Positions 1 through 44,971 of a DNA stretch of 44,971 bases are shown piece by piece. This DNA is from an uncultured Methanosarcinales archaeon. GTDB taxonomy: Archaea > Nanobdellota > Nanobdellia > Woesearchaeales > CAYSVS01. Within the stretch, counting starts at the first letter, position 1. Each line of letters opens with the position of its first letter. Where the stretch lies: NCBI GenBank assembly GCA_964434475.1, contig CAYSVS010000005.1, forward strand, positions 1-44,971, read 5' to 3'. A program made the position numbers and the translations under genes. The notes below the pieces were generated by a model, which had not been told where the DNA came from, did not search any database, and saw only the letters and a list, made by a program, of their open reading frames with translations.

Positions 1-1
1 A

Positions 2-205
2 AATATTGCAAAATTAATAAATATAGAAATTGCAAGAATTTTCAAATCGTACAGTGGAGAACCAAAAGCAATAAATAAATTAAGAGAGGGCATGATATCA
101 GACTACAATCTCTACAAAAAAGAAGGTCAAGATTCAAGATTATTAAGAAAGCCAGAAAAGATAATAAAATACCTTAATCAGGGAGACGCAATGCTTTTAA
201 AATGA
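2..205 (+). CDS. 3' end of a truncated hypothetical protein (NIAKLINIEIARIFKSYSGEPK...GDAMLLK*)
   Basis: Stop-free frame from the window edge to TGA at 203-205; protein-like composition; convergent with the next gene. Confidence 0.6.
   Translation, partial: NIAKLINIEIARIFKSYSGEPKAINKLREGMISDYNLYKKEGQDSRLLRKPEKIIKYLNQGDAMLLK
5..53 (+). repeat. 49-bp inverted repeat, left copy
   Basis: attgcaaaattaataaatatagaaattgcaagaattttcaaatcgtaca is the exact reverse complement of 44923-44971. Confidence 0.95.
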
Positions 206-265
206 TTTAGAATTCATAAAAAAATCATATTACTTCTTCTATTGAGAATAAAACAACACATACTA

Positions 266-1192
266 TCACCTAAACCTTATTTTCATCACAAAAAGAAAAA
301 CAATAAAGACAATTATCCCTAAAACATACGTATAATTCATCTCAAATCTTTTTTCAGGCAATTTAATTATATCTAATGATAAATCTTCAGGCACTTCATC
401 GATGTCTCTTTTGAGTGTAATATTTTCAACTATTTGCTCTTCTTCAATAACATCATCTTTAACATCAACACATTCTCCATTTAAGCATTCATCACAATCC
501 TGATATTTAACTATCTCTTCTTTTTCATGCATATCACAAAAATTTCGTATATTACAATAGCCATTATAGTTTATCTTTTTAATATATACATCATCATCCC
601 TGCAAAATTTTTCTTCAGAATAAGAACTGTTGCATTGCTCATCATTATAGCATTCAACACATACAAATTCATGATTACAATACCCCTCATCACAATCACT
701 ATCATCCATGCATTCTTTGGACCTATTAACAGGCCATTCAATCTTCTCAATTATCATGGTTGTCAAATCCGGCTCACTTACCTTAACAGTATACTTACCT
801 TCATTATCGCTGACATCGTATTCGTTTATGCACAAAGTTAACTTACCTTCATAAAAACTGTATTTTCCTAATTCGCTTCCTATATAAAAACAATTTCCCC
901 CTATTTTTCCAACAACAGCATAATTATAGATATTTTCACAAGGCGCTTTAATGTCAAACTCATCCCCAGAATCATAAAATGCCTTTCCTTTCGGACCATA
1001 CTCTATTCCTGAATTATTAAAGTCCATACTTCCTGTTGCAGTTATGTACAAAGAATCTCCTCTATAAACATATAAACCTGTATCTACACATCTATTATCT
1101 TCATCCAAAGTATAACTCATCTCAGCTTCTAATCCATACACTAAAGGAAATAATAAAAATAAAAATAATATAGACAATAACCTCTTTTTCAT
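266..1192 (-). CDS. Membrane-anchored surface protein: signal peptide, LecA/PA-IL-like carbohydrate-binding domain, Cys-rich region, C-terminal TM helix
   Basis: N-terminal hydrophobic signal; DTGLYVYRGDSLYITATG...VVGKIG...GKLTLCINE..VSDNEGKYTVKV pattern; CxxDxDC repeats; C-terminal YVLGIIVFIVFLFVMKIRFR. Confidence 0.65.
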   Translation of the reverse strand: MKKRLLSILFLFLLFPLVYGLEAEMSYTLDEDNRCVDTGLYVYRGDSLYITATGSMDFNNSGIEYGPKGKAFYDSGDEFDIKAPCENIYNYAVVGKIGGNCFYIGSELGKYSFYEGKLTLCINEYDVSDNEGKYTVKVSEPDLTTMIIEKIEWPVNRSKECMDDSDCDEGYCNHEFVCVECYNDEQCNSSYSEEKFCRDDDVYIKKINYNGYCNIRNFCDMHEKEEIVKYQDCDECLNGECVDVKDDVIEEEQIVENITLKRDIDEVPEDLSLDIIKLPEKRFEMNYTYVLGIIVFIVFLFVMKIRFR

Positions 1193-1277
1193 GCATTAAA
1201 AAAAGAACTTAAGATATATAATGGTTTCTATAGGAAAAATAAAAAACTATTTAAATACAAAGATAAACAGATAAATC

Positions 1278-1850
1278 ATGGCATTTGATACACAAACATA
1301 TTTATTGATACCATTCCTTATCTTTTTGGCAAGAATTATCGACGTTAGTTTAGGCACATTAAGACTTATATTCGTATCAAAAGGGTATAAAAAAATAGCT
1401 CCTGTCCTGGGTTTTTTTGAAGTTATGATATGGCTATTTGCAATCAGAAATATACTTATGAACCTCTCAAATTTTAATTCTTACTTAGGTTATGGGCTTG
1501 GATTTGCAGCAGGTACTTATGCAGGCATAATTTTAGAAGAAAAAATTTCTTTAGGCAAAGTTCTTGTCAGGATAATAACCAAAAAAGAAGCAACAGAACT
1601 TATCAAAAAGTTAAGACAAACATTATATACAGTAACTACAGTAAATGCAAAAACAAAAAAAGGCAGGGTAAAGTTGATATATATTGTCATAAAAAGACAC
1701 GACATACATAAAATAGCGACCATAATAGAACAATATGATGGTAATCCTTTCTATACTGTGGAGGATATAAGATATGAACACGAAGCAGGGCATAAGATAT
1801 GTCCTAAAAAAAGATTATTAGATAAGCTTAATTTTCTAAAAACAAAATAA
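1278..1850 (+). CDS. UPF0316 (DUF5698/DUF2179) membrane protein
   Basis: IFLARIIDVSLGTLR...LGFFEVMIW...YGLGFAAGTYAG signature followed by a soluble C-terminal domain. Confidence 0.85.
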   Translation: MAFDTQTYLLIPFLIFLARIIDVSLGTLRLIFVSKGYKKIAPVLGFFEVMIWLFAIRNILMNLSNFNSYLGYGLGFAAGTYAGIILEEKISLGKVLVRIITKKEATELIKKLRQTLYTVTTVNAKTKKGRVKLIYIVIKRHDIHKIATIIEQYDGNPFYTVEDIRYEHEAGHKICPKKRLLDKLNFLKTK

Positions 1851-1981
1851 CAAAACCTTGTCTTTTGATTGTTCGTCCTGTTGAACTTTGTTCAACATGC
1901 GGCAAATTAAAATTTGTCAGCATATCCCCAACCTAATGGTAGGGATATTAGACCCCAATCAAATCTCTGCAAGATTTTCAA
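1851..1981. repeat. Structured multi-hairpin intergenic repeat, copy 1 (short form)
   Basis: Aligns with 32630-32824 and 33871-34065; hairpins tgttgaac-ttt-gttcaaca, gcaaatt/aatttgt and tatccc/gggata; closing stem tttgattg/caatcaaa. Confidence 0.9.
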
Positions 1982-1989
1982 TAAAAAAA

Positions 1990-2286
1990 TCATAATCTCA
2001 TTAGCATAAATCCTATAGTTAATGCTATCAAGGACCAGATACTTATCCCTGTAAGCATACCCTTTACACTTAATATGTATAATAAAGCTATTATAAATAC
2101 TAACCTTCCAAAACAGCCGCTGTCATCCTTATGCTTGTGCCATGTCCAAGGTTCATCCCAAGGAAAGCATTTTTTTTTAGGAATTTCACTACCTATCTTT
2201 TCTCCAACTATCTTGCCAACCTCTTCCCAAGAATGTGATTTTTTCTTTGATCTAGATTTTGCTTTAGCTTTCTTTTTTGCTGCCAT
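1990..2286 (-). CDS. Small hypothetical membrane protein (basic N-terminus, two C-terminal TM helices)
   Basis: GAGGTG Shine-Dalgarno upstream of the ATG; hydrophobic C-terminus. Confidence 0.75.
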   Translation of the reverse strand: MAAKKKAKAKSRSKKKSHSWEEVGKIVGEKIGSEIPKKKCFPWDEPWTWHKHKDDSGCFGRLVFIIALLYILSVKGMLTGISIWSLIALTIGFMLMRL

Positions 2287-2396
2287 AATAATTCACCTCT
2301 TTATCTATAGTATTAAATATACCTATTTAAATACTTTATTAAAACAATTCTCAGATCCTACGGATATATGCTATTTTTATAGAAAATCAGACAAAT

Positions 2397-2663
2397 TCAA
2401 ACCTTATCGTACTTTACCCTAAGATTCCAATACATACTTTCAAATTCAAGAAACTGTTCTTTTTCTAAAGGGATAATATTTCTTAACTTATGATATCCAT
2501 ATATTTCATCAATAATATCATTCCTTGAATCAGGATTTGACTGCATAATATGGTATAGATCTATCATCATAGATATTGAAGCATCTGCATCTTTCTCAGG
2601 ATAACCTAAATCTACAAACATCACCTTCATATTTGAGATAATCTCATCATCTATTGATACCAT
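2397..2663 (-). CDS. Hypothetical protein
   Basis: 88-aa ATG ORF filling an intergenic gap; no recognisable motif. Confidence 0.6.
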   Translation of the reverse strand: MVSIDDEIISNMKVMFVDLGYPEKDADASISMMIDLYHIMQSNPDSRNDIIDEIYGYHKLRNIIPLEKEQFLEFESMYWNLRVKYDKV

Positions 2664-2749
2664 ATAATGTATAAAAGCCGAATAAATAAAAAACTTACCT
2701 TCAAAAATTCCAAAAATAATATAAATATAAAAATATTATTCCTAATAAT

Positions 2750-3310
2750 ATGTCATACTCACTAAAAGATATGAAGAAAATAAGAAAAAAATTAGGATTG
2801 ACACAAGCTCAGCTGGCAAAAAAAGCCAATGTAAGCCAGAGTTTGATAGCAAAAATAGAAAGCGATGCTATAGATCCTGCATACAGCAAGACAGAAAAAA
2901 TATTCAATGCTTTTGAGATACTTCAAAAAAAGGAGAAGATAAAAGCAAGGGAAATAATGAACAAAAAGATAATCACAGTAAAGACAGAGGATTTTGTAAG
3001 CAATATAATCAAGAAGATGAAAAAACACAATATCTCACAGATGCCTGTATTAGAGAATAATTCTCCAGCAGGGTTGATATCTGAATCAACCATAATAGAT
3101 GCTATAGCTGATATGCATAATCCTAAAAATATAGCGAAGCTTAAAGTAGAGCAGGTAATGAAAGAATGTCCTCCTATAATAACTCCTAACGCAGATATAG
3201 AGCTTATATCAAGCCTATTGAAGCATTATGCGATACTCCTTGTTGCTGAGAAAGGCAAATTAAAAGGACTCATTAGTAAGGCTGATGTTCTAGATAGTAT
3301 TTATGGATGA
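2750..3310 (+). CDS. XRE-type HTH plus CBS-pair transcriptional regulator (COG3620-like)
   Basis: RKKLGLTQAQLAKKANVSQSLIAKIE HTH; two CBS motifs (ISQMPV, GLISKADVL). Confidence 0.9.
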   Translation: MSYSLKDMKKIRKKLGLTQAQLAKKANVSQSLIAKIESDAIDPAYSKTEKIFNAFEILQKKEKIKAREIMNKKIITVKTEDFVSNIIKKMKKHNISQMPVLENNSPAGLISESTIIDAIADMHNPKNIAKLKVEQVMKECPPIITPNADIELISSLLKHYAILLVAEKGKLKGLISKADVLDSIYG

Positions 3311-3373
3311 TAAAGATTTAATTTACATTACATTTTGATAAAAAATAATGTTTGTGATAATTTGTAACGCACA

Positions 3374-4081
3374 TCAATAAAGATTCTTCAATTTTCCGAA
3401 TTCAAGAATCTCATCTTCAGCAACAACATACACATCAAATTCATCTAACTTCTGATGCAGATAAGGGCTTAATAGTTTTTGTGAGATAACATCAGTACCC
3501 TCTGTCACCGGATTAAAGCTAGGCATAACGATCAATTCTTTTCTTTTATACTTTCCATGTAAAAAGCATTTGTATTTCTCTATCCTGTTATTTTCTTTTA
3601 AAGAAACAGCAGGATGTTCATGTGCTATAATCATTGTCTTGATTTTTTTAGGAATCTCTAAAAATTTATCTCCGTGTATTATAAGAATATCATCTATCTC
3701 ATACTTATCAACAAGTTTTATATTTCGCTTATCAGCAATAGGGCCCAATATATTATCGTGGTTGCCTTTTACCAATATGACTTTACCGTACTCTAAAAGA
3801 AAATCTATCAATTTAAGTGTTTCTCGCCATTCTTGATCAGATATAGATCCGAATTCATGCTTTAAATCTCCGTTGATGACTATTGTATCAATCTTGTCTT
3901 TTACTTGATCCATTATTTTCTCAAGCCTTTGCATAATATCCTTAAAACTAAAACGAGGAATTAATACTCCTTTTTTATTCAACTCTTCTTCATAGCCTAT
4001 ATGGATATCTGCGATTATTAAAGTCCTATCTACCAATAGACACAAATCAATTATCTTTATCCTATCTGTTAATTTATACAT
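3374..4081 (-). CDS. Calcineurin-like metallophosphoesterase (COG1407-like)
   Basis: ADIHIG, GDLKH, GNHD, HGD and AHEHP motifs, plus MPSFN. Confidence 0.9.
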   Translation of the reverse strand: MYKLTDRIKIIDLCLLVDRTLIIADIHIGYEEELNKKGVLIPRFSFKDIMQRLEKIMDQVKDKIDTIVINGDLKHEFGSISDQEWRETLKLIDFLLEYGKVILVKGNHDNILGPIADKRNIKLVDKYEIDDILIIHGDKFLEIPKKIKTMIIAHEHPAVSLKENNRIEKYKCFLHGKYKRKELIVMPSFNPVTEGTDVISQKLLSPYLHQKLDEFDVYVVAEDEILEFGKLKNLY

Positions 4082-4116
4082 AATAACTTAAATAAATCTA
4101 GAATTTATAAATTTAA

Positions 4117-4512
4117 TTAATGAATAGTATTGTTTTCATATTTATTTACTGAATATGCTTGAAGATTAAAAAAACTATATGACGTACATTTTAACAATCT
4201 CAAAAATTCATTGAAATTTTCAAATGCTTGGTTTAAACGCACATAGTTGGTTTCATCTCTCTTAACACAAGTATCTAAATACTTCATAAATACATCTTCA
4301 GAACTCTTTATTTTTATATATTCTGCTTTATTCTTATCATAAATTTCAGAATCAACAATCTCAGCAACATTTTGCAAAATATCTACATAATCAAAATAAT
4401 TTCCATCAAAATTCTTATTAGAAATATAATCTTTAAGTTTTATTTCTAGTGAGATGTCATTAGAATCTAAATTTAACTTCACTATATTATCTACAAAACC
4501 TCTTTTTTTCAT
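4117..4512 (-). CDS. Hypothetical protein
   Basis: 131-aa ATG ORF co-oriented with its neighbours. Confidence 0.55.
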   Translation of the reverse strand: MKKRGFVDNIVKLNLDSNDISLEIKLKDYISNKNFDGNYFDYVDILQNVAEIVDSEIYDKNKAEYIKIKSSEDVFMKYLDTCVKRDETNYVRLNQAFENFNEFLRLLKCTSYSFFNLQAYSVNKYENNTIH

Positions 4513-4535
4513 CTTAAAAAATAAAAGAAAAAAAT

Positions 4536-4706
4536 TTATGCTTTTCCTAGGATTCTACACATAGTTGTACCACATACAGGGCACTTTCCTTTAGCCATCT
4601 TCATGCCTCTTGCATTAACAACAACTTCTGGATTCTGCATAGGAACATCTTTTTTCTTGCACTTTACACAATACGCTTTATATTCTTTAGTTTCTTCTTC
4701 TGCCAC
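4536..4706 (-). CDS. Small zinc-ribbon protein (DUF5679-like)
   Basis: AYCVKCK...AKGKCPVCGTTMCRI; GTG start at 4706 preceded by a GAGGTG SD. Confidence 0.8.
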   Translation of the reverse strand: MAEEETKEYKAYCVKCKKKDVPMQNPEVVVNARGMKMAKGKCPVCGTTMCRILGKA

Positions 4707-4799
4707 TGATAAACACCTCATTAGTTATATATTATATAGTATTAAATATTTTATATATAAAGGTTTCTACGTATTGCCTATAAATTTCAATCAATATTA

Positions 4800-6674
4800 T
4801 CAATTATCACTTCTGCTAAGCTCAACCCATTTGCCGCCGTTCCATATCAATGTGATAGTATCTGATGAATCATCCATTACATAATCTCCAGCAAGCAAAA
4901 GATCAGTACTATCAACAAAAGTTATATCTCTTATAGACACATATTGCTCTAAAACAAGTATCTGTCCAACATTTGTTCCTGGGCCGATTGATGTACAATC
5001 ATCGGTTGCAGCTCCGCCAAATGTATCTATGTATTGGAATGATTCTGTGACAGCTATACCGCCTGTTGAGTTAAGCGTAGCAACAGTACCATCACCAAAT
5101 GAGACAGCTTTATCAAAATCAGTGAAACCCGCAGCATTGATTTGCACACGTTCAAGATTATTTGTAAAGAAACGCATAGGTAAATTTTCTTGTTGAGCAA
5201 TTATAACGCCTTCCTCACTATCTATACCGATTGCTAAACCATCACTAGCTGTTGTTCCTGTATCAGTATTTGTAATCTGAAGATAATTGCTTGTAACTGC
5301 ACTTTTATGTATGCCTAAAGCATAATTAGGCGAATTTGTACCTATACCAACATTGCCAGAATCCTTTATTCTCATCTCCTCTTGCAGACCGTTTGCTCCT
5401 TGATGAGTTGAGAAAATAATATCTCCATGATTTGCCCATCCAGAATTAGGATTATAAAACTCTATCCTCGCAATTTCATAACCATTGTTATTAGCAGTCA
5501 AATATCCTATAGTATCTACTGTTTTTGTAACACTAGATATTATCTGAATGTTACCATCTCCTACGCTTAATTTTTGATTAGGTGCTGCAGTACCTATACC
5601 AACATAACCTGTATTGGCGATAGTCATTGCTGTTTCCCAAACTCCGCCAGCAATATCTGTCCAAAAAGCTAAACCACCAGAAGAATCAATCTGCATAATT
5701 GCTTGTGCATCCGCATCATCTGAAAATTGTAAAAATCCACCATCAGCAACTCCTGCTGCACCTGCTTTTGATATTCTTATTCCGCCATCAGCAACTTCAA
5801 ATTTAGCAACAGGATTTGATGTGCCTATACCTACTTTGCCGTCATCTGTTATTCTCATCCTTTCTGTTGATTCAGTTTTAAAAGTAATATTGTTGCCTGT
5901 ATCTCCTGCAATAAGATTTAAATCTCCACCATAAGAAAATATAGAGCGAGTATCTCCTCTCATCTGCAATTGATTAGATGAACCATCCCACACACGAATA
6001 GTTGGACCGCTTGTTGCGACAATATCTAAAGTTTTACCAGGAGTTGTCGTTCCTATACCGACCCTTCCTGCAGATGTAATTCTCATTTTCTCTTTTAAAC
6101 CATCAGAACTATGAAAAGTAGAAAATGTTAATGAAGTTTGTGGCCAAGTTGGCTCTTCAGCAATTGCTCTTACACTAGCACGAGGATCATCGCCCCCAAT
6201 ATCTCTTTTTAAAGAAAAATCAATTCCCACCATATTTCCTACAGCAGTAGAATATTGATTGTCAATTTTAATAGTGAAATTTTGATTTGAGTTATCTTCA
6301 ATCTCTAATTTATTATCAGGTGTTGCTGTGCCTATGCCTACGCTACCATTATTTCCAACCCACATAGCTTCTCCAATTCCAGTATATAATCTTAAAACAA
6401 AATCTGCAGGATTAGTTCCTGCTGTTTGAATTTGAACACCATCTCCAGATATATTTGAATTATAAGAATAAATTAATCTATCTGCAGTATTAAGTCTAAG
6501 ATCTAACAAACTTGATGGCGTGGAAATTCCAATCCCTATCCTATTATTAGTCTCGTCAAAGAACATATTGCCTATGCTTAAGTTGGCATTATGCGCATTC
6601 CAATATTTTGTTGTTGCAAAAACAGAGCTAACTAAAATCAAGAATACTAGTCCGAAGGTTATTATTTTTTTCAT
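4800..6674 (-). CDS. Secreted fibre/adhesin-like protein with multiple GxVGIGTxxP repeats (fibre protein 3)
   Basis: Signal peptide MKKIITFGLVFLILVSSVFA; six G.(V/I)GIG boxes; ATG at 6674 overlaps the upstream stop (ATGA). Confidence 0.8.
   Translation of the reverse strand: MKKIITFGLVFLILVSSVFATTKYWNAHNANLSIGNMFFDETNNRIGIGISTPSSLLDLRLNTADRLIYSYNSNISGDGVQIQTAGTNPADFVLRLYTGIGEAMWVGNNGSVGIGTATPDNKLEIEDNSNQNFTIKIDNQYSTAVGNMVGIDFSLKRDIGGDDPRASVRAIAEEPTWPQTSLTFSTFHSSDGLKEKMRITSAGRVGIGTTTPGKTLDIVATSGPTIRVWDGSSNQLQMRGDTRSIFSYGGDLNLIAGDTGNNITFKTESTERMRITDDGKVGIGTSNPVAKFEVADGGIRISKAGAAGVADGGFLQFSDDADAQAIMQIDSSGGLAFWTDIAGGVWETAMTIANTGYVGIGTAAPNQKLSVGDGNIQIISSVTKTVDTIGYLTANNNGYEIARIEFYNPNSGWANHGDIIFSTHQGANGLQEEMRIKDSGNVGIGTNSPNYALGIHKSAVTSNYLQITNTDTGTTASDGLAIGIDSEEGVIIAQQENLPMRFFTNNLERVQINAAGFTDFDKAVSFGDGTVATLNSTGGIAVTESFQYIDTFGGAATDDCTSIGPGTNVGQILVLEQYVSIRDITFVDSTDLLLAGDYVMDDSSDTITLIWNGGKWVELSRSDN
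5325..5358. repeat. 34-bp identical direct repeat encoding GNVGIGTNSPN (partner at 7241-7274)
   Basis: attaggcgaatttgtacctataccaacattgcca occurs identically in both genes. Confidence 0.9.
6532..6663. repeat. 132-bp direct repeat: shared 5' cassette of fibre genes 2 and 3 (partner at 7791-7922)
   Basis: 5 mismatches in 132 bp by eye; encodes the signal peptide plus TTKYWNAHNANLSIGNMFFDETN.RIGI. Confidence 0.95.
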
Positions 6675-7936
6675 GGTTCTACTATATACCAATAATTATT
6701 CACATACACTGCTGTAACTCCTCCAGAACCTACACCAGGTATTGTCAAGTCAGCATTATCAGGATTTAAAAACTTCTGCGTTCCTGTAGCTTCATCATTT
6801 TCAATTACCAGATCATTTGCAGTATATTTTTTTATTATATGCAAGACTTGGCCTTCTACTCCTCCAGATAATCCACCAATAGTTCTTGTTGCTGCGCTTG
6901 TATCCACAAGCAATATTCCAATATCAGAAACATCATAGTTGTCTGTGTCTGAAGCTATTGTTGCAGAAGCGACTGAAAAAGATCCTCCGACATCTAAGGT
7001 TGTGTCTGGAGTTGTATCATTAATGCCAACTTTGCCGTTATTCAACATCATCATTATTGTATGACCGCCTTGACCTTTAAATTCAAAATCCTGTTCACTA
7101 GATGGCCAACTTGAATGCTCTACAGTAAATGTTAAAGGTCCTACTCCATTATCAGGATGTCCAATCTTATGATATGCATTTGAATTACCAGAACTATATT
7201 CCCAGCTTATGTTCTGTCCATAGTCTAAAGTCAATCTATCATTAGGCGAATTTGTACCTATACCAACATTGCCATTGCCTTTTACAACAAACTTATGCAA
7301 ACCGCCATTATAAACACTAAATGCATATGTATTAGAACTAAGATTTGCAACAGAAACAAGTAAACCATGAGCAGAAGTACTAAATTTATTTTGATTAACT
7401 ATCTGAGCAGCCCATGTAGTTTCATTACTATAAACACCTAATTTCTCACTTGGATTTGTTGTACCTATGCCTACATTACCATCTTTATTTATAACCAATC
7501 CTGTATTCCAATTCCCTATTGCTCCGTCTTTTGATGTTGTTAATCTTAATTTTCCGCCGCCATTGATAAAATGCGATACGATCGAAGCAGTCTCTTTATA
7601 TGGAAAATCCAAAGAGCCATCAGGATCGTGATACATATAAAATGCATTTGTAAGATTATCATAACTATTTGGAGTACCAAATATATTTATCCTGCTAAAG
7701 TTATTATTACCATAAGGATATATCTGAAATTGGTCCCTTAATTTCAATGTTCCATCTATATCTAAAGTTGCAGAAGGACTCTCTGTCCCTATCCCTATCC
7801 TATCATTAGTTTCGTCAAAGAACATATTTCCTATGCTTAAGTTGGCATTATGCGCATTCCAATATTTTGTTGTTGCAAAAACAGAGCTAACTAAAATCAA
7901 GAATACAAGTCCGAATGTTATTGTTTTTTTGTTCAT
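6671..7936 (-). CDS. Secreted fibre/adhesin-like protein with GNVGIGT repeats (fibre protein 2)
   Basis: Signal peptide; four GIG boxes; ATG at 7936 overlaps the upstream TGA (ATGA). Confidence 0.8.
   Translation of the reverse strand: MNKKTITFGLVFLILVSSVFATTKYWNAHNANLSIGNMFFDETNDRIGIGTESPSATLDIDGTLKLRDQFQIYPYGNNNFSRINIFGTPNSYDNLTNAFYMYHDPDGSLDFPYKETASIVSHFINGGGKLRLTTSKDGAIGNWNTGLVINKDGNVGIGTTNPSEKLGVYSNETTWAAQIVNQNKFSTSAHGLLVSVANLSSNTYAFSVYNGGLHKFVVKGNGNVGIGTNSPNDRLTLDYGQNISWEYSSGNSNAYHKIGHPDNGVGPLTFTVEHSSWPSSEQDFEFKGQGGHTIMMMLNNGKVGINDTTPDTTLDVGGSFSVASATIASDTDNYDVSDIGILLVDTSAATRTIGGLSGGVEGQVLHIIKKYTANDLVIENDEATGTQKFLNPDNADLTIPGVGSGGVTAVYVNNYWYIVEP
7241..7274. repeat. 34-bp identical direct repeat, second copy
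   Basis: Identical to 5325-5358. Confidence 0.9.
7791..7922. repeat. 132-bp direct repeat, second copy
   Basis: Near-identical to 6532-6663. Confidence 0.95.
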
Positions 7937-9279
7937 TTTTCTACTTTCCAATACCCTCCTTTTGCTGAGCCTATTCTTTCAATTATGCCTTTCTCTTTTA
8001 ATAATTTTAAATCACGTTTTACAGTCTTTTCATTAACATTTAATAAATTAGCAAGCTCTGTTATAGTTATCTTATTATTGAGATTTATTTTTCTGACAAT
8101 TTGTTCTAATCTTTTTTCAGGGACATTTTCAGGGACATTTTCAGGGACATTTTCAAGAACATCTTTATGTGATTTATAGAAAATAATCCTAAAAAAATCA
8201 TCTGTTTCAAACTTTATCTTCAATTTTTGTTCTTTGGCTAATGTTTTTATACGATTGATTCCTGAACCTATTTTTTCAATCAGATTTAATCTATGGAAAA
8301 TATCAAATAAAATAGGATTTCTGGGAAAACTTATCTTGCCCAATTTCTTTTTATCAAAAAGCAGTCTACCATAATTTACAATCTCTATCCTATTGTCAAA
8401 TATTTCAACAAATACACCAAACCTATCTTCAAAATAATCTCTATGGATTATTGCATTTAGCAATGCTTCTCTCAATGCTTCCTCAGGTAGTTCAAGAACC
8501 TCTTTTCTAGGACCTGCATTTTTAATAATATAACTTAGCTTCAAGTTCCGTATTAAGAAATTCATCGCATTATGGTAATTTTCAAGCAAGTCTTTATTGA
8601 AATCTTTTCTATCTATAACATTAACCCTTTCATTTCCCTTATATAATACACAAGTTATAAAATTTTGTCTAATGAATGATACAGGCTGCTTCGCAAACAT
8701 TAAAACTCCTGCGTTGTTAAGGATAAATCTCTTATTGATATAATCACCCAAAGAAAGATTTTTAATGATCTCTTTATCAGAAATTACTTTTGATATTTTA
8801 GAGCTTTTTAGGAAAGTATCAAATTTAGTCTTGTCAAAATCTTTTTTGAAATCAAAATCTGAACATATCAGTTCATCAAACCGCGATTTACCTATAGAAA
8901 CCATCATCTTCAACAAATCATCTCTAAATAGTTTTTGAGAGTTTGCTCCTTCCCGTATATAATATCCTTGAGAACACCTATAAGGCTTATCCTTGCCTTC
9001 TTCAACATCAATAATCAAGACATTATTATATTCTTCAAGCTTGATTTTTATTTTAGGATCACAGTTAAAGGCAATATCCTGTATCTGAGATTTAAGCTTA
9101 TTCGTTATAGTTATTCCTTTCACAACACTTTTATCAGTTATTCCTAAAAATATTCTTCCTCCATTAGAGTTTGCAAGAGCAGTAATCTCTTTAGATATTG
9201 ACTTGTTCAGGTTTTCCTTAAACTCAACCTTTAATCCTTCTCCTTCCTCTAATATCTGCTTAAATTCGTTTTTGTTCAT
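7933..9279 (-). CDS. Schlafen/AlbA_2 domain + HATPase_c_4 + C-terminal wHTH protein (often mis-annotated as RecG-like)
   Basis: GEGLKVEFKE...ALANSNGGRIFLGITD; ALREALLNAIIHRDY; RNP...IEKIGSGI; C-terminal TITELA..TVKRDL..RIGSAKGGYW; likely ATG at 9279. Confidence 0.9.
   Translation of the reverse strand: MNKNEFKQILEEGEGLKVEFKENLNKSISKEITALANSNGGRIFLGITDKSVVKGITITNKLKSQIQDIAFNCDPKIKIKLEEYNNVLIIDVEEGKDKPYRCSQGYYIREGANSQKLFRDDLLKMMVSIGKSRFDELICSDFDFKKDFDKTKFDTFLKSSKISKVISDKEIIKNLSLGDYINKRFILNNAGVLMFAKQPVSFIRQNFITCVLYKGNERVNVIDRKDFNKDLLENYHNAMNFLIRNLKLSYIIKNAGPRKEVLELPEEALREALLNAIIHRDYFEDRFGVFVEIFDNRIEIVNYGRLLFDKKKLGKISFPRNPILFDIFHRLNLIEKIGSGINRIKTLAKEQKLKIKFETDDFFRIIFYKSHKDVLENVPENVPENVPEKRLEQIVRKINLNNKITITELANLLNVNEKTVKRDLKLLKEKGIIERIGSAKGGYWKVEK
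8116..8155. repeat. 12-bp tandem repeat (~3.3 copies) encoding an ENVP linker
   Basis: ttcagggacatt repeated three times; protein reads ENVPENVPENVPE. Confidence 0.9.
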
Positions 9280-9310
9280 TTTTTTGCACAATTGTTCATT
9301 TTACAGAACA

Positions 9311-12208
9311 TTAATTTAGTCCAACCAAACATTCTATCTCGCAAGTCGCTTCTTGACAGCTTTCCAAAGCTTTTCCTACTACTGCGCCGAAATCATCTAC
9401 TGTAGCTTTCTTTGCATATCCGGGATTTGAGCTTGATGTCAATAAATCATAAGCTTCAACAGGTCCGTTTACCTTTACTTTTACCAATCCAGTTATGCCG
9501 ATAGGATAATTACCATTGCCTAAATTACCTATTATAGTAGGATTAACAGAAACTATTCCAACAACTGATTTATCACTATCCTTATCGCATCTGCCAATCT
9601 CTTCTCCTTTATGGCAAACAACATCTCCTGCTTCCAATTCTTGACTAGAGAACATCCACTCAGCAAAATCCGCACCATAACTTGTTATGTTTCCGCCGAT
9701 ATAGAGATTTTCGGTGATATTTACAGTACCATTGACATGCAATCTAGAAGTTGGTGAAGTTGTACCAATTCCTAGTTCTCCAAACTTGATCCAAGAATCA
9801 CCGCCATCTGTCCTTAAGTTAGTTGCTATCTCTGTTCCTTCGTATAATCTTAATCTTGCGCCATCTGTCTGTCTATGAAGCATAGCCAAAGTATTTCCAG
9901 CACCATTTGTCAATGTAATACCTTGATCAGACGCAGTCGCATTTATATCAAGGTTGTTTGAAGGGCTTGTTGTACCTATGCCAACTTTACCATCAATAGT
10001 AGCACCTGCACCTTGAGTTAAACTAAGATTATTGCCATAAATAATAATGTCATTCTTATCTAATCTTAATGATTCATCCCAAGTTACAGGATTATCAGCA
10101 ACATCACTAACTGCGTGACTAAAACGTATAGTACCATCATTTTCCAAACGTACATAAGAAGCTTGATCCTCTGCTATATATTCCCATCTGCCATCAACAG
10201 GATCATAATATGCATTATACGTTATTGAACCTGGAGTTTCCCACTGTAATTGACCTGCATTTACTCTTATTGATCCATTAACATGCAGTCTTTCTGCAGG
10301 CGTTCTTGTGCCTATGCCAACATTACCGCCTTTCAAAGTCATAACAGTTGAATCTGCAATTGTCTTTCCTGATTTTTTTACATTGAGATACATCACGCCC
10401 TCTTCATAACCATCTGTAGAGTTTACAAGATCAACATAAATATCACTATAAACTTCTTCATTAGTATTATTGTCCAAAGCTATAAAACCAATCCTTCCTG
10501 CTTCATTTCCTACAGTGGTAGAAGAAGTATTTGCCTTAAGATATAATATACCTCTTTTGCCTACTCCGTGTGCACCGATATGCACAACGCTATTTGCACC
10601 ATTCCTATAAACGTGCAAATCAGCTGTAGGACTTGCTGTACCTATACCAATATCATCATCAATATTTGAAGGATAAACAAAAGTTCCAGTCCTTGACCAA
10701 TATCCTGAACCAGCAGGCCATGCATCCCTACAATCTCCGTTTATACATACATTTCCTGCACTATCTATCGCCAAAGCTTCATTAGCATCTTCAGCTGCAG
10801 ATGATGATGTAATAAAACTAATCTTTCCAGGAACAGCTACACCAGAACTACCGTTTTGTGTAACAACAATCTTAGCAGCACGTTTCAACACATCGTTTGA
10901 ACTTATACCCTCAAACTGTATTGTTCCTATTGTTTCAGTATCAACTGTTTCAGTCAATCCTCCTGAAGTATCATTATGACTTTTTGATAACCTTAATATT
11001 GAGTTATGTCCATCTGTATCTGAATAAGTTCTTATCGCTTGTTCTGTTGATGATGCAGTTCCAACAACCTCTAGCTTATAGTTAGGAAATGTTGTACCTA
11101 TACCTATTTTGCTTGCAACAAGACTATAAGGAGCTTGCACTACCCCTGTATCTCCATGTATTATTAGACCATCGTACATCATTCCATCAGTTAAACGAAC
11201 ACGTAAAGCAAGACTCACATTATGATCTCTGTCCTTATCTCCTGCAACGATATATGCCTTATTATCTACATCTGAATATCTTCCAACATACAAGAAACTT
11301 GACTGGTTATCTATTTGCGAAATAGTACCGTTTACATGTAATGGAGCATTAGGCGTTGTTGTGCCTATGCCGACATTACCTGCTCCATCTATCCTCATCT
11401 GTTCGGTATTACCAGTTCCAAAGATCAAAGGCGCTGCGCTTATAGTTCCAATCTTAAGATTTTTTATTGCATTTCCTGCTCTCAGATAAGCAGTCATGTT
11501 AGTAGGATCATTCATAAAGTTATTCGTACTTTCGTTGCTGAACAAAGACATCTCCAGATATCTTCCTACATTGTTAAATAATATTAATGAAGATCTAGTT
11601 GATTTATTCATTGTCTCAATCTTAGCATAAATATTTTCATCTGATTGTATATGTAATTTTTGATTAGGCGTTGTTGTCCCAATACCAACATTACCATCCT
11701 TATCTGCAAACAAAGCATCGTGTTGAGTACCATCATCATCTGTAGTTATCATCTTGATACCTTTGCCCCACCCATAAGATCCCAGAGTAAGATTTCTACC
11801 GTATGCAACAAGCGCAACTTGGTTACCTCTCATCTGTATCTGCTGGGAAATATTAGTTTGACTGATAGCCCTGATTGTGCCGTTAACATCAAGCTGATAG
11901 CCAAGATTATTCATACCTATTCCAACCCTATAACTTAAATCTGAAGGTGATAAATTAATTCCATCAAGATTCCAATATCCTCCACCACCTGCAGGCCAGC
12001 TTGTCTGGCAATCTCCGTTCAAGCACAACTGAGGGGTATGAGTGATGCTTGTTACGTTCAGCTCGCCAGTTATCTTATAATTGCCGCTTCCAAAGCTTCC
12101 AGCTACTATCTCATCAGCGTCGTGATATACAACACCGCCGCCAAAAGCGATTGCAGAACACGCAAATAATATTGTTAAGATTATATACATTACACTCTTT
12201 TTTGTCAT
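9311..12208 (-). CDS. Large secreted fibre protein with GNVGIGTTxP repeats and a C-terminal intramolecular-chaperone/autoproteolysis (peptidase G2/S74-like) domain (fibre protein 1)
   Basis: Signal peptide; about eight GIG boxes; two C.NGDC...WPAG.G motifs; C-terminus GADFAEW..LEAGDVV..VVGIVS.NP..GLVKVKV..DLLTSS..PGYA..VVGKALE; AGGGGG SD before ATG 12208. Confidence 0.8.
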   Translation of the reverse strand: MTKKSVMYIILTILFACSAIAFGGGVVYHDADEIVAGSFGSGNYKITGELNVTSITHTPQLCLNGDCQTSWPAGGGGYWNLDGINLSPSDLSYRVGIGMNNLGYQLDVNGTIRAISQTNISQQIQMRGNQVALVAYGRNLTLGSYGWGKGIKMITTDDDGTQHDALFADKDGNVGIGTTTPNQKLHIQSDENIYAKIETMNKSTRSSLILFNNVGRYLEMSLFSNESTNNFMNDPTNMTAYLRAGNAIKNLKIGTISAAPLIFGTGNTEQMRIDGAGNVGIGTTTPNAPLHVNGTISQIDNQSSFLYVGRYSDVDNKAYIVAGDKDRDHNVSLALRVRLTDGMMYDGLIIHGDTGVVQAPYSLVASKIGIGTTFPNYKLEVVGTASSTEQAIRTYSDTDGHNSILRLSKSHNDTSGGLTETVDTETIGTIQFEGISSNDVLKRAAKIVVTQNGSSGVAVPGKISFITSSSAAEDANEALAIDSAGNVCINGDCRDAWPAGSGYWSRTGTFVYPSNIDDDIGIGTASPTADLHVYRNGANSVVHIGAHGVGKRGILYLKANTSSTTVGNEAGRIGFIALDNNTNEEVYSDIYVDLVNSTDGYEEGVMYLNVKKSGKTIADSTVMTLKGGNVGIGTRTPAERLHVNGSIRVNAGQLQWETPGSITYNAYYDPVDGRWEYIAEDQASYVRLENDGTIRFSHAVSDVADNPVTWDESLRLDKNDIIIYGNNLSLTQGAGATIDGKVGIGTTSPSNNLDINATASDQGITLTNGAGNTLAMLHRQTDGARLRLYEGTEIATNLRTDGGDSWIKFGELGIGTTSPTSRLHVNGTVNITENLYIGGNITSYGADFAEWMFSSQELEAGDVVCHKGEEIGRCDKDSDKSVVGIVSVNPTIIGNLGNGNYPIGITGLVKVKVNGPVEAYDLLTSSSNPGYAKKATVDDFGAVVGKALESCQEATCEIECLVGLN

Positions 12209-12283
12209 TAATATCCCCCTCTTTAAGTATAAAATTAGAGAATTAATCATTATTTAATATATAAAGGTTTTTATTTTATATAC

Positions 12284-13492
12284 TTAAATATCCCACTTCC
12301 AAACAGGAATTATATGTATTAACTTTCCATCTATGTTTAACTCATCTTCCTGATCAAAAGTTAATATGCATCCTTCTTTAAGATTGAATTCAGCCATCGC
12401 CTCAAGTAACCCAAAAACTTCCCTGTCCTGATTACCATCATCAAGCTTATAACATACCTGAATGGCCTTAATTATCTTATTTTTCTCCTTTACAACAAAA
12501 TCGCATTCTTTGTTTTCTTTAAAATAAAAGATTTCTTTATATCTTGGTCTTAAACTCAGAAAAACCTGATTTTCAAGCATTTTTCCCTTATCTTTTGAAA
12601 ATGAAACACTGTTTGAATATGAAAAACCATTATCGATCGAATAAACTTTTTTAGGGTTTACCTGCTGCTTTTTATAGGAATAACTAAATCTAGGAATCGT
12701 AAAAATAAGGTAAGCGTCTTCAAAATAAGAGATATAATCAATTACGCTTTGAACTGACTTTATCTCAAACATATTCCTTAAGGAATTATAAGAAAATTCT
12801 TTTCCTACATGGCTTATCAAGTATATTGCTATTTTTTTCAGCAAAGAAGTGTTTTTTATTCCGTATCTTACAGCAATATCCCTCATCACAACATCATTCA
12901 AAAGTTCATTGAGGATTGTAAAATTCCGAGTCTTTAGATATTCAGGAAATCCTCCTTCAGTCAGATAATGGCCATAAGATTTAGAAGACTGTTTTCCTTT
13001 TCTAAACTTAAGATATTCAATATATGAAAAAGGAAATAATTCTGCCCTTATATGTCTGCCTGTCAATTTAGTCCCTAATTCCCTGCTTAGTAAAGATGCA
13101 TTTGAACCGGTTATCACTACCTTTTCCTTTCTGTCAACAAGATATCGGATAAATTTCTCCCATTTGTCTATGTTTTGGATTTCATCAAAAAAATATACGC
13201 CATTAGCGCCATATAACTCTTTAAAAATAACATCAGTCTTATTAAAATCATCTAACCCAAAACTTTCAAGCCTTGGATCCTCAAGATTAAGATAATAGAA
13301 GTTTTTTGATTTTTTCAGAATCTGGCTTAATAAAGTGCTTTTACCACATCTTCTTATACCTGCTATTACCAAAACAAAAGAAGGCATGACATTTACTTCT
13401 CCTAGCAAATGTCTCTCTACACCTTTCTCAATATCAAGAATCCATTTTCTCTGGGATTCGATAACTTCTCTTAAGACTTCTTTTCGCAACAT
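12284..13492 (-). CDS. AAA+ ATPase of the AAA_14/DUF4143 (COG1373) family
   Basis: Walker A GIRRCGKS, Walker B FFDEIQ, TGSNA, GGFPE, KVYSIDNG; C-terminal ECDF...AIQV nuclease-like motif. Confidence 0.9.
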   Translation of the reverse strand: MLRKEVLREVIESQRKWILDIEKGVERHLLGEVNVMPSFVLVIAGIRRCGKSTLLSQILKKSKNFYYLNLEDPRLESFGLDDFNKTDVIFKELYGANGVYFFDEIQNIDKWEKFIRYLVDRKEKVVITGSNASLLSRELGTKLTGRHIRAELFPFSYIEYLKFRKGKQSSKSYGHYLTEGGFPEYLKTRNFTILNELLNDVVMRDIAVRYGIKNTSLLKKIAIYLISHVGKEFSYNSLRNMFEIKSVQSVIDYISYFEDAYLIFTIPRFSYSYKKQQVNPKKVYSIDNGFSYSNSVSFSKDKGKMLENQVFLSLRPRYKEIFYFKENKECDFVVKEKNKIIKAIQVCYKLDDGNQDREVFGLLEAMAEFNLKEGCILTFDQEDELNIDGKLIHIIPVWKWDI

Positions 13493-13566
13493 AAACAAAA
13501 ATATATCCTTAAAGTATATAAATCTTTCTATTCACAATAGAAACTTCTTTCTATTACTAATAAAAA

Positions 13567-13755
13567 CTATATCAACCCTATCTTTCTCAAATATTTCCTT
13601 GCTTCAACCTTAAAGTCTTTTCCCTTAAACATATTTCTAAACAATGAAGAACTCGCTTTCATCTGTGATTCTATAATCATCTTCTGCTGGGCAAAGTATT
13701 TTGGATTCTCTTTGATCTTATCTGCATAAAAGCGTATATAATCAAGATTATCCAT
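13567..13755 (-). CDS. Small hypothetical protein, possible partner of the upstream nucleotidyltransferase
   Basis: 62 aa; start overlaps the 3' end of the upstream gene. Confidence 0.65.
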   Translation of the reverse strand: MDNLDYIRFYADKIKENPKYFAQQKMIIESQMKASSSLFRNMFKGKDFKVEARKYLRKIGLI

Positions 13756-14347
13756 TGTAATCCCTCATCATCTTTTCATATTCCTGAAGCTTTGTCTTTT
13801 CGATAATCTCTGCAAAAAATTGCCTTAAGTATTGGGCATCTGCAATATCCTTATCACTTCCCAAAATAATTTCCTTATACATAATCTCAAATTCTATAGG
13901 AGGAATCAGAAATTCAAAATCCTTAATCCTAACTTTTTGCGAATGCATAAATTCATAGAACTTAAGTTTTCGTGTTTCATTTATTGGAATCATTTCCATA
14001 TTTGGAAACATCTCATCCTTTCTCGCAAAGCGAATATTTTGCATCTCCTTGATATATTCGTAAAGTTCATCAGGATTATCGCCTTGATAACACCAAAAAT
14101 CATTGTTTAATTCACTAAAAAGTTGTTTAAAATTATCCTTTTCCATTATAGGAACAAGTACATCTACATCTTCTGTTGCTCTGGTTCTTCCAGCACAGAT
14201 AGTAACAAATCCGCTGACAATCATATAGGATGTATGATTTTTAAGAATATTCAAGAAATCCTTAACAAACAAATCTAATTCTGTCAATTCCCTATGGATA
14301 ATGATTTCATCATCTTTGATAGAATATGCTTTGTTTTCTTGACTCAT
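13748..14347 (-). CDS. Pol-beta superfamily nucleotidyltransferase-like protein
   Basis: SGFVTICAGRTRATEDVDV (G...R.T.DxD) and C-terminal K...GSDKDIAD motif. Confidence 0.75.
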   Translation of the reverse strand: MSQENKAYSIKDDEIIIHRELTELDLFVKDFLNILKNHTSYMIVSGFVTICAGRTRATEDVDVLVPIMEKDNFKQLFSELNNDFWCYQGDNPDELYEYIKEMQNIRFARKDEMFPNMEMIPINETRKLKFYEFMHSQKVRIKDFEFLIPPIEFEIMYKEIILGSDKDIADAQYLRQFFAEIIEKTKLQEYEKMMRDYNG

Positions 14348-14421
14348 CCCTTACAATTGATACTATGTATTATAAAAGCTTTGTGGTAATGCGCAAACAA
14401 TCAAAATAAAAAAGAAAAAAT

Positions 14422-14565
14422 CTAGATAGCCATATCTTCAATAACTGTATCAACCCAATCTTCTGCCATTTTTTGGGCTTCATCTCTTGTATCTGCTAAG
14501 CCATTAGATAAAATTTCATTTGAGATGTTGCTTATCATCTCTAACCTATCTTCAAAATGTTGCAT
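14422..14565 (-). CDS. Small acidic hypothetical protein (47 aa)
   Basis: ATG at 14565 preceded by a GGGGGTG SD; T-rich tract downstream. Confidence 0.6.
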   Translation of the reverse strand: MQHFEDRLEMISNISNEILSNGLADTRDEAQKMAEDWVDTVIEDMAI

Positions 14566-14656
14566 TAAACCCACCCCCAACAAAATATAATAGTTCTTGC
14601 CTTTTATAAATCTTTTCAAATAAGTATAGTAATGTAAGAAAAAAGTATACTGGAAA

Positions 14657-15256
14657 TTATAATCTTTTTATAAGGTCATCAGAATCATCAAGTATTAACA
14701 AATTTCTTCCTTTCTTGTTCTTAGCTTTAACTTTCCTAGAAGTATTATTTGGCATATACAAAGCTTTTTTGTCAAAATCAGATCTTTTGAAATTCTTTTT
14801 TACATGCTCTATGGTTTTTGAATCATACACATCTATAATCATATCTAAGAAAACCTTCCTTGCTTCTGAGATTGGATTTTTGACAGTAGTATAAACATCA
14901 TCCTCTTTCTCCAATAGATCATAATGTTTTTTTGCCTGCTGCTCAAGCTGGTTATAAAATGCTTTTTTCATATTCTCTGTAAAAATATCAACATTCTCAT
15001 CTATTTCTTGATTCTCTAAAAAATATGTCGTAATTATATCTATATTATAATCTCCTCTTTTCAAAACCTGCATAACTGTTGCCTGAGATGCAGGAGTAAA
15101 ATGCCTTTCTATTATAGCAAACTGAACAAAATCAGGCATATAAAGATTTCTACGTTCTTTGCTGCTTAATTTCAGATCGTGTTTTAATATCTGATAAGCC
15201 ATAATAAGATCAGTTCTTTTTCTATATTTGTGTTCAGCCTTGATTATTTTAGACAT
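14657..15256 (-). CDS. Hypothetical protein
   Basis: 199-aa ATG ORF with a TATA-like box about 25 nt upstream. Confidence 0.7.
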   Translation of the reverse strand: MSKIIKAEHKYRKRTDLIMAYQILKHDLKLSSKERRNLYMPDFVQFAIIERHFTPASQATVMQVLKRGDYNIDIITTYFLENQEIDENVDIFTENMKKAFYNQLEQQAKKHYDLLEKEDDVYTTVKNPISEARKVFLDMIIDVYDSKTIEHVKKNFKRSDFDKKALYMPNNTSRKVKAKNKKGRNLLILDDSDDLIKRL

Positions 15257-15351
15257 TAACTAAAATAAGCTCTATTGATATATAAAACTAACCCCTACAC
15301 AATGACAAAAAAACAAATAGGTTTATAAAATAACTACATTTTACCAAAACC

Positions 15352-15636
15352 ATGTTAAAACTTGGAAAACAGTTATCATACGAAATACTAACTAAGATCA
15401 AGGAAAGTGCATTGAATAAAGATAAAGATGCTCTTCTTTTCTATAATGATCAATTGCATACAGTCATTTCCTGCTACAAACATTCTATGCCAAGAAAAGA
15501 ATACAGAAGGTTTGAATTATGCGCTGAAAGTTTTATAGAAGGAACTATAAAAAAAAGACTTTACTACAAAAGGTTCATGAAAGACGGCAACAAGAGATAT
15601 GATGAATTAACAGATTATTTTTTATCTAAAAAATAA
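15352..15636 (+). CDS. Hypothetical protein
   Basis: 94-aa ATG ORF; tttataaa box about 25 nt upstream. Confidence 0.65.
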   Translation: MLKLGKQLSYEILTKIKESALNKDKDALLFYNDQLHTVISCYKHSMPRKEYRRFELCAESFIEGTIKKRLYYKRFMKDGNKRYDELTDYFLSKK

Positions 15637-15677
15637 CAATGGCTTAGTTTTAAAAATAATCATTGTTTGTAAAAAAT

Positions 15678-16115
15678 ATGAAAAACAATCTAGCAGAAAA
15701 AATAAAAATGTATAGGTTTCCATATAACAAAACTTTGTTCTTTGAAAAAGTTGCTCTGGAAGCAGGATTTTATTCAAAAAAAGAATTATCATATTACCCA
15801 GAATATACTGAAAGTGCGATAGAGATAATGAGCAAAGCTGAGAAAGAGATTATAGATATCACAAAAATTCTTAGAAAATACAACATAAGTGAAAAATACA
15901 AATCAAACAAAACACTGGAAGAGATGACTGATCTTAAAGTAGATGCTATAGACAGCAAATTATACGAAAGTTATAACAAAATATTCAACTATGCAACAGA
16001 CTATAACACTAATATCAAGGAATATCCAGAATATTCTAAAATAATATTATACATCGCAGAGATATTCCACGAATTAATTAATAATAAAGATATCGAACTG
16101 CCTGATTCTAATTAA
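15678..16115 (+). CDS. Hypothetical protein
   Basis: ORF 15663-16115 with likely ATG at 15678. Confidence 0.65.
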   Translation: MKNNLAEKIKMYRFPYNKTLFFEKVALEAGFYSKKELSYYPEYTESAIEIMSKAEKEIIDITKILRKYNISEKYKSNKTLEEMTDLKVDAIDSKLYESYNKIFNYATDYNTNIKEYPEYSKIILYIAEIFHELINNKDIELPDSN

Positions 16116-16123
16116 AACAAATT

Positions 16124-17050
16124 TCAGGATTTTCTAAATTTAGCAACAAAAAAACCCTCTGAATTATTATCATATGGCCAGATGCGCAACACTTTTTCCT
16201 TTATTTCAGGATTATCTGTTATCGGCTCAGACTTATCTATACCCAGGTCAATCTTCTCAAGCTTCATCTCAGGAAAATTATCCAATACATATTGAACATT
16301 CTCCTCATTCTCTTCTGGTTCACATGAACATGTTGAAAAGACCAATATACCGCCAAATTTCAAAACATTGATAGCTGTCCTCAACAACTGCTTCTGTGTT
16401 CTTGCCAATCTTGCAACTCCTCCAGGAGACCATTCTTTCAGAATTCGAAAACTCTTGTTTATAGTGCCAGTCCCAGAACAAGGAGCATCCACCAAAATCC
16501 TATCAAATTCCAATCCCTTAAATCTCTGTCCCTGCATCAACGTTGTTATCGTATTTGTTACTCCGCATCTGTTCAGATTTATACCTAAAGGAGCTAACCT
16601 TATTCCCTTATAGTCATTCGCAACAAGCAATCCTTTATTCTCCATATACTGCGCAATCTGTGTTGTCTTGCTTCCTGGTGCTGCACACATATCTAAAACT
16701 ATCTCATCAGGCTTAGGATCCAAGACAACAGGAGGAATCATTGAACTAGCTTCCTGAATATAGATATAGCCCAGAACATGCTCAAACAGATTGCCAACAT
16801 CTCTTCTTCCATCTTTATGCTCTATCCAGAATCCCTCTTTACACCAAGGTATTTGGGTTAAGGTCCAATCATCAGACAATCTTTTACAGAAATCATTAAC
16901 ATTCATTTTCAGAGTATTAACACGCAAACATTTAACAGGCATCTTCTTTGAACTAGCTATAAAATCATCATACCTAGGACAAATTTCGTTATAACGCTCA
17001 ATAAACTTTAACTTTATCAACTTATCAAATTCTTTTTCTTTTTTCATCAT
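16124..17050 (-). CDS. RsmB/NOP2/NSUN-family RNA m5C methyltransferase
   Basis: QEASSMIP, DMCAAPGSKT, DAPCSGTG and STCS..PEENE motifs. Confidence 0.95.
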   Translation of the reverse strand: MMKKEKEFDKLIKLKFIERYNEICPRYDDFIASSKKMPVKCLRVNTLKMNVNDFCKRLSDDWTLTQIPWCKEGFWIEHKDGRRDVGNLFEHVLGYIYIQEASSMIPPVVLDPKPDEIVLDMCAAPGSKTTQIAQYMENKGLLVANDYKGIRLAPLGINLNRCGVTNTITTLMQGQRFKGLEFDRILVDAPCSGTGTINKSFRILKEWSPGGVARLARTQKQLLRTAINVLKFGGILVFSTCSCEPEENEENVQYVLDNFPEMKLEKIDLGIDKSEPITDNPEIKEKVLRIWPYDNNSEGFFVAKFRKS

Positions 17051-17122
17051 TAAAAAATATTAAAGCATCATTAATAAATGTTTAGATTAATTTTATAAAG
17101 ACGCCTATATTTGCACCAGGTT

Positions 17123-19630
17123 ATGGGATTGGTTGAAGACGTAAAATCATATCTAAAATTAAGCTTTAAGCATGAGCTAAAACAAGCTCTAGCTGATGCA
17201 AAAGATGAAGAAGATAAAATAAAGATAAGATTAAAGCATGAAACAAAACTAGAAGAAACAATAAACAACCATAAAGGAAGCTTGACCATACTAAGAAAGA
17301 TAGTCGAATATACTGGAATAAACGACCTAGTAAAAGCAGTAGCAAGCCTTGAGTTAAGAAACGTAAGCCCATACGGAGAGAAATTCGTCGATTCTAAAGC
17401 TGGCGGCAAGATAACAAAAGGGGAAGTGTTTAATTTTGTATATAAGAACAAGGAACAGGTATTTCCTTTAGGCATAGATGCAAGCATAAATCTTATGCAA
17501 AGCTTTGGTACAGAAAAACAAAAAGAATCCGTAGATAAAGAACATAAAAAAATAATAGAAAAAAAGAACAAAGATTATACACAGATAAGCATAGACGAAA
17601 AGATATCTGAAGTTATGGATAATGAAAAGATTACAAAGGTCAAATACATCACAAAAAAAGACAAAAAAGCTGTAAAAAAACTACTGAAAGCAAATATAGA
17701 ACTTGAAAAATACAAAGACATCATAAGGATACTTCTTGATTCAAACGATGCATACAACAGGATAGACCAAAGCAACCTTATCTCATCAAACGAATTTTCC
17801 GGACAATTGTTCGGTTGGTACAAACACAAGTTAAAAGATGAAGTTGAGCCATTGCCAGACAGCATAGAAAATATATTCAATCTTTTAAACAATAAAAAGA
17901 CATACATTCCTGCTGATGAAAGAAAACATCTTATCTCAATACTTACAACGTATGAAGCGTTGAACAGAAAAGCGGACGCAGAAGCAGTGATAGGGAGTTT
18001 TATAGACGACATTGAATTCCTAAGAACAGAAGACACATTAAGCCTAGAACAAAAGTTAGCCTTAGGATCAGGCGTACCAGATAGAAAAGACAGGATAACA
18101 TTGCTTGACGCAGCAAAGATACTAAGCAGAAAGAATATAATAGACTACAGGGAAAAGTACAATAAAGAACATCTAGATTATAATAAAAATGAACTCAATG
18201 AAACAATAGACAGACTAAGCAAATATTTTATGAAAAATGGACAATGGATAGGCAAAGCCTACAAAAACGTACCAAACAAGGTAAAAAAGACAATATATTT
18301 CTCAACATTGACGCTAAAGGATTTCAGAAAAATAAAAAATATGCTTGTATTGCAAACTTTGACACATAATGAACAAGGACTATCTAGAGCATTAGACATA
18401 AAGAGATTCAGAAAAACAATAGAAGATATAGTTACAATAGGAAGAAAGATAGACTATATGGATAATTACATCAAAGAGAACAATATAGAAATAGACAATG
18501 AGGATAATGCAAAAGAAACTGCAAAAAAGATAAAAGAAAATATGACAAGAGGAGACGCATACATAAACACAGATGAATTTAAAAGAAAATACGGCATAAG
18601 CACGATAGAATTCTGTGCAAGAATAACAAAAAGCAGCTATGCGAATGCATGGAAACAATATTATTTTGATATGAGCAGACTTCTTAGATTAGGATTGTTT
18701 AAGGTAGAAGATAATACAAAGATAAAAACAGATATGATCAAGGAATTGATAGATACAAAAAAAAAGAAAACAGAGTTAAAGAAAGCCAATACATTGTTCG
18801 ATGACAATCTTATAAATAAATACAGCAAGCCAAAATTTTTAGAGAATAACCATGAGTTCATAACCACTTCTGAAAACTATGACCTAGAAGGCTTCGTTGA
18901 GGGATACGATAAAGCATTGGAAAATACTGATGAAAAAGAAGCAAAAAAGATAATCGAAAAAGCGAACAAGATTGAAAAAAAAGCATTTTACACAAGCAGA
19001 GCATATGAAAATTCAAGCTGCGACAAGTTCAGCATAAGCCAATATCTGTTCAAAAAACCATATAAAAAAGCAGGATTCAATGAAGTTATCGACATAAAAG
19101 CTCTTGAAAATGTGATAAAGACACATAAAAACAGATATATATGCGCAAAATATCTTGTAAAAGATGACTGGCTTATCAAAACTGAACTATTATTTATGTA
19201 TGAGAATAGAAAGCAATTAAGCAGTCACCTTGACATCAATGACCATTTAAGCAAAACATATATAGAAAACATCAGAGAGAACAAAAGCAAGAGTTATATT
19301 GACAAAGAAATCATCTCTCAAGTAGATTATTATTTTTCTGCTATAGAGAATAATCTTAAGATAGAAAAAAGTGTAATAAGCAACCCAAACAAAAAGAAAC
19401 TAAGACAAAATGAATACCTAATAAATATCAAAGGTACAACATGGGAAAGAGACGGCAATAAGGATCATAAGTTCAAAAAAGCATTTGGAGAATATTTAGA
19501 TTGGGATACATATAAACAAAAATGGCATCAAACAATGCCTATAACAAAGCTAAGAATGATTTTTCTGACAAAAAGGCTGATGCAGTACAACAAAGATAAT
19601 AATGCCGATATAAGCATAACAATTCTATAA
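17123..19630 (+). CDS. Large Lys-rich hypothetical protein (~835 aa)
   Basis: 2.5-kb ORF with likely ATG at 17123; no motif recognised. Confidence 0.85.
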   Translation: MGLVEDVKSYLKLSFKHELKQALADAKDEEDKIKIRLKHETKLEETINNHKGSLTILRKIVEYTGINDLVKAVASLELRNVSPYGEKFVDSKAGGKITKGEVFNFVYKNKEQVFPLGIDASINLMQSFGTEKQKESVDKEHKKIIEKKNKDYTQISIDEKISEVMDNEKITKVKYITKKDKKAVKKLLKANIELEKYKDIIRILLDSNDAYNRIDQSNLISSNEFSGQLFGWYKHKLKDEVEPLPDSIENIFNLLNNKKTYIPADERKHLISILTTYEALNRKADAEAVIGSFIDDIEFLRTEDTLSLEQKLALGSGVPDRKDRITLLDAAKILSRKNIIDYREKYNKEHLDYNKNELNETIDRLSKYFMKNGQWIGKAYKNVPNKVKKTIYFSTLTLKDFRKIKNMLVLQTLTHNEQGLSRALDIKRFRKTIEDIVTIGRKIDYMDNYIKENNIEIDNEDNAKETAKKIKENMTRGDAYINTDEFKRKYGISTIEFCARITKSSYANAWKQYYFDMSRLLRLGLFKVEDNTKIKTDMIKELIDTKKKKTELKKANTLFDDNLINKYSKPKFLENNHEFITTSENYDLEGFVEGYDKALENTDEKEAKKIIEKANKIEKKAFYTSRAYENSSCDKFSISQYLFKKPYKKAGFNEVIDIKALENVIKTHKNRYICAKYLVKDDWLIKTELLFMYENRKQLSSHLDINDHLSKTYIENIRENKSKSYIDKEIISQVDYYFSAIENNLKIEKSVISNPNKKKLRQNEYLINIKGTTWERDGNKDHKFKKAFGEYLDWDTYKQKWHQTMPITKLRMIFLTKRLMQYNKDNNADISITIL

Positions 19631-19683
19631 TCTATAGAAAATTATTTAAAATGAATAATAAATCCATATTTAGGTGAATATAT

Positions 19684-21582
19684 ATGTCAATAAAAATCAC
19701 ATTTCCAGATGGTTCAAAAAAAGAATTCGATAAAGGTATAACAGGACTCGATATAGCTAATTCAATCTCTGAAGGATTAGGAAGAGCTGCTTTAGCTATT
19801 GAAGTAAATAACAAGATTAAGGATATCGAAAAACCTATAGAAAAAGATGCAAGCATAAGAATAATCACTTTCAAGGATGATAAAGGTAAAGAGATATTTC
19901 ACCATTCTACAGCGCATGTAATGGCGGCTGCTGTAAAAAAACTTTATCCAAAATCAAAATTTTGGGTTGGACCAAGTGTAGAAGAAGGATTCTATTATGA
20001 TATCGATGTAGATAACTTAAGTTCTGATGATTTTGAGAAGATAGAAGCAGAAATGAAAAAGATAGTCAAAGAAAAGCTTCCTTTTGAAAGACAAGAGATA
20101 ACAAAAAAACAAGCTCAAGAAATGTTCAAAGATGATGAGTACAAGCTTGAACTTATCAAAGAATTACCTGCAAAAGAAAAGATAACAACATACAAACTAG
20201 GTGACTTTATAGACTTGTGCCGCGGACCTCATGTACCAAATGCAGGAAAAATAAAAGCATTCAAACTAACAAAATTAGCAGGAGCTTATTGGAAAGCTGA
20301 TAGCAATAACAAGATGCTCACAAGAATATATGGAATTTCATTCCCAGACAAGAAAGAGTTAAAACATCATCTATATATGCTTGAAGAAGCTAAGAAAAGG
20401 GATCATAAGCTTATAGGCAAGCAGCTTAACCTATTTTCTTTCCATGAAGAAGGCCCAGGATTTCCATTCTTTCATCCAAAAGGAACTTTCATTTGGAATA
20501 CCTTGATAAATTTTATGAGAAAAGAGATGATAAAAAGAGATTATCAGGAAAACAGAACTCCAATAATATTGAACAAAGCATTATGGTTAAGATCAGGACA
20601 CTGGGATCATTACAAAGAAAACATGTACTATACAAAAATTGACAATAAAGATTATGCTGTAAAGCCTATGAACTGTCCTGGAAATCTATTATTATACAAA
20701 ACCCACTTACACAGCTATAAAGAACTGCCTATAAGAGCTGGAGAGTTTGGATTGGTGCATAGGCACGAGATGTCAGGTGTTCTAAACGGATTATTTAGAG
20801 TAAGATATTTTACACAGGATGATGCGCATGTATTCTGCACAGAAGAACAGCTGCAGGATGAGATAATAGCATTGATAGAATTCATCGACTATATTTACAA
20901 GACATTTGGATTCGAATATAATGTTGAATTAAGCACTAAGCCAGAAAAAGCTATTGGCAGCCAGGAGATATGGGACAAAGCTGAATCAGCATTAAAAGCA
21001 GCTTTAGAAAAAAAGAAGATGGATTATAAGCTGAATCCAGGAGACGGCGCTTTCTATGGTCCAAAAATAGATTACCATCTTAAAGACAGCATAGGAAGGA
21101 CATGGCAATGCGGCACGATCCAATTAGACTTTTCGATGCCAGAAAAGTTCGAGCTTGAGTATGACGGCAAGGACGGCAAAAAACATAGGCCAGTGATGCT
21201 TCACAGGGCTATATACGGCAGCATAGAGAGATTCTTAGGAATGCTTATAGAACATTACGCAGGCAAGTTTCCTATGTGGCTAAGCCCATTGCAAGTTAAG
21301 ATATTGACTGTTGCAGACAGGTTTAACCATTATGCTAAAGAAGTAGCGAAAAAATACAAACAAGCAGGCATAAGAGTAGAGATAGACGATAGAAGTGAAA
21401 CAATCAACAAAAAAGTTAGGGATGCGCAGCTACAGAAAGTAAACTATATTCTTGTTGTAGGACAAAAGGAGATAGATGACAACACAGTCACAGTAAGAAC
21501 AAGAGACAATGAAGTTCTAGGACCAAAAAAAGTTGACACATTCTTAAAAAGAATGCTTAAGGAAGTTGAGGATAAGAGATAA
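19684..21582 (+). CDS. thrS: Threonine--tRNA ligase (bacterial-type TGS + editing domain architecture)
   Basis: ITFPDGS TGS start, HSTAH and DLCRGPH editing motifs, KPMNCP, RHE.SG, DGAFYGPKID, WQCGTIQLDF, HRAIYGSIERF. Confidence 0.98.
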   Translation: MSIKITFPDGSKKEFDKGITGLDIANSISEGLGRAALAIEVNNKIKDIEKPIEKDASIRIITFKDDKGKEIFHHSTAHVMAAAVKKLYPKSKFWVGPSVEEGFYYDIDVDNLSSDDFEKIEAEMKKIVKEKLPFERQEITKKQAQEMFKDDEYKLELIKELPAKEKITTYKLGDFIDLCRGPHVPNAGKIKAFKLTKLAGAYWKADSNNKMLTRIYGISFPDKKELKHHLYMLEEAKKRDHKLIGKQLNLFSFHEEGPGFPFFHPKGTFIWNTLINFMRKEMIKRDYQENRTPIILNKALWLRSGHWDHYKENMYYTKIDNKDYAVKPMNCPGNLLLYKTHLHSYKELPIRAGEFGLVHRHEMSGVLNGLFRVRYFTQDDAHVFCTEEQLQDEIIALIEFIDYIYKTFGFEYNVELSTKPEKAIGSQEIWDKAESALKAALEKKKMDYKLNPGDGAFYGPKIDYHLKDSIGRTWQCGTIQLDFSMPEKFELEYDGKDGKKHRPVMLHRAIYGSIERFLGMLIEHYAGKFPMWLSPLQVKILTVADRFNHYAKEVAKKYKQAGIRVEIDDRSETINKKVRDAQLQKVNYILVVGQKEIDDNTVTVRTRDNEVLGPKKVDTFLKRMLKEVEDKR

Positions 21583-21659
21583 ACAAAAAAATCAATAAAA
21601 ATTCCTAAAATATAACTACTCGTCATAGCAAGCTAAAGAGTATAAAACCCAGTTTGTAA

Positions 21660-22832
21660 TCAATCCATATATTTCCTTAAATTATCATAGCTTAATTTTC
21701 CTGCGATATAGTTTTTCCGCATTCTTTCAGCATCATCTATAATTTCATATATATTCTCTTTTGGCTTGGTTAAAGCACCTTTGATCCTCAGCATAAGATT
21801 TTGAAAGCCTAATTGAGAATTAGTTATACTATTCTTATATCTAAAATTATTAAATACATTGTCCAGCCCCTCGACCAAGCTCGTTTTTAGATTAACTTTA
21901 CCATTCACAGCAATATTTAAGCTTACGCTGCTCTGAAAAGCTTCAACATTTTCTGAAAGGCGAAAAAATTCCCGGTCTATTGTTCTGCAAATATTGTGGA
22001 TATCTTCAAATCTTTCCGGCGTATTATATTCTTTTATTAATTTTTCATAAGTCATTGATTGATCCAGCAGCATATTGATCTTAGAACCATCATCTAACAG
22101 ATTAGTATGAGTATTGTATAAAGTCATTATTTCTTTTGCCAATATCTCGAAATTTTTTCTTTCATATATTTCATTTATCTTTTTCCTGAAAAAATTAAGC
22201 ATCCTTTTATCCACTTCATCGATTATCTTTTCATTAACTATCTTTTTAGCAGAAACCATTTTATCAGCAGAATCTATCTTATCCAAATTCACATGATACT
22301 TAGCACACAATCTAGAAAAAACTTCAAAACCTTTATCATTTTTCCCATAAAAATCATGCATGACTGAATTCAGGTCCCTTATCTTTTCCATATTATTCAA
22401 TTCTATAGAACCATAAAACTTTGAAAAATAAAGATCAAGAAAATGTTTTGTACCGTTTACAAGAGTTCCATCAAAATAACGCTTTTTTACAGATTTTCGA
22501 AATATGTCATCATCTTTGATATTTTTATTAGAAACAAGCATATCCAAAGCATCATCAAACTCCCTTTCTTTTTCCTGTTTTCTAACATTACTCAATCTCT
22601 TTTGTGTTCCAATTACCCTTTTCCTAAGCGAAACCAAGTCTTTACTCTCAACTATTGCTCCAGTTATCTGTTTTGCTATTGGAATTATAGTTCTATATAA
22701 ACCAGAATATACATCTTTTAATCTATCTATACCAAATTTAGAAACATAATCATCTAATGTTTTATCATCTACTTCGTTCTCCAATCCTAACTTATTGAAA
22801 TTTATCTTTTTTGCGTTTTGAAAATTACCCAT
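21660..22832 (-). CDS. Hypothetical helical protein
   Basis: 390-aa ORF with GAGGAG SD; no motif recognised. Confidence 0.8.
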   Translation of the reverse strand: MGNFQNAKKINFNKLGLENEVDDKTLDDYVSKFGIDRLKDVYSGLYRTIIPIAKQITGAIVESKDLVSLRKRVIGTQKRLSNVRKQEKEREFDDALDMLVSNKNIKDDDIFRKSVKKRYFDGTLVNGTKHFLDLYFSKFYGSIELNNMEKIRDLNSVMHDFYGKNDKGFEVFSRLCAKYHVNLDKIDSADKMVSAKKIVNEKIIDEVDKRMLNFFRKKINEIYERKNFEILAKEIMTLYNTHTNLLDDGSKINMLLDQSMTYEKLIKEYNTPERFEDIHNICRTIDREFFRLSENVEAFQSSVSLNIAVNGKVNLKTSLVEGLDNVFNNFRYKNSITNSQLGFQNLMLRIKGALTKPKENIYEIIDDAERMRKNYIAGKLSYDNLRKYMD

Positions 22833-22920
22833 AAATAACTCCTCATTATCAATATAGAAGATATTTGTTTATAAAACTAACTTATTTCTAATCACTAATT
22901 AGTAAGTAAAAATACAAATG

Positions 22921-23550
22921 TTATAAATCTAATGTTTGGCCTTCTTTCATCACGATCACATCTGTATCATGATTGTGAACAAGCAACTCCCTAAAATATA
23001 AAGCATCATCTACTGTTCCAACAACGTCTCCATAATGCATAGGTATTGCAATTTTAGGTGCAATAATTTCAACAGCTTCTACAGCTTCTCTTGGATTCAT
23101 AGCATAAGTACCACAAACAGGCAGCAACGCAATATCAGCTTTTATACCTTTCATCTCTGGAATAAGATCAGTCTCACCAGCGAAATATATTGTTTTACCT
23201 TCCAATGTAAGCAAAAAACCTATGCCTTTAACAGGATGATAATCCTTGCCTATGTTGTACATAGCTGTTGTTCTGATAAAAACATTCTCAATAAACTTCT
23301 CATCACCAGCATCCAAAGCTTCTCCATTTATACTGCCTGAGTTATCCTTTGTAGTCAATATCCGCGTATAATCTCCCGTAATTTTCTTTATCTTATCTCT
23401 TGCAGAATGATCATAAGCTCCATGGCTCACAAGGACAATATCAGCTTTCTCTTCGTATCCATATTCATCAGCATAAGGATCAATGTATATCAAAACATTA
23501 TCTTCTGTTTTTATCTTAAAGCTCGCATGCCCAAGCCATGTTAGTTTCAT
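22921..23550 (-). CDS. Metallo-beta-lactamase-fold hydrolase (UPF0173/COG2220-like)
   Basis: WLGHASF, IDPY, SHGAYDH, YFAGET, LLPVCG, IPMHYG. Confidence 0.9.
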   Translation of the reverse strand: MKLTWLGHASFKIKTEDNVLIYIDPYADEYGYEEKADIVLVSHGAYDHSARDKIKKITGDYTRILTTKDNSGSINGEALDAGDEKFIENVFIRTTAMYNIGKDYHPVKGIGFLLTLEGKTIYFAGETDLIPEMKGIKADIALLPVCGTYAMNPREAVEAVEIIAPKIAIPMHYGDVVGTVDDALYFRELLVHNHDTDVIVMKEGQTLDL

Positions 23551-23838
23551 AATATCATAAACAATATCAATAGTTTTTTAATTGTTTTTAACCACTAACC
23601 AGTAAGTTTCACATATTTTATTCATTAAACACATATATAGCGAAGGGATTAAAATATATAATTATAGAATACCTTGACAGAGAGTTCAAAGAAACTGACA
23701 AATTATATTATTTTAGACAACTTTCAGAATCTAAAACAGAAAATCCAAAAAATGATGAACGTAATCTAGAAAAAAGATAGAAAAAGTATTGCAAAGCCAA
23801 TAACATTTTTAAATGACAAAAACCTATTAGTTAAAATC

Positions 23839-24348
23839 ATGGAAAAATATGAACATTTACCATACAGAAAAAACGTAAGCATGATAACCTTTCAAGAAAA
23901 TAAATTTCTATTGGTCAATCTGAAGAACCGTAATAATTCCTGGAAATTTCCTCAAGGCGGTATAGAAGAAGATGAAGATATAGAAGAAGCAGGCATAAGA
24001 GAGTTTATAGAAGAATTAGGTACAGATAAGATTAAGATACATGGAAAAAGCATGCATACAAACAGATATGATTGGCCTGTTTCAACGATAATAAGATCTA
24101 ATGAAAGATGGAAAGGCCAGCATCAGAATTTCTTGGTTGTAGAATTTATAGGAAATAAAAAAGATATAAAGATAAACTTAGATGAGCTAAAAGATTATAG
24201 ATGGGTAGATGTAGAACAGATACATGACTTTTCAAAAGATGAAGAGCATATGATGTTCAGGCATTACAACAAAGTTATACCAAAGATATTAGATGAATTC
24301 TCACACATATTTAAAAAGTTAAAAAACATACAACAATCTAAAAAATAA
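23839..24348 (+). CDS. NUDIX hydrolase, RppH-like
   Basis: YRKNV, WKFPQGGIEEDEDIEEAGIREFIEELG Nudix box, YDWP...KGQ.Q. Confidence 0.85.
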   Translation: MEKYEHLPYRKNVSMITFQENKFLLVNLKNRNNSWKFPQGGIEEDEDIEEAGIREFIEELGTDKIKIHGKSMHTNRYDWPVSTIIRSNERWKGQHQNFLVVEFIGNKKDIKINLDELKDYRWVDVEQIHDFSKDEEHMMFRHYNKVIPKILDEFSHIFKKLKNIQQSKK

Positions 24349-24400
24349 AGCTTATTTCTTGATAAAGCATTTTGAAACTTATCTGATATTAAGTATCACG

Positions 24401-24415
24401 GAAACTTTTATAAAT
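24401..24415 (+). promoter_or_regulatory. Archaeal BRE-TATA promoter of srp54 (probably leaderless)
   Basis: gaaacttttataaat ending about 23 nt upstream of ATG 24438. Confidence 0.6.
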
Positions 24416-24437
24416 AACGTATAGTTCTGTCTAGTCA

Positions 24438-25802
24438 ATGGTATTAGAAAAGCTAGGAAATTCATTGAAAAATACACTTGGTAAAATAGCGAAAAGCGTT
24501 TTTGTAGACGAAAAACTGGTCAATGAACTAGTTAAAGATATACAAAGAGCTTTACTGCAAAGTGATGTTAATGTTAAACTAGTTTTTGAACTGACCAATA
24601 ATATAAAACAAAGAATACTTAAAGAAGAAACACCTGCAGGCTTGAGCAAAAAAGAGCATCTGATCAATGTTGTTTATGAAGAATTAACCAACTTTTTAGG
24701 CAGTGAATCAAAAGAGATCAAAGTAGAAAAGCAAGAAAAACCATTTAAGATAATGCTTGTAGGATTATTTGGAAACGGAAAGACAACAGCTGCAGGAAAG
24801 TTAGCAAAATTCTATCAAAAACGTGGAAAAAAGATAGCGTTGATATCAACAGATACATGGAGACCTGCAGCATTCAAACAGCTACAGCAGTTAGGCAAAC
24901 AGATCAATGTACCAGTATTCGGAGACCCGGAAATAAAAGATCCTGTTGAAATATATAATAAATTTGAGCCAGAGTTCAAAAAATATGATCTGGTAATAAT
25001 AGACACAGCAGGAAGAGACGCATTGAATGACGAGCTTGTTGAAGAAGTTAAAGAAATAAATAAAGCGGTTGAATCTGACGAAACCTTGCTTGTCATGGCG
25101 GCTGATGTAGGACAGGCGGCACAGAAACAAGCACAAACATTCCATGAGACATGCAATGTTACTGGCGTTATAATCACAAAATTAGACGGAACAGCAAAAG
25201 GAGGAGGAGCATTATCTGCATGCGCAATAACCGGAGCACCTGTTAAATTCATAGGCGTAGGAGAGAAGATAGAGGATATTGAATTATTTGACCCTAAAAG
25301 ATTCGTAGGCAGATTATTAGGAATGGGTGATATAGAAAGCCTGCTTGAAAAAGCAAAAGAAGCTATAAGCAAAGAAGACGCTGAAAACATGGGCAAAAAG
25401 TTCATGAAAGGAAAGTTCAACCTCATGGATCTTTATCAACAGATGAGTGCTATGAAAAAAATGGGCTCACTTGGAAAGATAATGGAGATGGTTCCTGGAA
25501 TGAGCCAGTTGCAGCTGCCAAAAGAGATGCTCGATACACAAGAAGAAAAATTAAAGATATGGAAATTCATCATGGATTCCTGCACAAAAGAAGAGCTGGA
25601 AAATCCAGATATAATATCATCAACAAGGATAGACAGGATAGCTAAAGGATCAGGGACAAGCACCAAAGAAGTAAGAGCACTATTGAAACAATACAAGCAA
25701 TCCAAGAAAATGGTAAAGATGATGAAAGGTATGGGCGCCGGCTCTCCGCAGCAGATGAAAAAGATGATGGGAAAATTTAAAGGAAAACTGCAAGGCATGT
25801 GA
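24438..25802 (+). CDS. srp54: Signal recognition particle protein SRP54
   Basis: GLFGNGKTT, DTWRPAA, DTAGR, TKLDGTAKGGGALS; Met-rich M domain. Confidence 0.98.
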   Translation: MVLEKLGNSLKNTLGKIAKSVFVDEKLVNELVKDIQRALLQSDVNVKLVFELTNNIKQRILKEETPAGLSKKEHLINVVYEELTNFLGSESKEIKVEKQEKPFKIMLVGLFGNGKTTAAGKLAKFYQKRGKKIALISTDTWRPAAFKQLQQLGKQINVPVFGDPEIKDPVEIYNKFEPEFKKYDLVIIDTAGRDALNDELVEEVKEINKAVESDETLLVMAADVGQAAQKQAQTFHETCNVTGVIITKLDGTAKGGGALSACAITGAPVKFIGVGEKIEDIELFDPKRFVGRLLGMGDIESLLEKAKEAISKEDAENMGKKFMKGKFNLMDLYQQMSAMKKMGSLGKIMEMVPGMSQLQLPKEMLDTQEEKLKIWKFIMDSCTKEELENPDIISSTRIDRIAKGSGTSTKEVRALLKQYKQSKKMVKMMKGMGAGSPQQMKKMMGKFKGKLQGM

Positions 25803-25963
25803 TTAAATTCTTTTTTTTGTCAAATAGTTATATTGATTACAAACATTTGCAATTATTTTTTAATCTCTTAAATCACATAGACAAAGTCAAAAATAAGTAG
25901 ATGTCATACATTCACGACTATTTATAGCAATGTTTAAATACTAAAAAACAAATATTCTAGCAT

Positions 25964-26914
25964 ATGAAGCTAAGAAAAGATTACATACTTGACAGATGGG
26001 TAATTATTTCTGAAAAAAGAGGCAAGCGCCCGCACGAATTTAAAAAGAGTAAAGAAAAGCATAAATCAAAAGACAAGGATTGTTTTTTCTGTCCTGGAAA
26101 TGAAGAGCTTACTCCAAAAGAGATATACCGAAGAAATGATAATAAAGGGAAATGGAAAATCAGGGTGATACCTAACAAATTCGCAGCTGTTGATATAAAG
26201 TCAAAAACAAAGAACAAGCAAAAAAAACATATTAAAGAAATAAACGCATACGGCTATCATGAAGTTTTGATCGAAACGAACAAACACAATAAACAACTAT
26301 GGGATCTTGATGAAAAAGAAATAGCGGAAGTATTGGAAGTATATAATCTTAGAATAAAAGAGCTTGAAAAAGATAAAAACATAAAATATGTTACTATATT
26401 CAAAAATCACGGAAAAGAAGCAGGTACTAGTCTGGTACACAGTCACAGCCAGATTGTAGCATACAATAAGATACCTAAAACTATAAAAGATAAACTCAAA
26501 GCATCCAAAAAATACAAGAATTGTCCATATTGCAAAATTATAAAAAAAGAATCAAAAAGCAAAAGAAAATGTTTTGAGAACAATAATTTCATTGCGTTTG
26601 CTCCTTTTGCTTCGAGATTCAATTATGAAGTTTGGTTAATGCCAAAAAAACACATAAAAAAGCTGGAACAACTTGATAAAAAACAAACTAGGGATATGGC
26701 AAAGATACTAAAAAAAGTATTAGAAAAACTAAAAAAAATAAATTGTTCATATAATTTCTATATACACTATGCTCCTGGAAAAACAGATCTACATCTTAGC
26801 CTTGAAATATGTCCAAGGATTGCTAAATGGGCAGGGTTTGAAACATCTACAGGAGACATAATCAATGTTATAGCGCCCGAGACAGCTGCTAAGTTCTATA
26901 GAAAACGCGATTAA
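25964..26914 (+). CDS. galT: GalT-family hexose-1-phosphate nucleotidyltransferase / NDP-glucose phosphorylase-like protein
   Basis: RGKRP, CFFCPGNE, PNKF, HEVLIET, KNHGKEAGTSLVHSHSQ (HxHxQ). Confidence 0.85.
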   Translation: MKLRKDYILDRWVIISEKRGKRPHEFKKSKEKHKSKDKDCFFCPGNEELTPKEIYRRNDNKGKWKIRVIPNKFAAVDIKSKTKNKQKKHIKEINAYGYHEVLIETNKHNKQLWDLDEKEIAEVLEVYNLRIKELEKDKNIKYVTIFKNHGKEAGTSLVHSHSQIVAYNKIPKTIKDKLKASKKYKNCPYCKIIKKESKSKRKCFENNNFIAFAPFASRFNYEVWLMPKKHIKKLEQLDKKQTRDMAKILKKVLEKLKKINCSYNFYIHYAPGKTDLHLSLEICPRIAKWAGFETSTGDIINVIAPETAAKFYRKRD

Positions 26915-26967
26915 AAAACAAACAATAAAGTATATAAATAAGCAAATACATAATATAGGATATAAAA

Positions 26968-27576
26968 ATGATAAATTGTGCACAATGCGGTAAAGAAATA
27001 AACACAAAAAAGAAAGATTATAGATTGTATAAGTATGTAAAAAAGAAGAAAGGAAAGCTCAAGACAAGATACTTCTGTTCTGTAAACTGCATCACAAGAT
27101 GGAGGATATTAAGACTGCAAAGATTCAAAAGCTTGGACAAAAGCGTAGAAAAAGCAGTCAAAGAAGCAGACAAAGCATTGATGGAAGAAGTACAAGATCT
27201 GGTTGATGCTGAAGAAAAGCTAAACGAAGTTGAAAAACCTATCGCAGCAAATTTAGCAGATTTCAAAAAATCATCTAAAGAAGAGACATATAATTTTGAG
27301 AATGATTACAGGAGAAATCAAGAAAAAGATATACCTAAAACAAGATACATAGAGATAGAACAAAAAGATGAAAATAAAGAATATAAGCTAGAACCAGTCA
27401 GAATAGATCCTATGGTAAAAACTCATTTCGGATTGAAGACCATAAATTATGATGATGTCGGATGGGATAAAGATTATGTCATTGCAAGAAACACGACAAA
27501 AAAACAGATTGAAAAGAAAAAACAAGATACATTTAAGGATCAATATGATTCAAAATACGGCAAAAGAAAGAGGTAA
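26968..27576 (+). CDS. Hypothetical protein with N-terminal TRASH/MYM-like Zn finger
   Basis: CAQCGKEI...YFCSVNC. Confidence 0.7.
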   Translation: MINCAQCGKEINTKKKDYRLYKYVKKKKGKLKTRYFCSVNCITRWRILRLQRFKSLDKSVEKAVKEADKALMEEVQDLVDAEEKLNEVEKPIAANLADFKKSSKEETYNFENDYRRNQEKDIPKTRYIEIEQKDENKEYKLEPVRIDPMVKTHFGLKTINYDDVGWDKDYVIARNTTKKQIEKKKQDTFKDQYDSKYGKRKR

Positions 27577-27579
27577 AAA

Positions 27580-29394
27580 ATGCTTAATTACGGTATTGTA
27601 GGAAATTGCAAGACTTGTGCACTGATAGACAAGAAAGCAAGCATAAGCTGGCTTTGTTTCCCTACTTTTGATTCTCCTAGCATTTTTGCCAAAATACTGG
27701 ATAAAAAAAAAGGCGGAAGTTTCGATATAATAACCAAAGACAAATACAAAACAAGACAAAAATACATAGAAAACACAAATATACTTGAAACATATTTTGA
27801 ATCTAAAAAAAACAGTTTTAAAGTAATAGATTTCATGCCAAGATATAGAAAGTTACTGCCTAACAGGAGAACAAAACTTTTCAAACAGCACAGGCTGATA
27901 AGGATAATCAAGCCTATAAAAGGCAATCCAGAAATAAAGATAAACTATAATCCTAAACTTAATTATTCTCAAGGAAAAAGCATAACCAAATTTATAGAAA
28001 ACAACCTGATAACAAAAAACAGCAATAAACAGACCATAAGTTTAATATCCAACATAGACCATCTTAAGATATTAACAAAAGAATATTTTGAGCTTAACCG
28101 TACAAAGTATTTTGTTATAGGAAAACCTGACAAAGCAACAGACTTTAGCGTAGCTCATTGTCTAAGATTAAAAGGATGGACACAGAAATACTGGAGAAGA
28201 TGGGTCTCTACATTAACACTGCCAGATAAAAAAAAAGAGCAAATAATTCGTTCTGCGTTGACATTAAAATTGTTGACCTTTTCCGAAACTGGAGCTATAA
28301 TTGCTGCTGCAACAACATCAATTCCTGAAGAGATAGGAACAGAAAGGAATTGGGACTACAGATACTGCTGGATAAGGGATGCTGCTTTTACGGTTGACGC
28401 ATTAAAAAGAATAGGAAGGAACTATGAAGCCAAAAAACTGATGCAGTTTATCTTTGAAAACACTATAAAAAAGAAAAAGCGTATGCAGATAATGTACGGA
28501 ATAGATGATAGATCTGACTTGGCCGAAAAGAAACTTGAACATCTTGAAGGTTTCAAAGGCAGCAAACCAGTAAGGATAGGCAATGCAGCATATTTACAGA
28601 AACAAAATGACATATATGGAAGCGTTATAGACATACTATATCTATATTATGCGTATTATGAATATGAGCATAAGATGCAGCATAAATACTGGAAATTCTT
28701 AAAACATCTTGTTCAGGAAATTAAAGACCATTGGAAAGAAAAAGATCACGGCATATGGGAATTCAGAGGTGAAAAAAAACACCATACCTATTCCAAACTT
28801 ATGTGCTGGGTCGGATTGGATAGTGCGATAAAATTAGCTACACATTATGAAAAACATAAGATTGCAGAAAAATGGTGCAGTTTGAGAGATAAAATAAAAC
28901 AAGATATACTTAAAAATGCATGGAGCAGTAAAAAAAGAGCTTTTGCAATGTTTTACGGAGGAAATGCACTTGACGCAGCATTATTAAGGATGGCTGACTA
29001 CGAGTTTCTTCCAAAAGATGATCCCAGACTTATACTCACGATAAAAAGGATTAACAAAGAGCTAAGAAAAGGATGCTTTGTACAAAGATATAAATCAAAA
29101 GATGATTTCGGCAAACCCAAGAGCGCATTCGCAATCTGTTCATTTTGGCTTGTTGAAGCCTTGTTTTATATAGGAGAGCTTAAAGAAGCACAGCAACTAT
29201 TAAATAAGCTGATGCGATATTCTAATCATCTAGGCCTATTTTCCGAAGATATTGACCTAAAAACAAAAAAACAGACAGGAAATTTTCCGCAAGCCTATAC
29301 ACACATCGCATCCATCAATGCGTCCATATTATTAAGTGAATGGAATGTAAAAAGAAAAAAGATAGATTTATCAAATATAAAAAAAGTAAGGTGA
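27580..29394 (+). CDS. Glycoside hydrolase family 15 (trehalase/glucoamylase-like)
   Basis: AAATTSIPEEIG.ERNWDYRYCWIRD, GIWEFR, LGLFSED, GNFPQAYTH. Confidence 0.95.
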   Translation: MLNYGIVGNCKTCALIDKKASISWLCFPTFDSPSIFAKILDKKKGGSFDIITKDKYKTRQKYIENTNILETYFESKKNSFKVIDFMPRYRKLLPNRRTKLFKQHRLIRIIKPIKGNPEIKINYNPKLNYSQGKSITKFIENNLITKNSNKQTISLISNIDHLKILTKEYFELNRTKYFVIGKPDKATDFSVAHCLRLKGWTQKYWRRWVSTLTLPDKKKEQIIRSALTLKLLTFSETGAIIAAATTSIPEEIGTERNWDYRYCWIRDAAFTVDALKRIGRNYEAKKLMQFIFENTIKKKKRMQIMYGIDDRSDLAEKKLEHLEGFKGSKPVRIGNAAYLQKQNDIYGSVIDILYLYYAYYEYEHKMQHKYWKFLKHLVQEIKDHWKEKDHGIWEFRGEKKHHTYSKLMCWVGLDSAIKLATHYEKHKIAEKWCSLRDKIKQDILKNAWSSKKRAFAMFYGGNALDAALLRMADYEFLPKDDPRLILTIKRINKELRKGCFVQRYKSKDDFGKPKSAFAICSFWLVEALFYIGELKEAQQLLNKLMRYSNHLGLFSEDIDLKTKKQTGNFPQAYTHIASINASILLSEWNVKRKKIDLSNIKKVR

Positions 29395-29400
29395 TAGCTT

Positions 29401-30621
29401 ATGCTTAAATGCAGCATGTATAAAGATATAGTCGGAGAAAAGGTAATACAAAAGATAGAAGATGAAGTTCAGCCTTTGATAGGCAAACATATAATCCATG
29501 TCAATTCTACTTATTACGGCGGCGGAGTCGCTGAAATGCTTAATAGCTTAGTTCCTTTGATGAACAATATAGGCATAAACACAGGCTGGAGATTACTTAA
29601 AGGCAATCCTGACTTCTTTACTATAACCAAAAAATTCCATAATTCACTGCAGGGAGAAAAGATACATATGACCAACATAAAGAAAAAAATATATGAACAG
29701 GTCAATGAAAGCAATTCTTTTTTCTCGCACATAGGACATCATGACTGTATAATTGTCCATGATCCACAACCCCTGCCTTTAATAAATTATTACAGAAAAA
29801 ACCAGCCATGGATATGGCGTGTGCATATAGATCTTTCAAAACCAAACGTACAGACATGGAACTATCTCAAGAATTTCGTCAAAAAATATGATAGAATAAT
29901 AGTTTCAAAAAAGACATTCAAAAGAAAGATAGATGTTCCTCAGTCTATAATATATCCTTCCATAGATCCTTTGAACCACAAGAATGAAGATTTAAGCGAC
30001 AGGAGGATACAAAAAACATTGCAAAAGTTCGGGATAGAACAAGATAAGCCTATAATGTGTCAGATTTCAAGATTTGATAAATGGAAAGATCCTTTAGGCG
30101 TAATAAGAACATTCAAGCTTGTAAGAAAAAAATTCAACTGTAAGCTTGTATTATTAGGCAGCAGTGCAACCGACGATCCAGAAGGCCAGATAGTATATGA
30201 TCAAGTAATGAAAGCAGTAAAAGATGAAAAAGACATACATGTAATAAACTATACTAACAATCACCTGGTAAATTCATTACAAAGAGCATCAGATGTTATA
30301 GTCCAAAAATCACTAAGAGAAGGATTCGGATTGACTGTAACAGAAGCGCTTTGGAAGTCTACGCCAGTAGTAGCAAGCAACGTAGGAGGCATACATCTGC
30401 AGATAAAGAACGGGTATAACGGCTATCTTGTGGATTCTGTCAAATCATGTGCAAAAGCTGTTGAAAAAGTTTTGAAAAACCCTAAAAAAGCTAAAGTGAT
30501 GGGAAAAAGAGGAAAAGAATATATAAGAGAAAATTTCTTAGTGACAAGACATTTAAGAGATTATATCAAACTGATGAAAGATCAAATCATACATTATAAA
30601 ACAAACAAGGTGAAAAGATGA
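29401..30621 (+). CDS. treT: Trehalose synthase TreT (GT4 glycosyltransferase)
   Basis: HVNSTYYGGGVAEML, HDPQP, WRVHID, SRFDKWKDPLG, QKSLREGFGLTVTEALWK. Confidence 0.9.
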   Translation: MLKCSMYKDIVGEKVIQKIEDEVQPLIGKHIIHVNSTYYGGGVAEMLNSLVPLMNNIGINTGWRLLKGNPDFFTITKKFHNSLQGEKIHMTNIKKKIYEQVNESNSFFSHIGHHDCIIVHDPQPLPLINYYRKNQPWIWRVHIDLSKPNVQTWNYLKNFVKKYDRIIVSKKTFKRKIDVPQSIIYPSIDPLNHKNEDLSDRRIQKTLQKFGIEQDKPIMCQISRFDKWKDPLGVIRTFKLVRKKFNCKLVLLGSSATDDPEGQIVYDQVMKAVKDEKDIHVINYTNNHLVNSLQRASDVIVQKSLREGFGLTVTEALWKSTPVVASNVGGIHLQIKNGYNGYLVDSVKSCAKAVEKVLKNPKKAKVMGKRGKEYIRENFLVTRHLRDYIKLMKDQIIHYKTNKVKR

Positions 30622-31685
30622 ACTTAGATCAATTCAACAAATTTTTGATGATTAGTCTAGGAGGTAATATTGTAAAGGATTACTTCATAGCATTAGGTAT
30701 TTTTATTGCTCTTTTGATCACATTGAAAATCTTCAAGGTATACGTCATACATGCATTGAAGAAAACTGCAAAAAAAACAAAGACAAAAGCAGATGATGTT
30801 TTTATCAGATTCCTGAATAAGATATCATGGTGGTTCTATGTTATAATATCAGTATATTTTAGTGCAAAATATCTTGTTTTACCAAACATAGTAAGCAAAA
30901 CATTAGATGTATTACTCCTTGTAGGATTAATATATTACTTTGTCAAAGGCTTGACCAAAGTAGTGGATTATTTCGCAAACAAAGAGATATCAAAAAGGCA
31001 CGAAGAAGAAAAGTTCGAGGGCACTTCTATGATTAAAACCTTAGTAACTATGATAAAAGCAGTGATATGGATAATAGCATTTCTGATGATCCTCAGTAAT
31101 ATAGGAATCAATATAACTTCATTGGTAGCAGGATTAGGAGTTGGAGGTATAGCGATTGCTTTCGCTTTGCAAAATATACTACAGGACATCTTCAGCTCTT
31201 TTACAATATATTTTGACAAACCCTTCAAACCAGGTGATTTTATAATAATAGGACAAGACATGGGAATTGTTGAAAATATAGGAATTAAGACGACAAGAAT
31301 AAAAACCCTGCAAGGACAGGAATTGATCGTTTCAAACAGGGAATTGACAAATACCAGAATAAACAATTACAAAAGAATGGAAAAAAGAAGGATTGTTTTT
31401 GATATTGGGGTTGAATACGAAACAACATCACAACAGTTAAGAAATGGAAAAAAAAGGATACAGGAAATCTTCAAAAAAATAGATTTAGTTGATCTTGATA
31501 GGGTGCACTTTAAAAAATTTGCTGACTTCAGTCTGGTTTATGAAATAGTATATTACTTGAACAGCAGCGATTACACTACATATATGGACAAACAAGAGGA
31601 AATCAACTTTAAGATAAAAGATGCTTTTGAAGAAGAGGGCATAGTTATGGCATTCCCTACACAGACAATACATCTGGTGAAATAA
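30618..31685 (+). CDS. mscS: Small-conductance mechanosensitive channel
   Basis: LVAGLGVGGIAIAFALQNIL.D, DKPFKPGDFI, IGIKTTRI; ATGA overlap with treT. Confidence 0.95.
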   Translation: MNLDQFNKFLMISLGGNIVKDYFIALGIFIALLITLKIFKVYVIHALKKTAKKTKTKADDVFIRFLNKISWWFYVIISVYFSAKYLVLPNIVSKTLDVLLLVGLIYYFVKGLTKVVDYFANKEISKRHEEEKFEGTSMIKTLVTMIKAVIWIIAFLMILSNIGINITSLVAGLGVGGIAIAFALQNILQDIFSSFTIYFDKPFKPGDFIIIGQDMGIVENIGIKTTRIKTLQGQELIVSNRELTNTRINNYKRMEKRRIVFDIGVEYETTSQQLRNGKKRIQEIFKKIDLVDLDRVHFKKFADFSLVYEIVYYLNSSDYTTYMDKQEEINFKIKDAFEEEGIVMAFPTQTIHLVK

Positions 31686-32077
31686 TGGATAAAGATTTAG
31701 AACAAATCACGTCAAAAAGTGAAGAACAAGAAACTAACATAGATAATAGTCAAAACATCGAAGACATAAAATCTCTATTAAAAACTCTAAAAAAAGGAGA
31801 TATAATAGAATATGAACGAAGAAATTATCATTTTGACTGGAAATCTATAATGGGACTTCAAAAGCACTATTTCAAAACAGGATATTTTTTGGATTCTTCT
31901 TACTTGCACGGAAAATATGAAACATTCGATAATAAAGATAAAAAAGAAGATAAAGGTGAATATCTAAAAGGGCATATAGAGATTGCAAACATAAAATACA
32001 ATGAAGAAAGCATAGAATCATATAGTAAAATAGAAAAAATAGATATAAGAAATATAATAAGAATTCAAAAACTTTAA
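31685..32077 (+). CDS. Hypothetical protein
   Basis: 130 aa; TAATG overlap with mscS. Confidence 0.65.
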   Translation: MDKDLEQITSKSEEQETNIDNSQNIEDIKSLLKTLKKGDIIEYERRNYHFDWKSIMGLQKHYFKTGYFLDSSYLHGKYETFDNKDKKEDKGEYLKGHIEIANIKYNEESIESYSKIEKIDIRNIIRIQKL

Positions 32078-32081
32078 TTTC

Positions 32082-32561
32082 TTATTTCTTAAAATAACCG
32101 AAAACAATAGAGCCCAATTCAATTATCGATTTATTCTCCAATTTCTTAGCATCAAAACTTTCCATATTCATGCCATTATACTTGACCTCTAGCTTATCAG
32201 AGAAACAATTCCTTAGTTCAGTATGTCCTTTCATATAATTATGATGTATTACAACATGAGAAAAATAATTTCCCATCTGGTATCCGAACTCTTTTCTGAA
32301 ATCCCCTAAACAATCAACATATTTGTCTGCACCATTAAATAAGTCAGATATTATATCAACATCTGGGATAAATATTTTATTTTGAGAAGGTATGTTCCTA
32401 AAAGGAGCATTAAAATCCCAAAAACCAATTGTGATTACCCTATTATCGTCTAATTTATAGGAAGGTTTCATCAAACAATGATCAAATACAAGATAATCTC
32501 CTTTCTGCATATCTGCAAAGTTCGCTTCAAGCTTCTTAATCATATTTTCAAGATAATCCAT
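32082..32561 (-). CDS. Hypothetical protein
   Basis: 159-aa ATG ORF; tttataaa box about 23 nt upstream. Confidence 0.7.
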   Translation of the reverse strand: MDYLENMIKKLEANFADMQKGDYLVFDHCLMKPSYKLDDNRVITIGFWDFNAPFRNIPSQNKIFIPDVDIISDLFNGADKYVDCLGDFRKEFGYQMGNYFSHVVIHHNYMKGHTELRNCFSDKLEVKYNGMNMESFDAKKLENKSIIELGSIVFGYFKK

Positions 32562-32629
32562 AAATCAAAGAATTTAGTGATAGTTTATAAATTTTTATTG
32601 AACTCAAGAACACAAATAGCATAAGATAA

Positions 32630-32824
32630 GAAAAATTTGTATTTTGATTGTTAGTCCTGTTGAACAAAGTTCAACATGCCACAAATATAAGATTTGTCAG
32701 CATATCCCTATCCTAAAGTTAGGAGTATTACGGACTCACTATTAAGACCAATTTTTAGGATTAAAACTATCGCACTAAAGTGCAGGATATTAGACCTCCA
32801 TTCAAATCTCTGCGAGATTTTCAA
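32630..32824. repeat. Structured multi-hairpin intergenic repeat, copy 2 (long form)
   Basis: Colinear with 33871-34065 over about 195 bp. Confidence 0.9.
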
Positions 32825-32897
32825 CAAGAATAAACAAACAATAATAAAGTAAGAAAAAAGAAACCAAATATAGTCCCTCAAAAATAATATGATTAAA

Positions 32898-33788
32898 TTA
32901 CTTAACCTCGATACTCGCGCCTATGTACGCAGGCATCATAGCTGAAGTATATCTATAAATTCCTGATTCATTGAACGTCATGTTATATGTCATTCCTGTC
33001 TCCAATCTAGGAGTTCTGAAATAATTATACGGCTGTCTGCAATAAAGCATATGATTAGCTCTTCCTAGGTTTTCCCATACAACTGTTTCACCTTTAGTTA
33101 TTACCAAATCATTAGGCGTAACTGTTCCGCCGTTTATAGTGACAGTATGGTGCTGCGGCTTAAGTATATCTTTTGCAGTCAATCCTTCGTATTCATCAGA
33201 AGAGTTTGAATCAGTCTCATTTTCCTCAACTTCTGTTTCACTAACAATAGGCCAGATAGGAGATAATTCTGTTCTTTTTTTAATTACAATATCATCTATG
33301 ATACCACTTCCATCTAAATTGGTATCAAGTGAATAATTGTCTCCATCTATCACTTTTATATCAAATACAAAAGATGTTATCTCGTGTGGTTTAATATTGA
33401 AATCTTTTTCCAGAACCATAACATCATAAGATACATCAACAGCTTCTCCTTTTTTATAAGCTTTAATATCATCTATAATTAACTCTAACTTGGTATAATT
33501 TTTAGTATCCAAAGCTGTCTGAAATACACTATATGCATTATTACCATTAAGCTTAACCATCTCTATAGCATCATTTGTCAAAGAAAGCTCAAGTATGTTT
33601 TCATCCTTATATATCTTCATCTTATCCAATTTCAAAGCTATACTATCAAATCCTTCAACATTATCTGAGGATATCAAAAGTTCAAAAGTTCCTTTTGAAG
33701 AAACTTCTACAGAATCTTCTGTTGTAGAATCACTACTACATCCAAAAATAAACAACATAAAGACCAATCCAATAAATATCCTTTTCAT
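32898..33788 (-). CDS. Putative lipoprotein: DUF4382-like domain plus degenerate C-terminal cupredoxin fold
   Basis: LFIFGC lipobox-like signal; GTFELLISSD...SFVFDI; PNDLVITKGETVVWEN...YNMTFNESGIYRY; likely ATG at 33788 after GGAGG. Confidence 0.7.
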   Translation of the reverse strand: MKRIFIGLVFMLFIFGCSSDSTTEDSVEVSSKGTFELLISSDNVEGFDSIALKLDKMKIYKDENILELSLTNDAIEMVKLNGNNAYSVFQTALDTKNYTKLELIIDDIKAYKKGEAVDVSYDVMVLEKDFNIKPHEITSFVFDIKVIDGDNYSLDTNLDGSGIIDDIVIKKRTELSPIWPIVSETEVEENETDSNSSDEYEGLTAKDILKPQHHTVTINGGTVTPNDLVITKGETVVWENLGRANHMLYCRQPYNYFRTPRLETGMTYNMTFNESGIYRYTSAMMPAYIGASIEVK

Positions 33789-33870
33789 AAACATCCCTCC
33801 CATAATAAAGGTAAATCAATATAATATTTAAAAATGTTTCGTAATATTGGCAACTAAGTAAATCTTATAA

Positions 33871-34065
33871 CAAAAATTTGTCTCTTGATTACTCGTCCTG
33901 TTGAACAAAGTTCAATATGCCACAAATCTGCGATTTGTCAGCATATCCCAAACCTAAAAGCAAGGGTATTACGGATTCACTATTGAGACAAATTTGTGGG
34001 ATTGAAAATCTCGCACTAAAGTGCGGAATATTAGACCCCTATTCAAATCTCTGTGAAATTTTCAA
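33871..34065. repeat. Structured multi-hairpin intergenic repeat, copy 3 (long form)
   Basis: Stems aaatttgtctc/gagacaaattt, gtcc/ggat, ttgaac/gttcaa, acaaatc/gatttgt, cgcact/agtgcg, ttgaaaat/attttcaa. Confidence 0.9.
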
Positions 34066-34345
34066 TAAAGATATCAAAATAAGCAGGACATATAAATACT
34101 CTCAAAATATTTTAAAGGATATAAAAACAATAATAAGTAAGAAAATAGCAAATATAAACTAAAAAGAATTTAATAAAATCCTATCTACAAATAAATAAGA
34201 AGTAAAAATAGCTACAAGAAAATTTAATGAACATAGCAAGAAAATTTGATAAAAAATATATTATTATCGCTATAAATCAAGTCTTTTTGTTCTATCACAG
34301 ATAATTATATAAATGAGTTGTCATATATTAACATTAGGTGTTTAG

Positions 34346-35176
34346 ATGGAACAGGATCATATTTTTGACATTGTATTGAAACAGGATGAGGTGACTTGGC
34401 AGAGTCTAATATATGATCTTATCAAGACAAACCAGATTGATCCATGGGATGTTAATGTCTCCTTGCTTTCACAAAAATACATTGAGATGCTAAAAAAACT
34501 AAAAGAGATGGATTTTCATGTCTCAGGAAAAGTTGTTCTTGCAGCTGCTATACTTCTTAAGATAAAATCTTCCAGGCTGATTACAGAAGACATAAATGCA
34601 TTGGACAGTCTTTTTGCTCAGACAAAGGAAAGTGAAGAAGACGGTTTTGAGGATTATGATGATATAGAACAATTAGAACAGCAGGCAAAACAGAAGCCGC
34701 CTGAAGAATATAAACTTATTCCTCGTACACCGCAGCCAAGAAGAAGAAAAGTTACTGTATATGATCTTATGGAAGCTCTGCAAAAAGCCATGGAAGTTAA
34801 AAAAAGAAGAGTATATAGGAAAATGCCTGATGATATCGAACTCAATATCCCTAAAAAAAATATAGATATCACACAAATAATAAGAGACATTTTCGGAAAA
34901 GTTAAACTTCATTTCCATAATAAAAAAAAGCCAGTCACATTTTCTCAATTAACTCCTGGAGAGACTAAAGAAGACAAGGTATACACATTCATCCCTTTGC
35001 TTCATCTTTCTAATTCCAGAAAGATTGATCTGCATCAGCCAAAGCATTTTGAAGAGATTTTCGTATATATGGGCGGCAAAGGCCCAAAAATTGAATATGA
35101 TCCTGAAAAAGAAGCAGCATTCAAGACTAGGAAAAAAAAGAAAACAGACAAAAAGAATACAAAAAAAAGAAAATAA
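34346..35176 (+). CDS. scpA: Segregation/condensation protein A (kleisin)
   Basis: IDPWDVNVS.L, SGKVVLAAAILLKIKS, RKVTVYDLMEAL, FIPLLHL; AGGTG SD. Confidence 0.9.
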   Translation: MEQDHIFDIVLKQDEVTWQSLIYDLIKTNQIDPWDVNVSLLSQKYIEMLKKLKEMDFHVSGKVVLAAAILLKIKSSRLITEDINALDSLFAQTKESEEDGFEDYDDIEQLEQQAKQKPPEEYKLIPRTPQPRRRKVTVYDLMEALQKAMEVKKRRVYRKMPDDIELNIPKKNIDITQIIRDIFGKVKLHFHNKKKPVTFSQLTPGETKEDKVYTFIPLLHLSNSRKIDLHQPKHFEEIFVYMGGKGPKIEYDPEKEAAFKTRKKKKTDKKNTKKRK

Positions 35177-35474
35177 AAACACTCCTCTTGCAAGATTTGC
35201 TGAATACACAACATTATTCAATTATAAAAAGAAATTTTTAAGTTGTAAATGTAAACAATTTGTGACCACCAGTTAATACAAGAAAAAATATTAAAATATT
35301 TTTTGTGTCCTAAAAATTTCTGATTCTTATGATACTGAGTATTAAAAATATAAACAGTTACAATTACAGACTGAAAAAATTGTAAAGCAACAAGGTAAAT
35401 GCCCTGTTTGTAATCAATAAGTATAGAATCCGCAATCACAACAAATATAAATCATTTCTTAAAACCTATCCTAA

Positions 35475-36233
35475 GTGATACAAAGAAAATTTTCATTTAT
35501 CCCAAGAATAGGCGAAGATACAGAAAAAAAGCTGGCTAGACTAGGTATTACTAACTGGGATCATTTTCTAGAAAACAAAAAAATTTCAGGATTCTCTGAT
35601 CAGAATAAGGCTTACTGCGATGAATTTATAGAGAAAGCAAGAAAAAATCTACTGGTAAAGAACCATCTTTTTTTCCAGAATTATCTTAAAGAAAGAGAGC
35701 ATTGGCTGTTGTATGATCATTTCAAACTGCATACTGCATTCCTTGATATAGAGACAACAGGCCTAAGCAGAGAAAGAAACAGGATGACAACATTAAGCAT
35801 ATGGGACGGCAAAAAAACAGAGACGTTCATAAACGGAATAAACATGGACCATGATACTTTAGCGAAAGAATTTGACAAATACAAGATGTTCGTAACATTC
35901 AACGGCACTACATTTGATATTCCTTTCATAAAAGCAAAGTTTCCTGAGCTCTGCATTGACAAACTTCACATAGACCTAAGATGGCTTGGTTATAAGATAG
36001 GATTAAGAGGCGGACTTAAGAGGATAGAAAAAGATATTGGAATAAACAGAGAAGGAGAAGTTGCCGACATAAACGGGCTTATGGCAGTAAGGCTTTGGAA
36101 AAGATGGGAAAAGCATGGAGACAAAAATGCCCTTGATCTACTGGTTAAGTATAATCAAGAGGATGTAATAAATCTAGAAAAACTTGCTGATATGATGACA
36201 AAAAGGCTTTCTAACAACAACTTTTATAAATAA
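35475..36233 (+). CDS. DnaQ/RNase H-like exonuclease (RNase_H_2, COG3359) with N-terminal HhH-like motif
   Basis: IPRIGE; FLDIETTG, TFNGTTFDIPF, HIDL, GGLKRIE, YNQEDV. Confidence 0.88.
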   Translation: MIQRKFSFIPRIGEDTEKKLARLGITNWDHFLENKKISGFSDQNKAYCDEFIEKARKNLLVKNHLFFQNYLKEREHWLLYDHFKLHTAFLDIETTGLSRERNRMTTLSIWDGKKTETFINGINMDHDTLAKEFDKYKMFVTFNGTTFDIPFIKAKFPELCIDKLHIDLRWLGYKIGLRGGLKRIEKDIGINREGEVADINGLMAVRLWKRWEKHGDKNALDLLVKYNQEDVINLEKLADMMTKRLSNNNFYK

Positions 36234-36252
36234 TATATGAAATCAATCCTAT

Positions 36253-36918
36253 ATGCACGTTTATAGGACTGATTTCAACGGAAATCCTAATGTAGGATTG
36301 TATGTATTTGCTTCAGACAAATATTGTCTAATAGGCAAGGAAGTTTCAGATAAACATATCAAACAGATAGAGACTGCGTTAAAGGTACCTGTACATAAGA
36401 TAACCATAGCAGGCACTTCCTTATTAGGTGTGTTTTTGGCAGGCAACAGCGATTGTCTATTAATCCCAGAAATAGTTTTTGAGGAAGAGATCAAAGCAAT
36501 AGAAAATTTAGGCATAAAATATAAGATTATCAACACAAATCTCACTGCGCTGGGCAACAACATATTGTGCAACGATAAAGGAGCATTAGTCAATCCTGAA
36601 TTCAAGGATAAAGATATTAAACAGATAAAAGAAGCATTAGATGTAAACGTAAAACAAGGTACTATAGCAGGATTGGATACAACAGGATCATTAGCTGTGA
36701 TAAACGATAAAGGCTGCCTTGTACATAATGAGATAAAAGAATCAGAAATAAAAATAATCGAAAAACTTCTGGAGATAAAGATATCAAAAAGCACTATAAA
36801 TCTTGGCAATCCATATATTGGTTCAGGATTAGCCGCTAATACAAAAGGATTCATAGTTGGAAAACTAAGCGGAGGACCTGAATTGGTCAACATAGAAGAA
36901 AACTTAGGATTTTTATGA
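36253..36918 (+). CDS. eif6: Translation initiation factor 6 (aIF6)
   Basis: GNPNVGLY, TIAGTSLLG, ALGNNILCNDKGAL, GSGLAAN.KG. Confidence 0.95.
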   Translation: MHVYRTDFNGNPNVGLYVFASDKYCLIGKEVSDKHIKQIETALKVPVHKITIAGTSLLGVFLAGNSDCLLIPEIVFEEEIKAIENLGIKYKIINTNLTALGNNILCNDKGALVNPEFKDKDIKQIKEALDVNVKQGTIAGLDTTGSLAVINDKGCLVHNEIKESEIKIIEKLLEIKISKSTINLGNPYIGSGLAANTKGFIVGKLSGGPELVNIEENLGFL

Positions 36919-36929
36919 GGTGTGAAAAA

Positions 36930-37103
36930 ATGAGATTCAATGAAAAAGAGATTAAACTTTTGAAACAATTGGTAAAGAATGAGCTTAAGGAATTCGAAAA
37001 AGAAGGAGATACTATAAGACCTACTATTCCGATGCTGGAAGCTGAAGAAATATACGAGGATTTTCTTAAGAAGTTGCTTAAAAAGATAGAGGGGAAAGAC
37101 TGA
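36930..37103 (+). CDS. Small helical hypothetical protein (57 aa) between eif6 and pfdA
   Basis: GAGGTG SD before ATG 36930; TGATG overlap with pfdA. Confidence 0.7.
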   Translation: MRFNEKEIKLLKQLVKNELKEFEKEGDTIRPTIPMLEAEEIYEDFLKKLLKKIEGKD

Positions 37104-37513
37104 TGGATAAAAAACAACAAGAACTACAAGAAAATTACATGAAATTCCAGACATTGCAAAACCAAAGGAACAAGAGCATACAGCAGATCAAAGCGCTTGA
37201 AGAACAGATAACAGAACTAGGATTAGTAAGAAAAGGATTGGACGATATAGAAGATACAAAAACAGACACAGAGATGCTTGTACCTATAAGCTCAGGCATA
37301 TTCCTTAAAGCAAAACTTATTGAAGCTGAAGAACTTGTTATCAACGTAGGAAGCAATGTCGCTGTCACAAAAAAAATGCCTGATGCAAAAAAATTACTGG
37401 ACGAGCAATCCGATAAGATGAACAAGGTATATCAGCAGCTAATAACAGACATAACAAATATGGAGATGCAGATAAATACTTTACAAAAAAAGGTTGAAGA
37501 ACTTTCAAGGTAA
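37103..37513 (+). CDS. pfdA: Prefoldin subunit alpha
   Basis: Coiled coils flanking EMLVPISSGIFLKAKL...VINVGSNVAV; canonical position before ftsY. Confidence 0.92.
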   Translation: MDKKQQELQENYMKFQTLQNQRNKSIQQIKALEEQITELGLVRKGLDDIEDTKTDTEMLVPISSGIFLKAKLIEAEELVINVGSNVAVTKKMPDAKKLLDEQSDKMNKVYQQLITDITNMEMQINTLQKKVEELSR

Positions 37514-37519
37514 TCAAAA

Positions 37520-39385
37520 ATGTTCGGATTTCTTAAAAAAAAACTGAAAAAGTCTGTTGAAAATATTACTGAAAATATAGAAGAGCAGGGAGAAGAAGAG
37601 ATTAAAGAAGTGCCTCTTGAAAAAGAAGAGGAAAAAAAAGGGTTTTTCTCGAAACTTAAGCAAAGGTTCTCAAAAAGAGAAGAGGATATAAAATCAGAGA
37701 CTGAAGAAAAAAAGCCAGAAACAGAAGATAAGAAAGCTGAAGAAAAAGAAGAGCAAAAAGAAGAAATAGAAAAAAAAGAACCTGAACAAAAGCAAACACA
37801 TGAAACAGAAGATAAAAAAGAAAAAAAACCAGAAAAAGAAGAACATAAAGAAGAAATAGAAAAAAAAGAACCTGAACAAAAGCAAACACATGAAACAGAA
37901 GATAAGAAAGCTGAAGAAAAAGAAGAGCAAAAACCGAAAAAAGAAAAGATTCTTGAAGAAATAAAAGAAACTTATGACAAAGATAAATCTGAAAAGATTA
38001 TACGTGAATCTACAGGTATGGATATAAAGGGAGAGCCTGTCGAAAAAAAACTTATAAAACAGGACCAGGAAAAACACAAGCAGGAAAAGAAAGTAGAAAA
38101 AGACATAAAACACGTGAAAGAAGATATCAAGAAAGTAGAGGAAGATATTGAAGAGCACAAGTCTCCAAAAGATATAAAAAAAGATATAAACAAAGCTCAA
38201 AAAGACATAAATAATACAATAAAAGAAGAAAAGAAACTGATAAAACCGACTGCAGAAGAGATTCTTGAAGAAGTGAAAGAAGAGCAGGACGAGATTAAGA
38301 AAGACGCTGCTGATATTGAAAAAGATATAACAAAAGCAAAGAAACATATTGACAGCAAAGATATTAAAAAATTAAAGAAAGATATTAACAAGATAGAAAA
38401 AGATACTAAAAAGTTCATAAAAGAACATGGAAAAGATCTGCAAAAAGAGAAGAAGCTTGAAGAAAAAGCAGACATCCATGAACTTGACGCAAAAGCAGTA
38501 CAGAAAGAAGCTAAAGGATTTTTCAGCAGGCTAAAGCAAAAGATAGTAACCAAAAAGATATCTGCAGAACAGTTTGAGAACATATTTTGGGAGCTTGAAC
38601 TGATACTTCTGGAAAACAACGTCGCTGTTGAAGTGATAGATAAGATAAAAAAAGAGCTAAAATCCGCCTTGGTAGAAAAACCCATAAAAAGAGGCATGAT
38701 CAGCAGCACCATAACCAATACATTAAAAGAAACTATAGAAAAACTGTTTGATGTAGAACAGATAAATATACTTGAAAAGATAAAGAACAAAAAACCATAT
38801 GTCATCTGCTTTGTTGGAGTAAACGGCAGCGGAAAGACAACAACAATAGCTAAAGTCGCACAATTTCTAAAAAACAACAATCTAAGCTGCGTGATGGCAG
38901 CAGCAGACACTTTCAGAGCAGCAGCTATAGACCAACTTGAGGAACACGCAAATAACCTAAATATCAAGATGATCAAACATGATTACGGCAGTGATGCAGC
39001 AGCTGTAGCTTTTGATGCAGTAAAATATGCAGAAGCTAAAGAGATAGACTGCGTGCTTATAGATACAGCAGGCAGATTACACAGCAATATCAACCTTATG
39101 CAGGAATTGAAAAAAGTAACAAGAGTAGCTGATCCAGACCTGAAAATATTCGTAGGAGAAGCAATAACAGGTAATGACTGTATCGAACAGGCACAAAAAT
39201 TCAACGAATCAGTAGGCATAGACGGCATTGTACTTGCAAAAGCAGATGTTGACGAAAAAGGAGGAGCAAGCATCAGCGTAAGTTATGTAACAAAAAAACC
39301 CATATTATTCTTTGGTACAGGCCAGAACTATGAAGACTTAGAGAAATTCGACAAAAATATAATCATGGAAAATCTAGGGTTATAA
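37520..39385 (+). CDS. ftsY: SRP receptor FtsY with a ~330-aa charged N-terminal extension
   Basis: MFGFLKKKL start; GVNGSGKTTT, DTFRAAA, DTAGR, KADVDEKGG, GTGQNYEDL. Confidence 0.97.
   Translation: MFGFLKKKLKKSVENITENIEEQGEEEIKEVPLEKEEEKKGFFSKLKQRFSKREEDIKSETEEKKPETEDKKAEEKEEQKEEIEKKEPEQKQTHETEDKKEKKPEKEEHKEEIEKKEPEQKQTHETEDKKAEEKEEQKPKKEKILEEIKETYDKDKSEKIIRESTGMDIKGEPVEKKLIKQDQEKHKQEKKVEKDIKHVKEDIKKVEEDIEEHKSPKDIKKDINKAQKDINNTIKEEKKLIKPTAEEILEEVKEEQDEIKKDAADIEKDITKAKKHIDSKDIKKLKKDINKIEKDTKKFIKEHGKDLQKEKKLEEKADIHELDAKAVQKEAKGFFSRLKQKIVTKKISAEQFENIFWELELILLENNVAVEVIDKIKKELKSALVEKPIKRGMISSTITNTLKETIEKLFDVEQINILEKIKNKKPYVICFVGVNGSGKTTTIAKVAQFLKNNNLSCVMAAADTFRAAAIDQLEEHANNLNIKMIKHDYGSDAAAVAFDAVKYAEAKEIDCVLIDTAGRLHSNINLMQELKKVTRVADPDLKIFVGEAITGNDCIEQAQKFNESVGIDGIVLAKADVDEKGGASISVSYVTKKPILFFGTGQNYEDLEKFDKNIIMENLGL
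37718..37933 (+). repeat. Intragenic tandem duplication (84/90-bp period) in the ftsY N-terminus
   Basis: 37757-37815 identical to 37847-37905; 37718-37759 identical to 37892-37933. Confidence 0.9.
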
Positions 39386-39407
39386 AAAATAAAAAGAGGT
39401 GTAAAAT

Positions 39408-39779
39408 ATGGCATTTTTAAATGAAATATTCATAAAGATTCTTTTAATATTTTTCAGTGCATTTGTTTTGCAAAGAGTGATTATTTATTTCAATATCGCT
39501 AACCAAAGCTATAATACTGCATTAAGCATTGCAGCGATAACAGGGTTCGTAGAATACATTTTAGGATGGCTGCCTTTTCAACATATAAGCAAAATAGCTT
39601 TCGTCTTAAGTATAATGACAGCTTGCTATATGGTAATGTTTTTCTATGAAACAACAATAAAAGACACCTTGCTGATAGTCTTTCCATGGTATATGATCTA
39701 TCTTATATTTGCATTGATTATACTAATCTTTTTTGGATTGATTAGCGACACTTCAAGAGCATTGTTATTTTATCCATAA
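39408..39779 (+). CDS. Hypothetical four-TM membrane protein
   Basis: GAGGTG SD; hydrophobic throughout. Confidence 0.75.
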   Translation: MAFLNEIFIKILLIFFSAFVLQRVIIYFNIANQSYNTALSIAAITGFVEYILGWLPFQHISKIAFVLSIMTACYMVMFFYETTIKDTLLIVFPWYMIYLIFALIILIFFGLISDTSRALLFYP

Positions 39780-40438
39780 AAATCTACACAATCCGAAAAC
39801 AAAATTCCTTTTTTTAATTTTACAGGACGCCATTCATCATCTATAAGATTAGCGTCAAGCCATTCAGCCAATTCATTCGGATTGCCTATAGTTGCAGACA
39901 AAGCAATAATCTGACTTTTTGGAAGAATATCTTTCAGCATAGTGATAAGTATCTCTAATGTCGGCCCTCTGCCAGGATCGTTCAACAGATGCACCTCATC
40001 CACCACAATAGTTTTGACATACTTAAGCCAAGGGGTATGATGCCTTATCAAACTGTCGAATTTCTCGCTTGTTGCTATGATTATATCATACTTGTTAAGA
40101 TAAGTATCAACTTTATCTAGATTGCCGATAGAAAGCGCAACTTTTGCTATATCTCCGTATTTTTTCTTAAAATCCTTAAACTTTTCTGTTGCCAAAGCTT
40201 TCAACGGCACTATATAGATACCTTTTCCTTTTCTTTCAAGAATATTCTTAATTATTGCTATTTCAGCTATCAAAGTCTTACCAGATGCAGTAGGTGTACA
40301 GACAAGCAGATTTTTTCCTTCTAAAAGCCCTGCTTCAACTGCTTTTTGCTGCGAAGGTCTAAGCTTTTCTATCTTACTTTTTTTAAGAATATTATAGAGT
40401 TGTATTGGCACAAGTTTCTTTATCTTATTTAACTCCAT
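39770..40438 (-). CDS. Hel308/Ski2-like SF2 helicase, N-terminal RecA1 domain only (222 aa)
   Basis: LRPSQ, PTASGKT, PLKALA.EK, TSEKFDSL.R, DEVH, LSATIGN, WRPV.L followed by a stop. Confidence 0.85.
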   Translation of the reverse strand: MELNKIKKLVPIQLYNILKKSKIEKLRPSQQKAVEAGLLEGKNLLVCTPTASGKTLIAEIAIIKNILERKGKGIYIVPLKALATEKFKDFKKKYGDIAKVALSIGNLDKVDTYLNKYDIIIATSEKFDSLIRHHTPWLKYVKTIVVDEVHLLNDPGRGPTLEILITMLKDILPKSQIIALSATIGNPNELAEWLDANLIDDEWRPVKLKKGILFSDCVDFYG

Positions 40439-40550
40439 ATAGATCAGAAATCATATTTATTATATAAAATATTATATTATTATAATCAAAAACACATAGT
40501 AACAATAGTTAACAGAGCTTCAATTACCACTCTAGCATAACAAAAACCCA

Positions 40551-40564
40551 AAAGATTTATAAAT
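40551..40564 (+). promoter_or_regulatory. BRE-TATA promoter of the kinase-PHP pair
   Basis: aaagatttataaat about 29 nt upstream of ATG 40593. Confidence 0.5.
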
Positions 40565-40592
40565 GAACTTATATTTAACATAATCAGAGAAT

Positions 40593-43052
40593 ATGTCGCA
40601 AAAAATTGAAGAGATAATCAGCAAACTAGACTCAAGATTAAGCTACATACCTGTATCTTCTACAATCAATGAAACAATTGAAAGTTTCGAAAGTTCCTAT
40701 GGAAAAAATTCAGAATATTTAAGCATAGAAGACAGAATAAACATCATTATAGAGATTCAAAAAAAAGGCATTATACCTGAGTTGTTGCACAGCCGTATAA
40801 AAGAAGAGAGAAAAAAATTCGAATTAAATTCAAAAAATAACGGCAAAAAAGTTGCATCAACAATTCAAGAATTTATAGAAATAATACAAGAAAAATATAA
40901 AGATCTCGAAAAAAATAGCCAAACCAACCATAACTACGATATTTATTCACACCACTTTAAGAAGCACAAAGAATGGCCGCATATTTCTGACATAGAATTC
41001 TGGACATCCTGTCTTAAGGAAAAAGGACTTAAGGATTCTCCCCTTCTAGAGAGGATAAAATCATGCAAGAATGATAAGGACATTCTTGAAATAGACTTAT
41101 CAGAATATGGACTTAATAACCTCAACGTAATTGCAATTTCAGACGATTTATCAAAAAACCACATAGAATATTTTAAAGAAAATAACATCCAAACAATCCC
41201 GTTTAAAAAATTAAAAAAACTTGGAATGAATAAGGATCTAGACAAATATGATATAATAATAGTAAATAAATCTAAAAAAGATGAAATCATAGAGAACAAT
41301 GAAAAAAACAAAAAGCCAGTTAAAAAAGCACTTCTTGATTATCTTGAAATAGATCATGGGAAAAGAGCAAATGATCTCTTAAATATTGCAAAAAAAGCCA
41401 TATCAAGAGATAAGCTTAAATCTGCAAAAACAGTTTTAACAAAAGCAATATATTTAAAAGAACACTTTATTGATGCCCACCATTACTCAGGTATCGTCAA
41501 TTACGAGTTAGGAGACAATGAAGAAGCGATTGAACATTTTAAAGAAGTTATATCAAAGAATCCAAATTATATTGAAGCCTATTTCCATATGGCAGAATGT
41601 TTTATGAAACTTGATAAATACGATTCTGCACAAAAAACATATCAAAGAGTTATAGACATAATCCAAAATGACCAACTAAGCTATGTTCTAGACGGAATTA
41701 AATTTGCAAAAAAAGAAGGCTTAAATTGTGTTGACATTACTCAAAACATCCCTTGTGTACTGATTCCAAAAAAGTTTGCAGGACCAAAAAAATTCTATAA
41801 ACTATTTAAGCCAAATAAAGAAGAGATTGCTTTAGATGAAAAAAACGTCACGCAATATTTCAAAAACAATGAAAAAAAGATAAGCATCCCTTCAGGAATA
41901 AAGGTTAACTTTCCGTCTGCAATCGCATTTAAGTTAAGCAAGATGAATTATAGTGCGCTTAATGTATATGATTTTATGCAGGGAGAAAGACTTTCTGACC
42001 TTATAAAAAACTCAAAAAAGAAGGTAAAAAAAACAGCAATAGAAAATGTTGTAGACATTACTGCCAATATGCATAACATAGGAAAAGAAATAAGTTCAGA
42101 AGACATAAGAACATTAAAATACAACATTAAAATAGGAGATGAATTTATGAAACTTGATTTCTACACACAAAGATTCAACTATAAATTATTGAACGTTTTA
42201 GAAAAGAACTATAATAAAAAGATTTCTGACAAAGACAAAAAATTCCTTATAACTAGACACAAAAATATAATTTCTTCAAAATTAATTTTAGCACCTGATG
42301 AGTTATATGCTATTTACACTGATGCAAACATAAGAAATTTCTTATTTAGGTCATCAAGTTCAAAAATATTGGCAGAGCCATTTTCAAATCGCGGATCAAA
42401 AGATTCTATATCAAGGATTGATCTGGAAAAAAGCTCGAAGAGACTGGGATTGATAGATGTTATAACAGCAATAGAGCACGAATACGTATTCAAACACAAC
42501 AAAACAGATAACAAGAATTACAGCAAAAAAGATGCAAAATATTTGGCTAGAAGATGGTGGGCTACTTTAAGGTTTAAAGAAAAACCAGAATATAAAGAAC
42601 TTATTAAAGCGCTCAAAAACAATGATTTCTATTCCTTTTTTCAAAAACACTTCAATAATGATGAAATAAAAAATTTTGAAAATATTAGATACTTTGCTTC
42701 TGCTCAAAGACATGCTACAATATTAGGAGATACACTAAAATACTATAAAAACATAGAAAAAGTACTGGATCAGTATAAGACTAACCCTCTTATAAAATCA
42801 TTTGAAAAAAATAGGAATACCAAATCATATGCAATATGCTTAACTGAATTAGACAAAAAAGAAAAGATGATTTATAACTTTGAGGATCTTAACCACAACG
42901 AGGATTTGCGAAATTATATCACATTAAAAGTAATGCAAGAAGAGCTTAATATCAGAAAACAACACCATAAAACAATATTCCTTAACAGACTAAAGGCAAA
43001 AGGACTCCATAAATATTACAAGGTAATGAAAAAATATTTAAAAGGTGTTTAA
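40593..43052 (+). CDS. Multidomain protein: unknown N-terminus, TPR repeats, APH/choline-kinase-like phosphotransferase domain
   Basis: TPRs (AHHYSGIVNYELGDNEEAIEHFKEVI..NPNYIEAYFHMAECF); kinase FYKLF..E, VYDFMQGERLSD, ANMHN, YTDANIRNFL, IDLE. Confidence 0.75.
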   Translation: MSQKIEEIISKLDSRLSYIPVSSTINETIESFESSYGKNSEYLSIEDRINIIIEIQKKGIIPELLHSRIKEERKKFELNSKNNGKKVASTIQEFIEIIQEKYKDLEKNSQTNHNYDIYSHHFKKHKEWPHISDIEFWTSCLKEKGLKDSPLLERIKSCKNDKDILEIDLSEYGLNNLNVIAISDDLSKNHIEYFKENNIQTIPFKKLKKLGMNKDLDKYDIIIVNKSKKDEIIENNEKNKKPVKKALLDYLEIDHGKRANDLLNIAKKAISRDKLKSAKTVLTKAIYLKEHFIDAHHYSGIVNYELGDNEEAIEHFKEVISKNPNYIEAYFHMAECFMKLDKYDSAQKTYQRVIDIIQNDQLSYVLDGIKFAKKEGLNCVDITQNIPCVLIPKKFAGPKKFYKLFKPNKEEIALDEKNVTQYFKNNEKKISIPSGIKVNFPSAIAFKLSKMNYSALNVYDFMQGERLSDLIKNSKKKVKKTAIENVVDITANMHNIGKEISSEDIRTLKYNIKIGDEFMKLDFYTQRFNYKLLNVLEKNYNKKISDKDKKFLITRHKNIISSKLILAPDELYAIYTDANIRNFLFRSSSSKILAEPFSNRGSKDSISRIDLEKSSKRLGLIDVITAIEHEYVFKHNKTDNKNYSKKDAKYLARRWWATLRFKEKPEYKELIKALKNNDFYSFFQKHFNNDEIKNFENIRYFASAQRHATILGDTLKYYKNIEKVLDQYKTNPLIKSFEKNRNTKSYAICLTELDKKEKMIYNFEDLNHNEDLRNYITLKVMQEELNIRKQHHKTIFLNRLKAKGLHKYYKVMKKYLKGV

Positions 43053-43878
43053 GATAATAAATCTTCACATCCATACAAATAAATCAGACGGCAAAGGATC
43101 ATTGTTAAGCATATTAGGAGAAATTGAAAAAAACAAAATAGATACTTTCTCTATAGCAGACCACGACACAATAACATATGACTCAAGCATAGATAAAAAA
43201 TTAAACTCAAAATCATATTGGATACCTGCAGTTGAAATTTCTGCAGATGTAAACATTCATTTTCTATATTATCTAAAAAAAGATAAAGAACTAAAGAACA
43301 AAATAAAATCAATAGAACAAAAATTAAAAAAGATTAGATACACAAGAACCCATATAACAAGACAGATGCTCAATAAATACAAAAAAAAAGTTAAAAGCAG
43401 TATAGGAAAAGATATTAAATTCAAAAAATTAGAAGAATTTGCTAAAGAAAGCTCTTATGTTGGAAGATCACATCTTGCTGAATATCTTATGGACATTGGA
43501 TATGCAGCAGACAAATCATTCATAATTAACGATACAAGCAAAAATGGATTCGCTTATATCAAGAGAAAATACCCTTTGTCGATAAAGCAAGTTATGGCAT
43601 TAAAGAAAAAATGCGATGTATTATGTTTCTTAGCACATCCTGGAAGAACCTTTAAACAAGAAGCAAGAGATAAAATTAAAGAATTCAAAAAACTTGGACT
43701 GGATGGATTTGAGATAAGTACAGCAGACGACATAAATTTTGCAAAGAAAAATAAATTACATACTTCAATAGGAAATGACTATCATGGAATTCCTGGAAAA
43801 GACGACATTACCTGCAATCTAAACGTTGACTTGGATTCTTACACATTCGACTGGATAACTGAAATAAAGAAAAAATAA
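43045..43878 (+). CDS. PHP-domain phosphoesterase (TrpH/YciV-like)
   Basis: LHIHTNKSDG, IADHDT, AVEIS, GRSHLA, LAHPGR, LDGFE, GNDYHG; GTG start overlaps the upstream stop. Confidence 0.9.
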   Translation: MFKIINLHIHTNKSDGKGSLLSILGEIEKNKIDTFSIADHDTITYDSSIDKKLNSKSYWIPAVEISADVNIHFLYYLKKDKELKNKIKSIEQKLKKIRYTRTHITRQMLNKYKKKVKSSIGKDIKFKKLEEFAKESSYVGRSHLAEYLMDIGYAADKSFIINDTSKNGFAYIKRKYPLSIKQVMALKKKCDVLCFLAHPGRTFKQEARDKIKEFKKLGLDGFEISTADDINFAKKNKLHTSIGNDYHGIPGKDDITCNLNVDLDSYTFDWITEIKKK

Positions 43879-43882
43879 AAAA

Positions 43883-44803
43883 TTAAAGATACATTGCTGC
43901 TAAAGGACCATTTAAATCAAATATTAATGATTTCAAATGACTCAGATAAAAAAGCATATGGGCATCTTTTAAGTTAAGGTTATCATAAAACTTATTCTCT
44001 ATTACTTCAATCTTCTTCTTTAAAGCTATAAATTTCTCTAGTTTCTTAAGATTAAACTTATAGAACAAATCATAAAAGCATTCAAAAAACTCGTTTATCA
44101 AGCGAAATAAATTCTCTAATTCTTTTGACAATGACAAATTATTATTCAAAGCATATTCACAAATATCAGCATAAATATCACCAATTTTTTCAATCTGCTC
44201 TAAAATACAGTAAAGAGGAGCTGTTTTTTGAAAAGAAATACTACCTGGGCTTTTATTCACAACCCTTCTGCAGAAATCCAAAAATTTGTCAATATTATCA
44301 TCTTTTGTAATGATGTTCTTAAGTGCATCAGAATCATTATTTTTGATAGCTTCAAGAGAGTCAACACCTGTTGCCTTAAGAAATAAAAATCCTCTTCTTA
44401 ATACAGAATCAAATTCTCCAGCGACAGATTTTGAAATATTTTTAGTAACAATCTTATCTCTTTCATGCCCTATTATCTCAAAACCAATACAGGTTTCATT
44501 CATTACATCCTGTACTTTTTTCAACTGTTCGTTTGAATTAAAATTAATTGTCAATTCATCATATCCTGCCTTGTATAATGCACCAATTATACGTTTAACA
44601 GATAAAGATAAATCTGCTAGGTCTATTTTTTTTACAAGCTGTTCTTCATCATCCCCAATCTTTGCTTTTAGGAAAAGAGTGTTTCCTTCAGCATCAACCC
44701 TTATCAAGCTCCCTTTCTTAAGATTATTCTTCTCTAACCAATCCTTTGGCAAAGATATAACAAAAGATGATTTTCCAAATGCTATCAGTTTTCTAAATTC
44801 CAT
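43883..44803 (-). CDS. phoU: Archaeal AbrB-PhoU phosphate-uptake regulator
   Basis: RKLIAFGKSSFVISLPKDW AbrB domain; LYKAGYDE; DDNIDKF, EQIEKIGD PhoU motifs; GGGGGTG SD before ATG 44803. Confidence 0.88.
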   Translation of the reverse strand: MEFRKLIAFGKSSFVISLPKDWLEKNNLKKGSLIRVDAEGNTLFLKAKIGDDEEQLVKKIDLADLSLSVKRIIGALYKAGYDELTINFNSNEQLKKVQDVMNETCIGFEIIGHERDKIVTKNISKSVAGEFDSVLRRGFLFLKATGVDSLEAIKNNDSDALKNIITKDDNIDKFLDFCRRVVNKSPGSISFQKTAPLYCILEQIEKIGDIYADICEYALNNNLSLSKELENLFRLINEFFECFYDLFYKFNLKKLEKFIALKKKIEVIENKFYDNLNLKDAHMLFYLSHLKSLIFDLNGPLAAMYL

Positions 44804-44892
44804 TAAGTACACCCCCTATAATGGTAATTAAGCGTTATTTAATATATGATTCAAATGAAATATATATAACATATAGCTAAAGTATATATAGG

Positions 44893-44907
44893 TATTTAAA
44901 GGTTACT
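44893..44907 (-). promoter_or_regulatory. Putative BRE-TATA promoter for phoU
   Basis: Minus strand agtaacc-tttaaata, followed by TATATA-rich repeats. Confidence 0.45.
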
Positions 44908-44922
44908 GTTTTAAAATATAAT

Positions 44923-44971
44923 TGTACGATTTGAAAATTCTTGCAATTTCTATATTTATTAATTTTGCAAT
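44923..44971 (-). repeat. 49-bp inverted repeat, right copy
   Basis: Reverse complement is identical to 5-53. Confidence 0.95.

Follow-up and report, generated by a model that had tools for sequence, protein, structure and literature searches.

A Gene-Less, Two-Domain DNA Repeat from an Archaeal Genome, Probably a Miniature Derivative of IS200

INTRODUCTION

The window considered here, a stretch of 44,971 nucleotides from the genome of an uncultured archaeon, carries three copies of a repeat made largely of nested inverted repeats, which raises the question of what such a repeat is. A preliminary description, made from the letters of the window, proposed either a nonautonomous element mobilized by an HUH enzyme or a family of structured RNAs.

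STRUCTURE OF THE WINDOW COPIES

The three copies are co-oriented and all lie between open reading frames (ORFs), at the positions first described for the plus strand. Their boundaries, as read from the window sequence and the family alignments, are 1847 to 1980 (copy 1), 32626 to 32823 (copy 2), and 33867 to 34064 (copy 3), each on the minus strand. Copies 2 and 3 are full length, copy 3 being the best preserved of the three. Copy 1 has an internal deletion, with 63 bp of copies 2 and 3 missing from it in the alignment, and its right-end closing stem is fused to the left-end domain. The terminal ATAAC of copy 1 (1847 to 1851) provides the TAA stop codon (1848 to 1850) of the ORF at 1278 to 1850; in copy 2, the terminus is ATAAG instead of ATAAC. 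The flanking target tetranucleotide, TTAT on the top strand and ATAA on the plus strand, is found on the minus strand at 1981 to 1984 for copy 1 and at 34065 to 34068 for copy 3, and the tetranucleotide of copy 2 (32824 to 32827) has degenerated to ACAA. The copies are 80 to 84% alike, with a mean column identity of 79% (MAFFT) and copy-versus-copy BLASTN E-values of 1e-20 to 8e-59, a likeness that, judged from these alignments, is far beyond chance.

The fold is best described for copy 3. The left-end (LE) domain (34001 to 34064, minus strand) is built from the closing stem P4 around two smaller elements: P6, a small GGGG/CCCC stem with the candidate guide AATA in its loop, and P5, a hairpin with a TTTA loop (34012 to 34025). 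The right-end (RE) domain (33867 to 33996, minus strand) ends in GTTAT on the top strand. Its closing stem P1 (33873 to 33884 with 33986 to 33996) encloses the inner stem P2, and the hairpin module P3 (about 33944 to 33972) lies inside both, next to two lineage-specific extra hairpins (33901 to 33942). The fold of copy 3 has a z score of -4.4 on the plus strand and -4.3 on the minus strand, with none of 200 shuffles equally stable. The stems named earlier, i.e., the closing stem, the inner stem, the three hairpins, and a second domain with a CGCAC-TAAA-GTGCG hairpin, are real. Their reported persistence is borne out in part: against the copy 3 structure, the other well-kept genome copies have 79 to 83% Watson-Crick pairs (90 to 95% with minus-strand wobble pairs), and three older copies have 63 to 65%.

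COPY NUMBER AND DISTRIBUTION

The repeat extends beyond the three window copies, with 13 nhmmer matches representing about 11 loci in the 1.5-Mb host genome. These copies are 70 to 86% alike and partly decayed; they are old, and recent bursts of near-identical copies occur in other genomes of the order. Of 151 genomes of the order, 43 are matched (E-value of ≤1e-4) by a left-end model built from repeat copies only (R1), as are 30 of the 116 high-quality genomes, and four genomes have at least 30 scored copies each. The family is multicopy, common among genomes of Woesearchaeota, and patchy across the order. Many copies lie at contig ends, and bursts of near-identical copies break assemblies. 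Among 56 copies from the genome collection, with lengths of 120 to 400 nt, none contains an ORF within the element, and outside ATAAC...CAATAA the sequences of different copies show no relation, with no conserved promoter-like flank.

G001, the only same-genus genome in the 151-genome sample, has no R1 match, and a DNA search of both same-genus genomes, G001 and G002, returned no copy. The orthologous spacer between orf32898 and scpA measures 90 bp in G001, which lacks the element, compared to 542 bp in the host genome. No pair of empty and filled sites was recovered from the same-genus genomes, which are about 69% identical, and no joint skipping a copy was found among the contigs of the source run. 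Because of this, the exact boundaries and the lack of a target duplication have had to be inferred; a 4-bp duplication is another possible reading of the TTAT found on either side.

HOMOLOGY TO IS200 ENDS

By sequence comparison, and in the reading direction of the minus strand, the repeat consists of the left end of an IS200 joined to the right end of one. Homology with tnpA-bearing elements identifies the active top strand as the minus strand, the reverse of the original orientation. Therefore, what had been called the second domain is the left end, and what had been called the first is the right end; the flanking target (TTAT) corresponds to the ATAA that follows TTCA, and the ATAAC at the start forms the right terminus of the element itself (GTTAT).

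The evidence comes mainly from 80 metagenomic IS200 loci (149,723 bases) picked by TnpA similarity. R1 gives 41 matches in this set at an E-value of ≤5, 36 of which lie 99 to 152 nt upstream of tnpA on the sense strand (36/80 loci). Where TnpA is at least 66% identical to that of the host genome and the locus extends at least 200 nt upstream, a left-end match is found in 30 of 32 loci, compared to only 2 of 36 loci with a TnpA below 66% identity. R2, a model of the RE core, matches the sense strand between -10 and +60 nt from the end of tnpA in 46/80 loci, and the right-end hairpin at the matched loci, CCCCAACC-TTTA-GGTTGGGG-A, is letter-identical to that of one repeat copy (L114). Matches of both models near tnpA are always on the tnpA strand. 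Among 31 Y1 loci of the order, the best R1 matches are likewise left ends, with an E-value of 0.023 for the host genome's own (L001). The 14-mer GGGTTTAATACCCC is common to the IS200 of G044 and the repeat copies of G057; in both, the next feature is a hairpin enclosed by a short closing stem. The R1 E-values on individual IS200 left ends are marginal (0.0016 to 0.98); the case rests on the concordance of position and strand. Host-type IS200 left ends are without the long P4 stem, and the distance from the right-end hairpin to the terminus is 25 to 45 nt in the repeat compared to about 11 nt in IS200, so that a mere internal deletion in the observed IS200 copies does not account for the repeat.

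COVARIATION AND ACTIVE STRAND

The long stems covary strongly. In the LE stem P4, 95% of the cells are paired, with double-sided changes in 6 of 11 pairs; the whole LE structure scores better than 500 of 500 shuffles, and sliding the LE partner lowers pairing from 92.5% to 30 to 56%. The RE core (P2 and P3) shows double changes in 13 of 15 pairs, with its pairing percentage and covariation score matched by none of 500 shuffles and its count of doubly changed pairs by one. The arms of P1 form 33 distinct pairs, among which about 15 core sequences are unrelated to each other.

The mismatches point to the minus (top) strand. Broken pairs in the host-genome copies, read on the plus strand of the preliminary description, are A:C in 67 cases versus G:T in 21, and the LE stems of the family, read on the top strand, contain 57 G:T versus 35 A:C. 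Wobble pairs make P1 longer on the top strand for 11 variants and on the bottom strand for 4, the strands being tied for 18; folding with DNA parameters favors neither strand.

TARGET SITE AND GUIDE

The description had taken TTGAT and TTCAA as cleavage motifs of the ISDra2 type, a reading that the family does not support. The start in ATAA, TTGAT some 15 to 20 nt in, and the end in TTCAA followed by TAA or CAA do occur in the three window copies, but TTGAT is not conserved family-wide and neither motif is conserved across the repeat family. TTCAA is part of a covarying stem and appears as TTCGA, TTTAA, or TTCCA in other subfamilies.

Of 77 distinct copies, 64 carry TTAT as the 4 nt located 5' of the LE domain; six further copies scored as TATT are taken to be the same TTAT with the pattern one base off. 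Eight G052 copies, all at different sites, have C as the first target base, and in these the 4-mer before CCCC has G instead of A in its second position. A single ATAT copy has T there, and one copy is discordant with the rule. The right end of the CTAT subfamily retains TTAT with AATA. Beside the hairpin lies an internal "guide" base with which the flanking target (TTAT, with the CTAT and ATAT variants) covaries, although this covariation may originate from a single lineage in one genome and one further copy. By analogy, it fits the logic of IS608, where the cleavage site is recognized by an internal guide beside the hairpin foot, as outlined in PMC3597680.

CANDIDATE TRANSPOSASE

As first described, the window encodes no mobilizer. 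Contig C102 of the same genome carries an intact Y1 TnpA of 138 amino acids (Y1_Tnp, 88 bits), in which the HUH histidines H62 and H64 and the C-terminal tyrosine Y127 are invariant in the TnpA alignment (A3). On C102, this IS200 is adjoined by a DDE (IS240/rve_3) ORF. With its intact HUH motif and catalytic tyrosine, the Y1 TnpA of C102 is a candidate for the mobilizer.

Genome-level co-occurrence of the repeat with any Y1 transposase is weak. Among the genomes G000 to G060, PF01797 is matched in 5 of the 13 genomes with at least four LE matches (G000, G028, G042, G044, and G057) and in 12 of the other 48. No Y1 was detected in G049 and G059, which have at least 30 scored copies each and are 82% and 63% complete; many copies in G049 share the same score. 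The sole Y1 of G057 has unrelated end hairpins, and the repeat is missing from several genomes with the matching IS200 type (G002, G025, and G017). A TnpB/Cas12f-like partner was not found in the six genomes searched, five being unmatched by PF07282 and the host genome giving one 24-bit match in a 49-aa frame, under the cutoff of 26.3 bits.

NATURE OF THE REPEAT

The repeat is in all likelihood a miniature, gene-less IS200-type derivative (IS200/IS605 family, Y1 HUH), PATE- or loosely MITE-like, and probably mobilized by a single-strand HUH transposase whose gene lies elsewhere in the genome. The early suggestion of a nonautonomous, HUH-related element gains support from the homology of both domains to IS200 left and right ends. 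On the active strand, the flanking TTAT is followed by the LE domain, where P4 encloses a GGGG-loop-CCCC stem and also a TTTA-loop hairpin. A short linker, CCC, leads to the RE domain, with P1 and P2 around the ATACCCC...TTTA...GGGG hairpin, and the layout closes with the terminus ...TTGTTAT. A TnpA dimer supplied in trans would bind both hairpins on single-stranded DNA, e.g., the lagging-strand template, and the cleavage sites would be located by pairing with internal guide bases. The element would then be excised as a single-strand circle and, with no duplication of the target, reinserted 3' of TTAT. Prefolding of each end is a probable role of the long closing stems, as is bringing the two cleavage sites together.

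The other original suggestion, a structured noncoding RNA gene family (a guide RNA scaffold or regulatory RNA) spread by duplication and with its structure selected for RNA function, is unlikely and has no direct support, although an RNA role may exist as a secondary property. Strong covariation of all long stems would agree with it, as would the core, which is conserved and takes modular hairpin insertions at set positions in the manner of large functional RNAs, and the T-runs after both closing stems, which could end archaeal transcription; stable small RNAs from IS200 5' ends are described for Salmonella (10.1101/2024.06.26.600842). However, no known Rfam family matches the repeat at the gathering score or at an E-value of ≤10, and the lack of a promoter-like flank, the patchy distribution with assembly-breaking bursts, the decay of older host-genome copies to 63 to 65% Watson-Crick pairs, and the lack of a TnpB/Cas12f-like partner above the Pfam cutoff in six genomes all speak against an RNA gene, for which IS200-end homology and target/guide covariation are unexpected.

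Two further DNA-level explanations fare worse. A classical MITE, bounded by terminal inverted repeats and mobilized by a DDE transposase with duplication of a 4-bp target (TTAT/ATAA), is very improbable even though most copies have ATAA at both sides (ATAAC...TTCA-ATAA), the G057 subfamily termini match in inverted orientation at about 12 of 15 positions, and a DDE ORF (IS240/rve_3) lies beside IS200 on C102. The termini of most subfamilies do not form inverted repeats, and their likeness is confined to the A/T-rich feet of the closing stems. Both ends match IS200 ends, and the two hairpin modules are direct instead of inverted, as in IS200/IS605 ends; the CTAT subfamily has CTAT at the left and TTAT at the right, so that the "duplicated" sites differ systematically. 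Recombination sites of another system (integron attC or Xer/dif-like), with copies 2 and 3 bracketing a gene cassette, can be given hardly any credence. Those two copies are indeed co-oriented around one ORF (32898 to 33803), attC sites function in a folded, single-stranded form, and DPANN archaea have been reported to carry integrons. This ORF, though, is a syntenic core gene that adjoins scpA in both repeat-free same-genus genomes, and the remaining host-genome copies are solitary. The repeat forms two separately closed domains, not one imperfect hairpin with pairing ends, and the complementary AAC...GTT ends are not seen.

COMPARISON WITH KNOWN SYSTEMS

The repeat resembles the IS200 elements of the same order (the host C102 copy and the G044 type) in several respects: the target 5' of the left end is T-rich and similar to TTAT, the left end has GGGG-TTTAATA-CCCC and then a TTTA-loop hairpin, and the right end has ATACCCC-hairpin-GGGG-A. 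Closing stems are also present in the G044 type, where they are short, compared to 10 to 17 bp in the repeat. Contrary to these elements, the repeat has no tnpA, its right hairpin lies farther from the terminus, and the terminus is GTTAT instead of GGTCATT. Like IS608 and ISDra2, it has single-strand hairpin ends in direct orientation, and its left end is preceded on the 5' side by a conserved tetra- or pentanucleotide. The motifs of IS608 and ISDra2 are TTAC/TCAA and TTGAT, in contrast to the TTAT of the repeat.

REP/BIME elements are likewise hairpin DNA repeats linked to a Y1 HUH enzyme, RAYT (TnpA-REP), as described in PMC2817692 and PMC8266576. REPs are short single palindromes, often of alternating orientation and with one domesticated gene, whereas the repeat is a two-domain unit of 120 to 400 nt with left and right ends in direct orientation. 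In contrast to RAYT, the related TnpA genes behave as insertion sequences, with two identical 544-bp copies in G044 as an example.

The repeat is also close to PATEs (palindrome-associated transposable elements), described in PMC7290912 as short gene-less elements that keep only the folded subterminal ends of IS200/IS605 and are presumably moved in trans by TnpA; the term is also used in PMC3119063. Both end modules of the repeat match IS200 ends. The PATE-like element reported in PMC7290912 is a single copy with a tnpB remnant and an IS605 right end; the repeat, by comparison, derives from a tnpA-only IS200, occurs across an archaeal order (43 of 151 genomes), and has both ends enclosed by long closing stems that covary, along with additional modular hairpins.

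Copies in the window and in its genome

The three stretches singled out in the preliminary description are true repeats, co-oriented and intergenic, lying between ORFs at 1847-1980 (copy 1), 32626-32823 (copy 2) and 33867-34064 (copy 3). They share a mean column identity of 79%, BLASTN between them gives E values of 1e-20 to 8e-59, and copy 1 is without 63 bp present in copies 2 and 3. The single ORF overlapping a window copy (33917-34162, 81 amino acids) has no Pfam match. A search of the genome assembly G000 (1.5 Mb, 33% G+C, 148 contigs, the window being contig C5) with nhmmer returns 13 matches at about 11 loci, mostly solitary; one locus, on contig C6, has the second domain alone. The G000 copies are 70 to 86% identical to copy 3. 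Their conserved block runs from ATAAC, where it starts sharply, to ...TTTTCA-ATAA, with no similarity between copies in the sequence on either side. Pairing is reduced to 63 to 65% Watson-Crick in the older G000 copies, as expected of dead copies.

The terminal ATAAC of copy 1 holds the TAA stop (1848-1850) of a DUF5698/DUF2179 membrane-protein ORF at 1278-1850, so that the insertion provides the current stop codon of this ORF. Many copies in relatives likewise start directly after an ORF end, and a TTAT/ATAA target would favor insertion at such places. A perfect-palindrome hairpin, TGTTGAAC-NNN-GTTCAACA (33901-33917, compared with 1881-1897 and 32660-32676), carries the loop TTT or AAA depending on the copy, which looks like hairpin-loop inversion rather than point mutation. 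Elsewhere in the window, a prefoldin gene lies beside FtsY and SRP54, an archaeal arrangement. A minus-strand block of large ORFs at 4800-13498 encodes proteins of 630 amino acids (with a phage-depolymerase-like C terminus), 426 amino acids, 452 amino acids (Schlafen/AlbA_2, HATPase_c_4 and HTH), 979 amino acids (no Pfam match) and 404 amino acids (AAA_14/DUF4143); it looks like a variable or defense-type island.

Conserved pairing in the two domains

Across genomes, the stem sequences of the repeat change while their pairing is kept. The closing stem P4 of the second domain is paired in 95% of cells over 65 sequences, with 6 of its 11 pairs changed on both sides. The structure of this domain as a whole scores above 500 of 500 shuffles, and sliding the partner by 1 to 3 columns lowers pairing from 92.5% to 30 to 56%. 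The core of the other domain, formed by stems P2 and P3, has double changes in 13 of 15 pairs; its pairing and its covariation score were reached by none of 500 shuffles and its count of doubly changed pairs by one. The long closing stem P1 of that domain is formed by 33 different pairs of arms, among which about 15 core sequences are unrelated. P1 was measured sequence by sequence and P2 on a trimmed alignment; RNAalifold, applied to a MAFFT alignment of these domains, recovered P3 alone because indels misalign P1 and P2. An extension of P4 and the hairpin P5 compete for one 5' arm, and either pairing is compatible with the data. By inspection, the 5' end of the element pairs with its middle and the middle with the 3' end.

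Subfamilies carry extra hairpin pairs inserted at a few fixed points, and the hairpins numbered 1 and 2 in the preliminary description are one such lineage-specific pair. The extra pairs are short and A/T rich, as in the top-strand elements of loci L021, L051, L057, L065, L090 and L073, and are inserted after GGGGATA, inside P3, between the two domains or inside P4. Words resembling GTAC/GGAC often stand at their bounds, around a shared core AAATC...GATTT. They may be ancestral modules, nested mini-insertions or protein-binding sites.

Homology to the ends of IS200

Two identical 544-bp IS200 copies are found in G044, a genome of the same order. Their left side consists of the flank ...TTATT, a 5-bp closing stem around GGGTTTAATACCCC plus a hairpin, and then tnpA, which is followed on the right side by a 6-bp closing stem around a GGATACCCC-hairpin and then ...TTTATT. 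The minus strand of the repeat reads, on the left, flank TTAT and closing stem P4 around GGGG-TTTAATA-CCCC and a TTTA-loop hairpin and, on the right, a CCC linker, closing stem P1 around ...TAATACCCC-hairpin-GGGG-ATAGG..., and the terminus ...TTGTTAT. The two layouts are alike, and the repeat subfamily of genome G057 has an exact 14-mer in common with the G044 IS200.

Covariance models of the second domain (R1) and of the core of the first (R2), both built from repeat copies alone, were run on 80 metagenomic loci (149,723 bases) picked solely by similarity to the G000 type of the transposase TnpA, with tnpA on the plus strand. R1 gives 41 matches at an E value of ≤5, and 36 of these precede tnpA by 99 to 152 nt, on the sense strand. 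Where a locus extends 200 nt or more upstream of the gene, a left-end R1 match occurs in 30 of 32 with a TnpA at least 66% identical to that of G000 and in 2 of 36 with a TnpA below 66%. Sense-strand R2 matches lie between -10 and +60 nt from the end of tnpA in 46 of the 80 loci, and the IS200 right-end hairpin CCCCAACC-TTTA-GGTTGGGG-A is identical to the hairpin of one repeat copy (L114). The best R1 matches in 31 Y1 transposase loci within the order are again left ends, including that of G000 itself. The second domain therefore corresponds to the left end of IS200 and the first domain to its right end. With both domains homologous to IS200 ends, the core idea of the preliminary description, a nonautonomous element mobilized by an HUH enzyme, is borne out. 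Both ends of the element have subterminal hairpins in direct orientation on one strand, as do the ends of autonomous IS200/IS605 elements. The IS200 copies seen are without the long P4 stem, and their right-end linker is shorter than that of the repeat, which is therefore an evolved IS200 relative and no fresh deletion product.

Some matches lie off the expected place. Left-end-like matches at L172 (2773-2834) and L258 (1654-1742) are situated some 900 nt upstream of one tnpA and some 90 nt 3' of another, and at locus L202 a complete right-end-like domain stands 1.1 kb away from the tnpA of that locus. Such matches may represent isolated ends, or else further miniature relatives next to autonomous copies.

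The orientation first proposed, with the second domain at the right, is reversed by the IS200 homology, according to which the minus strand would be the active one and the second domain the left end. The strand was assigned from this homology and from wobble asymmetry in place of folding energy; folding with DNA parameters rates both strands equally (z = -4.3 and -4.4), and the minimum free energy with RNA parameters favored the minus strand. Broken pairs in G000 copies relative to copy 3 favor the minus strand in 67 cases (A:C on plus) and the plus strand in 21 (G:T on plus). Left-end stems across the family show 57 G:T pairs favoring minus and 35 A:C pairs favoring plus, and P1 is lengthened by wobble on the minus strand in 11 variants and on the plus strand in 4, with 18 ties. 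This asymmetry supports the minus strand without amounting to proof, and mutation bias could contribute to it.

Flanking target and internal guide

Of 77 distinct copies, 64 have TTAT immediately 5' of the left end, and a further 6, scored TATT, are taken to be TTAT read one base off by the search pattern. For IS608, a tetranucleotide guide 5' of the hairpin foot is described as reading the cleavage sites (PMC3597680). The corresponding 4-mer of the repeat, before CCCC, is AATA or AAAA in the TTAT copies. Eight copies at different sites in genome G052 have the flank CTAT and the 4-mer AGTA (AGGA in one), one copy combines the flank ATAT with ATTA, and flank and guide 4-mer are discordant in one rearranged copy. 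Base 1 of the target and base 2 of the guide thus appear to form a T:A, C:G or A:T pair: C:G is counted 8 times, A:T once and discordance once, and T:A, an untallied class, is found in nearly every remaining copy. Such events are few and perhaps of shared ancestry. Laboratory retargeting of IS608 reportedly predicts such natural covariation between guide base and target; no report of it in archaeal elements was found in the literature searched. The right end of the CTAT subfamily keeps TTAT with AATA, so that each end is read on its own, as happens in IS200/IS605 elements. Insertion would take place 3' of a fixed tetranucleotide, and the combination of CTAT on the left with TTAT on the right argues against a 4-bp target duplication in that subfamily.

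Distribution and gene content

In a sample of 151 genomes from across the order, 43 have R1 matches at an E value of ≤1e-4, as do 30 of the 116 of high quality. At least 30 copies each are present in four genomes, and populations like those of G057, G049 and G042 have undergone recent bursts. Many copies lie at contig ends, and metagenomic assemblies are visibly broken by the repeat. All 56 copies viewed measure 120 to 400 nt, and none contains an ORF; spread, length and lack of genes together form the pattern of a mobile, nonautonomous element. With a degenerate 21-mer taken from the element, 118 loci were retrieved in species genomes, and nearly all loci with a full second-domain match are titled Candidatus Woesearchaeota or Nanoarchaeota MAGs. 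The result is a newly identified, order-wide repeat of the Woesearchaeota (DPANN) that lacks annotation and is tied to a known transposition mechanism.

The hairpin pattern also appears in Bacteroidota MAGs (L047, L048, L053, L061, L086, L092, L094, L107 and L110) and in a Rickettsiales bin near the ends of three contigs (L105, L106 and L120). The bacterial matches of the 21-mer are single and partial, nhmmer aligning the hairpin module alone (about 25 to 35 nt), and may be ends of bacterial IS200 relatives.

Of the checks suggested earlier, the one on copy number gave about 11 loci in G000 and copies in multiple genomes, and the one on empty sites recovered none in the same-genus genomes. Among 60 relatives searched at the DNA level, 10 have the second domain, all from families other than that of the window, and it was found in neither of the two same-genus genomes, G001 and G002. 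These are about 69% identical to G000 and yielded no base-exact empty site; the orthologous spacer is short in G001. In G002 the spacer at the site orthologous to copy 3, between the orf32898 homologue and scpA (L033, contig C6), holds a different run of perfect hairpins dissimilar to the element family, which may be another small structured repeat. Of the sequencing runs listed as containing the element, none is of RNA and the only one is the probable source DNA run; its contigs contain no joint skipping a copy, and one of them ends within copy 3.

Candidate mobilizer and proposed mechanism

A single PF01797 (Y1_Tnp) match is found in G000, a 138-amino-acid ORF on contig C102 (88 bits). The HUH-motif histidines H62 and H64 and the C-terminal tyrosine Y127 of this TnpA are invariant in the TnpA alignment (A3). 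Directly downstream of tnpA lies an ORF for a 288-amino-acid DDE transposase (DDE_Tnp_IS240, rve_3; L001, 510-1376, minus strand), and this 2.5-kb contig therefore has two different insertion sequences, side by side or nested.

Co-occurrence of the element with a Y1 transposase is weak at the genome level: among genomes G000 to G060, PF01797 is found in 5 of 13 with at least four left-end matches and in 12 of the remaining 48. No Y1 was detected in G049 and G059, which hold at least 30 element copies each, and the single Y1 of G057 has end hairpins unrelated to those of the element. Short multicopy insertion sequences are easily lost from binned assemblies, and MAG incompleteness may hide them. 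The bursts in G049, G057 and G059 without a detected cognate TnpA also leave room for an enzyme from outside the element-bearing chromosome, which may come from a plasmid, a virus or, these archaea being episymbionts, their host.

On the proposed mechanism, a TnpA dimer encoded at another locus would bind both TTTA-loop hairpins on single-stranded DNA, cleaving 3' of the flanking TTAT as well as 3' of the terminal GTTAT. The single-strand circle released would then be reinserted 3' of another TTAT. The long closing stems would bring each cut site to the foot of a helix, the two helices being neighbors with the CCC linker between them, which should help the two ends meet.

A wider but improbable proposal sees in the family something beyond a parasite reduced to its ends. 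The long covarying stems could preassemble both cleavage sites side by side as a self-folding single-stranded DNA scaffold, and natural changes of single guide bases would redirect it to other targets (TTAT to CTAT to ATAT). If true, this would amount to a natural, protein-sparing, guide-directed retargeting of an HUH transposon. The mobilizer might act from outside, and the hairpin-pair insertions could be binding sites for another factor, or the element could also serve as a structured RNA. Covarying, "RNA-like" intergenic structures can be single-strand DNA transposon ends, which matters for screens aimed at discovering noncoding RNAs.

Comparison with known systems

The absence of annotation noted at the outset holds for Rfam: no family reaches the gathering score anywhere in the window, and a search at an E value of ≤10 around copies 2 and 3 gave chance-level matches alone. 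A tRNA scan of the window found none, and full-text literature searches brought up no account of this woesearchaeal family.

The preliminary description had taken TTGAT and TTCAA as left and right cleavage motifs, as in ISDra2. TTGAT sits inside the element and is missing from most subfamilies, TTCAA belongs to stem P4 and covaries as TTCGA, TTTAA and TTCCA, and an ISDra2-like element is rejected since the two motifs are not conserved across copies. An omega RNA scaffold of TnpB or IscB is expected at the 3' end of, or beside, a tnpB or iscB gene; genomes G000, G057, G042, G052, G044 and G009 contain no PF07282 match above the cutoff, and element copies have no adjoining ORF in a regular arrangement. 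For these six genomes the omega RNA reading is rejected. Integron attC sites form a single imperfect hairpin with paired ends (...AAC/GTT...) and stand in arrays of single-gene cassettes. The element shows two separate pairings along its length instead of ends paired together, its copies are mostly solitary, and the gene between copies 2 and 3 belongs to the syntenic core.

REPs are single palindromes of about 20 to 40 nt, often in inverted pairs, accompanied by one flanked RAYT gene. The unit described here measures 120 to 400 nt and has two unlike domains in direct order, and the related TnpA genes are multicopy insertion sequences, in contrast to RAYT genes. Among the IS families of archaea, IS200/IS605 reportedly has the widest distribution (PMC13343696), and PATEs is the name in use for its ends-only derivatives (PMC7290912). 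The element resembles these short derivatives in that it is likewise gene-less and carries both IS200 end hairpins.
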